Source: a virus
Lineage: Duplodnaviria > Heunggongvirae > Uroviricota > Caudoviricetes
IMG/VR virus record: IMGVR_UViG_3300033077_000655
Direction: 5' to 3' (one strand)
DNA: 31,529 nt
Shown here: positions 1-31,529 of the stretch, in pieces
How positions within the stretch are numbered: the first letter of the stretch is position 1
Layout: each line of letters opens with the position of its first letter
Notes under the pieces: generated by a model
The model's input: the letters and a program-made list of their open reading frames with translations, nothing else
The model's database searches: none
Told to the model about the DNA's origin: nothing
Translations under genes and position numbers: made by a program

Positions 1-863
1 TGGCAGCAGGACTAGCACGTGATGTACTAACCGAACCCCCAACAGTGGCTATCTCTCCCGAGGATGCTAAGACTATTGCCGACAATATCAAGATCATTCA
101 AAATTGGCAAGAAAATCCTGCTAATAAATCTGCGTTGACTCCGGACTTGCAATCTCGTATAGATGCTGTGCTCAAAGATGTAGTTAAAGTGGGTGTTCCT
201 ACTCAAACATCCACTCCGGCAACACCAGCTACCCCTGCACAATCATCAACTCCTGCAGCTCGTGAAGCTGATGTTCAAGATACGTTGAATCGACTTGATG
301 CATTGTTAAAGACATATACCTTTGAAAGCATCAAGGTTGAATCACTTACTGAACAAATGGCCCGGCATCGAGACATAGTAACTGAGGGTATTCCGTGGAC
401 CAAAGCAGCAGCCGAAGCCGCAGCGCTCGCTAAATCTAGCAAAGCATATGCACAAGCTAGACAGGTTATAATGAATTCGGGACTAACAGGGAAACAATTG
501 AACCGAGAATTGGACAAAGTCATGCCGCAAGTGTTTGCTGCTGAAAAATCAGTGACTGAAATGGCAAGTGATATGTTAATCACGGTTGCTCTTAAGTTGG
601 GCATTGGCGTGGCAGGGCTTGGCATAGTTGGTGCACTTGGATATGGCGGATACCAAGCCTTGAAATATTATAATGCTCCCAAGACCATGAGCGCAGCAGA
701 ACAAGCTGAATTTAATCAACTCAGAGCAAAACTCAGTGAACTGGTCCCCGATGTAGCAGCACTAAATTCTCTATCTCCCCAATTGCAAGATCAGTATGCA
801 GACTTTGTTGATCAACTAGAAGCTATGGAAGCTAGAACAAAAAAACCACAAGGAACCAAATGA
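1..863 (+). CDS. Hypothetical protein, 5'-truncated by the window edge; Ala/Lys/Glu-rich, with a Pro/Thr/Ala linker and one Gly-rich hydrophobic segment
   Basis: The frame of track ORF 45..863 stays open back to base 3 (AAGLARDVLTEPPTV...), so GTG45 is probably internal. It contains TPATPATPA and a possible TM/glycine-zipper segment LITVALKLGIGVAGLGIVGALGYGGY. Confidence 0.75.
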   Translation, partial: AAGLARDVLTEPPTVAISPEDAKTIADNIKIIQNWQENPANKSALTPDLQSRIDAVLKDVVKVGVPTQTSTPATPATPAQSSTPAAREADVQDTLNRLDALLKTYTFESIKVESLTEQMARHRDIVTEGIPWTKAAAEAAALAKSSKAYAQARQVIMNSGLTGKQLNRELDKVMPQVFAAEKSVTEMASDMLITVALKLGIGVAGLGIVGALGYGGYQALKYYNAPKTMSAAEQAEFNQLRAKLSELVPDVAALNSLSPQLQDQYADFVDQLEAMEARTKKPQGTK

Positions 864-1030
864 AACCAGGATCGAATTACAAAATGCCCAAAAGCATCAA
901 ACGTCAACTAGCAGTTATTGTAGACAATCACCTGCGCGGTGATATTCGCAGACTCATGATCCAAGCTGATCTTGCCAGTCGTATTGCTGCTCCTCGTCAG
1001 AAAAACTCTGACAGAACTCCTGTAATTTAA
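860..1030 (+). CDS. Small hypothetical protein, 56 aa (not in ORF track)
   Basis: ATG860 overlaps the upstream TGA (ATGA) and has AAGGA at 850-854. Translation MKPGSNYKMPKSIKRQLAVIVDNHLRGDIRRLMIQADLASRIAAPRQKNSDRTPVI, ending TAA 1028-1030. Confidence 0.7.
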   Translation: MKPGSNYKMPKSIKRQLAVIVDNHLRGDIRRLMIQADLASRIAAPRQKNSDRTPVI

Positions 1031-1046
1031 ACAATTTTTGTTGTGA

Positions 1047-1073
1047 AAATACCACACTTTTTATGTGGTATTT
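1047..1073. terminator. Stem-loop between the 860..1030 gene and the first early promoter (possible terminator or operator)
   Basis: AAATACCACA (1047-1056) is the exact reverse complement of TGTGGTATTT (1064-1073); 7-nt loop. Confidence 0.45.
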
Positions 1074-1075
1074 CA

Positions 1076-1135
1076 GGTTGACCGCTATTGCAAGATCGGT
1101 TATAATAGTCACATACACAGCAACAAACAGGAGTA
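1076..1135 (+). repeat. Promoter-leader cassette, copy 1
   Basis: 53/60 identical to 1591-1650; the first 48 nt are 42/48 identical to 3935-3982 (aligned by hand). Confidence 0.85.
1078..1106 (+). promoter_or_regulatory. Sigma70-like early promoter P1
   Basis: TTGACC (1078-1083), 17 bp, TATAAT (1101-1106); AGGAG RBS before ATG1140. Confidence 0.85.
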
Positions 1136-1139
1136 GTTT

Positions 1140-1379
1140 ATGAAAGTTCAAGAACTCATTGAGCAACTGAAAAGCATGAATCCCGATGCAGAAGTACACT
1201 TCTCCTACAATTATGGCGATCACTGGCGTACACGGGTTGCTCCCTGTGTTGATCAAGTGTTTGAGGGTGTGGTCAAGCGTAGTGAGTATCACGGCACAGA
1301 CAAGCTGATGGACGAGGATGACATGTACGAAGATGAAGGCGACTTTGAAGGTACTCGCCGTGTGGTAGTTTTAGGCTAA
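1140..1379 (+). CDS. Hypothetical protein, 79 aa
   Basis: Directly after P1 with an AGGAG RBS; MKVQELIEQLKSMNPDAEV start; acidic C-terminus. Confidence 0.8.
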   Translation: MKVQELIEQLKSMNPDAEVHFSYNYGDHWRTRVAPCVDQVFEGVVKRSEYHGTDKLMDEDDMYEDEGDFEGTRRVVVLG

Positions 1380-1389
1380 GGAGAACAAG

Positions 1390-1587
1390 ATGATTTCAAT
1401 TTTTATTGTACGTGCTGAAGACCGTGGTGCTCTTGAGAGCTATATCTGCGGAGTGTATCCCACTGCTGAGTTGGCCGAGGCCCGCATTGCAGTGTTGAAG
1501 GGCGAGGACTTTGGGTATGAGATTACTTGGTACGACGAAGTGAAGGTTGGTGCTAACGGTGCTGACTGCTTCTTTGCCAATCGCTAA
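1390..1587 (+). CDS. Hypothetical protein, 65 aa
   Basis: AAGGAG at 1378-1383 precedes the ATG; fills the gap between 1379 and P2. Confidence 0.75.
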   Translation: MISIFIVRAEDRGALESYICGVYPTAELAEARIAVLKGEDFGYEITWYDEVKVGANGADCFFANR

Positions 1588-1590
1588 ATT

Positions 1591-1650
1591 GGTTGACCGG
1601 TATTGAGAAATCGGTTATAATACACACATAGACAGCAACAAACAGGAGTA
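1591..1650 (+). repeat. Promoter-leader cassette, copy 2
   Basis: 53/60 identical to 1076-1135, including an identical 19-mer ACAGCAACAAACAGGAGTA (1632-1650 = 1117-1135). Confidence 0.85.
1593..1621 (+). promoter_or_regulatory. Sigma70-like early promoter P2
   Basis: TTGACC (1593-1598), 17 bp, TATAAT (1616-1621). Confidence 0.85.
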
Positions 1651-1654
1651 AAAA

Positions 1655-2137
1655 ATGGGTACACGTAGTCGAATTGGTGTGATGCATGGTGACAACTGCA
1701 AGAGCGTTTATTGCCATTGGGATGGCTATCTCAGCCACAACGGTGCTATCCTGCAAGAACATTATGACAGTTCCAAAGCCAACAATCTTGTGGCGCTAGG
1801 CGATATCAGCTCACTGAAATCCAAAATTGGCGAAGCACATCCGTTCAGTCCGTTTGACTTGCCCACTGAATTGCGTAACATGACGCAAGGTCAATTTGAG
1901 GATGCGTATGGCAACATGACTACTTTCTATGGTCGTGATCGTGATGAAAAAGATGTGGACTTCCAAGTAAGCCAAAGCTTCGACGAGTTCCTGGAACTGG
2001 TAGATGGCTGCGGTGCAGAGTATTTTTACATCATGCGAGATGGCATCTGGTACTGCGGTAGCCTGTATGCTGTGGAAGGTATGATTCCCAACACCCTGTA
2101 CGTTCTCAGCGAGCAGTTGGCTAAAGAAACCGCTTGA
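1655..2137 (+). CDS. Hypothetical protein, 160 aa, with N-terminal MGTRSRIG...VYCHWDGY motif
   Basis: AGGAG RBS after P2. I recall the MGTRS/YCHWDGY pattern from phage proteins of unknown function (not searched). Confidence 0.85.
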   Translation: MGTRSRIGVMHGDNCKSVYCHWDGYLSHNGAILQEHYDSSKANNLVALGDISSLKSKIGEAHPFSPFDLPTELRNMTQGQFEDAYGNMTTFYGRDRDEKDVDFQVSQSFDEFLELVDGCGAEYFYIMRDGIWYCGSLYAVEGMIPNTLYVLSEQLAKETA

Positions 2138-2162
2138 CCTGAAATTCAAAATCGCTTACAAT
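2134..2162 (+). promoter_or_regulatory. Sigma70-like early promoter P3 (upstream of the AAA ATPase)
   Basis: TTGACC (2134-2139, containing the upstream TGA stop), 17 bp, TACAAT (2157-2162). Confidence 0.75.
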
Positions 2163-2192
2163 TAACTTATCAACAACAGAAAGGTATCCACC

Positions 2193-3278
2193 ATGTCAGA
2201 ATCACGTACAGTTACAGCTCGCCAGGCACACAAGTCCTTGCTCAAAGCATTCAAAGTCAAGCGTCCTTTGTTCCTGTGGGGTCCCCCAGGAATTGGCAAG
2301 AGTGAACTGGTTGAAGGTATTACTCGAGACCTTAACGGTTATATGATTGACCTGCGATTGGGTCAGATGGAACCCACTGACATTCGTGGTATTCCTTTCT
2401 ACAACAAAGAAATTGGCAAGATGGATTGGGCTCCTCCTGTGGAACTGCCCGACGAAGAACTTGCTAGCCAGTATCCTGTTGTGGTACTGTTCTTGGACGA
2501 ACTTAACAGTGCCGCAGCCTCAGTTCAAGCCGCTGCTTATCAGCTGATTCTGAACCGTCGCATTGGCAAGTATCGTCTGCCCGACAACGTGGTTATGGTA
2601 GCAGCAGGCAACCGCGAAAGCGACAAGGGTGTGACTTATCGCATGCCCACTCCGTTGGCAAATCGTTTTATTCACCAAGAAATGAAAGTGGATTTTGCTA
2701 GCTGGCAAGAATGGGCAGTAACCCACAACATACACAAGGACGTGGTTGGTTACTTGAGTTTTGCCAAGCAAGACTTGTACGATTTTGATTCCAAGAGCTC
2801 GAGCCGTGCATTCGCTACTCCGCGCAGCTGGACCTTTGTAAGCGAGCTGTTGGATGATGCAGACGGCGATGACGACACCTTTACCAACTTGGTAGCAGGT
2901 ACTGTTGGAGAAGGCCTGGCAGTGAAGTTTATGGCGCACCGCAAAGTGTCTGGTCGTATGCCTGACCCAACTGATATCTTGAGCGGTAAAGTAAAAGACT
3001 TGAACGTGAAAGAAATCAGTGCCATGTATAGCCTGGTTATTTCCATGTGTTACGAACTCAAGGCTGCTGTCGAGGCCAAAGTGGAAGAAAAGAAATTCCA
3101 CGAGATGGCTGATAACTTCCTCAGCTACATGATGCGGAACTTTGAAACTGAGTTGACTGTGATGGGTTCTCGTATTGCGTTGACCACTTACAACTTGCCG
3201 TTTAAGCCTACCAAGCTCAAGCACTTTGATGAGTTCCACAGCAAATTTGGTAAGTACGTGCTGCAAGCCCAAGGTTAA
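2193..3278 (+). CDS. MoxR-like AAA+ ATPase
   Basis: Walker A GPPGIGKS, Walker B VVLFLDE, sensor-I region VAAGN, arginine-finger-like PLANRF; AAAGG RBS; a VWA partner gene lies downstream. Confidence 0.9.
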   Translation: MSESRTVTARQAHKSLLKAFKVKRPLFLWGPPGIGKSELVEGITRDLNGYMIDLRLGQMEPTDIRGIPFYNKEIGKMDWAPPVELPDEELASQYPVVVLFLDELNSAAASVQAAAYQLILNRRIGKYRLPDNVVMVAAGNRESDKGVTYRMPTPLANRFIHQEMKVDFASWQEWAVTHNIHKDVVGYLSFAKQDLYDFDSKSSSRAFATPRSWTFVSELLDDADGDDDTFTNLVAGTVGEGLAVKFMAHRKVSGRMPDPTDILSGKVKDLNVKEISAMYSLVISMCYELKAAVEAKVEEKKFHEMADNFLSYMMRNFETELTVMGSRIALTTYNLPFKPTKLKHFDEFHSKFGKYVLQAQG

Positions 3279-3284
3279 ACAGGA

Positions 3285-3304
3285 ATGGGGACTACGGTCC
3301 CCAT
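3285..3304 (+). terminator. Stem-loop with C(UACG)G tetraloop after the ATPase gene; candidate terminator or processing site
   Basis: ATGGGGAC (3285-3292) / TACG / GTCCCCAT (3297-3304), a perfect 8-bp stem; only a weak U-tract follows (ATTTC). Confidence 0.55.
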
Positions 3305-3312
3305 ATTTCATC

Positions 3313-3636
3313 ATGCGATATGAGATTACCAAACTAGATTATCGTCACAATCATTGCCACAGATATCGATTTATGATTAGATTTAGTACCAGTGTAACAG
3401 GTGGCACTGGTGCGTTGGACTTTGATCGGGCTCGACGTTGGTTCAATCAAACGTACGGATGGGCACAAGAAGCTGAGATACAGATGGCAATGAACCAGCA
3501 ATCAAGAGCAATTAATGCTCCGTCTGAATCTAACCCACATTGGGCATATCAAACTGAGTATCGTGATTATCGTATCTATGTGCATTCAGACAAAGAACTA
3601 GCGTGGTTTCAATTGGCTCATGTCCGCGAACCATAA
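3313..3636 (+). CDS. Hypothetical protein, 107 aa (start moved from 3226 to ATG3313)
   Basis: The track start overlaps the ATPase and spans the hairpin; ATG3313 follows the hairpin. C-terminus DKELAWFQLAH. Confidence 0.65.
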   Translation: MRYEITKLDYRHNHCHRYRFMIRFSTSVTGGTGALDFDRARRWFNQTYGWAQEAEIQMAMNQQSRAINAPSESNPHWAYQTEYRDYRIYVHSDKELAWFQLAHVREP

Positions 3637-3907
3637 AGTAATTGTAAAAAAGAATCTCATTATCTTTTGTTCACCTGCGCATTGGGGTCTTGTTTGGCAG
3701 AAGATACTGGCTGACAATAGTGCCAGCATTGTTGTGAGTTGGGTGTTGAAACGTGAGTTGGGATTTACCGTAAGGCGGCATGAGGAATGGATTCGATTTG
3801 TTCCGCCAGAATCTGGCGAGTTGCCGCGAAATCGCTGTATAAGGCAGGTTCACTTGGACTTTTTTAATGAAGCTGCACTCACTTGGTTTCAGCTAAAATA
3901 TCTATAA
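3620..3907 (+). CDS. Hypothetical protein, 95 aa
   Basis: Overlaps the previous gene by 17 bp; C-terminus EAALTWFQLKYL resembles that of 3313..3636. Confidence 0.7.
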   Translation: MSANHKVIVKKNLIIFCSPAHWGLVWQKILADNSASIVVSWVLKRELGFTVRRHEEWIRFVPPESGELPRNRCIRQVHLDFFNEAALTWFQLKYL

Positions 3908-3934
3908 ATGTTGCAAAAAACCCACACTTTTTTT

Positions 3935-3982
3935 GGTTGACCAGTATTGCAAGATCGGGTATAATATACACATACGCAGCAA
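3935..3982 (+). repeat. Promoter-leader cassette, copy 3
   Basis: 42/48 identical to 1076-1123. Confidence 0.8.
3937..3965 (+). promoter_or_regulatory. Sigma70-like early promoter P4
   Basis: TTGACC (3937-3942), 17 bp, TATAAT (3960-3965). Confidence 0.85.
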
Positions 3983-3994
3983 AAAGGACGCAAA

Positions 3995-4357
3995 ATGTTT
4001 GAAACAATGACCCGCACCGAAGAACTCCAGAGCATTTTCTGGGATCTGTACAAAGAAGCACACGGCTTCCGTCCTCGTCATGTGGATACCACAGGGTGGA
4101 CTGAAGAGCAGTTCAATGTAGAGTTCAACGAGCTGAGCACCATTGCAGAGCTCAACTGTCGCCAGCGTCAGGCAGATGAGGAGACTGCGGCTCACAAGTT
4201 TGAGATGCGGGTGCAGAGCGTTATTGCTTGTGGTGCCAAGGACCGTGAGATGGCTCTGCGTTGGATACACGAAGCTGAAGGTTCCAACGGTGACAACGAG
4301 TACCTGTGCTACTTGGTTGGCCTGCCTTACCGGTATTTTGCCAAGGTGGCTGTATGA
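3995..4357 (+). CDS. Hypothetical protein, 120 aa (DLYKEAHGFRPR motif)
   Basis: After P4 with an AAGGA RBS; helical-looking middle region; no function assigned. Confidence 0.8.
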   Translation: MFETMTRTEELQSIFWDLYKEAHGFRPRHVDTTGWTEEQFNVEFNELSTIAELNCRQRQADEETAAHKFEMRVQSVIACGAKDREMALRWIHEAEGSNGDNEYLCYLVGLPYRYFAKVAV

Positions 4358-4530
4358 TGAAAACATACGAACGAACAATGATCCTACTGTTGAAGGGGCA
4401 GCCCAAGGCCAAACCGTTTGGTCGGCTGATTGACGGCAAGTTTGTCACAGGCACCCTGAGTCTGCATCGCACCCCGCAGAGTCGTGCCTGGCGTAGATTC
4501 ATAAAGATGCGTCAACGAGTTGACCAGTAA
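4354..4530 (+). CDS. Small basic hypothetical protein, 58 aa (start moved from 4306)
   Basis: ATG4354 overlaps the upstream TGA (ATGA); MMKTYERTMILLLKGQPKAKPFG...; fills the gap up to P5. Confidence 0.55.
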   Translation: MMKTYERTMILLLKGQPKAKPFGRLIDGKFVTGTLSLHRTPQSRAWRRFIKMRQRVDQ

Positions 4531-4548
4531 TTTGTATTGTCGTATAAT
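4520..4548 (+). promoter_or_regulatory. Sigma70-like early promoter P5 (upstream of the VWA gene)
   Basis: TTGACC (4520-4525), 17 bp, TATAAT (4543-4548). Confidence 0.8.
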
Positions 4549-4572
4549 ATATACATTAACAAGGAACGATCT

Positions 4573-5868
4573 ATGGCAACCAAAGGCACTACAGCAAACA
4601 AAAAAGAAGACAAATTTAAAAATCTCATTGGTCCCAAAGATGAGAAACTGGACGGCAAAGTTCGTGAAAAACTGATCACTGCCCGTGTGGGCTTGCTGTT
4701 GAAAGCCAGCTTCTTTGGTAACTTGGCAACTCGTCTCAAGCTGGTTAACGCAGATGAGTGGTGCGGTACTGCTGCAACAGACGGGCGTCACTTCTATTAC
4801 AATACTCGTTTTATTGAAATGTTGCGTCCTAAAGAAATTGAGTTCTTGTTCGGACATGAAGTGCTGCATTGTGTATATGATCACTTTGGACGCCGCGGCG
4901 ATCGTGATCCACAAATTTGGAATGTGGCCAATGACTTTTGCGTTAACGCAGACTTGAAAGAACATGGTGTTGGTGAGTTTATTACGTCAGTGCCTTGCTT
5001 ATACGATCGCAAGTATAATGGGTGGAGTTCGGAAAAGGTGTTTGATGACTTGATGAAGAATGTCAAACGCATTAGCATGAGTGATCTAATTGATCAATTG
5101 TTAGACGATCACCTGGATGGTGAAGGCGACGATGAGAGCGACGGTGACGGTGATGAAGACGGCAATGGTAATAAAAAAGGCAAGGGTCGTCCCAAACTGA
5201 GTGAATCTGATCGCCAAGCTATCAAGGACGAACTCAAAGAAGCCATGATGGCTGCTGCTGCCACAGTTGATGGTGCCGGTAACATTCCACTAGGAGTCAA
5301 GCGTCTTATTGAAGAGATGACTGAGCCAAAGATGAACTGGCGTGAACTGTTGCGTATGAATTTGGAAAGTACCATCAAAAGCGACTACACCTGGATGCGA
5401 GCAAGCCGTCGAGGCTGGCATATGGATGCAGTAATGCCCGGTATGAAACCGGATGAGATGATTGATATTGCTATTGCAATTGATGCATCCGGCAGTATTG
5501 GGCAGACCATGCTCAAGGACTTCTTGAGTGAAATCCAAGGTATTATGGATTCGTTTCCAGCATACAAGATCCATATTATCACGTTTGACACTGACACTTA
5601 TAACCCGCAACAATATGATTCTGACAACTTGGATAGTATCTGCGATTATGAAGTGGAAGGTGGTGGCGGTACAGACTTTGATTGTTTTTACAACTACTTC
5701 AAAGAAAACGAAATTGTGCCGCGTCGTTTGATAGTGTTTACAGATGGTTATCCTTTTGGCAGCTGGGGTGATGAAAACTACTGCGAAGTCACTTGGATTT
5801 TGCATGGTACCACTACTATTGTTCCGCCCTGGGGTGTTCATGCGTACTACGAAGAAGATACCAAGTAA
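4573..5868 (+). CDS. Putative metallopeptidase-VWA domain protein (DUF2201-like), MoxR partner (start moved from 4537)
   Basis: TAATDG, HExxH motif HEVLH, acidic Gly/Asp linker after LDDH, MIDAS motif DASGS, GGGTDF and VFTDG. The track start TTG4537 lies inside promoter P5; AAGGA at 4560-4565 precedes ATG4573. Confidence 0.88.
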   Translation: MATKGTTANKKEDKFKNLIGPKDEKLDGKVREKLITARVGLLLKASFFGNLATRLKLVNADEWCGTAATDGRHFYYNTRFIEMLRPKEIEFLFGHEVLHCVYDHFGRRGDRDPQIWNVANDFCVNADLKEHGVGEFITSVPCLYDRKYNGWSSEKVFDDLMKNVKRISMSDLIDQLLDDHLDGEGDDESDGDGDEDGNGNKKGKGRPKLSESDRQAIKDELKEAMMAAAATVDGAGNIPLGVKRLIEEMTEPKMNWRELLRMNLESTIKSDYTWMRASRRGWHMDAVMPGMKPDEMIDIAIAIDASGSIGQTMLKDFLSEIQGIMDSFPAYKIHIITFDTDTYNPQQYDSDNLDSICDYEVEGGGGTDFDCFYNYFKENEIVPRRLIVFTDGYPFGSWGDENYCEVTWILHGTTTIVPPWGVHAYYEEDTK

Positions 5869-5885
5869 CACCCACTAGGTTTACC

Positions 5886-5918
5886 AAACCCCCTGAGAAA
5901 TTTAACTTCAGGGGGTTT
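5886..5918. terminator. Rho-independent terminator-like hairpin closing the early region
   Basis: AAACCCCCTGA (5886-5896) / 11-nt loop / TCAGGGGGTTT (5908-5918), a perfect 11-bp stem followed by CTT. Confidence 0.65.
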
Positions 5919-5922
5919 CTTA

Positions 5923-5930
5923 TGTAAATA
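5923..5930 (+). promoter_or_regulatory. T4-late-like promoter candidate TGTAAATA
   Basis: One mismatch to the T4 late consensus TATAAATA; 5 nt upstream of ATG5936, which has no SD; directly after the terminator. Confidence 0.4.
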
Positions 5931-5935
5931 TCTAT

Positions 5936-6169
5936 ATGGAAGACATCAACAACCAACTCACAATTAACGACATTGCGCTTGCTCGAGATATTATCGACAC
6001 TGCGGTCAGGCGTGGTGCCTTTGGTGCTGCTGAAGCAAAACACGTGGGAACCTTGTATGAAAAGATTGATCTGTTCATCAAGGCCGCTGTGGCTCAAGCA
6101 GAAGCAGAAGCAGCAGAAACTCAGCCTCGGGCTGAAGTGCCAGATTCTACAGAATCTACTAACCCTTAA
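5936..6169 (+). CDS. Hypothetical protein, 77 aa
   Basis: Clean ORF between the terminator and the 6180 gene; helical, Ala/Glu-rich tail. Confidence 0.75.
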   Translation: MEDINNQLTINDIALARDIIDTAVRRGAFGAAEAKHVGTLYEKIDLFIKAAVAQAEAEAAETQPRAEVPDSTESTNP

Positions 6170-6179
6170 GGAGGATATT

Positions 6180-6938
6180 ATGGCATTTTTAAAACACATT
6201 GGTAAACACGGAGACCGTAAGGTTGCAGTTATTTTTAGACAAATTCCCGGCGACGATCATATGTGCCTGTGCATCTATCCTGACTTACTACCCATCAGCA
6301 TCCATGATCCACTGATGAAAGTCTTGGAAAGTCCAGTAGGACAAGCAGCTGAAGAGTTTGCTGATGCTCTAAACAGAAACATCTTGCCCGACGGTCGTAA
6401 TATGCTGCAAACACTGCATGCTGAACGATTAATGAAACGTGTACAAACTGAACAAATTTTGATGACCCCGAACATGAACTCTAATGTTCGACTCAACGAG
6501 CTCAACAAGATTCTCAATGAAATGAAGAAAGGTGAAGATGCTGTGCGCAAACTGGCAGAGATTGATAACAGCCGTGGTATTGTTGATCCCAAGGTTAAAC
6601 GTGCTGCTGAAGCTGCTTACAAAGCTGGACAACAATCACGCTCTGCACCAGTAGAAGCAGGGTACACTGCTGCACCCACAGACGGTGCATTGGATGACAA
6701 GACCATTGCTGCCAACATGCTCACACAGGCTGTGCGTATGCACAACGAAGCATCTGGTATGATCAACGAAGCAGCCAGAATGAAGAAAGAAGCTGAAAGG
6801 ATGTTTCCTGGTGTGAAGATGATGGACTTGCCCAAGATGGTTCCAATTCCACAAATTGAAGTTGAAGCACCAAAAGTTGCCGCAGTGAAAAAAGGCCGCC
6901 CTGCAAAGGCCAAGGCTGCTGCCCATGCCGCTGAGTGA
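6180..6938 (+). CDS. Hypothetical protein, 252 aa (start moved from 5973)
   Basis: Perfect AAGGAGG SD at 6168-6174 before in-frame ATG6180 (MAFLKHIGKHGDRKVAVIF); the longer track start would overlap 5936..6169 almost entirely. Basic Ala/Lys tail KKGRPAKAK. Confidence 0.8.
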   Translation: MAFLKHIGKHGDRKVAVIFRQIPGDDHMCLCIYPDLLPISIHDPLMKVLESPVGQAAEEFADALNRNILPDGRNMLQTLHAERLMKRVQTEQILMTPNMNSNVRLNELNKILNEMKKGEDAVRKLAEIDNSRGIVDPKVKRAAEAAYKAGQQSRSAPVEAGYTAAPTDGALDDKTIAANMLTQAVRMHNEASGMINEAARMKKEAERMFPGVKMMDLPKMVPIPQIEVEAPKVAAVKKGRPAKAKAAAHAAE

Positions 6939-7227
6939 TGAGTTCCTGGCCAAGTGGGATTATATAATTTCTGAAGTTGACAAAACCCAAGTTCCGTTAG
7001 AATGCATTAACAAAATGATTATCAAGGTTGATGGTGGTAAACAAAAGACCATCAATCTTGCTAGATTACGGAAAGATGGTCTTGACAATGATGAAGTTGA
7101 AGGAATCTTAAATAGAAATCTCTCAATGCTTGGAGAGTCCGTACGTACCATCGACTTTGTTGTTGATGTTACTACTGTAGCTGGCATTGTACAACCAGCC
7201 ACCGATAAATTACTAAAGAAATTATGA
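6925..7227 (+). CDS. Hypothetical protein, 100 aa
   Basis: Overlaps the upstream gene by 14 bp and couples to thyX through ATGA (7224-7227). Confidence 0.75.
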   Translation: MPLSDEFLAKWDYIISEVDKTQVPLECINKMIIKVDGGKQKTINLARLRKDGLDNDEVEGILNRNLSMLGESVRTIDFVVDVTTVAGIVQPATDKLLKKL

Positions 7228-7892
7228 ACGTTCGATTACTCAGTCACAGCACACCAACGGCCGAATTTGCAAGCCAGGGCATCACTGATGCTCAAGAACT
7301 AGTGGCATATTGTGCCCGTGTATCTAATCCAAGCAATCAGCTTAACACTGACACTAGTGAAAAACTCATCCGATATCTTGTCAAACATCAACACTGGAGC
7401 CCACTTGAAATGGTGTCTGCTTGTATTGAGATTACCACAACAAGAGACATTGCAAGACAAATCTTGCGTCATCGCAGCTTCAGCTTTCAAGAATTCAGCC
7501 AACGCTACGCTGATCCAACAAAAGATTTAGACTTTGTGCTACGTGCAGCCAGACTTCAGGACACAAAGAACAGACAAAATAGCATTGAGACCAATGACGA
7601 AGATTTAGCATTGTGGTGGGATGGTGCTCAACAAGAAGTTATTGATTTGGTTCGTAAGCACTATACTCGTGCTGTTGAACGTGGTATTGCTAAAGAACAA
7701 GCTCGGGCCATCCTACCTGAAGGTAATACAGTCAGCAGACTGTATATGAATGGTACATTACGCAGCTGGATTCACTTTATTGAATTGCGTAGTGCCAATG
7801 GTACACAAAAAGAACACCAAGCAGTAGCCTTGGCTTGTGCTCAAGTTATTGCTGAAATCTTTCCAATGGGCTCAGATTTAGTAGGTCACTAA
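7224..7892 (+). CDS. thyX: FAD-dependent thymidylate synthase
   Basis: ThyX signature RHRSFSFQEFSQRY, plus ARVS, HWSPLE, EQARAILP, NGTLRSWIHFIELR and TQKEH. Confidence 0.96.
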   Translation: MNVRLLSHSTPTAEFASQGITDAQELVAYCARVSNPSNQLNTDTSEKLIRYLVKHQHWSPLEMVSACIEITTTRDIARQILRHRSFSFQEFSQRYADPTKDLDFVLRAARLQDTKNRQNSIETNDEDLALWWDGAQQEVIDLVRKHYTRAVERGIAKEQARAILPEGNTVSRLYMNGTLRSWIHFIELRSANGTQKEHQAVALACAQVIAEIFPMGSDLVGH

Positions 7893-7901
7893 ATAAGGAA
7901 C

Positions 7902-9416
7902 ATGATTAATAAAAAAATTCTTTGCATAGGAAACGAAACTGAACACAGCGATCAACTGGTATCAGCCCTTGCAACAAAAGAGTTAACTACTAATCATGGG
8001 TTAGTTTCCTCAAGTACATTCTGTCCAACACATGCCGGGTATTATCATACCAGCATTGCCGATATTGCAGCAGGCGCTATTGTTCAAGGTCTAGTCAAAC
8101 ACTTTGATCAGATCATAATGCTTGATCAAGATGTTGATTCTTACCCGCATTTTAAATCTTTTGTGAACACGTTCAGGCTCATGATAGAATTAGAAAAGAA
8201 AGAGTTCAACACAGACTTTAGAAATAACACCGGCAACAAAACTATCATGTATTGGTATAATTTATTAAACACCAATAAGAGCATGTGTGCGTATCCTTTT
8301 ATAGGTTTACAAAATGATTACGGGTGGGTCAACTTGTGTCAGAAAAACCCTAAACCATTGACCAAATTAGAATCAATTGTAGATTGGCCCACTGCTCCGG
8401 GATTCACTCCTATTAGAAATAACATGATAGCCGGTATACCAATGCCGGACAATTGCAATATTTGTTATCAGCGAGAAGAACTCAGTGGTGAATCTGCTAG
8501 ACAATTTGAATCACTTGAATGGTTCATACGATTGAGACTAAACAGTGTAGAAGATTTAAAAAGTATAAAAAATCCTGTCTATCTCGAAGTTCGTCCCAGC
8601 AACAAATGTAATATCATGTGCCGCATGTGTGATGGCAGATCTAGTCATTTAATACAAAAAGAAAATAAAAAATTTGGTTTTCCGTTAGTCTCGGACCAGT
8701 ATCATATGCAAGGTACAGTACCTTATGACAAGATAAATTTTGATACACTACAACGTATACATTGGTCCGGCGGTGAAGCAACTGTACAACCTGAATTTTA
8801 CGCATTCTTAAAGAAATGTATCAAAGAAAAACAAACCAGTTTTGATCTCAGCATCGGCACAAATGGGAAAAAAATCAGCGATACATTACTGGATCTACTG
8901 GACCAGTTTCCAAGTGTGACTTTTAGTGTGAGTTTTGATGGTTATAAAAAAGTAAATGACTACATCAGATGGGGCACAGACTTTGACTCTCTAAGAGAAA
9001 ATTGCTATCGCATACTGGAGAAAGGTCACACTTTGGCATTTCAAACAGTGTTTAGCATGTACAATGCCACACGTATTCATGAGATTTACGAATTTTATGA
9101 TCAAGATTTTCCTGGGCAAAATGCACTAGTGCAACCTGCTGGTATGTTTGACGAATACCTTGGTCCGTGGCATCATCCATTAAGACAACAAGTATTAGAG
9201 TCAATGTATCGTTGCAAAGACACACAAGTGTATTACAACAGCGGACGCAACACCAATAACTTGGTAGACGAAGTTATAGATCGTTACAACACATATGATT
9301 ACAATCCTGCTATATTGAAACAATTTTTCCATTACAATGATAATTTAGATCGAGCAAGAAATAGTCGGGCAGGTGACTATATTCCTGAATTAGAACAAGC
9401 CAGAAAATATTGTTAA
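7902..9416 (+). CDS. Radical SAM protein with N-terminal unknown domain and N-terminal twitch/SPASM-like Cys domain
   Basis: CNIMCRMC (CxxxCxxC), WSGGEA, TNG. Upstream Cys motifs CAYPF-x12-C and CNIC. An extra ~125-aa N-terminal domain begins KKILCIGNE. AAGGA RBS. Confidence 0.9.
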   Translation: MINKKILCIGNETEHSDQLVSALATKELTTNHGLVSSSTFCPTHAGYYHTSIADIAAGAIVQGLVKHFDQIIMLDQDVDSYPHFKSFVNTFRLMIELEKKEFNTDFRNNTGNKTIMYWYNLLNTNKSMCAYPFIGLQNDYGWVNLCQKNPKPLTKLESIVDWPTAPGFTPIRNNMIAGIPMPDNCNICYQREELSGESARQFESLEWFIRLRLNSVEDLKSIKNPVYLEVRPSNKCNIMCRMCDGRSSHLIQKENKKFGFPLVSDQYHMQGTVPYDKINFDTLQRIHWSGGEATVQPEFYAFLKKCIKEKQTSFDLSIGTNGKKISDTLLDLLDQFPSVTFSVSFDGYKKVNDYIRWGTDFDSLRENCYRILEKGHTLAFQTVFSMYNATRIHEIYEFYDQDFPGQNALVQPAGMFDEYLGPWHHPLRQQVLESMYRCKDTQVYYNSGRNTNNLVDEVIDRYNTYDYNPAILKQFFHYNDNLDRARNSRAGDYIPELEQARKYC

Positions 9417-9431
9417 TAGCAGCCAATCTAG

Positions 9432-9460
9432 TTGCAGACTAGTACACACCGTGCTATACT
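9432..9460 (+). promoter_or_regulatory. Sigma70-like promoter, likely producing a leaderless mRNA
   Basis: TTGCAG (9432-9437), 17 bp, TATACT (9455-9460). ATG9466 begins after only 5 intervening nt and has no SD. Confidence 0.55.
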
Positions 9461-9465
9461 AGCAC

Positions 9466-9804
9466 ATGGACATTTTACGTGATTTAGATCGAGAACACCA
9501 AAAACATAGTAGACCCAGAGAAACCAAAATAATTGATGGTTCTGCGGTGACATTTTCTGACATGGTGGTACATCGATTCCGTATGGGAGACGTAGAGGAT
9601 CCGGTGTTGTATGCTGCCGAACCCATATGTCAATGGCAACAAACCGAAGCTGGAAAATTTGTAATGGAAAATGCTATAGAATCACCCTGGTGGGTGCGTC
9701 ATGTAGATCCGACCTCGTATGGATTTGAGTTTGCAATTATAGCGCGGATGAAAGAATCTGACCAAACTTTTTACACATTGAAATATGTTAACACCCAAAG
9801 TTGA
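9466..9804 (+). CDS. Hypothetical protein, 112 aa
   Basis: Clean ORF; GDVEDP motif; C-terminus ESDQTFYTLKY. Confidence 0.75.
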   Translation: MDILRDLDREHQKHSRPRETKIIDGSAVTFSDMVVHRFRMGDVEDPVLYAAEPICQWQQTEAGKFVMENAIESPWWVRHVDPTSYGFEFAIIARMKESDQTFYTLKYVNTQS

Positions 9805-10063
9805 ATTCATAGATGAACAAGACATAGTTTTGCCACCTCCGGTACGCAAGCAAATATGGAATGGTACCAAGTTTGTTCCGTTCTTGCTGTATCGTAGAAA
9901 AGGTGCTCCTGATAATGAACGAAGAGAATGGTTATGGAATACGTATGGAGGTCCAGGTGTGTACAAATATGGAAGTCATTGGGATTATTCAGATATCTTC
10001 GACGTTACATACATGGACGATAAAGTCTATATGTTTTACACAATGAAATGGGGAGCAAAATGA
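9785..10063 (+). CDS. Hypothetical protein, 92 aa
   Basis: Overlaps upstream by 20 bp and couples to the SDR through ATGA; C-terminus DDKVYMFYTMKWG. Confidence 0.7.
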   Translation: MLTPKVEFIDEQDIVLPPPVRKQIWNGTKFVPFLLYRRKGAPDNERREWLWNTYGGPGVYKYGSHWDYSDIFDVTYMDDKVYMFYTMKWGAK

Positions 10064-11037
10064 AAATATTAGTCACAGGCGGACTTGGATTGATCGGGCA
10101 CAATGTGGTCAAACGACTACAGGCACAATCACACACAGTATCCGTGATTGACAATCGCACCACATACGGAATGATTCCACAGTCTGAACTTGATTATTTG
10201 ATCGGTGAAAGACTGAAGAAAATAAAGCTATCACCATCACACTTGTATACCCGAGATATCTGTAATAGAGAATCCATCGACGACATATTTGAAATTGAGC
10301 AGCCCAATGTAGTGATTCATATGGCGTCATTTCCACGGCAGAAAGTTGTGAATGCTGACCCTGCATGGGGTTCCAGGGTCATGATGGAAGGATTGATCAA
10401 TGTGCTTGAGAGCGCCAAAAAGCATCATGTGAATCGAGTTGTGTATATTTCCAGCTCAATGGTATACGGTGACTTTGTGGATGATGTTGCTGAGGATGCT
10501 GTATGTAGGCCACAGGGACAATATGGAATTATGAAACTTGCAGGAGAACACCTTGTTAAAGACTATACTCGTAGGAGATGTTTTGATCATGTTATACTTA
10601 GGCCTAGTGCTGTATATGGTCCCTTGGACGTGGAAGACCGTGTGGTATCAAAATTCATGCTCACAGCAATGCGCGGCGGAGTGCTCCGAGTTAACGGATC
10701 AAGCGAAACACTAGACTTCACTTATGTGGATGATGCTGCTGATGGTGTAGTAGCTGCTGCACTTGTGCCTGCTGCTACCAATCAAACGTTCAACATTACA
10801 AAAAGCCACAGCGTGAGCTTGTTAGAAGCTGCCAGGATGATTATTGAGATTGTGGGCAAAGGTTCAATTGAATTGCGTGACAAAGATGCAGACTTTCCAT
10901 CACGTGGTGCATTAAACATTGATCGTGCTAGAGCAGTATTGGGATACAATCCTCAAGTTGATGTTGAAGAAGGTTTTGAGAATTACTATGGCTGGTTGAG
11001 TAAATCAAGTTATTTTACAGAACAATTATCAAAGTGA
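10060..11037 (+). CDS. NAD-dependent NDP-sugar epimerase/dehydratase (extended SDR) (start moved from 10048)
   Basis: MKILVTGGLGLIG (GxxGxxG), SSSMVYG, YGIMK (YxxxK), LRPSAVYGP, DFTYVDD. ATG10060 overlaps the upstream TGA and has GGAG upstream. Confidence 0.93.
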   Translation: MKILVTGGLGLIGHNVVKRLQAQSHTVSVIDNRTTYGMIPQSELDYLIGERLKKIKLSPSHLYTRDICNRESIDDIFEIEQPNVVIHMASFPRQKVVNADPAWGSRVMMEGLINVLESAKKHHVNRVVYISSSMVYGDFVDDVAEDAVCRPQGQYGIMKLAGEHLVKDYTRRRCFDHVILRPSAVYGPLDVEDRVVSKFMLTAMRGGVLRVNGSSETLDFTYVDDAADGVVAAALVPAATNQTFNITKSHSVSLLEAARMIIEIVGKGSIELRDKDADFPSRGALNIDRARAVLGYNPQVDVEEGFENYYGWLSKSSYFTEQLSK

Positions 11038-11690
11038 TATCGTTTCATATTACTTACTCCTCCAGTTTTTCCGCAATTTGGGCAAACAACTAATTGTTGC
11101 GGGCCTGGAGGATTCTTACGAGGACCACGTGGTCCTTTTAGTTTTGCTTTGCGGGCGTCTGCCTCGGCGCCATATTTTTCTTTATATGTTATTCCCTGTA
11201 ATGGATGAGACCCAGACAAATATTTCTTTTTCATTGTGTTAGATTGTTTAATTTTTGCTGATTCGGAATGTTTGTATCCAGCACGAGATTCCCTCCACTT
11301 TTCAATAGTTTCTGCTGATCTTATTTTTCCTTCTGCATATTTGTTTCCTCTATTAAAGTTACTTCGAGCAATACTGGCAGATTTTTTCATTATTTCATAT
11401 TGTTTTGATGTAGGTCTATGTCTTTGTTGATGGTTATTTGTTGCATTAAACGAGTTAAATGCATAAAACATTTTCCATTGGAATTTACCTATGGGCAACA
11501 TCTTAGTCAATAACCAATGGCATATAAAATGTTCTCTTGCGGTAAGTGCTACAAGATTAGATGCATCGTTTAAACCACCTAGTGATTTAGGAATAATATG
11601 ATGTCTTTCAAAATAACCAACCATTGTCCTTGCTTTTGCTCGATCAACTATGTTATAATAGCATTGAGTATATTTGTTCTGTAAATACAT
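11010..11690 (-). CDS. Free-standing HNH homing endonuclease with NUMOD3-like repeats and a C-terminal Cys/His finger (start moved from TTG11705 to ATG11690)
   Basis: ERHHIIPKSLGGLNDASNLVALTAREHFICH; basic repeats RSAETIEKW and HSESAKIKQS; terminal CPNCG...RYHFDNC. Confidence 0.88.
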   Translation of the reverse strand: MYLQNKYTQCYYNIVDRAKARTMVGYFERHHIIPKSLGGLNDASNLVALTAREHFICHWLLTKMLPIGKFQWKMFYAFNSFNATNNHQQRHRPTSKQYEIMKKSASIARSNFNRGNKYAEGKIRSAETIEKWRESRAGYKHSESAKIKQSNTMKKKYLSGSHPLQGITYKEKYGAEADARKAKLKGPRGPRKNPPGPQQLVVCPNCGKTGGVSNMKRYHFDNCSVK

Positions 11691-11695
11691 AATGT

Positions 11696-11702
11696 TATTT
11701 AT
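11696..11702 (-). promoter_or_regulatory. T4-late-like promoter candidate ATAAATA for the HNH gene
   Basis: The minus strand reads GATAAATAACATTATG: ATAAATA lies 5 nt before ATG11690. Confidence 0.4.
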
Positions 11703-11728
11703 CAATCATTCCGTTTATTGGCTATTAA

Positions 11729-12814
11729 ATGTCTAATCTTACCATTCTCTTTACTGGGCTCCAAAGACAGTATAACAATCTCCGTGAGGAGATCTTGGAT
11801 GCAACTGACATAGTGTTGCGTTCAGGAAATCTCATGGATGGCAACTACACTGCTGAGTTTGAGTCGTGGCTGGCCAAGAAGAATCGTAATGTACATGCAG
11901 TAACCTGCCATTCAGGAACACAGGCGCTGGAGATCATTGCCAGTTACTGTGCTGATAACATTCGTGATGCAGGCAAGACTCCCACAGTATTGGTTCCAGC
12001 CATGACATACCCTGCCACTGCCAATGCATTCATGCGAGCAGGATGGCAAGTGGAGATTGTGGATACTAACACATATGGATGTATGGATCCTGCATTGATC
12101 CGGGATGATCACACTCGCAGTTATGATGCTATCTGTGTGGTAGGCCTATACGGTGCTGCACTAACGCACAAATGGTATGATATGACTGATTGTTTGATTG
12201 AGGATGGTGCGCAGCATTGGCTGTCTGACAACTGCAACCGACAAGCCCCTTTTACTGCCATCAGTTTTGATCCTACCAAAAATCTCTCCAACTACGGCAA
12301 TGGTGGCGCAGTGGTTACTTCAGATTTGTATTTGGCTGAATATGCTCGTAATTGGTGCAACAACGGTAAAGCTGGTGGGCATGCTGTTGCAGGTACAAAC
12401 AGTCGCATGAGTGAGATTGACTGTGCGCAGATGATGGTTAAAACTCAGCATCTAGATGCTTGGCAACTGCGCCGAAGTCAGATAGCAAGATACTGGATGG
12501 CTAGGCTTGAAGAAAAATCCATCCGATGCTTGATTGATGCTACCAACTTTAAGGGCCATGCGTTACAGAAGTTTGTGATCGAAGTAGACAATCAAAGCGA
12601 ATTGCAACAACGACTTGCTGCTGGTCAAATTGAAACTAAAATACACTACAAGAATCCTTTGCATGAACTAACTGCATATCAAGATTGTAAAGGACCTAAC
12701 TTGCTGAGTGTGAGTTCAAGTCTAGCACGTCGCTGTGTCTCATTGCCATTCTATCCTGAACTCACTGACCTGGAAACTGACTATATCATTGATTCGGTGT
12801 TAGCTGCCGTTTGA
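11729..12814 (+). CDS. DegT/DnrJ/EryC1/StrS-family PLP-dependent sugar aminotransferase
   Basis: HSGTQALEI, VPAMTYPATANA, VVGLYG, LIEDGAQ, SFDPTKNL (Schiff-base Lys), GGAVVT, NSRMSEID, SLPFYPEL. Confidence 0.93.
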   Translation: MSNLTILFTGLQRQYNNLREEILDATDIVLRSGNLMDGNYTAEFESWLAKKNRNVHAVTCHSGTQALEIIASYCADNIRDAGKTPTVLVPAMTYPATANAFMRAGWQVEIVDTNTYGCMDPALIRDDHTRSYDAICVVGLYGAALTHKWYDMTDCLIEDGAQHWLSDNCNRQAPFTAISFDPTKNLSNYGNGGAVVTSDLYLAEYARNWCNNGKAGGHAVAGTNSRMSEIDCAQMMVKTQHLDAWQLRRSQIARYWMARLEEKSIRCLIDATNFKGHALQKFVIEVDNQSELQQRLAAGQIETKIHYKNPLHELTAYQDCKGPNLLSVSSSLARRCVSLPFYPELTDLETDYIIDSVLAAV

Positions 12815-14591
12815 AGAACGCATAGCTGGCCAACCACTCCCATTCGTAGCTTTTCTTTAGTTGATCAAAGTCACCGCCTACTTCATCATAGTAGTCTAGG
12901 GCATCTTGTGCGCCTGCTGCACTTAGTTCACTGCGGGTGTGTTGATTTGGTGTTAGCCATTGCTGTATACGATATTCATTTTCCACATCAGGCAAGCTGG
13001 CTCTCAACTTCAACACTTCTCTAAAGGCTGTACGCCAAGTGCTCCAATCCGATGTGTTATAAGCAGCTATTCCACTCACAATAGGAACCACTTCGTGCGG
13101 TGAATCTAGTGTAAAGTCTAATCCAACGCCTGGGTTATCCAATACCAATTGCCGATTGTATGCAATCATGGCCTGATGTCCGTATGTCAATTCATTGCAT
13201 AGATTTCGAGCATGGAAGATATAGTGCTTGGCTTCTTGCATACGATCAGGTTGCCATGAAAAGTCAAAATCAATATCCACTTCCAGTTTGGCAAACACAG
13301 CAAAGAACCAAGGTGTTGTACTGACTCTTGCTGCTGCATGATATGCTGCTGCACGGCCGTTGATACTGTCTACTCGTACAAGTCGATTTTCTTTGGGCAA
13401 TAAAATCAAACGCTTGAGATTGTGTTCAGCGTTGGATTCTCCGTTGGAGATGAATACAATATCCATGAGTGGATCTTTCAGCATTAACTGTGTTTTGTCA
13501 ATGTATGGATAATCATACAATTGTGTTTTTATGTATGGTATGGCAGACTTTGGAACAACTACACTGCTGGCTCCTGGATTCAGCGGAACTATAGTCTTGG
13601 TTTGCTCTCTCCAAAGTGGCACAGTAACCAAGTTGGTACTTAGATAGTCTGAATTGGTAAACACTGCTAACGGTCCTGCAAAATCTTTAGTTTTAACTGC
13701 ATCAATGTGACAGTCCTGATCATGTTGGACCACAGGCATGGGTCTACGTGGTATTGAGGTATTGATAAAATTGCAATCATACCATTCTAACAGTGCAAAT
13801 TGTTCTGCTCTATTTGCAAAAGTTGGAACATGCATAAAGAATGTGTCACCAAACTTTTGATCGTCGCTGGCAAATACATGTAGCATACCAGCTTGCCATT
13901 GTTCAGGATGCCACGAAAAATCAAAGTTACTATAGTCGCAGATGCTACTGCATATCCATATAAACTCATATTTAGACCCAATGCTTTTTGCTATGCGTAT
14001 AAGAGTATCTCTATAGTTGTCAAAATATCGCACACGCCGTGTGGTGTTGGGTATTTGACCAACTGCTCCATCTAAATGATCAATTTCATAAATGGCAGTA
14101 GCCACACGATCAGTGTGTATTTTTATTTGATCTACAAATTTGATATCTGTTGCACCTGCCACACGATATTGTGGACCGCCGGTGCGTTGATGTTGTGTAC
14201 CAAATTGATATATGTAAGCCGGCTCTGTTGTGTCTGGATGCCAAGACCAATCAAATGATTGTGTATCTACTCCTGCAGGAACAGTCCAATGTGTATGGTC
14301 ATCGAGACGTTGTAGCACGGGTGCAGAACAATAATTTGTATCAGTATAGCCTATCTTAGGCACAAGATATGTGCCTGAATCTTTTTGCCATTGACTGGGC
14401 CACACATGTCTTTGATGAGATTGCCATGGCACTGGTTCATAAAGGAAATCAAACCCTGTGTAATCCACTAAGTATGACACCATCCAGAAGAATCTAGTAC
14501 GTGATAACTCCTGCGCTTGCTCAATTGACTCTACTGATTGTTCATGCAAGAACAATCCTGGTTTGGTTCCAATATAAAATATATCAAACAT
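12786..14591 (-). CDS. 601-aa protein built from repeated, degenerate GT-A-like modules
   Basis: Four FD(F/W)x(W/Y)xP modules. The last ~220 aa are clearly paralogous to 28890..29822 (RVDSINGRAAAYHAAARVSTT vs RVDGVKGSDAAHKAAADASTT; TWRTAFRE vs AWRAGFRE). Confidence 0.8.
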   Translation of the reverse strand: MFDIFYIGTKPGLFLHEQSVESIEQAQELSRTRFFWMVSYLVDYTGFDFLYEPVPWQSHQRHVWPSQWQKDSGTYLVPKIGYTDTNYCSAPVLQRLDDHTHWTVPAGVDTQSFDWSWHPDTTEPAYIYQFGTQHQRTGGPQYRVAGATDIKFVDQIKIHTDRVATAIYEIDHLDGAVGQIPNTTRRVRYFDNYRDTLIRIAKSIGSKYEFIWICSSICDYSNFDFSWHPEQWQAGMLHVFASDDQKFGDTFFMHVPTFANRAEQFALLEWYDCNFINTSIPRRPMPVVQHDQDCHIDAVKTKDFAGPLAVFTNSDYLSTNLVTVPLWREQTKTIVPLNPGASSVVVPKSAIPYIKTQLYDYPYIDKTQLMLKDPLMDIVFISNGESNAEHNLKRLILLPKENRLVRVDSINGRAAAYHAAARVSTTPWFFAVFAKLEVDIDFDFSWQPDRMQEAKHYIFHARNLCNELTYGHQAMIAYNRQLVLDNPGVGLDFTLDSPHEVVPIVSGIAAYNTSDWSTWRTAFREVLKLRASLPDVENEYRIQQWLTPNQHTRSELSAAGAQDALDYYDEVGGDFDQLKKSYEWEWLASYAFFKRQLTPNQ

Positions 14592-15714
14592 GATTAGAAT
14601 TGACGAAATTTACGAAAATACATTTTTGTCGTGGGTTAAACAAAATTTACCTAATACAGCCATCTACTATCACGATACGTTTGGCCGCAGCGACCCCGAA
14701 AGCATATTATGTAGAAGTTTTAGTACAGCAAAAGACGAAACTAGTTTCATTTATTTCTTTGATCAAGAACCGTTAATCTTGGGGTATCATCAATCCACTT
14801 TTGATAGCGTTAAAGAATGTAACATGATAACTAATGAATATGGCAATAGAGTGAGAAAAAAGGGCATTGTTGTGGTCAGTGAAACTGCCAGTGACAACAT
14901 GGATTATATATGTAAACAACAAGAATTGCAACCTTTTTATTATTTCTTTCATGGGTGGGCTGTACTAGATTGGTATCGAGGATATAATCGAACTTTTTTA
15001 ATAACTCCCTGGCAACAGAGACAAATTAAAAAAACGTTCTTTAGTGCAAATCGAATCATTGGCGGACTTAGACAGCATCGAGTATTGATGTTGTATCATT
15101 TTGAAAAACTAGGCCTTATGCATAATTGGATAAGTGCTAGTGCAATATGTCCAGCTGAACATATCGATATCAAAGAGATTGCTAATCATTACGTCAACCA
15201 GTATCCTGACATTGTTGATGTTATTAGCAAGATAGATCTACCCAAACTATTCCCCGGTGAGGACACGCCTCGAATGAGTAGTTGTTGGTTAGATCAATTT
15301 GAACTCTGCGCTGAAAGTTTGGTGTATCATGTGACAGAAACTGTGTATACCGGACGCAGATTACAGCTTACAGAAAAAACATTCAAACCCATAGCACTAG
15401 GTATGCCATTTGTACTCACAGCCACGGCAGGCAGTTTAGAATATCTTCGCAGTTATGGGTTTAAAACATTTGGAAATTTTTGGGACGAAAGTTATGATCT
15501 TGAAATTGACGATTTTGCCCGAGCTGAAAAAGTAGCTGCGGTATTGAAAAAATTAGATGACTTATCTACCTCTGCAAAACAAGAATTATTCGAAGCATGT
15601 TGGCCAATCATTGAACACAATTGGAACTGGTTCTATCAAGGTAACTTTGAATCTGTATTGTGGCAAGAACTGTCAGACATGTTGTATTCAATCAAATTAT
15701 ATTTGGCCCCATGA
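14590..15714 (+). CDS. Putative glycosyltransferase, GT10/GT-B-like paralogue 1
   Basis: HVTETVY...LTEKTFKPIALGMPF...LRSYGFKTF...DESYD resembles the FEN...TEK donor-binding motif of GT10 fucosyltransferases (inference). Confidence 0.6.
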   Translation: MIRIDEIYENTFLSWVKQNLPNTAIYYHDTFGRSDPESILCRSFSTAKDETSFIYFFDQEPLILGYHQSTFDSVKECNMITNEYGNRVRKKGIVVVSETASDNMDYICKQQELQPFYYFFHGWAVLDWYRGYNRTFLITPWQQRQIKKTFFSANRIIGGLRQHRVLMLYHFEKLGLMHNWISASAICPAEHIDIKEIANHYVNQYPDIVDVISKIDLPKLFPGEDTPRMSSCWLDQFELCAESLVYHVTETVYTGRRLQLTEKTFKPIALGMPFVLTATAGSLEYLRSYGFKTFGNFWDESYDLEIDDFARAEKVAAVLKKLDDLSTSAKQELFEACWPIIEHNWNWFYQGNFESVLWQELSDMLYSIKLYLAP

Positions 15715-16898
15715 TTTATATAGCAATTGACCATATCCATCCAGTATCACGTAGGCCTATGCCCAATGGAATACCCGAGCATCAGCACGATCAGTTGGAT
15801 TACATGGATGGTCGACGTTTAGATTTTCCTCGAATTATTTACTATCTCCGCGATTGCAAAATATCTTCTCGTATAATTAGTACCGCCGATGCACCCAATC
15901 ATGCATGGTATCCAATGGTGTTAGGATGGTTTGACTTTTCACAAGACTATTTTGGTATGATCAGCAATGCTGCTTTTATGCGTATAAAGAAAAAAGAAAT
16001 GAAACTGGTATTCACTTATCACGAAGGTGACCATCCTGGTTCTATACGCAACCGACTGGATGATCTTTGTCAGCAGTATAACATTGATCCTGAATTAGTA
16101 TGGTTGATTTCTGGTAATTCCTCCGCAGATCAATATCACAATACTGTGTACTGGCCTGAATTGGAATTCATGTACTGGCGTACTGTTGATCGTGAGTCGG
16201 GGGCAAAGTATCATTTGAATACAAGATCACGTGCGTATACTGGACTGTGTAGAATTGACAAACTGTGGCGCAAGGTATTCATGAGTGAGCTGTGGAGTCA
16301 GGGATTACACAATCGTGGATACTTTAGTTACAATCAACATCTGTTGGGGAGTGAAGATGATTACTTTGGATGTGCATTAAACAACAATTATCTTGCTGCA
16401 AGTCAATCAAGAGTGGATGATTTTATTGCGGCAGGCCCGTTCCGTGTGGACAATCTTGATACTGTTGCCCATAACAAATACAATCTCAACATGACAGAAA
16501 TGTATTCTGACAGTTATTTTAACATTGTGTTAGAAACCATGATTGATGTAGATGCGTCCAGCGGGCAGTTTGTTACAGAAAAAACATGCAAACCCATATT
16601 CAACAATCAATTCTTTGTGGTAGTTAGTTCGGTTGATCACCAAAGACACTTGCGTGATTTAGGATATCGGACCTTTGGCCGTTGTATAGATGAAAGTTAT
16701 GATTCAATTTCCAACAATCAAGATCGATTTGAAGCTGTGTTAGAATTAACTAAAAAGTTAGCCAGGACCGAGCTAGACCAATTGCATGAGTTATATACGG
16801 AGTTGGCTCCCGAGATACAACATAATTCTCAGATATTCATTGAAGGTATGGGGTATCGATTACAAGCTGTAGTAGATCGTATTAACTACAAACAGTAA
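15711..16898 (+). CDS. Putative glycosyltransferase, GT10/GT-B-like paralogue 2 (start moved from 15660)
   Basis: YFNIVLET...VTEKTCKPIF...LRDLGYRTF...DESYD; ATG15711 overlaps the upstream TGA. Confidence 0.6.
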   Translation: MIYIAIDHIHPVSRRPMPNGIPEHQHDQLDYMDGRRLDFPRIIYYLRDCKISSRIISTADAPNHAWYPMVLGWFDFSQDYFGMISNAAFMRIKKKEMKLVFTYHEGDHPGSIRNRLDDLCQQYNIDPELVWLISGNSSADQYHNTVYWPELEFMYWRTVDRESGAKYHLNTRSRAYTGLCRIDKLWRKVFMSELWSQGLHNRGYFSYNQHLLGSEDDYFGCALNNNYLAASQSRVDDFIAAGPFRVDNLDTVAHNKYNLNMTEMYSDSYFNIVLETMIDVDASSGQFVTEKTCKPIFNNQFFVVVSSVDHQRHLRDLGYRTFGRCIDESYDSISNNQDRFEAVLELTKKLARTELDQLHELYTELAPEIQHNSQIFIEGMGYRLQAVVDRINYKQ

Positions 16899-18363
16899 TG
16901 CCATACAAACGCTGAAATCTATCTGCATCTGCACGATCATTTACCATTGGTTCTCCACGTATATTCAAGCTGGTGTTTAATAACATAGGACAGCCAGTCA
17001 TGAAATGCCATTTTTCTAATAGCAATCGAATTCCTGATCTATCTGCCGGAACTGTCTGTACACGACTGGTGCCGTCATGATGAACAATAGCAGGAAATAA
17101 TTCTGGATTTCTACAAGTGGCTACCACTTGCATGTATCTGCTGTTGCTCCAATGTTTGGGCATATCAAAATATTGATCAACGTATTCTTCAAGGATAACT
17201 GGTGCAAATGGTCTAAACTTTTGGCGTCGTTTGATTTCATTCACTTTGTTCTTGATTGAATGTCCTCGTGGATCAGCTAGTAGACTTCTATTGCCTAATG
17301 CTCTTGGTCCAAATTCTGCACACCCTGATGCAACACCAACAATGCGATCAGTTAGTAGCCCGTCAAGTATACTGTTAACAGGATACTCACCAACAATGTT
17401 GTGCCCGAGAAAAGCAGTATCCCACTTGAGATGGCGGCCCATTCCAAGAGCTGCTGCACCAAGACTATTGCCAGCATCCCCAGGATTAGGCATGATCCAG
17501 ATGTTTTTATAGAACGCTCCTAGCTGGCTGTTGGCCACACAGTTCAACGCTACTCCGCCTCCATAAACTAGATTACGACTGCGTCCTATCATTCTAGCAC
17601 GACTGATAATGTTGCGTATCAGTTGCTCTACTAGCAATTGTGCGCTGCAAGCAATATCCATTGGGTCAGCATTGGGCAAGAAGTTATCATCAACTCCAAT
17701 ATGCAAATTTTGCACGAACTGAGAATTATCTTTAGAATTCACCAGTTGCTGCTGCATTTCACGCAGATACTTAGGCTGGCCGTATGCTGCCATTCCCATG
17801 AGAATGTATTCTTCGTCTAAGGGTCGGAGTCCTACCCGTCGAGTCATAGCTGAATAAAACAATCCAAGGCTATGTGGATATTGCTGACTCCACAATTTCT
17901 TGTACTGGGCACAACCAGTGTCATCATTGTATGCTGCATCCCATATGGACACTGTGTCAAACTCACCAATGGCATCTATCACTACCACTGTGGCATCATC
18001 GTACGGACTGGTTTGGAATCCTGCTGCTGCATGGCATAGATGATGTGCATGTGTATGTATACGTGGTCTATTCAAATCATTGTAGGTATTGCCTAGTAAT
18101 CGATTCCAAGTTGGCCATTGAAATCCTTCTCCGCTACGTAGCTGTCTAAATGCTTTTATCCAGGGACGTTCATAATAGTGATATTCAACTTGGTCCGAAT
18201 CAACATGTGCTAACGCATCTAAAACTAATTCAAGACATATATCTTTATCGTGTTTTTTTTTGCTATAGCGTTCGCTATGTGCAGCAAACAAAATATCGCC
18301 AGAAGAATTCACTACACTGACAGCAGCGTCATGAAATCCAGCTGATATTCCCATGTAGTTCAT
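16882..18363 (-). CDS. Carbamoyltransferase (NodU/CmcH/TobZ family)
   Basis: GISAGFHDAAV, HHLCHA, VIDAIGE, HSLGLFYS, MGMAAYG, GGVALNCVAN, PGDAG, EFGPRALGNRS, FRPFAP, SRVQTV, LLNTSLNIRGEP. Confidence 0.95.
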   Translation of the reverse strand: MNYMGISAGFHDAAVSVVNSSGDILFAAHSERYSKKKHDKDICLELVLDALAHVDSDQVEYHYYERPWIKAFRQLRSGEGFQWPTWNRLLGNTYNDLNRPRIHTHAHHLCHAAAGFQTSPYDDATVVVIDAIGEFDTVSIWDAAYNDDTGCAQYKKLWSQQYPHSLGLFYSAMTRRVGLRPLDEEYILMGMAAYGQPKYLREMQQQLVNSKDNSQFVQNLHIGVDDNFLPNADPMDIACSAQLLVEQLIRNIISRARMIGRSRNLVYGGGVALNCVANSQLGAFYKNIWIMPNPGDAGNSLGAAALGMGRHLKWDTAFLGHNIVGEYPVNSILDGLLTDRIVGVASGCAEFGPRALGNRSLLADPRGHSIKNKVNEIKRRQKFRPFAPVILEEYVDQYFDMPKHWSNSRYMQVVATCRNPELFPAIVHHDGTSRVQTVPADRSGIRLLLEKWHFMTGCPMLLNTSLNIRGEPMVNDRADADRFQRLYGITVCS

Positions 18364-18461
18364 TTATAGATAAATGGGTCTCTTTTGCGCAGTTCTTTTA
18401 ATTTTTTACGATAGCGAATCTCAAGGGTAATCTTTGCCCATAAACGTTTTATCCAGTTCAT
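18360..18461 (-). CDS. 33-aa basic, aromatic-rich small protein (not in ORF track)
   Basis: MNWIKRLWAKITLEIRYRKKLKELRKRDPFIYK. ATG18461 overlaps the upstream TGA and its own TGA overlaps the carbamoyltransferase ATG (ATGA at both ends), exactly filling the gap. Confidence 0.85.
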   Translation of the reverse strand: MNWIKRLWAKITLEIRYRKKLKELRKRDPFIYK

Positions 18462-19498
18462 TTTAATTTCCTTATTTGTTGTTGATCATAGTCCGGATCA
18501 GTCCAGTTATACTCATATGTAGCGTCTGATTCAGCTGTGCGTATTTTATATACATCTAGATGTGCTGCCAACTGCGTCCATATCTGCCTGTAATCTGTGG
18601 TTCCAAAGCTGCGTAGTAGATCCACTTGAGCTATCTTAGGATGGCCTATGGTTAACAATTTATCTTCAGGATCAAACCCATTTTTTACTAACCATTCTCG
18701 AAACTCGTTGAGTATTTTAATCTGCCAAGGAAATGTGCCTGGGTCATTGGCCCATTCAATATCAAAATCTCCAGCAGCTTCAGTCTGTGCTCGCATTGCA
18801 AGTGTAACTAGTTCTCCTACCCGACTGTCACGTCCTTCATCATTGAATACTTCCCAATGGTGTTTGCCTACTGCTTTATTTACTCCCACATACACGCCGC
18901 CTAATTGACGATTAATTGTTTCAATTCCAAACAACTCATAATCCTTGGTATCTAACGTAAATCGTGGAGCCTTGAGCCAACACATTAGCTGCGACGGCCT
19001 GCGCCATTCAGGTGCGTCTTTTAGCTTACGCATACTTAATATCAAACTTTCAAGTTCATGACATAACAAATTCAACTGGCGTATATGCCACCGTGTGGTA
19101 TCATCAGCGGCTGTGTAGTAAGGACTCATTGCTCCTGACACCCCTTGCAGATCTTCAAAGTATCTATGTAATAGATTCATGTGAGCATGGTTGGTCTTGC
19201 CATCCTCTGCTATTGTATTAGCCGGACTGTAAGAATCCTGTATAGTATATCCTAAATCTGCTGCATTTACAGCATGAATACTGCGATTAATTTGTGTACA
19301 CAGATATTCTAATGTCCGAGCACTTTCAGTCCACCCGACCCAACAATAGTTTTTTTCTAAATGATAGTTGTACTCAAGTAGATGATTCAATGATGTCATC
19401 CACTTACGTGCAATACTGTTGTGATACACATCAATATACACAGTCAATATGTGATTATTGTTGCCGCGTAAATCTATTTCAATTGAATTGTTAAGCAT
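18458..19498 (-). CDS. Hypothetical protein, 346 aa
   Basis: Long ORF overlapping both neighbours; no CxxxCxxC; His-containing segments HMNLLHRYFEDLQG and LNLLCHELE. Confidence 0.85.
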   Translation of the reverse strand: MLNNSIEIDLRGNNNHILTVYIDVYHNSIARKWMTSLNHLLEYNYHLEKNYCWVGWTESARTLEYLCTQINRSIHAVNAADLGYTIQDSYSPANTIAEDGKTNHAHMNLLHRYFEDLQGVSGAMSPYYTAADDTTRWHIRQLNLLCHELESLILSMRKLKDAPEWRRPSQLMCWLKAPRFTLDTKDYELFGIETINRQLGGVYVGVNKAVGKHHWEVFNDEGRDSRVGELVTLAMRAQTEAAGDFDIEWANDPGTFPWQIKILNEFREWLVKNGFDPEDKLLTIGHPKIAQVDLLRSFGTTDYRQIWTQLAAHLDVYKIRTAESDATYEYNWTDPDYDQQQIRKLK

Positions 19499-20780
19499 TG
19501 TTCATCCACCATTTCAATACGTCTGGTCTTGATGCCAGGATATCTGTCATTGTTATCCGTTGAGTACGTATTTGTTCTAATTGTAGCACACGAGCACGAC
19601 CTTGAGCAATACCTTGTTTGTATTCGTTGGGCCATTGTTCTTCAAATGTGGGTCGATTTTTTAATTGTATAAGTACATCTTGCATGGCACCGTGTGTATT
19701 GGGTATTAGTTCGTCCAGCCATGGTTCTAATAAGTGTCTTGGCAATGCCAATGGACTCATTACAATTTCAGGACCAAATGAGAAGATAACCTTAGCCAGG
19801 ATATCTACATTTAATTGTCTAGCAAGTTCTGTAATGTTGGCAATTTCAAACATTCCAGGCAAGGTGAGAGTAAAGTCAATTCTAACTTGACGTGGGTGCT
19901 GTTGTATTGCAACTGCGGCATGAAAGTTTTCAAGCCATCGATTATAATCAAGCCCTGTTCTAATGTATTCCCCAATTGCACCTGTACCGTCAAGACTTGC
20001 ACATATCTGCCAATCTCTAAGTTCAGGAAGAATGTCTCGATAGAGATTGATCCCACGGTATTCCATCCTGGACAAGTTGGTATTATATCTAGCATATACT
20101 CTGGGTCCATCTTTTAGTTCTATAATACGTTGCATGTATCGCCAATGCTGTTCGTACATCAATGGCTCGCCGCCAACCCAGTATACTTCTTCTACTCTGT
20201 GCTGTTCCACAGCATTACTAAATTCGTGTTCAATTTGACTGTCTTGAAACTTGGAAATTTGTTCTCTAACGTCAGGCTTCATCCAGTTGTTTTTAGGATC
20301 AGTCCAGTTGATCATGCTGTGAGTTTTTTGTTCTGTTTCCCATGCACTACTTAACATATCTCCGCAAGTTCTACATTTGAAATTGCACAAATTGCTGAAT
20401 CTATAATCCCAGCTGACTGGTAATGTATCACAAGTACCATCCTCGTGTGTGGATGACATTAATTCATCATATTTGTGTTTAAATAGGTGCCAAAAGTATG
20501 TTCGATAAACATCAGTGTTTAACAACTGATCATTACACACTTCACATTCGGGCAACTTCTCTCCTGCCATCATACGTTTACGCACAGATCGCATGTGATC
20601 GTTGTTCCAGTGTTGTTCTAATGTGATAGGTACATATGCACCGGTACCAGATTCAGTATCTATATATTGTGTAAAGTTCTGAGCTGGTTCTCGACTGGCA
20701 CAACACATACGTCTTTCAGTTTGTGGCGAGAGATATGTATGCACCCACGGTGCTAAACATAAGGTATCAGGTTTTAACAT
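19491..20780 (-). CDS. Radical SAM protein with N-terminal twitch/SPASM-like domain (subtype A)
   Basis: CLAPW...RMCC, CEVC, CNFKCRTC, VGGEP, YNTN, ASLDG. ATG20780 is preferred over TTG20786. Confidence 0.92.
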   Translation of the reverse strand: MLKPDTLCLAPWVHTYLSPQTERRMCCASREPAQNFTQYIDTESGTGAYVPITLEQHWNNDHMRSVRKRMMAGEKLPECEVCNDQLLNTDVYRTYFWHLFKHKYDELMSSTHEDGTCDTLPVSWDYRFSNLCNFKCRTCGDMLSSAWETEQKTHSMINWTDPKNNWMKPDVREQISKFQDSQIEHEFSNAVEQHRVEEVYWVGGEPLMYEQHWRYMQRIIELKDGPRVYARYNTNLSRMEYRGINLYRDILPELRDWQICASLDGTGAIGEYIRTGLDYNRWLENFHAAVAIQQHPRQVRIDFTLTLPGMFEIANITELARQLNVDILAKVIFSFGPEIVMSPLALPRHLLEPWLDELIPNTHGAMQDVLIQLKNRPTFEEQWPNEYKQGIAQGRARVLQLEQIRTQRITMTDILASRPDVLKWWMNNA

Positions 20781-21978
20781 AGCCAAGTATCTCTGACAAT
20801 TCAGGTGCTAGTTTAGCCAAGTTTTGATTTCTACGGTGATCTAATAGTTGAATCTGAGATCTTGTTTCTTTGCCATCCATTGATTCCCCGTTGTTCATAA
20901 AATTAATAATTCGTTCAAAATCTAATCGATATACTTCAGGAGTATCGCACATGCTGAGATAACTTGCAATTTCTTGCTTGGCATCTGCAGGTAGCCTTGA
21001 TATTGAAAAATACCAAGCATCATGCATTATATTCCAATATACAAAATCAAAAGATTGCTCAATTATCCATTGTGCCACTTGGTCAAGATATCTCACATTG
21101 AATACATTTACTGTGGTGCAGCATTGCAACTGTAGATTAGGCAGTTGTTCTCGCAAGGATCTAAATTGATTTAAATTTTGTTCTACTTCTTGCCATACTG
21201 CATTACTACGTTGATATTCAAAACGCGGACCAATGTCATCAATGCTGAATGCTACTTCTACAGTTTTAAAGTGTTTCCATAGGTCAGGTCCACGATCAGG
21301 AAACAACGTACCATTGGTGTTATAATGTATCTCAACTTGGTCAGCTATGCCACGATTTATTAGACCTTGCAACATATCAAAGTGTTGATCAATCATAAAT
21401 GGTTCACCGCCAGTGAATTCTATATGTCGTATATCTGTCAGTATCAAATCAATTTGCTGCCAGAAATGGGTATTTTCTCTAGGCCATGCACCTGCTTTCA
21501 TCATCTTATAAGCATGACTGGATTTTTGTTCTGCTCTGGGCATGAATGAAATCTCTTCTCCGGCAAATTGCGAACTTGACCAAGGTCCGCAAATCCTACA
21601 TTTGAGATTGCAGATATTGCCCAGTTTGAGATCTAAGAACATTAAAGGTTTTGTATCATGACTCCAGCTATCATCTAGGAGTGTGTGTTTAAGACGATCT
21701 AATGTGTGCATACGTTTAGATTTGCGGCCTGACTCTTCTTCGTTCCAACATTTGCGACAAGTTTTAGGCTGTTGTCCCGACAAGAACTCTGTTCGCAACT
21801 GACGCATGTGATTGCTATTTTGTATGTCGGCAAAGTCAGCAGTGTCCAATTTGAATTTGTTTCCGTTGTTGTCTAGAATTTCGTCGTCGGCCAAACAGCA
21901 AGGCCGTACAGTGCCAACAGGACTGGCTTCCATACTAATCCACGGTAACACACAGAATTTATTGTGGGGTAAGTTCAT
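20767..21978 (-). CDS. Radical SAM protein with N-terminal twitch/SPASM-like domain (subtype A) (start moved from 22011)
   Basis: CVLPW...RPCC, CRKC, CNLKCRIC, TGGEP, YNTNG, FSIDD; ATG21978 overlaps the upstream TGA. Confidence 0.92.
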   Translation of the reverse strand: MNLPHNKFCVLPWISMEASPVGTVRPCCLADDEILDNNGNKFKLDTADFADIQNSNHMRQLRTEFLSGQQPKTCRKCWNEEESGRKSKRMHTLDRLKHTLLDDSWSHDTKPLMFLDLKLGNICNLKCRICGPWSSSQFAGEEISFMPRAEQKSSHAYKMMKAGAWPRENTHFWQQIDLILTDIRHIEFTGGEPFMIDQHFDMLQGLINRGIADQVEIHYNTNGTLFPDRGPDLWKHFKTVEVAFSIDDIGPRFEYQRSNAVWQEVEQNLNQFRSLREQLPNLQLQCCTTVNVFNVRYLDQVAQWIIEQSFDFVYWNIMHDAWYFSISRLPADAKQEIASYLSMCDTPEVYRLDFERIINFMNNGESMDGKETRSQIQLLDHRRNQNLAKLAPELSEILGYVKT

Positions 21979-23375
21979 AATATGTCTAAATAAGAAAATA
22001 ACAACCGCCAATTGGTAGATCGTCGACGATCCAATTCGTTGAGATACACATGTAATTGTTTTATAGAAAATAGATCATTATGAGAACTTTGCTTTAGCAA
22101 ACTCTGTAACCCTTGCATGCGTGGAATAGCTTCTCTTTGTGCATCTGTATTTGTGGGCATGGCATTTAATATTTTTTCAAAATCATCTTTCCAAAAATCC
22201 CAAGCAAATATTTTGGGATGTTGAAACATGTGTGGCCCGGTATAAAATTGAAAATAGTGTCCAATATGTTTATATTTACTGTAGTGGGTTATTTTGTCAA
22301 TCAATCCTGGCATGGTTTTTACAGTCATAGCAGTAACAGTCTGATTGACATTGAGTCGTAACCAGTCATCTTGCTGAATTGCCCAGGCAATTCTTTTTTC
22401 AAACTTATCTAAATCAAGTCCAGATCTTACATATTCTTGTTCAGGGCCCCAGCAGTCTATGCTGGCTGTGAGATCAAATACTCTTATGTTTCCTTTCATC
22501 TGTAATGCATGGATTCGATCCATATAATAATTCCACCATTTGTCAGGAACATTGCAATTACTAAAAATAGAAAATTCTAAATTTGGACTAGGATTGCGTT
22601 CTAATATATCCAGTACTGAATTCATCAGCTTGTGTTGTATAAATGTTTCCCCTCCTAGCAAATGCAGACGAATCAGCTGTTGTATGTTTTTTTCTAACCA
22701 GGCAAGAAATCGATCAAAGTATTTGTCGGTTGCTGCTGTAGGAACTGATACAATTGGTATTCTTACATTGTCCTGGATAAATTCACCATGCTTGAGATTT
22801 TCTTGTTCAATTTTGCTACTCAAAGATCCATTGCAATAAATGCAACTTAGATTACAGGTATTCTGAGCAAATATTTCTACTATGCGAGGTGTCACTGAAA
22901 TAGCAGTAGGGTCTAACTCAAGTTCAGGAGGAGTAAGTCCGCGTATATCTAAATTATGTTGTCGATCGCTCCACCCACCTGAATTTTCAATCTCCTGGCA
23001 ATATTCACATCCGCCCGTGGGCCATTTGCCTTCCAGCATGAGTTGACGGTCAGCAAGTTTTTTAGGAATATTATGAAAATTATCAAAATTATCTAGTTCA
23101 AACGGTATTGGATCTACACGATGACAACTGGCTGTGGCAAGTTGATTGAGATAGATTGTGCTCCAGGTCCATTTGCTTTGACAAGCTGTGGCAGTTTTGA
23201 TAGGAAACATTATGCCTTGTTTACGATGCTGTTTAATGTATGCGTCTAGCTCTTGGTGTATCTCTAATTTTTCTCCCCGGGATCCTTGCAAGAAATCAGT
23301 ATACAACGGCCAATCAGGTCCAGCTATTTCTTTATAATCTGTTTCAGTTATATATAGATGTAGATTTTTTTCCAT
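21975..23375 (-). CDS. Radical SAM protein with N-terminal twitch/SPASM-like domain (subtype B) and a short GPDWP-containing extension
   Basis: CQSKW...ASCHR, CEYC, CNLSCIYC, LGGET, FSN, ASID; N-terminal YKEIAGPDWPLYTDF. Confidence 0.9.
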   Translation of the reverse strand: MEKNLHLYITETDYKEIAGPDWPLYTDFLQGSRGEKLEIHQELDAYIKQHRKQGIMFPIKTATACQSKWTWSTIYLNQLATASCHRVDPIPFELDNFDNFHNIPKKLADRQLMLEGKWPTGGCEYCQEIENSGGWSDRQHNLDIRGLTPPELELDPTAISVTPRIVEIFAQNTCNLSCIYCNGSLSSKIEQENLKHGEFIQDNVRIPIVSVPTAATDKYFDRFLAWLEKNIQQLIRLHLLGGETFIQHKLMNSVLDILERNPSPNLEFSIFSNCNVPDKWWNYYMDRIHALQMKGNIRVFDLTASIDCWGPEQEYVRSGLDLDKFEKRIAWAIQQDDWLRLNVNQTVTAMTVKTMPGLIDKITHYSKYKHIGHYFQFYTGPHMFQHPKIFAWDFWKDDFEKILNAMPTNTDAQREAIPRMQGLQSLLKQSSHNDLFSIKQLHVYLNELDRRRSTNWRLLFSYLDIL

Positions 23376-23383
23376 ATATTAAT

Positions 23384-25090
23384 CTATAATAAACTTTGGA
23401 GTTCGGGTATAATATCTAACAATTTTTCTGAACGTATATTATCTAGTTCATGAGTCTTGCGCCAAAAAGTATCAATGAGATTAGTGTTGTCTGTGGCCAT
23501 CATAAAATTAATAGCCGACTCAAATCCCGACGTGGCTCGATTTAGTTTATCTTTTGTGATTAACCATTCTAAGTGTTCTTGATATTTCACCCGCAGACGT
23601 TGCTTGTACTTGATAGGAGCAATGTCAATTCGATAATATTCTGGATCTTGCAATATGTTTACATTGAGATCTTGAGGTTTTATGAATCCTCGTTTGACCC
23701 AGTCTTGATGGAAATCAGGAAGATGCCATGCATTCATTATGCTAAGAGTGGGGGAGATATAGAAGTCCACTTGTGGACACACTTGCAACATCTCAATCCT
23801 ATTTTGCTCAACTTGTTTCCAATCTGTACCTTTGCGTATGTATTCAGCATATTTTCCTGAACCATCAAGACTGGCACCTACTGATACGCTATCAAATAGT
23901 TTCCAATATTCAAAAACACTTTTACCTTTAAGATCTGTATGTGTGAAGTTTGTGTTGTAAATCAATCTAACCTCAAATCGTTCTCGACGAACAAGTTCGT
24001 CCAGGATTTGATAATGTTCTTCCATTAACAAAGGCTCGCCACCGGCAAAGTATATCTGTTCTACATAATCAATGTGCGGCAACAACTGCTCCCATACATC
24101 AGTTTCTGTACGCCCTGCATAATTCAATACCTGATTTTGTTTTTTCCATTCGCTGCCGGCCAGTTTGGATTGATCTTGATACCATTGGCTAGAGAAAATA
24201 TGGCCACAACTACGACATTTGAGATTGCAGAGGTTTGAAAAACGGATATCCCAATATATCATCTCAAATCTATCTAATGTTCCGTTATCTTTTGTTTCTG
24301 CAATTCGATTAATTAGATGCCCATGATGTTTATTTGCTGACTTCCTTCCTGAGAAGAATCCAGAAATTTCTTGTTCATAGCATTTAGTACAGGCAGTGCT
24401 GCTTTTCTCAGACAACATGTTTACTCTAAGCTGCTTCATTGGGGTGTCATTCCATATTTCTGACATGGTATTAGTTCTTAGATTGCCTACTTGACCTACA
24501 GGATCGCTCATGCAGCATGGAAATGCTTGTCCGGTAGGCCAGGCATGCAAATGGGTCCACGGGTACATACAAAATTTTTCACTGTCTGCTAACAAAAATT
24601 TCTCACGTTCACTTAATTGATTTAAATTGATCTTGAGTGGATTAGAGGATCCATATTGATATATTTCTTTTTTTCCGGAAGGATGGTGTTTGACAACCAC
24701 AGGAACATTGGTTCCTTCATCAACATACATACCGGTGATAGGAATAACATCCGAACTAATTTTGGTCACAAACTCAAGTTCTTGATTCAAATTAAGATTG
24801 TTGGATAATATGATAATAAAAAAGTTGCTAACATCCACTTTGTTGGCAATTATTTGCAGATTTTTTAAGATAAGACCCACACTGTCATTTTTTACATATA
24901 TATCGCCACTTTTTTGGATAAACAAGATGCGCTGATTATCGGTGTATTCATCTCTGTGTATTCTTTTAAATTCTGAATCTAACCAAATCTGAGCATATTC
25001 ATAAGACATGCTATGCCAATGATCAAGTTCAACGACCGCAAGTATATCATGCTGTTTTTTTAATTGATCAATTTGTTCTTGAAATGTCAT
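23384..25090 (-). CDS. Radical SAM protein with N-terminal twitch/SPASM-like domain (subtype A) and a ~170-aa N-terminal extra domain (start moved from 25105)
   Basis: CMYPW...FPCC, CTKC, CNLKCRSC, AGGEP, YNTN, ASLDG; ATG25090 overlaps the upstream TGA. Confidence 0.92.
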   Translation of the reverse strand: MTFQEQIDQLKKQHDILAVVELDHWHSMSYEYAQIWLDSEFKRIHRDEYTDNQRILFIQKSGDIYVKNDSVGLILKNLQIIANKVDVSNFFIIILSNNLNLNQELEFVTKISSDVIPITGMYVDEGTNVPVVVKHHPSGKKEIYQYGSSNPLKINLNQLSEREKFLLADSEKFCMYPWTHLHAWPTGQAFPCCMSDPVGQVGNLRTNTMSEIWNDTPMKQLRVNMLSEKSSTACTKCYEQEISGFFSGRKSANKHHGHLINRIAETKDNGTLDRFEMIYWDIRFSNLCNLKCRSCGHIFSSQWYQDQSKLAGSEWKKQNQVLNYAGRTETDVWEQLLPHIDYVEQIYFAGGEPLLMEEHYQILDELVRRERFEVRLIYNTNFTHTDLKGKSVFEYWKLFDSVSVGASLDGSGKYAEYIRKGTDWKQVEQNRIEMLQVCPQVDFYISPTLSIMNAWHLPDFHQDWVKRGFIKPQDLNVNILQDPEYYRIDIAPIKYKQRLRVKYQEHLEWLITKDKLNRATSGFESAINFMMATDNTNLIDTFWRKTHELDNIRSEKLLDIIPELQSLL

Positions 25091-26418
25091 AATGAGTTGT
25101 ACCAAGTTTTTAATGCCGGAAATACCATGCCAAAGTCTTTGCCGCGACGTTGATCATATTGTGTATAAAATTGCTTAAAGTCGTTGTGTAACTTAGGCAT
25201 TTCAAATGATTCACTATGCGGAGTTTTTACCACGTCAAGATAATCAATCAGTCGTTGTAACTGGTTAATTTCATGTTCATGCAAAGATTCACTGTGTTGA
25301 TTAACCACAAGCCAGGACTCTAATGTGTGTGCATACTGCATACGTAAATTGTCGGGCAATACCAATGGTGATTGAAAACTAGGAAAGCGCAGTATGTTCA
25401 ATGTAAAACTCAATGCATCGCGCCCATATTCAGTTTTCCATTGCAACATGCATTCTAAAAATTGATCTAATGTATCCAGGCACAATGCATTGATTGTGTT
25501 CATTACATGTATACCTCGAAATTTTCCGCTGTCCAACAGTCGTTCTACATTGTTGGCCCAGTCATCCCAGACCAATCCATCTCTAATGTATTCGGCTTGT
25601 GCCCCAATGCTTTCATTGGAAGTATATATATCTACCTCGAGACCTTGTATACTGGTCATTAGCCGATCAAGATCTACTGCTGTGCCCAAGTTTGAGTTGA
25701 TGGCCAATCGTGTGTGACTGCGCCCGGGATTGTTTTTGAACCAGTCAATTAATTTCCAGGTATCACCACTCATCAGTGGCTCGCCTCCGGTTATTCGAAG
25801 TTCTTGTAGTGTTTGATGAAGATCCGTTTCCCACCATTTAAAAAATGCTTCAACATAGGGATTAGATTCACCAAACTTATACAGTTGACTAGATTCATGT
25901 ATATGAGTAAAGTGATTGCGGCCATCACTAACCAACCCTGTGTATGCTCCATGCTTTCGTATATCATTGACCCAGGTACTGCTGAAAGCAGGATTGCAAT
26001 AACTACAAGCAAACTGGCAAGTGCGGTCAAACGCAATTTCAAGTGTGCGTAAATTGACATCTTGATCAACTGGGGTGTTAAAGGCTTCATTTAATAACTC
26101 TATAGGGTAAATTTTACTCTTGTACACACGGTCACTGATGGCATCACGTCCAATGTCTTCGATCTTCCAGCAATATTCACAGCCCGACGGCCGATCACCA
26201 TGCTGCATTTGATCACGTTCAAATTTCTTTTTTGTGGTGTTATGTAATGCTGATGGATTGTGTTTGATATCATTTACGTTTATAGCATGAGCCGGGGGAT
26301 GATGACAACTGGTAGTCATGCCACTGCCTAACCAGATGGTAGCATTGTACCATTTGGCTGCACAAAAACTTTCACTTAGATTGTCTAGTACAGTGCGTTT
26401 AAAATCTAAATCGTTCAC
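25087..26418 (-). CDS. Radical SAM protein with N-terminal twitch/SPASM-like domain (subtype B)
   Basis: CAAKW...TSCHHPP, CEYC, CQFACSYC, TGGEP, INSN; GTG start overlapping the upstream TGA. Confidence 0.92.
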   Translation of the reverse strand: MNDLDFKRTVLDNLSESFCAAKWYNATIWLGSGMTTSCHHPPAHAINVNDIKHNPSALHNTTKKKFERDQMQHGDRPSGCEYCWKIEDIGRDAISDRVYKSKIYPIELLNEAFNTPVDQDVNLRTLEIAFDRTCQFACSYCNPAFSSTWVNDIRKHGAYTGLVSDGRNHFTHIHESSQLYKFGESNPYVEAFFKWWETDLHQTLQELRITGGEPLMSGDTWKLIDWFKNNPGRSHTRLAINSNLGTAVDLDRLMTSIQGLEVDIYTSNESIGAQAEYIRDGLVWDDWANNVERLLDSGKFRGIHVMNTINALCLDTLDQFLECMLQWKTEYGRDALSFTLNILRFPSFQSPLVLPDNLRMQYAHTLESWLVVNQHSESLHEHEINQLQRLIDYLDVVKTPHSESFEMPKLHNDFKQFYTQYDQRRGKDFGMVFPALKTWYNSL

Positions 26419-27530
26419 AAGTTATTTTGTATAAAGTTGGAGAAACGGGACGGAAATTCATCACGTATCTGTGGGCCTATATCAGCCATATATTGTTGAT
26501 TATACTTACTTATTGACTGGGCTGCGACCAGGAATTGATTCAGATCGCTTGAACATAAATCTTCAACCACTTGTGCCATTCGGTCTAACCGATCTTGATT
26601 GTTGTCTATTAGATCAAATGATTCGTCAATGAGAGTGTGATAAGTTTTGAATCCCATGTTATGTAGATCTCTATAGAATCCACGATTGGCCACAACCACA
26701 AACGGGTGACCCATAGCAATGGGTTTATAAATCTTTTCAGTCCGAAAACTATAAGGATAATCAAATACAGTTTCAGTTACCAAACTAAAATAGGTATCAA
26801 TGTACGGTTCGGCACGAATGTATACATCGCCCCACTGGTTGTTGAACAGTTCGTGCTTGATAAACGATTGTTGATATTGATCTTTAACACCGTCGAGATA
26901 TTGTTCTACTTCATATTCAACTGGCAATAGCTGTATCTCGGATGGTCTGCTTAGTAGATCAGTTTGATATGTGTGATGATATGCAGGAGTTGTATCTAGA
27001 TTGGTCCAAAGTGCATGTTCCAATAAATGCGCATCACGCATCTTTTCTATCATGTATTTTCTGTGAGGACGAGTGCGTCCATTTAAGAATAAAAATTTGT
27101 AAGGTTTGTTTAGTTTATGGTATATTTCATCTACACGAGTACCTTGCTCAATATTTTGTTCATAGCCCGAGACTCGATTGAGATAGCAATCGTAAACCAA
27201 ACAATTGAGTTCAGGTTCCATCTCCCCGCCTCCTATCAACAGTAATTTCCTTTGAGCAACTAGCTCTAGCAGTCCCAGTCGTTGACATTGAAGTTTAAGT
27301 ACAATCGACCCTTCACTTGGGTTGGCCAACACAGGTAAAAAGAATCCTGTAGTGGCCAATTCTTTTATCTTTATGTAATGTTGATTTACTGTTTGTCTGG
27401 CAAAGATTGTGATTGAATTGGCCTGCGGCTCATGCTGATCAAAATCCCAAAATGTATCATCTACTAGATGTTTGATTTCGGGATAAATTTCGCAGGCGGT
27501 ATCGCAAATGATCTTTCGATTATCTAGCAT
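26415..27530 (-). CDS. Putative glycosyltransferase, GT10/GT-B-like paralogue 3
   Basis: KFLFLNGRTRPHR, YFSLVTETVF...RTEKIYKPIAMGHPF...GFKTY...DESFD; no radical SAM motif. Confidence 0.6.
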   Translation of the reverse strand: MLDNRKIICDTACEIYPEIKHLVDDTFWDFDQHEPQANSITIFARQTVNQHYIKIKELATTGFFLPVLANPSEGSIVLKLQCQRLGLLELVAQRKLLLIGGGEMEPELNCLVYDCYLNRVSGYEQNIEQGTRVDEIYHKLNKPYKFLFLNGRTRPHRKYMIEKMRDAHLLEHALWTNLDTTPAYHHTYQTDLLSRPSEIQLLPVEYEVEQYLDGVKDQYQQSFIKHELFNNQWGDVYIRAEPYIDTYFSLVTETVFDYPYSFRTEKIYKPIAMGHPFVVVANRGFYRDLHNMGFKTYHTLIDESFDLIDNNQDRLDRMAQVVEDLCSSDLNQFLVAAQSISKYNQQYMADIGPQIRDEFPSRFSNFIQNNL

Positions 27531-28884
27531 GTAAACTACACTGTCTCCACCAAGTGATCATTTCTGGAAAGGTGTTTTCAAAGTTTGTACCTCTACGGCG
27601 GTCGTGTTCGGTAAAAAATCTATAGAAATCTGCCTGTGCAGTGGGTTGCGGCGGTGCCGACCTCATCCAGGCTATGTCACGTTCAAGACGTTGAACTTCG
27701 TAGTCTTTGAACCCGTGAAACGGATCATCAGCAGTTTCAAGATTTGCCAACATAAAGTCTCTGGCCTGTTCTAGTTTTGAAGCATAGCTTTCTGGTAGGG
27801 TCTGTAGACTTTGCCAAGCAGGTTGGCGTAGTACAGGCGTGTCAAACCATACACGTTGATATGTTTTACTGTGTGTGCAACGTAGAGCCAGTATCCATTG
27901 CATCAGTGGCAAAAATCCTGTTACACTTAGATTGTTCATGGTGACAATAAATGTAAGACTGTTGCGATAAGGAATGTCCGTGAGATATGTTTCTACATTG
28001 CGTTGTAATCTTTCAAAATTCAATCCATGACGTATGTATTCAGCTTGAGGTCCTATGCCTGAATCAAGACTCACATACTGCATGAAGTGTTCAATGTTGG
28101 TATTACATAGTCGTTGAACATGGTCAAAGTATTTTTGTGATAGTTCGGGCTCTACACTAAAATTTGATGTGACTGCTAAATGCAAATCACTCTTGGGATG
28201 TTCTAACACATAATCAAACACTCGATAGGTGTTTCGATCCATCAAAGGCTCACCACCGGTCATGCGAAAGTGTTTGAGTTCTGGATACAGGGTGGGCCAC
28301 CAGGACCAGAAGGCTTCTACATAAGGGTTGTGATCACGGGCAGGGATAGGCCTGCGATGGCCGCTAAAGTGCTCAGCAGCGTTATGAGGAACCAAAGTAG
28401 GAAAGGCGCCGTGGCGTTCAACTTCTTGTTGCCAGCTAGAGCTAAACTGTGGGCTACAATAGCTGCATTTAAGATTGCAAGCATTGTTGAAATTGACTTC
28501 CACATACGACGGTACAACATCTTCTTCTCCGGTTGAGTTTTTTATCTGTTCAAAATCTACTGCTGCCCAAGGTTCGCCGGATCTGTAATGACGATCACTC
28601 AGCCGGCCAAGATCTTCCATGTTCCAACAATAACTACATTCACTAGGACGTTGTTGTTGCAGCATTATCTTGCGTTGTGCTTTTTTATGCTGGGTATTAT
28701 GCAAAGCCGCAGGATTGATTGCTATTGCATCAGGATCTATTGAATGCAATGGCGGATGATAGCATGAGTTATTTAACCCTGTGGTAAGATGTAAGCTGAC
28801 CTGTTTCCATTTGGCCAAACATAATGCCGGACCAAGATCTGCATGCATCTGTTCAGCAGACGATAGAAAATTGCTTTTGCTCAC
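27520..28884 (-). CDS. Radical SAM protein with N-terminal twitch/SPASM-like domain (subtype B) (start moved from 28953 to GTG28884)
   Basis: CLAKW...NSCYHPP, CSYC, CNLKCSYC, TGGEP, VTSN, VSLDS. GTG28884 lies 5 nt after the upstream stop with GAAGG upstream. Confidence 0.9.
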   Translation of the reverse strand: MSKSNFLSSAEQMHADLGPALCLAKWKQVSLHLTTGLNNSCYHPPLHSIDPDAIAINPAALHNTQHKKAQRKIMLQQQRPSECSYCWNMEDLGRLSDRHYRSGEPWAAVDFEQIKNSTGEEDVVPSYVEVNFNNACNLKCSYCSPQFSSSWQQEVERHGAFPTLVPHNAAEHFSGHRRPIPARDHNPYVEAFWSWWPTLYPELKHFRMTGGEPLMDRNTYRVFDYVLEHPKSDLHLAVTSNFSVEPELSQKYFDHVQRLCNTNIEHFMQYVSLDSGIGPQAEYIRHGLNFERLQRNVETYLTDIPYRNSLTFIVTMNNLSVTGFLPLMQWILALRCTHSKTYQRVWFDTPVLRQPAWQSLQTLPESYASKLEQARDFMLANLETADDPFHGFKDYEVQRLERDIAWMRSAPPQPTAQADFYRFFTEHDRRRGTNFENTFPEMITWWRQCSLHAR

Positions 28885-28889
28885 AAGAA

Positions 28890-29822
28890 TTACCAACCTT
28901 CTTGCTGACGTATCACATCTATTTCTCTTACCATTACACCACGGTTGTGCCAATTGCTGCGATAATGATGTTTGAAAAATGCACTTGCTTCTACTGTGAG
29001 CATGTGCATGGGCAGATCCAATTGTGTATGCAATTCGTTGGCAATGTTGTTGCTCACATGTTCAGGTTGTTCATCTTTTACAGTATTCCATAGTTCTGCT
29101 AATGCATCAAAATTTTGTACCTGTAAGTAATCCCAGTTTGTCAGCATGGTCATATATGTGCCTTGTCGGGCGCCAGCTATGGCCCAGTATCCGTAGTCTG
29201 CATCTGCTCCCACATTGTGCCAAATAGTAAGATGGTCAAGATTGCGTTGATGCACCCGAGCTTGAAATTCAGTCACAGTGGGTCTGCGACCACGATCTAA
29301 GCACATCTTTACACCTTCTCTAAATCCTGCACGCCAAGCATGGAATGCTGATCCATTAGGGTATGTGGTTGAATAGCAGTCATGCATGGACCAGTACAGC
29401 GGATCAAAACAAAACTCAACTTGTGTTTCTGTGCGACCGTCGGTGTTTTCATGTGTGTGCATGGCTTGCACATAGGTTCTGGTCCAGGAACTCAATCCAC
29501 CATTGCCGTACATGAGTCCATTCACATGGTTACGTGCTTTCCATCTAAACACAGCATGTTCATGATCTTCAGTGGGGAATGACAGTGTTTGATTGAAGAA
29601 TTTTGGATCAGGAAGATTGTCACCATCAATCAAGATAAAACGTTCTGTGGTGCTGGCATCAGCTGCTGCTTTATGGGCAGCATCACTGCCTTTGACCCCA
29701 TCTACTCGTGTGGCCCAGGGCACCATATTCCTAATTTTAACCCAGTGTTCTTCCTTCTGTGGTTCATCATATGTTAGATAAACGCAATCCAAGTCTGCTA
29801 TATCAATTTGTGTCAACGACAT
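28890..29822 (-). CDS. Putative GT-A fold glycosyltransferase (start moved from 29867)
   Basis: CVYLTYDEP, RVDGVKGSDAAHKAAA, FILIDGDN (DxD), GLMYGNGG, AWRAGFREGVKM. Confidence 0.65.
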   Translation of the reverse strand: MSLTQIDIADLDCVYLTYDEPQKEEHWVKIRNMVPWATRVDGVKGSDAAHKAAADASTTERFILIDGDNLPDPKFFNQTLSFPTEDHEHAVFRWKARNHVNGLMYGNGGLSSWTRTYVQAMHTHENTDGRTETQVEFCFDPLYWSMHDCYSTTYPNGSAFHAWRAGFREGVKMCLDRGRRPTVTEFQARVHQRNLDHLTIWHNVGADADYGYWAIAGARQGTYMTMLTNWDYLQVQNFDALAELWNTVKDEQPEHVSNNIANELHTQLDLPMHMLTVEASAFFKHHYRSNWHNRGVMVREIDVIRQQEGW

Positions 29823-30147
29823 TTTGTTTTTTCTTCCAATATTGGCCAGGTTGCTGTGCAACCACAACAGTCACATCATTTGAATGGCAAAGTACACCAG
29901 ACTTGCCGGGTACAAGTTTAGTTATTCTGGTTTGTCGCTGGCGTACTAACTTTCCGTCAACGATCTTGACTGAGTGGTCTTGTAATGCAAACTGCTCAGG
30001 AGTGATATCAATATGCTTACCAGGTAAATCTTCATGGCTATAAAATACCGGCTCGCCAACATCATTGTAGTAGAGTCTATAATACACAGGTTTGGGGGCG
30101 GGCCACTGAATGTTTTTCCAAACTTCCAAAAATTCTTCTTCAGTCAT
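29803..30147 (-). CDS. Hypothetical protein, 114 aa (start moved from 30180)
   Basis: ATG30147 with AAGGA upstream, overlapping the upstream stop; YRLYYNDVGEP motif. Confidence 0.7.
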   Translation of the reverse strand: MTEEEFLEVWKNIQWPAPKPVYYRLYYNDVGEPVFYSHEDLPGKHIDITPEQFALQDHSVKIVDGKLVRQRQTRITKLVPGKSGVLCHSNDVTVVVAQQPGQYWKKKQNVVDTN

Positions 30148-30913
30148 TGCGCCAATCCTTCTGATGGTAATGCACTGCACCCCACTGTGCTACAGTGTTG
30201 ATTCTCAACGGATTCAATTCCCATACTAATTCTTTTGTCCAATCGTGTGTTTGAGTCGGAATCATATAGCGTTTCATGTGTACAATACATGGATATGTTG
30301 CAAAGGGCATGGTCACACGCTCCGGGCCCATGATCTGTGCTGCCATAGCATATACCAAATCAGTTGATGCAACTTCATCGGGAAATTTTAACAGAGTTTT
30401 GTAGCTGGTCCAATGTTCAAAAATCTTTCGAACCAATTGAAAAAACTCTTGTGCAGTTTCACTCACCCTCCAGTATGTTATAGCGTTATAGACGTCTGGT
30501 AAGTGGTTGGTATCAAATACTTTTCTGTAAAATCTGCTGTCGGCTGGTTGATCATAAAAGTTTCTAGCACCAGTGGATATCACAACATCCTGATGTTCAA
30601 ACATAGTCCACCAATGATCTATAGCACTGGCAATGACCATATCTGCTTCCAGTTTGATAGTTTGTCTGAACGGGCTTGCACCAAACACTTGCCAATCATT
30701 GGCATAAGGATTGTCACTTGGTAGAAATGCAAAAGTTTTATGATAGTTGAATAGGTCACAATTGTATTCTTCAGCATTGGTTAACAAACAGATTTCAGCA
30801 TCAGGATGGAAATGACGAATAGACCCAGCCAACTGATTGGCACAAGCAACATAGTCTACTGTGTCAGAGTTTTGTGCAGTAATAACATATCCGCGTTCAG
30901 ACTGGATTGGCAA
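30140..30913 (-). CDS. Putative GT-A/GT8-like glycosyltransferase
   Basis: RGYVITAQN, SIRHFHPDAEICLLT, SPFRQTIKLEADM (DxD position), YNAITYW, VHMK; TTG start with AGGAG 7 nt upstream. Confidence 0.6.
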   Translation of the reverse strand: MPIQSERGYVITAQNSDTVDYVACANQLAGSIRHFHPDAEICLLTNAEEYNCDLFNYHKTFAFLPSDNPYANDWQVFGASPFRQTIKLEADMVIASAIDHWWTMFEHQDVVISTGARNFYDQPADSRFYRKVFDTNHLPDVYNAITYWRVSETAQEFFQLVRKIFEHWTSYKTLLKFPDEVASTDLVYAMAAQIMGPERVTMPFATYPCIVHMKRYMIPTQTHDWTKELVWELNPLRINTVAQWGAVHYHQKDWRND

Positions 30914-31529
30914 TGATATCTCCTAGATGTTTCTTACCCATGGCATGAAAGTCCATGCTGTGCCAATCCATCTTTTTTGGTTGACCTTGATCTTGATACT
31001 TGATTTCAAAATGATCTGCACCAATCTGAGAGAGCACATGCTCGGGCAGCACACTGGCCAAACTCCAAGGTATGTTGTGTACGGTTAATGTGTGTCCGCT
31101 TACTATGCCCAAGGCAATGCTGAGTGCATAATCATTGCGATAATTGGAACCTTGCATGTGATATAAATCTCGGTAGTGTGTCCAGTTTTGTTTGACCATG
31201 TTCATACAATCAAAGATGTATTGTGCAGTATTGCTTTTACGGAACATCATCACTGTGGCCCACCACATGGGGAATTTATTCTGCCCAAAATAGTTTAGCC
31301 CTTCAAACTGATTGACAGCAGCAACGTCCCAGGCCAGGCGATGACACGCAAAGTCTTGCGACATATCAAGCACATTTTTTAATTCACTACTGCAAACAAC
31401 ATAGTCAGCATCTAGCACTAGGGTTTGATCCCAAGGAGTTAGACTATATGCATCTGTTCGGCCGGCATTGTACCATGTGATAGTTTCTTTGTAATCATCA
31501 AAATATCGTATGCCGTCGCTTGCAGGATC
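30897..31529 (-). CDS. Putative GT-A/GT8-like glycosyltransferase, 5'-truncated by the window edge
   Basis: The frame is open from 31529 (DPASDGIRYFDDYKETITWYNAGRTDAYSLTPWDQTLVLDADY). It has TPWDQTLVLDADY (DxD), WATVMMFRK and RNDYALSIA, and is paralogous to 30140..30913. Confidence 0.65.
   Translation of the reverse strand, partial: DPASDGIRYFDDYKETITWYNAGRTDAYSLTPWDQTLVLDADYVVCSSELKNVLDMSQDFACHRLAWDVAAVNQFEGLNYFGQNKFPMWWATVMMFRKSNTAQYIFDCMNMVKQNWTHYRDLYHMQGSNYRNDYALSIALGIVSGHTLTVHNIPWSLASVLPEHVLSQIGADHFEIKYQDQGQPKKMDWHSMDFHAMGKKHLGDIIANPV

What the first reader, a model, noticed from the sequence alone, without database searches (positions are those of the whole stretch)
10060..31529. Phage-like supercluster for radical-SAM tailoring of amino-sugar glycans (main candidate system)
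Seen: within ~21.5 kb there is an NDP-sugar SDR, a DegT aminotransferase, a carbamoyltransferase, six radical SAM paralogues, about seven glycosyltransferase-like genes, a 33-aa peptide and two unknowns; the cluster continues past the window edge. Established: these families together make up aminoglycoside/aminocyclitol tailoring chemistry (BtrR is a DegT-type aminotransferase, BtrN a twitch radical SAM dehydrogenase, TobZ an O-carbamoyltransferase). Inference: the virus builds an unusual aminated, carbamoylated, radically oxidised or epimerised glycan. The acceptor could be virion proteins, the host surface (superinfection exclusion) or DNA bases (anti-restriction). I know of no characterised viral pathway with this many radical SAM enzymes, but related genes may already be annotated in uncultured phage genomes.
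Basis: partly seen in the sequence, partly recalled or inferred. Interest (0 to 1): 0.88.

Follow-up and report, generated by a model that had tools for sequence, protein, structure and literature searches.

The report
Jumbo-phage radical-SAM sugar-tailoring gene block
An uncultured freshwater giant phage carries a real, widely conserved block of soluble sugar-building enzymes with six (in the window seven) copies of a never-studied radical SAM enzyme type; its product and target are unknown, and its hidden 33-residue peptide belongs to the carbamoyl-adding enzyme, not to the radical SAM enzymes.

Summary
Window 10048-31529 encodes an NDP-sugar SDR, a DegT aminotransferase, a TobZ/NovN-type O-carbamoyltransferase, six paralogous radical SAM enzymes (a seventh lies at 7902-9416), seven glycosyltransferase-like genes in three families, a translated 33-aa peptide, two unknowns and one private HNH homing endonuclease.

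The contig is viral: about 36% of a roughly 350-kb T4-like jumbo phage from river and lake metagenomes. Gene order is conserved in at least 80 viral contigs. In a close relative the block follows baseplate and giant fibre-like virion genes. No cluster protein has a membrane segment.

All seven radical SAM enzymes pass NCBIfam NF033640 (N_Twi_rSAM), a family with an N-terminal four-Cys twitch domain and no known reaction.

New here: the peptide's invariant ELRKRDPFIY end travels with the carbamoyltransferase. The pair also occurs in phages without the radical SAM block, between primase and DnaB helicase, and unannotated in cultured Ralstonia phage RsoM2USA. That weakens a RiPP reading. It recalls the SxtI-SxtK pairing, but homology is not shown.

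Best reading (about 0.4): cytoplasmic assembly of an aminated, carbamoylated, radically oxidised glycan, probably on a virion fibre protein. This scan has flagged the same cassette in at least 44 other genomes, and the literature mentions it only in passing.

The parts
7902..9416 (+). Seventh N_Twi radical SAM paralogue with a 125-aa N-terminal extension. It lies outside the finding, next to ThyX.
   Evidence: NF033640 at 206.9 bits (cut-off 170). CxxxCxxC at residues 236-243. Rarely at this place in relatives.
9466..10063 (+). Two small conserved unknown ORFs (112 and 92 aa) that precede the SDR.
   Evidence: Homologues sit at the same place in 16 and 8 relatives. No family hit.
10048..11037 (+). 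Extended-SDR NDP-sugar enzyme, epimerase-like.
   Evidence: PF01370 at 1.7e-42. Best solved relative is epimerase 6zl6 at 6e-27, followed by UDP-Glc 4-epimerases and UDP-GlcA decarboxylases. The active-site strand reads SSS, not the TDE of 4,6-dehydratases, and YxxxK is present (motif rule from memory).
11010..11705 (-). HNH homing endonuclease inserted between SDR and DegT; private to this genome.
   Evidence: phrog_655 at 6.3e-52 and PF01844. No homologue in 80 related loci, where DegT and SDR are adjacent.
11729..12814 (+). DegT/DnrJ/EryC1-type PLP sugar aminotransferase.
   Evidence: PF01041 at 2.5e-56, full length. Nearest NCBIfam models are PseC, WecE and DesI types, all below their cut-offs.
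12786..14591 (-). 601-aa phage-only protein with three FDFSWHPD-type motifs and a C-terminal domain of GT-A-like fold.
   Evidence: No Pfam, PHROG or PDB sequence hit. The whole model is poor (pLDDT 51), but residues 372-515 match GT-A and nucleotidyltransferase folds at Z 7-9.2 in all 50 top rows. Present in 58 relatives.
14590..16898 (+). Two paralogous GT10-like (putative GT-B) transferases: 374 aa (14590-15714) and 412 aa (15660-16898).
   Evidence: Their C-terminal 92 aa are 37% identical to each other and to 26415-27530. No Pfam or PDB sequence hit. The third paralogue has an ESM Atlas GT10 lead of only 0.80. An invariant E..TEK..KP block is present.
16882..18363 (-). O-carbamoyltransferase of the NodU/TobZ/NovN/GdmN family.
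   Evidence: PF02543 and PF16861. phrog_1601 at 2.8e-90. Family profile against PDB: NovN 1.3e-102, GdmN 1e-95, TobZ 7e-68, over the full length.
18360..18461 (-). Translated 33-aa basic peptide ending ELRKRDPFIYK; partner of the carbamoyltransferase.
   Evidence: Present in 78 of 80 relatives. Codons 13-33 show 16202 synonymous against 1731 non-synonymous pairwise differences. Directly upstream of the carbamoyltransferase in 47 of 79 motif-retrieved loci. Found beside 66 of 76 profile-retrieved carbamoyltransferases that have upstream flank.
18458..19498 (-). 346-aa conserved unknown, probably an enzyme, with many invariant His/Glu/Asp/Cys residues.
   Evidence: 61-91% identical in at least 152 viral contigs. 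AF2 model pLDDT 82.7. No Foldseek PDB hit. Borderline cyclophilin-like barrel (Z 7-8) with an inserted four-helix bundle.
19491..26418 (-). Five N_Twi radical SAM paralogues in a row: 19491-20786, 20767-22011, 21975-23375, 23384-25105 and 25087-26418.
   Evidence: NF033640 at 284.5, 342.1, 190.2, 398.8 and 296.6 bits. Paralogues are 18-33% identical to each other, while each is 66-72% identical to its orthologues (40% for 21975-23375).
26415..27530 (-). Third GT10-like paralogue (371 aa).
   Evidence: Present in 66 relatives.
27520..28953 (-). Sixth N_Twi radical SAM paralogue.
   Evidence: NF033640 at 309.8 bits. 33% identical to 25087-26418.
28890..29867 (-). 325-aa protein related to the GT-A-like domain of the 601-aa protein. 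In other phages it follows the carbamoyltransferase.
   Evidence: 27% identity over 194 aa to residues 367-544 of the 601-aa protein, E 1e-4. Sits next to the carbamoyltransferase in L093, L107, L111, L112, L140, L151 and L159.
29803..30180 (-). 125-aa conserved unknown.
   Evidence: Homologues at the same place in 16 relatives. No family hit.
30140..31529 (-). Two paralogous GT8-like nucleotide-diphospho-sugar transferases: 257 aa (30140-30913) and a second (30897-31529) cut by the contig end.
   Evidence: ESM Atlas leads of 0.96-0.97 to GT8/Nucleotid_trans clusters for the 257-aa protein. The two are 24% identical, E 9e-6. The cut gene is 273 aa in relative G001.

Best explanation
This is a late-module accessory block of a freshwater T4-like jumbo phage. 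It builds and tailors an unusual glycan in the host cytoplasm.

Inferred steps:
1. The epimerase-like SDR and the DegT aminotransferase supply a modified amino-sugar nucleotide.
2. Seven soluble transferase-like proteins (GT10-like, GT-A-like, GT8-like) assemble an oligosaccharide.
3. Six orthologue-stable N_Twi radical SAM enzymes carry out distinct oxidative steps on sugar or nucleotide-sugar carbons. Each has a radical SAM cluster plus a fully Cys-ligated N-terminal twitch cluster. Likely reactions are dehydrogenation to a ketone that feeds transamination, epimerisation, or C-C bond formation.
4. The TobZ/NovN-type enzyme, together with its 33-aa PFIY peptide partner, O-carbamoylates a hydroxyl.

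The most likely acceptor is a virion protein, namely the giant fibre-like structural protein encoded just upstream in relatives.

Shown here: viral origin, family memberships, conserved synteny, soluble proteins, translation-level selection on the peptide, and the peptide-carbamoyltransferase linkage.

Inferred only: every reaction, their order, and the acceptor.

My odds: about 0.85 that this is a sugar or small-molecule tailoring pathway at all; about 0.4 that the acceptor is a virion protein.
For: Viral origin:
- DNA polymerase phrog_262 at 1.4e-194 and protease phrog_4871 on the same 125.6-kb contig.
- The record is classed as a virus, 36% complete.

Conserved block:
- Homologues of the 346-aa protein occur in at least 152 viral contigs.
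- The same gene order holds in 80 loci, from the radical SAM array through the 346-aa gene, peptide, carbamoyltransferase, GT10-like genes and 601-aa gene to DegT and SDR.

Sugar chemistry:
- SDR, DegT and carbamoyltransferase assignments.
- GT-A-like fold of the 601-aa protein's C-terminal domain; GT8-like leads.
- Variable extras in relatives are amidinotransferase (AGAT/StrB1/SxtG type, 1.7e-16), SGNH-like proteins and a P-loop kinase, all typical tailoring enzymes.

Radical SAM enzymes:
- All seven pass NF033640.
- Four invariant N-terminal Cys plus CxxxCxxC and GGE.
- The N-terminal part aligns weakly with BtrN's twitch region.
- Orthologues are 66-72% identical against 18-33% between paralogues, so each paralogue has kept its own role.

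Cytoplasmic action: no 19-residue window reaches Kyte-Doolittle 1.6 in any cluster protein.

Fibre link: in relative G001 the block follows, on the same strand, a baseplate wedge gene (phrog_10646), a 4724-aa virion protein (phrog_10938, with a phrog_38233 tail-fibre segment) and small virion proteins. This matches the 'host recognition cluster' of pelagimyophages, which holds glycosyltransferases and radical SAM cassettes (PMC7029224).
Against: - No acceptor was identified, and adjacency to fibre genes is weak evidence in T4-like hypervariable islands.
- No member of NF033640 has a known reaction, so sugar substrates are assumed.
- The nearest solved radical SAM relatives by sequence are a mix of peptide maturases (8vpo, SkfB), viperin, BlsE and BtrN.
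- The GT10-like family has no significant Pfam or PDB sequence match.
- The SDR is not a 4,6-dehydratase, so the source of the keto-sugar for DegT is open.
- The same genome has a separate 7-deazaguanine-plus-sugar island (earlier notes), so DNA glycosylation exists as a theme in this phage.
Confidence: 0.42

Rival explanations
1. The block makes a free, or only transiently carried, small molecule: an aminoglycoside- or aminocyclitol-like oligosaccharide bearing amino, guanidino and carbamoyl groups. The phage would use it during infection, for example to shut down host translation or to block competing phages.
For: - The enzyme set mirrors aminoglycoside and saxitoxin tailoring. It includes a DegT aminotransferase, a TobZ/NovN-type carbamoyltransferase, an amidinotransferase of the StrB1/SxtG type in 38 relatives, a twitch radical SAM type reminiscent of BtrN, and a kinase and SGNH enzymes in relatives.
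- All proteins are soluble.
- The carbamoyltransferase's solved relatives all act on small molecules.
Against: - Seven transferase-like genes, with numbers that vary between relatives, fit a glycan on a surface better than one defined metabolite.
- No exporter or self-resistance gene was seen in the block.
- The block sits in the structural/fibre module.
Confidence: 0.2
2. The radical SAM enzymes modify a protein or peptide directly, through crosslinks, epimerisation or Ser/Cys oxidation as anSME does. The substrate would be the fibre protein or the 33-aa peptide (a RiPP-like product), and the transferases then glycosylate it.
For: - The nearest solved relatives include the peptide maturases 8vpo (1.2e-9) and SkfB (4e-7).
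- A strongly conserved peptide lies inside the operon.
- The 346-aa neighbour has a borderline cyclophilin-like barrel, and the peptide has an invariant Pro.
Against: - The peptide follows the carbamoyltransferase, not the radical SAM genes. In 17 of 79 loci it sits between primase and DnaB helicase with no radical SAM gene in the stretch, and only 27 of 79 loci have any.
- No RiPP recognition element or peptidase was detected by Pfam in the block.
- The similarity to peptide maturases covers only the generic radical SAM core.
Confidence: 0.13
3. The block remodels the host cell surface (LPS or capsule) to exclude superinfecting phages, as proposed for pelagimyophage glycosyltransferases.
For: This is the interpretation offered in PMC7029224 for glycosyltransferases in the host recognition cluster. 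GT8-like enzymes are common in LPS synthesis.
Against: No membrane protein, flippase, polymerase or lipid-carrier transferase is present in the block. The enzymes would have to feed host machinery. The radical SAM set is conserved across phages that must have different hosts.
Confidence: 0.12
4. The product decorates phage DNA, as a glycosylated or carbamoylated base that protects against restriction.
For: ThyX lies nearby at 7224-7892. In other phages the peptide-carbamoyltransferase pair sits among replication genes and a 2OG oxygenase. The genome already invests in base modification (earlier notes).
Against: No DNA-binding, base-flipping, hydroxymethylase, DNA kinase or DpdA-type gene is in the block. 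The primase-helicase gap is a known insertion spot in T4-like genomes (my own knowledge), so that context need not be functional.
Confidence: 0.08

Closest known systems
NCBIfam NF033640, N_Twi_rSAM (twitch domain-containing radical SAM protein)
   Same: All seven radical SAM proteins score above the curated cut-off over the full model. They share the N-terminal four-Cys domain, CxxxCxxC and GGE.
   Different: The family is a name without a reaction. I found no paper on it. Here five to seven distinct orthologue groups sit together in one phage operon.
BtrN (butirosin) with BtrR: a twitch radical SAM dehydrogenase feeding a DegT-type aminotransferase
   Same: A radical SAM core plus one fully Cys-ligated auxiliary cluster. 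The Cys spacing is like BtrN's twitch (spacing recalled from memory; weak alignment). A DegT enzyme lies in the same block.
   Different: The twitch domain is N-terminal, not C-terminal. Similarity is marginal (5e-4). There are six paralogues instead of one, and the substrate is unknown.
TobZ / NovN / GdmN / NodU / SxtI O-carbamoyltransferases
   Same: Full-length homology: NovN 1.3e-102, GdmN 1e-95, TobZ 7e-68. Both Pfam domains are present and the His/Asp metal site is invariant.
   Different: About 490 aa against 570-700 aa. It is phage-encoded and paired with a soluble 33-aa PFIY peptide. The acceptor is unknown.
SxtK / Pfam DUF5989: small proteins encoded next to cyanobacterial O-carbamoyltransferases (SxtI-SxtJ-SxtK)
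   Same: A small protein encoded beside a homologous carbamoyltransferase (34-40% identity to ours). It carries a PFIY motif at the C-terminal end and a basic amphipathic N-terminus. Its function is unknown in the literature (PMC2679770, PMC2885083).
   Different: DUF5989 proteins are about 53 aa, have a transmembrane helix and end APFIYTLF. The phage peptide has no hydrophobic helix. hhalign aligns only six columns (probability 14%), and a DUF5989 HMM scores phage peptides no better than shuffles.
Virus-encoded cytoplasmic glycosylation of virion proteins (Mimivirus fibril cluster, chlorovirus capsid glycans, mycobacteriophage capsid and tail glycans)
   Same: Virus-encoded soluble sugar-nucleotide enzymes and transferases placed near structural genes, including an SDR plus a PLP aminotransferase (my own knowledge; PBCV-1 and Mimivirus transferases appear among the fold matches).
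   Different: None of those systems has radical SAM enzymes, a carbamoyltransferase or the PFIY peptide. Here the glycan itself has not been observed.
Host recognition cluster of pelagimyophages (Zaragoza-Solas et al. 2020, PMC7029224)
   Same: A hypervariable island beside fibre genes in T4-like aquatic myophages. [quoted passage not shown]
   Different: That paper describes the island only at annotation level and proposes host O-chain modification. It reports that its freshwater fonsimyophages lack radical SAM genes, whereas this freshwater jumbo phage has seven.

Membership tests
NF033640 N_Twi_rSAM | Whole-protein score above the curated cut-off of 170 bits, with full model coverage | tested here: met
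   Scores of 190.2-398.8 bits for the six genes in the finding and 206.9 bits for 7902-9416.
NF033640 N_Twi_rSAM | CxxxCxxC radical SAM motif preceded by an N-terminal Cys-rich twitch domain | tested here: met
   Invariant C9, C28, C74, C77, then C123, C127, C130 and GGE in the alignment of the seven paralogues. Pfam SPASM hits lie N-terminal to the Radical_SAM hits.
NF033640 N_Twi_rSAM | SAM cleavage and a defined reaction | not testable with these tools
   No characterised member found.
BtrN-type twitch radical SAM dehydrogenase | Twitch domain C-terminal to the radical SAM core | tested here: not met
   The auxiliary-cluster Cys residues precede the CxxxCxxC motif in all seven proteins.
BtrN-type twitch radical SAM dehydrogenase | Significant sequence similarity to BtrN | tested here: inconclusive
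   Family profile against 4m7t gives E 5e-4 on the core motif and 3e-3 on the twitch part.
TobZ/NodU/CmcH O-carbamoyltransferase | Carbam_trans_N (Kae1-like) plus Carbam_trans_C (YrdC-like) domains above the Pfam cut-offs | tested here: met
   127.7 and 158.4 bits against cut-offs of 24 and 27. Profile against NovN, GdmN and TobZ gives 1e-102 to 7e-68.
TobZ/NodU/CmcH O-carbamoyltransferase | Conserved His/His/Asp metal site of the Kae1-like domain | tested here: met
   H107, H108, H111 and D130 are invariant in 23 phage homologues. Their assignment as the metal site is from memory.
DegT/DnrJ/EryC1 sugar aminotransferase | Full-length Pfam match and a PLP-binding Lys | tested here: met
   PF01041 at 191.9 bits, profile positions 3-359 of 360. 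A Lys sits in the SFDPTKN segment (its role is inferred).
NDP-sugar 4,6-dehydratase (RmlB type) | Active-site Thr-Asp-Glu before YxxxK; score above the TIGR01181 cut-off | tested here: not met
   117 bits against a cut-off of 365. The strand reads SSS. The best solved relatives are 4-epimerases and UDP-GlcA decarboxylases.
GT10 fucosyltransferase-like | Match to PF00852 or to a solved GT10 structure | tested here: inconclusive
   No Pfam hit for any of 29 members and no PDB sequence hit. ESM Atlas lead of 0.80. An invariant E..TEK..KP block resembles the GT10 motif (the resemblance is from memory).
GT-A fold nucleotide-diphospho-sugar transferases (601-aa and 325-aa proteins) | GT-A-like Rossmann domain | tested here: inconclusive
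   Residues 372-515 reach Z 7-9.2 against GT-A transferases and nucleotidyltransferases, in all 50 top rows, but the model has low overall confidence. The 325-aa protein aligns to this domain at E 1e-4.
Pfam DUF5989 (SxtK-like) | Sequence match to the family profile | tested here: not met
   No match in the genome. hhalign probability 14% over 6 columns. An HMM built from 11 members gives a real-peptide maximum of 8.5 bits against a shuffled maximum of 12.6.
Pfam DUF5989 (SxtK-like) | Encoded beside an O-carbamoyltransferase; PFIY near the C-terminus | tested here: met
RiPP cluster with radical SAM maturases | Precursor peptide genetically tied to the maturase, with a recognition element or peptidase | tested here: not met
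   The peptide co-occurs with the carbamoyltransferase with or without radical SAM genes. No RRE or peptidase domain was found in the block.
Cellular surface-polysaccharide locus (Wzx/Wzy or ABC type) | Membrane flippase, polymerase and initiating transferase; cellular contig | tested here: not met
   No hydrophobic segment in any protein. Viral contig.

The most novel reading that the evidence does not exclude
Two novel readings remain open.

(a) The N_Twi enzymes perform a series of radical reactions on sugars that has no precedent in glycan biosynthesis, such as multiple C-C or C-O couplings or epimerisations on one oligosaccharide. That would make a new class of virus-made glycoconjugate or aminoglycoside-like compound.

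(b) The PFIY peptide is a so-far unrecognised small subunit, carrier or acceptor of O-carbamoyltransferases. It would be a soluble counterpart of SxtK, docking through PFIY. This could also explain what SxtK does in saxitoxin biosynthesis.
Probability: 0.25. Interest if true: 0.85.

Novelty: new variant of a known kind. Interest (0 to 1): 0.62.

Why it matters
The N_Twi radical SAM family is very abundant in aquatic viromes. Searches saturated at 8000 protein clusters, yet the family has no known reaction.

Five to seven stable paralogues in one operon imply a multi-step radical pathway on a sugar or sugar-like scaffold. Working it out would add new enzymology and a new kind of virus-made glycoconjugate, possibly one that shapes host recognition by giant phages in lakes and oceans.

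The peptide-carbamoyltransferase pairing gives a concrete, testable handle on a question open since 2008: what the small proteins next to SxtI-type carbamoyltransferases do. A cultured phage that carries the pair, Ralstonia phage RsoM2USA, is available for the test.

Tried and rejected
- Complex prediction of the 346-aa protein with the peptide returned no verdict (median 0.05). It is not evidence either way.
- Megablast of the block against cultured phages found no match.
- tblastn of the peptide against cultured phages found no match. This is probably low-complexity masking, because the ORF is present in RsoM2USA.
- A genome-contig scan with one radical SAM protein found no relative. The alignment of paralogues was too divergent for that tool, so the cellular context of NF033640 remains unexamined.
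- Two large protein searches were saturated by phage orthologues and gave no cellular names.
- The genome-contig scan for the peptide motif gave 29 hits where about 50 are expected by chance. Seven are true peptides, all on MAG contigs that look like mis-binned phage.
- Sigma-70-type promoter sites were no more frequent than in shuffles, and terminator-like sites were only modestly more frequent (19 found against 12.6 ± 3.5 in shuffles) without marking operon boundaries. No T4 late-promoter TATAAATA motif is present.
- No tRNA was found in the window.
- The model of the 601-aa protein is poor outside its C-terminal domain.
- The Foldseek PDB search for the 346-aa protein was empty. The cyclophilin-like match is borderline (Z 7-8), so I do not build on it.
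- No RNA holder is listed among public runs; this says nothing on expression.
- A ribosome-arrest or leader-peptide role was considered. It fits the invariant C-terminus and the variable N-terminus. I rate it below a protein-partner role because in five loci the peptide follows the carbamoyltransferase, and in many an SGNH-like gene lies between the two.

Full report
**What is there**

The window is the last 31.5 kb of a single 125,567-bp contig with no terminal repeat. The contig carries a phage family-B DNA polymerase (phrog_262, 1.4e-194) and a phage ATP-dependent protease (phrog_4871). It is held as a virus record estimated at 36% complete. Its DNA recurs in riverine and freshwater metagenomes.

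The gene map from Pfam, PHROGs and NCBIfam runs as follows:
- ThyX at 7224-7892
- a radical SAM gene at 7902-9416
- two small unknowns
- an SDR at 10048-11037
- an HNH homing endonuclease at 11010-11705
- DegT at 11729-12814
- a 601-aa unknown at 12786-14591
- two paralogous transferase-like genes at 14590-16898

A 14.6-kb minus-strand array without intergenic gaps then runs from the contig end down to 16882. In order it holds:
- two GT8-like genes
- a 125-aa unknown
- a 325-aa protein
- a radical SAM gene
- a GT10-like gene
- five radical SAM genes
- a 346-aa unknown
- the 33-aa ORF
- the carbamoyltransferase

**Radical SAM enzymes**

All seven pass NCBIfam NF033640 (N_Twi_rSAM) above its curated cut-off (190-399 bits). 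Their alignment keeps four N-terminal Cys residues (C-x16-19-C-x38-52-C-x2-C), then CxxxCxxC and GGE. The Pfam SPASM hits lie before the Radical_SAM hits.

The auxiliary cluster thus appears fully Cys-ligated. In BtrN and anSME that arrangement goes with electron transfer in oxidative reactions (my own knowledge).

- Paralogues are 18-33% identical to each other.
- Each is 66-72% identical to its orthologue in other phages (40% for 21975-23375).
- The duplications are therefore old and each copy has kept its own job.

A family profile finds only generic relatives among solved structures: 8vpo (a cyclopropylglycine synthase study, PMC10878394), viperin, SkfB, BlsE and, marginally, BtrN including its twitch part. 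I found no paper on the family. It is very abundant in metagenomes; two searches saturated at 8000 clusters.

**Sugar enzymes**

The carbamoyltransferase is a full-length member of the TobZ/NovN/GdmN family (1e-102 to 7e-68 against solved structures).

The SDR is epimerase-like. Its best solved relatives are a 4-epimerase (6zl6), UDP-Glc 4-epimerases and UDP-GlcA decarboxylases. It lacks the Thr-Asp-Glu of 4,6-dehydratases.

The seven transferase-like genes fall into three families.
- **GT10-like, three genes.** They share an invariant E..TEK..KP block. They have no significant Pfam or PDB sequence match and only a 0.80 language-model lead to GT10.
- **GT-A-like, two genes.** The 601-aa protein's C-terminal domain has a GT-A-like fold (Z 7-9.2 in all 50 top rows, on a model that is poor elsewhere). 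The 325-aa protein aligns to that domain.
- **GT8-like, two genes.** This rests on language-model leads of 0.96-0.97.

No protein in the block has a hydrophobic segment.

**Conservation**

The 346-aa protein has homologues at 61-91% identity in at least 152 IMG/VR contigs. In 80 fetched loci the order is kept:
- radical SAM array
- 346-aa gene
- peptide
- carbamoyltransferase
- GT10-like pair on the other strand
- 601-aa gene
- DegT
- SDR

The same ThyX and DUF2201 neighbours follow.

Variable inserts in relatives are also tailoring-type enzymes:
- an amidinotransferase of the AGAT/StrB1/SxtG type, in 38 loci but absent here
- several SGNH-like families
- a P-loop kinase
- extra radical SAM genes

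The HNH gene is absent from every relative, so it is a private homing-endonuclease insertion.

In relative G001 (192 kb, 81% identity) the block follows, on the same strand:
- a baseplate wedge gene
- a 4724-aa virion structural protein with a tail-fibre-like segment
- small virion proteins

This is shown. It matches the 'host recognition cluster' described for pelagimyophages, which notes glycosyltransferases and radical SAM cassettes without assigning a function (PMC7029224).

**The peptide**

The ORF at 18360-18461 is real.
- It is present in 78 of 80 relatives; the other two loci end before it.
- Over codons 13-33 there are 16,202 synonymous against 1,731 non-synonymous pairwise codon differences.

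A degenerate DNA pattern for RKRDPFIY found more than 120 further viral contigs. In these the N-terminal half varies in sequence and length, but ELRKRDPFIY(K/R) is invariant.
- The next gene is the carbamoyltransferase in 47 of 79 loci.
- In five loci the peptide directly follows a distant carbamoyltransferase.
- Seventeen loci have the order primase, peptide, carbamoyltransferase, with a DnaB helicase following in 13 of them and no radical SAM gene in the stretch. Pfam domains were checked on one of them, L119.
- Only 27 of 79 loci have any N_Twi gene.

In the reverse direction, I fetched 80 loci with a carbamoyltransferase profile (50-87% identity, more than 590 contigs). Of these, 66 carry the peptide upstream on the same strand, and four others lack upstream flank.

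Cultured Ralstonia phage RsoM2USA has the peptide as an unannotated ORF. It lies upstream of an SGNH-like gene and its carbamoyltransferase, which is 45% identical to ours.

The peptide is therefore the partner of the carbamoyltransferase. It is not evidence for a RiPP pathway.

I tested that lead.
- **In favour.** Pfam DUF5989 occurs in 37 of 251 cyanobacterial genomes. It is about 53 aa, has a transmembrane helix and ends APFIYTLF. It lies about 0.4 kb from carbamoyltransferases 34-40% identical to ours.
- **Against.** Profile comparison aligns only the PFIY columns (probability 14%). A DUF5989 HMM does not separate phage peptides from shuffles.

Homology is not shown. What the two share is PFIY and the partner enzyme. 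SxtJ and SxtK have no known function (PMC2679770, PMC2885083).

**Interpretation**

The shown facts fit a cytoplasmic pathway that makes and decorates an amino-sugar-containing glycan or sugar-like molecule. The acceptor is not established.
- **Virion protein, about 0.4.** I favour this because the block sits in the fibre module and all enzymes are soluble. There is also precedent in viruses that glycosylate their own structural proteins.
- **Free aminoglycoside-like metabolite, 0.2.** This fits the enzyme repertoire, including the amidinotransferase in relatives.
- **Direct protein or peptide modification by the radical SAM enzymes, 0.13.**
- **Host-surface remodelling, 0.12.**
- **DNA decoration, 0.08.**

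**Novelty and score**

Virus-encoded glycan clusters are known, and this cassette has been noticed at annotation level. This scan has flagged it in at least 44 other genomes with the same general reading. What remains new is the chemistry: a radical SAM subfamily with no known reaction, present as five to seven stable paralogues.

I rate the finding as a new variant of a known kind, with interest 0.62.

Noticed in passing
window 11010-11705 (-): An HNH homing endonuclease (phrog_655) is wedged between SDR and DegT. It is absent from all 80 related loci, so it is a recent private insertion.
   Followed up: partly
L241 (Ralstonia phage RsoM2USA, MG752970), about 6030-6137: An unannotated 36-aa ORF ending RKQDPFIYK lies between RsoM2USA_201 and _200, two genes upstream of carbamoyltransferase RsoM2USA_199. 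This gives a cultured system for testing the peptide.
   Followed up: partly
L119 and 16 similar loci (L092-L166): In another phage group the peptide-carbamoyltransferase pair sits after a Toprim primase, with a DnaB-like helicase following in 13 of the 17 loci. A ResIII/DEAD helicase and a 2OG-Fe(II) oxygenase lie nearby, and no radical SAM genes are present.
   Followed up: partly
L082:13040-14071 and 37 other relatives: An amidinotransferase (AGAT/StrB1/SxtG type, about 344 aa) lies next to the GT10-like pair in 38 related cassettes but is missing from this window.
   Followed up: partly
L215 and L228 (Haliscomenobacter sp. MAG, contigs of 148 and 183 kb); L217, L216, L222, L232, L236: True copies of the phage peptide occur on contigs binned into bacterial and archaeal MAGs. 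These are most likely jumbo-phage contigs mis-binned as cellular.
   Followed up: no
window 2193-5868: A MoxR-type AAA ATPase (2193-3278) and a DUF2201 metallopeptidase-like/VWA protein (4537-5868) flank the block. The DUF2201 gene keeps this place in several relatives.
   Followed up: no
window 7902-9416 and 23384-25105: Two of the radical SAM paralogues carry extra N-terminal domains (about 125 and 175 aa) with no family match.
   Followed up: no
window 18458-19498: The 346-aa protein has about 120 invariant residues across 26 phages, many of them His, Glu, Asp or Cys. Its only fold resemblance is a borderline cyclophilin-like barrel with an inserted helical bundle. It looks like an enzyme of a new family.
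   Followed up: partly

Follow-up and report, generated by a model that had tools for sequence, protein, structure and literature searches.

A phage-encoded array of N-terminal twitch radical SAM paralogues and its proposed role in glycan tailoring

Organization of the radical SAM locus

We analysed a 31,529-nucleotide stretch of viral DNA (IMG/VR record IMGVR_UViG_3300033077_000655; hereafter, the window), which derives from a giant uncultured freshwater phage, a T4-like jumbo phage of roughly 350 kb. The window carries six neighbouring minus-strand ORFs for radical SAM proteins and one distant plus-strand ORF. These genes and their neighbours are as follows.

7902–9416, plus strand: A0, seventh family member (CAYPF, C-x16-CQ, CRMC; NF033640, 206.9 bits)
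10048–11037, plus strand: NAD-dependent sugar epimerase/dehydratase (Pfam Epimerase, 1.7e-42)
Between the epimerase and DegT genes, minus strand (opposite to both): HNH gene (Pfam HNH, 5.1e-05)
11729–12814, plus strand: DegT-type sugar aminotransferase (Pfam DegT_DnrJ_EryC1, 2.5e-56)
15660–16898, plus strand: 412-aa protein, paralogous to the 371-aa orphan; its gene converges with that of the carbamoyltransferase
16882–18363, minus strand: NodU/CmcH-type carbamoyltransferase, last gene of the operon (Pfam Carbam_trans_N, 8.9e-37; Carbam_trans_C, 1.6e-46)
18360–18461, minus strand: conserved basic 33-aa micro-ORF, with an ATGA overlap at each end
18458–19498, minus strand: 346-aa orphan, translationally coupled to A1 and to the 33-aa ORF
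19491–20786, minus strand: A1, subtype-A enzyme (CLAPW, C-x17-CC, CRTC; NF033640, 284.5 bits)
20767–22011, minus strand: A2, subtype-A enzyme (CVLPW, C-x17-CC, CRIC; NF033640, 342.1 bits; Pfam SPASM at residues 20–89, then Radical_SAM at 130–299)
21975–23375, minus strand: B1, divergent subtype-B enzyme (CQSKW, C-x18-CH, CIYC; NF033640, 190.2 bits)
23384–25105, minus strand: A3, subtype-A enzyme (CMYPW, C-x17-CC, CRSC; NF033640, 398.8 bits over residues 175–572; Pfam SPASM at 179–243)
25087–26418, minus strand: B2, subtype-B enzyme (CAAKW, C-x18-CH, CSYC; NF033640, 296.6 bits)
26415–27530, minus strand: 371-aa orphan between B3 and B2, GT10-like candidate glycosyltransferase
27520–28953, minus strand: B3, subtype-B N_Twi radical SAM enzyme (CLAKW, C-x18-CY, CSYC; NF033640, 309.8 bits)
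28890–29867, minus strand: 325-aa orphan (o325) upstream of B3 (Pfam Glyco_tranf_2_3 only at E 0.059, a faint GT2-like signal)
30140–30913: 257-aa gene (phrog_1903, function unassigned, E 1.7e-05)

The genes o325, B3, the GT10-like gene, B2, A3, B1, A2, A1, the 346-aa gene, the 33-aa ORF and the carbamoyltransferase gene form one translationally coupled operon. Megablast of the array against phage records returned no match. The sequence-only reading had placed the end of the array at 28884; this position is an alternative start of B3, the longest ORF of which extends to a TTG at 28953, and the true start is uncertain between the two. The start of A2 probably lies at 21978, giving a protein of 403 aa (P0001). 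A3 carries an N-terminal extension of roughly 175 aa that is missing in many orthologues (419–420 aa), and neither this extension nor that of A0 had a match in Pfam, NCBIfam or PHROGs. Related loci were retrieved with a single-protein query and later with an alignment (A5); nearly all of 80 such loci contained a B3 orthologue.

All seven proteins belong to family NF033640

To establish family membership, the seven proteins were scored against NCBIfam NF033640 (N_Twi_rSAM). All exceeded its curated cut-off of 170 bits (190.2 to 398.8 bits), with near full-length coverage (model positions 1–3 to 388–398) that was confirmed on the DNA. Alignment and motif parsing bore out the earlier observation that an auxiliary Cys domain precedes the CxxxCxxC core in all seven, and Pfam SPASM matched at the N-terminus of A2 and A3. 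The same order was seen in 427 family ORFs parsed from the retrieved related loci and in a diverse representative set of 188 units. It had been put forward as a novelty; it is in fact the defining trait of NF033640, and both the family and its N-terminal twitch order are already known.

In A1 numbering, the residues invariant in all seven proteins comprised C10, C29, C81 and C84 upstream of the core (C-x17/18-C ... C-x2-C), C134/C138/C141 with the Ser after this motif, G205-G206-E207, N237, S264 and R276; the Arg of the C-terminal (D/E)xxR element was likewise invariant. The Cys and SAM motifs were also invariant in alignments of 88 and 68 sequences. A regular-expression parse reproduced the two proposed motif subtypes as listed above, with spacings of 17 in A1–A3 and 18 in B1–B3.

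NF033640 is a large family, with more than 7,500 A2 homologues among 8,000 candidates scored, on contigs of up to 348 kb, and 7,028 clusters at 50% identity with E <= 1e-30. To our knowledge, it has no assigned function and no member with a known reaction. Literature searches on N-terminal twitch domains, the family name, jumbo phages with radical SAM and glycosyltransferase genes, and twitch domains with polysaccharides returned nothing relevant, and no paper was found on NF033640 clades A/B, multi-paralogue phage arrays, or GT2 and TPR fusions.

A and B are anciently diverged clades

Phylogenetic analysis recovered the A/B split. The clade B clan received an SH-like support of 100 in the 188-unit tree, and A and B were each supported at 99 in a mixture-model tree, demonstrating that they are two anciently diverged clades of NF033640. 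A0 had been likened to subtype A; its CAYPF motif, spacing of 16 and CQ differ from those of A1–A3, and on a long branch of the mixture-model tree it fell outside both clades, making it a divergent third lineage. The co-variation of motifs had suggested functional coupling. The aromatic trait, however, changed independently only three times, with the spacing following in one case; a single ancient split, without repeated coupling, accounts for the co-variation. Two chemistries for the two clades are a plausible hypothesis.

B1 is a movable accessory gene. Orthologues with at least 60% identity were found in 8 related loci, and further B1-like genes of about 40% identity in others; the B1-type gene occupied the A3/A2 gap, the A2/A1 gap or a position after A1. 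In the tree, B1 grouped with a B gene located outside the array in G001, a 97%-complete relative.

We also considered that the paralogues might be decaying or redundant duplicates. Intact catalytic motifs throughout, and separate sets of orthologues for the individual paralogues (60–97% identity across about 80 loci), led us to reject this.

Predicted cofactors and reaction

The N-domain contains four conserved Cys in clade B and five in clade A, which is enough for one auxiliary cluster but not two, and the pattern fits one auxiliary [4Fe-4S] on four Cys. The suggested His ligation in subtype B is unlikely, since across 66 diverse B units the position in question was His in 49, Tyr in 12 and another residue in 5, while the four Cys were invariant. 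Each protein is predicted from its sequence to hold a radical-SAM [4Fe-4S] cluster at CxxxCxxC, to use its GGE and ribose motifs for SAM binding, and to carry one fully Cys-ligated auxiliary [4Fe-4S] in the N-terminal twitch domain. By analogy with BtrN-type enzymes, a 5'-deoxyadenosyl radical would remove a hydrogen from the substrate, leaving the electron to the auxiliary cluster.

Gene context points to a probable role in glycan tailoring

To identify a possible role for the operon, we examined its neighbours and those of related genes. A carbamoyltransferase gene lies inside the operon, with the DegT and epimerase genes near. One B unit is fused to a GT2 domain (PF00535, 5.6e-17), and one related contig (L085) has 9 radical SAM genes interleaved with 5 GT2 genes. 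In Flavitalea, the gene directly upstream of the A-type gene is a bona fide GT10, and another contig (L086) has nearby genes for a sugar epimerase-methyltransferase, an RmlD-like protein and a GT2. In G001, the gene just upstream of the array, in the same orientation, encodes a 4126-aa virion structural protein (phrog_10938, 3.6e-266). Of the readings considered for the operon, sugar or glycan tailoring has the strongest support. We consider it moderately likely that the six array genes and A0 are independent, intact paralogues and that the coupled operon tailors a phage-made sugar or glycan, a role inferred from gene context; each paralogue would carry out its own step, and the tailored product would probably be displayed on virion structural proteins.

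As a counterpoint, the GT-like neighbours in the window lack a significant family match: searches of Pfam, NCBIfam and PHROGs with the 371-, 412-, 346-, 325-, 601- and 374-aa neighbours and the 33-aa ORF returned none. The 371-aa orphan had no Pfam match even at E 1. Among Atlas clusters that carry a Pfam assignment, those nearest to it are GT10, which at a score of 0.80 is no more than a lead, and its best BLASTP segment against a bona fide GT10 covered the FxLxxEN...TEK motif at an E value of 0.29. It is a paralogue of the 412-aa protein (BLASTP 7e-18; 40% identity over the C-terminal motif region). The 346-aa orphan occupies the same position in three related loci (L002, L003 and L004). Around single-copy bacterial members, a Pfam tally of 59 neighbours gave a heterogeneous mix rather than the expected glycan signature; a Paenibacillus member has ACP, ketosynthase and SDR genes near it, and a Reichenbachiella member has a LytTR regulator. 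A link to glycans thus does not extend to the entire NF033640 family.

An alternative is that the target is the phage DNA, with the enzymes tailoring a sugar or side chain on a modified base, and not a glycan that is free or linked to protein. Besides being T4-like, the phage has a 7-deazaguanine island that includes glycosyltransferases at another place in its genome; A0 lies directly downstream of ThyX, and a radical SAM gene on another contig (L087) adjoins thymidylate synthase and DHFR genes. However, some 50 kb or more separate the array from the deazaguanine island, the array adjoins virion structural genes in G001, bacterial members occur in polysaccharide-like or lipid-like loci, and no DNA-binding or base-transfer enzyme was found in the operon. 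We regard DNA decoration as unlikely.

Some NF033640 members carry a fusion to TPR repeats, usually a protein-binding module, and most characterised SPASM/twitch enzymes act on peptides. Both points count against a glycan role and favour RiPP-like maturases acting on the 33-aa peptide or on virion proteins, whose residues they would cross-link or epimerise. The 33-aa ORF is embedded in the operon, is rich in Trp, Tyr, Lys and Arg, and occurs in 72 of 84 phage-like loci, where its C-terminal half hardly varies; there is also weak NCBIfam similarity to cyclophane and dynobactin maturases, far below the cut-offs. Against this, no RRE or PqqD-like domain was detected in any of the proteins or N-terminal extensions, the peptide is confined to this phage group and absent beside other family members, and six enzymes for a single 33-aa peptide would be unusual. 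The 33-aa ORF moreover adjoins the carbamoyltransferase gene, not a radical SAM gene, and may encode an SxtK-like accessory; SxtJ/K accompany SxtI (PMC2679770). Peptide maturation is improbable, and glycan tailoring remains our preferred reading.

Clades A and B occur without each other

The sequence-only reading had proposed obligate A/B pairs, three of each. The conserved phage core array never lacks either type and one natural A-B fusion exists (P0129), but the conserved array contained 3A:2B in 42 of 62 loci, the complete cultured Ralstonia phage RsoM2USA has two B and no A genes, five bacterial isolate whole genomes have one A each and no B, and natural tandem fusions were mostly A-A (18, against one B-B and one A-B), so that this distribution already largely refutes obligate heteromeric pairing, which we judge very improbable. 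Since each clade is found without the other in other genomes, A and B act as separate enzymes, probably with different substrates or reaction types. Complex prediction of the A3 core (residues 170–573) with A2, prompted by natural A3-A2 fusions, gave an ipSAE of 0.00 and was uninformative either way.

In RsoM2USA, gp202 shares 52% identity with B2, and gp199, 2 kb from this B2-like gene, shares 45% identity with the carbamoyltransferase of the window; an o325 homologue (40% over 116 aa) adjoins the B3-like gene. The GenBank record lists gp202, gp199 and the second B gene as hypothetical proteins throughout, and neither radical nor carbamoyl enzymes are mentioned in the paper describing the phage. 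These genes offer a cultured, tractable entry point.

Discussion

What is new here is the clade structure of NF033640 (A, B and further lineages), the support for A and B working as independent enzymes, and the entry point through RsoM2USA. Widespread freshwater jumbo phages carry five to seven paralogues in arrays interleaved with GT-like genes; these arrays point to a heavily radical-tailored sugar structure, which could affect host recognition or defence evasion. Tentatively, we suggest that these abundant phages make a glycan, displayed on the virion or linked to DNA, that undergoes editing in five to seven distinct radical reactions, in which clade B might work with the carbamoyltransferase and an o325-type partner and clade A might provide a second reaction type, acting in sequence. 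The proposed B partnership is based on the linkage of B, carbamoyltransferase and o325-type genes, which is kept even in RsoM2USA, and sequential action by clade A is suggested by natural A3-A2 and A2-A1 fusions. If true, a radical SAM family that numbers more than 7,000 sequence clusters would gain its first function, and a circularly permuted form of the twitch architecture would be defined.

Comparison with known radical SAM enzymes

AF2 models of A2 (pLDDT 93.9, pTM 0.91) and B2 (pLDDT 95.9, pTM 0.92) were confident and compact. In structural alignments, roughly 200 residues of their cores matched viperin-like enzymes, BlsE, anSME and DesII, with Z about 12. For A2, Foldseek and VIA-align matched the core alone, with viperin-like enzymes, BlsE, anSME, DesII and SkfB tied; therefore, no function was drawn from the structure comparison.

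SPASM maturases (anSME, SkfB, CteB and SuiB) share the radical SAM core fold with the phage proteins (Foldseek E 5e-7, Z 11–12), and the Pfam SPASM model matches the N-domain of A2 and A3. SPASM-domain radical SAM enzymes have seven or eight Cys and two auxiliary clusters, whereas the four or five Cys of the phage proteins would bind one. The phage proteins also differ in their inverted domain order and in having no detected RRE, and their sole precursor-peptide candidate, the 33-aa ORF, is unlinked to the family outside this phage group.

BtrN, a 2-deoxy-scyllo-inosamine dehydrogenase with an aminosugar-like substrate, is the founding twitch radical SAM enzyme. The phage proteins share its four-Cys pattern for one auxiliary cluster (C-x17/18-C ... 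C-x2-C), their N-domain gives a weak profile match to BtrN residues 164–242, and a sugar-related context is plausible. Their core similarity to BtrN is no better than that to viperin, BlsE, anSME or DesII, and the BtrN twitch follows the core, whereas theirs precedes it. This N-terminal twitch followed by a radical SAM core is the architecture of NF033640 itself, common to all seven proteins. The usual twitch auxiliary site lies beside the barrel opening, about 16 Å from the SAM cluster, and in every solved SPASM/twitch enzyme that we know of the auxiliary domain is on the other side of the core relative to NF033640. The family thus offers a natural test of what twitch geometry requires.

Radical SAM enzymes of the window

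The ORF listing and translation revealed seven radical SAM ORFs, six of them on the minus strand (19491-28953) and one on the plus strand (7902-9416). From 29867 to 16882, eleven consecutive ORFs overlap or lie no more than 8 bases apart, which indicates a single translationally coupled operon.

Genes of the operon in order, followed by plus-strand genes (coordinates, strand, product)
28890-29867, minus, o325, orphan protein of 325 aa
27520-28953, minus, radical SAM enzyme B3
26415-27530, minus, orphan protein of 371 aa
25087-26418, minus, radical SAM enzyme B2
23384-25105, minus, radical SAM enzyme A3
21975-23375, minus, radical SAM enzyme B1
20767-22011, minus, radical SAM enzyme A2
19491-20786, minus, radical SAM enzyme A1
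18458-19498, minus, orphan protein of 346 aa
18360-18461, minus, micro-ORF of 33 aa
16882-18363, minus, carbamoyltransferase
15660-16898, plus, orphan protein of 412 aa
7902-9416, plus, radical SAM enzyme A0
7224-7892, plus, ThyX, ending 10 bases before A0

Alignment of the seven proteins showed four invariant Cys ahead of the core in every one (C-x17/18-C ... C-x2-C), bearing out the auxiliary domain that the sequence-only reading had placed before CxxxCxxC. The CxxxCxxC motif is itself invariant, as are a Ser five residues downstream, GGE, one Asn, one Ser, a Tyr-x-Arg element and the Arg of a C-terminal LDxxR element. That reading had also proposed two motif subtypes, A (CxxPW, C-x17-CC, CR-x-C) and B (CxxKW, C-x18-C[H/Y], C-x-Y-C). 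Both sets were reproduced exactly by a regular-expression parse, but the supposed A-likeness of A0 did not hold (CxxPF, spacing 16, CQ). A0 also carries a 125-aa N-terminal extension without an assigned fold.

All seven proteins scored 190-399 bits over the whole of NCBIfam model NF033640 ('N_Twi_rSAM, twitch domain-containing radical SAM protein'; cut-off 170 bits), and none of 14 control genomes reached the cut-off. The Pfam SPASM model matched the N-terminus of A2 and A3, before Radical_SAM. The seven proteins are members of this family with intact motifs. The inverted domain order is real, yet it is the defining trait of a family already curated and catalogued, with 28,130 clusters (50% identity) at E <= 1e-3 and 7,028 at E <= 1e-30. 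The literature search found no paper on the family or giving its function, and none on the deep A/B split, on multi-paralogue phage arrays or fusions, or linking the cultured Ralstonia phage RsoM2USA to the family.

The window forms the final 31.5 kb of an IMG/VR viral contig 125.6 kb long, whose CheckV completeness of 36% implies a whole phage of about 350 kb; contigs of 347-349 kb carry close homologues of the array genes. Elsewhere in the window is a gene pair unrelated to the array (2193-3278 and 4537-5868, plus strand): it encodes a MoxR-type AAA ATPase and a putative DUF2201 metallopeptidase that has a VWA-like domain.

Genomic context of the operon

The recognisable partner gene in the operon encodes a NodU/CmcH-type carbamoyltransferase, and a DegT-type sugar aminotransferase and an NAD-dependent sugar epimerase/dehydratase lie a few kb away. 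Between the latter two, on the opposite strand, is an HNH endonuclease gene (11010-11705, minus strand) that runs into the end of the epimerase gene and is likely a homing or mobile element. The two orphans of 371 aa and 412 aa are paralogous to each other; their only lead is to glycosyltransferase family GT10 (Atlas score 0.80), with a motif-level match to one true GT10 at E 0.29. In P0159, a B unit and a GT2 domain form one polypeptide, and the 28.9-kb contig that carries it (JGI 3300048881; L085) has five GT2 genes interspersed among nine radical SAM genes in a dense row. Another neighbourhood (L086) combines a gene for a sugar epimerase-methyltransferase with an RmlD-like and a GT2 gene, and in Flavitalea a bona fide GT10 gene (2.1e-34) lies directly upstream of an A-type gene, beside a NusG/UpxY-like gene.

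Related phages carry parts of the same arrangement. In RsoM2USA, only 2 kb separate a B2-like gene from the gene for a carbamoyltransferase 45% identical to that of the window, and a B3-like gene adjoins an o325 homologue, as in the window; the two clade-B enzymes and the carbamoyltransferase (L001, 126.9-128.2 kb and 123.5-125.0 kb; L088, 217.4-218.7 kb) are all annotated as hypothetical proteins. In G001, a 97%-complete 349-kb relative, a virion structural protein of 4126 aa (phrog_10938, 3.6e-266; L173 7607-19987, about 39.2-51.6 kb of G001) is encoded immediately upstream of the array on the same strand; over an internal segment it resembles baseplate-hub or lysozyme proteins. A further structural-like protein is also encoded just upstream on that strand.

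On balance, we lean towards the phage operon tailoring a sugar or glycan, probably borne on the virion, with each paralogue carrying out its own radical step; the neighbouring genes suggest the sugar substrate. A general glycan role for the family is another matter: single-copy bacterial members have mixed neighbours (ACP, ketosynthase, SDR genes, a LytTR regulator, TerB) and several members carry fused TPR repeats, both of which count against it.

Modification of a DNA-linked sugar is an unlikely alternative, to which the position of A0 next to ThyX and a locus with a radical SAM gene beside thymidylate synthase and DHFR genes (L087) lend support. Peptide or protein modification is more doubtful still. 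It draws on the TPR fusions and on the 33-aa micro-ORF, a very basic product whose gene has an ATGA overlap at each end and was present at 72 of the 84 phage-like loci; the C-terminal half of the product hardly varies, being conserved beyond the flanking enzymes, and no family model matched it. However, no RRE was found.

Clades A and B

Across the window and 84 other fetched loci, we parsed 427 family ORFs. Their motif states were all-or-none: 243 ORFs carried P / 17 / C / R-x and 165 carried K / 18 / H or Y / x-Y, while about ten fitted neither pattern and ten more were unparsable. The same combinations dominated among 188 units taken from 150 diverse cluster representatives. In a FastTree phylogeny, a branch with support 100 set 67 B units and three unparsable units apart from the rest, and an IQ-TREE mixture-model tree of 63 rows gave SH-aLRT values of 99% for each of clades A and B. 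The proposed A/B split is therefore recovered in phylogeny.

Its interpretation as coupling between two cluster sites fared less well. The aromatic residue differs in only three independent tree pairs, and the Cys spacing changes along with it in just one of the three. The co-variation is one historical event, and the motif states are clade markers that do not serve as evidence of cluster-site coupling. Outside its array, G001 encodes four more family members (L091, L092; 137.6-139.9 kb and 221.6-222.7 kb); in two of them, the A-type twitch (CxxPW, spacing 17) is accompanied by an aromatic SAM motif (CVYC, CNYC). These two break the A/B motif rule and fall outside both clades, as does A0, which belongs to a third lineage.

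The suggested His ligation in subtype B looks unlikely from the alignments. In clades A and B alike all four Cys are invariant, whereas the position after the second Cys varies among 66 diverse B units (His 49, Tyr 12, other 5); in phage loci, Tyr at that position marks the entire B3 orthogroup.

Relationship between A and B enzymes

The conserved core array has the order B3, GT-like gene, B2, A3, A2, A1, that is, 3A:2B. Among 62 loci with an array uncut by a contig edge, this ratio was found in 42 and the 3:3 ratio in only 10. B1 is an accessory cassette missing from most relatives; B1 or B1-like genes (L012, L017, L026, L038, L039, L041, L056, L068 and L072, besides 21975-23375 on the minus strand of the window) are inserted at A3/A2, at A2/A1 or after A1. 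The complete genome of RsoM2USA has two family members in separate places, both B, and five bacterial isolate genomes (Paenibacillus sp., Reichenbachiella faecimaris, Hoeflea poritis, Ancylomarina salipaludis and Agaribacillus aureus) contain a single above-cut-off member apiece, in every case A-type.

Natural tandem fusions were also found: in P0121, P0124, P0126, P0122 and some 30 further representatives, one polypeptide chain holds two or three family units. By type, tandem fusions among the representatives numbered 18 A-A, one B-B and one A-B; fusions are over-represented here because the longest sequences tend to serve as cluster representatives, and some may be assembly or gene-calling artefacts. 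Their unit order mirrors the array gene order (A3-A2, A2-A1, B3-B2). That A and B form obligate heteromers, as the three-of-each count in the window had suggested, is highly improbable given the 3:2 core array, a phage with B but no A, isolates with A but no B, and the excess of A-A over A-B fusions. A and B are independent enzymes.

Comparison with known radical SAM structures

AlphaFold2 models of A2 (pLDDT 93.9, pTM 0.91) and B2 (pLDDT 95.9, pTM 0.92) each formed a single compact body. Foldseek and VIA-align matches were confined to the core (model residues ~109-360), where viperin-like enzymes, BlsE, anSME, DesII and SkfB tied at Z ~12; none of the solved structures shared the whole architecture. 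In the models, the N-module has a beta-hairpin between Cys 1 and Cys 2 followed by CxxC-bearing helices, a predicted layout resembling that of a twitch domain. Its placement at the usual position of the C-terminal twitch domain would be geometrically plausible, since strands 1 and 6 border the same partial-barrel opening.

A full SPASM domain holds two clusters; the N-module of the seven proteins has too few Cys for both. Positions 32-108 of the seven-protein profile matched BtrN residues 164-242 weakly (E 0.0038). This segment is the C-terminal twitch domain of BtrN, in which the same four-Cys pattern ligates a single auxiliary [4Fe-4S] cluster. We infer two clusters per protein, with the auxiliary cluster probably used as in BtrN.
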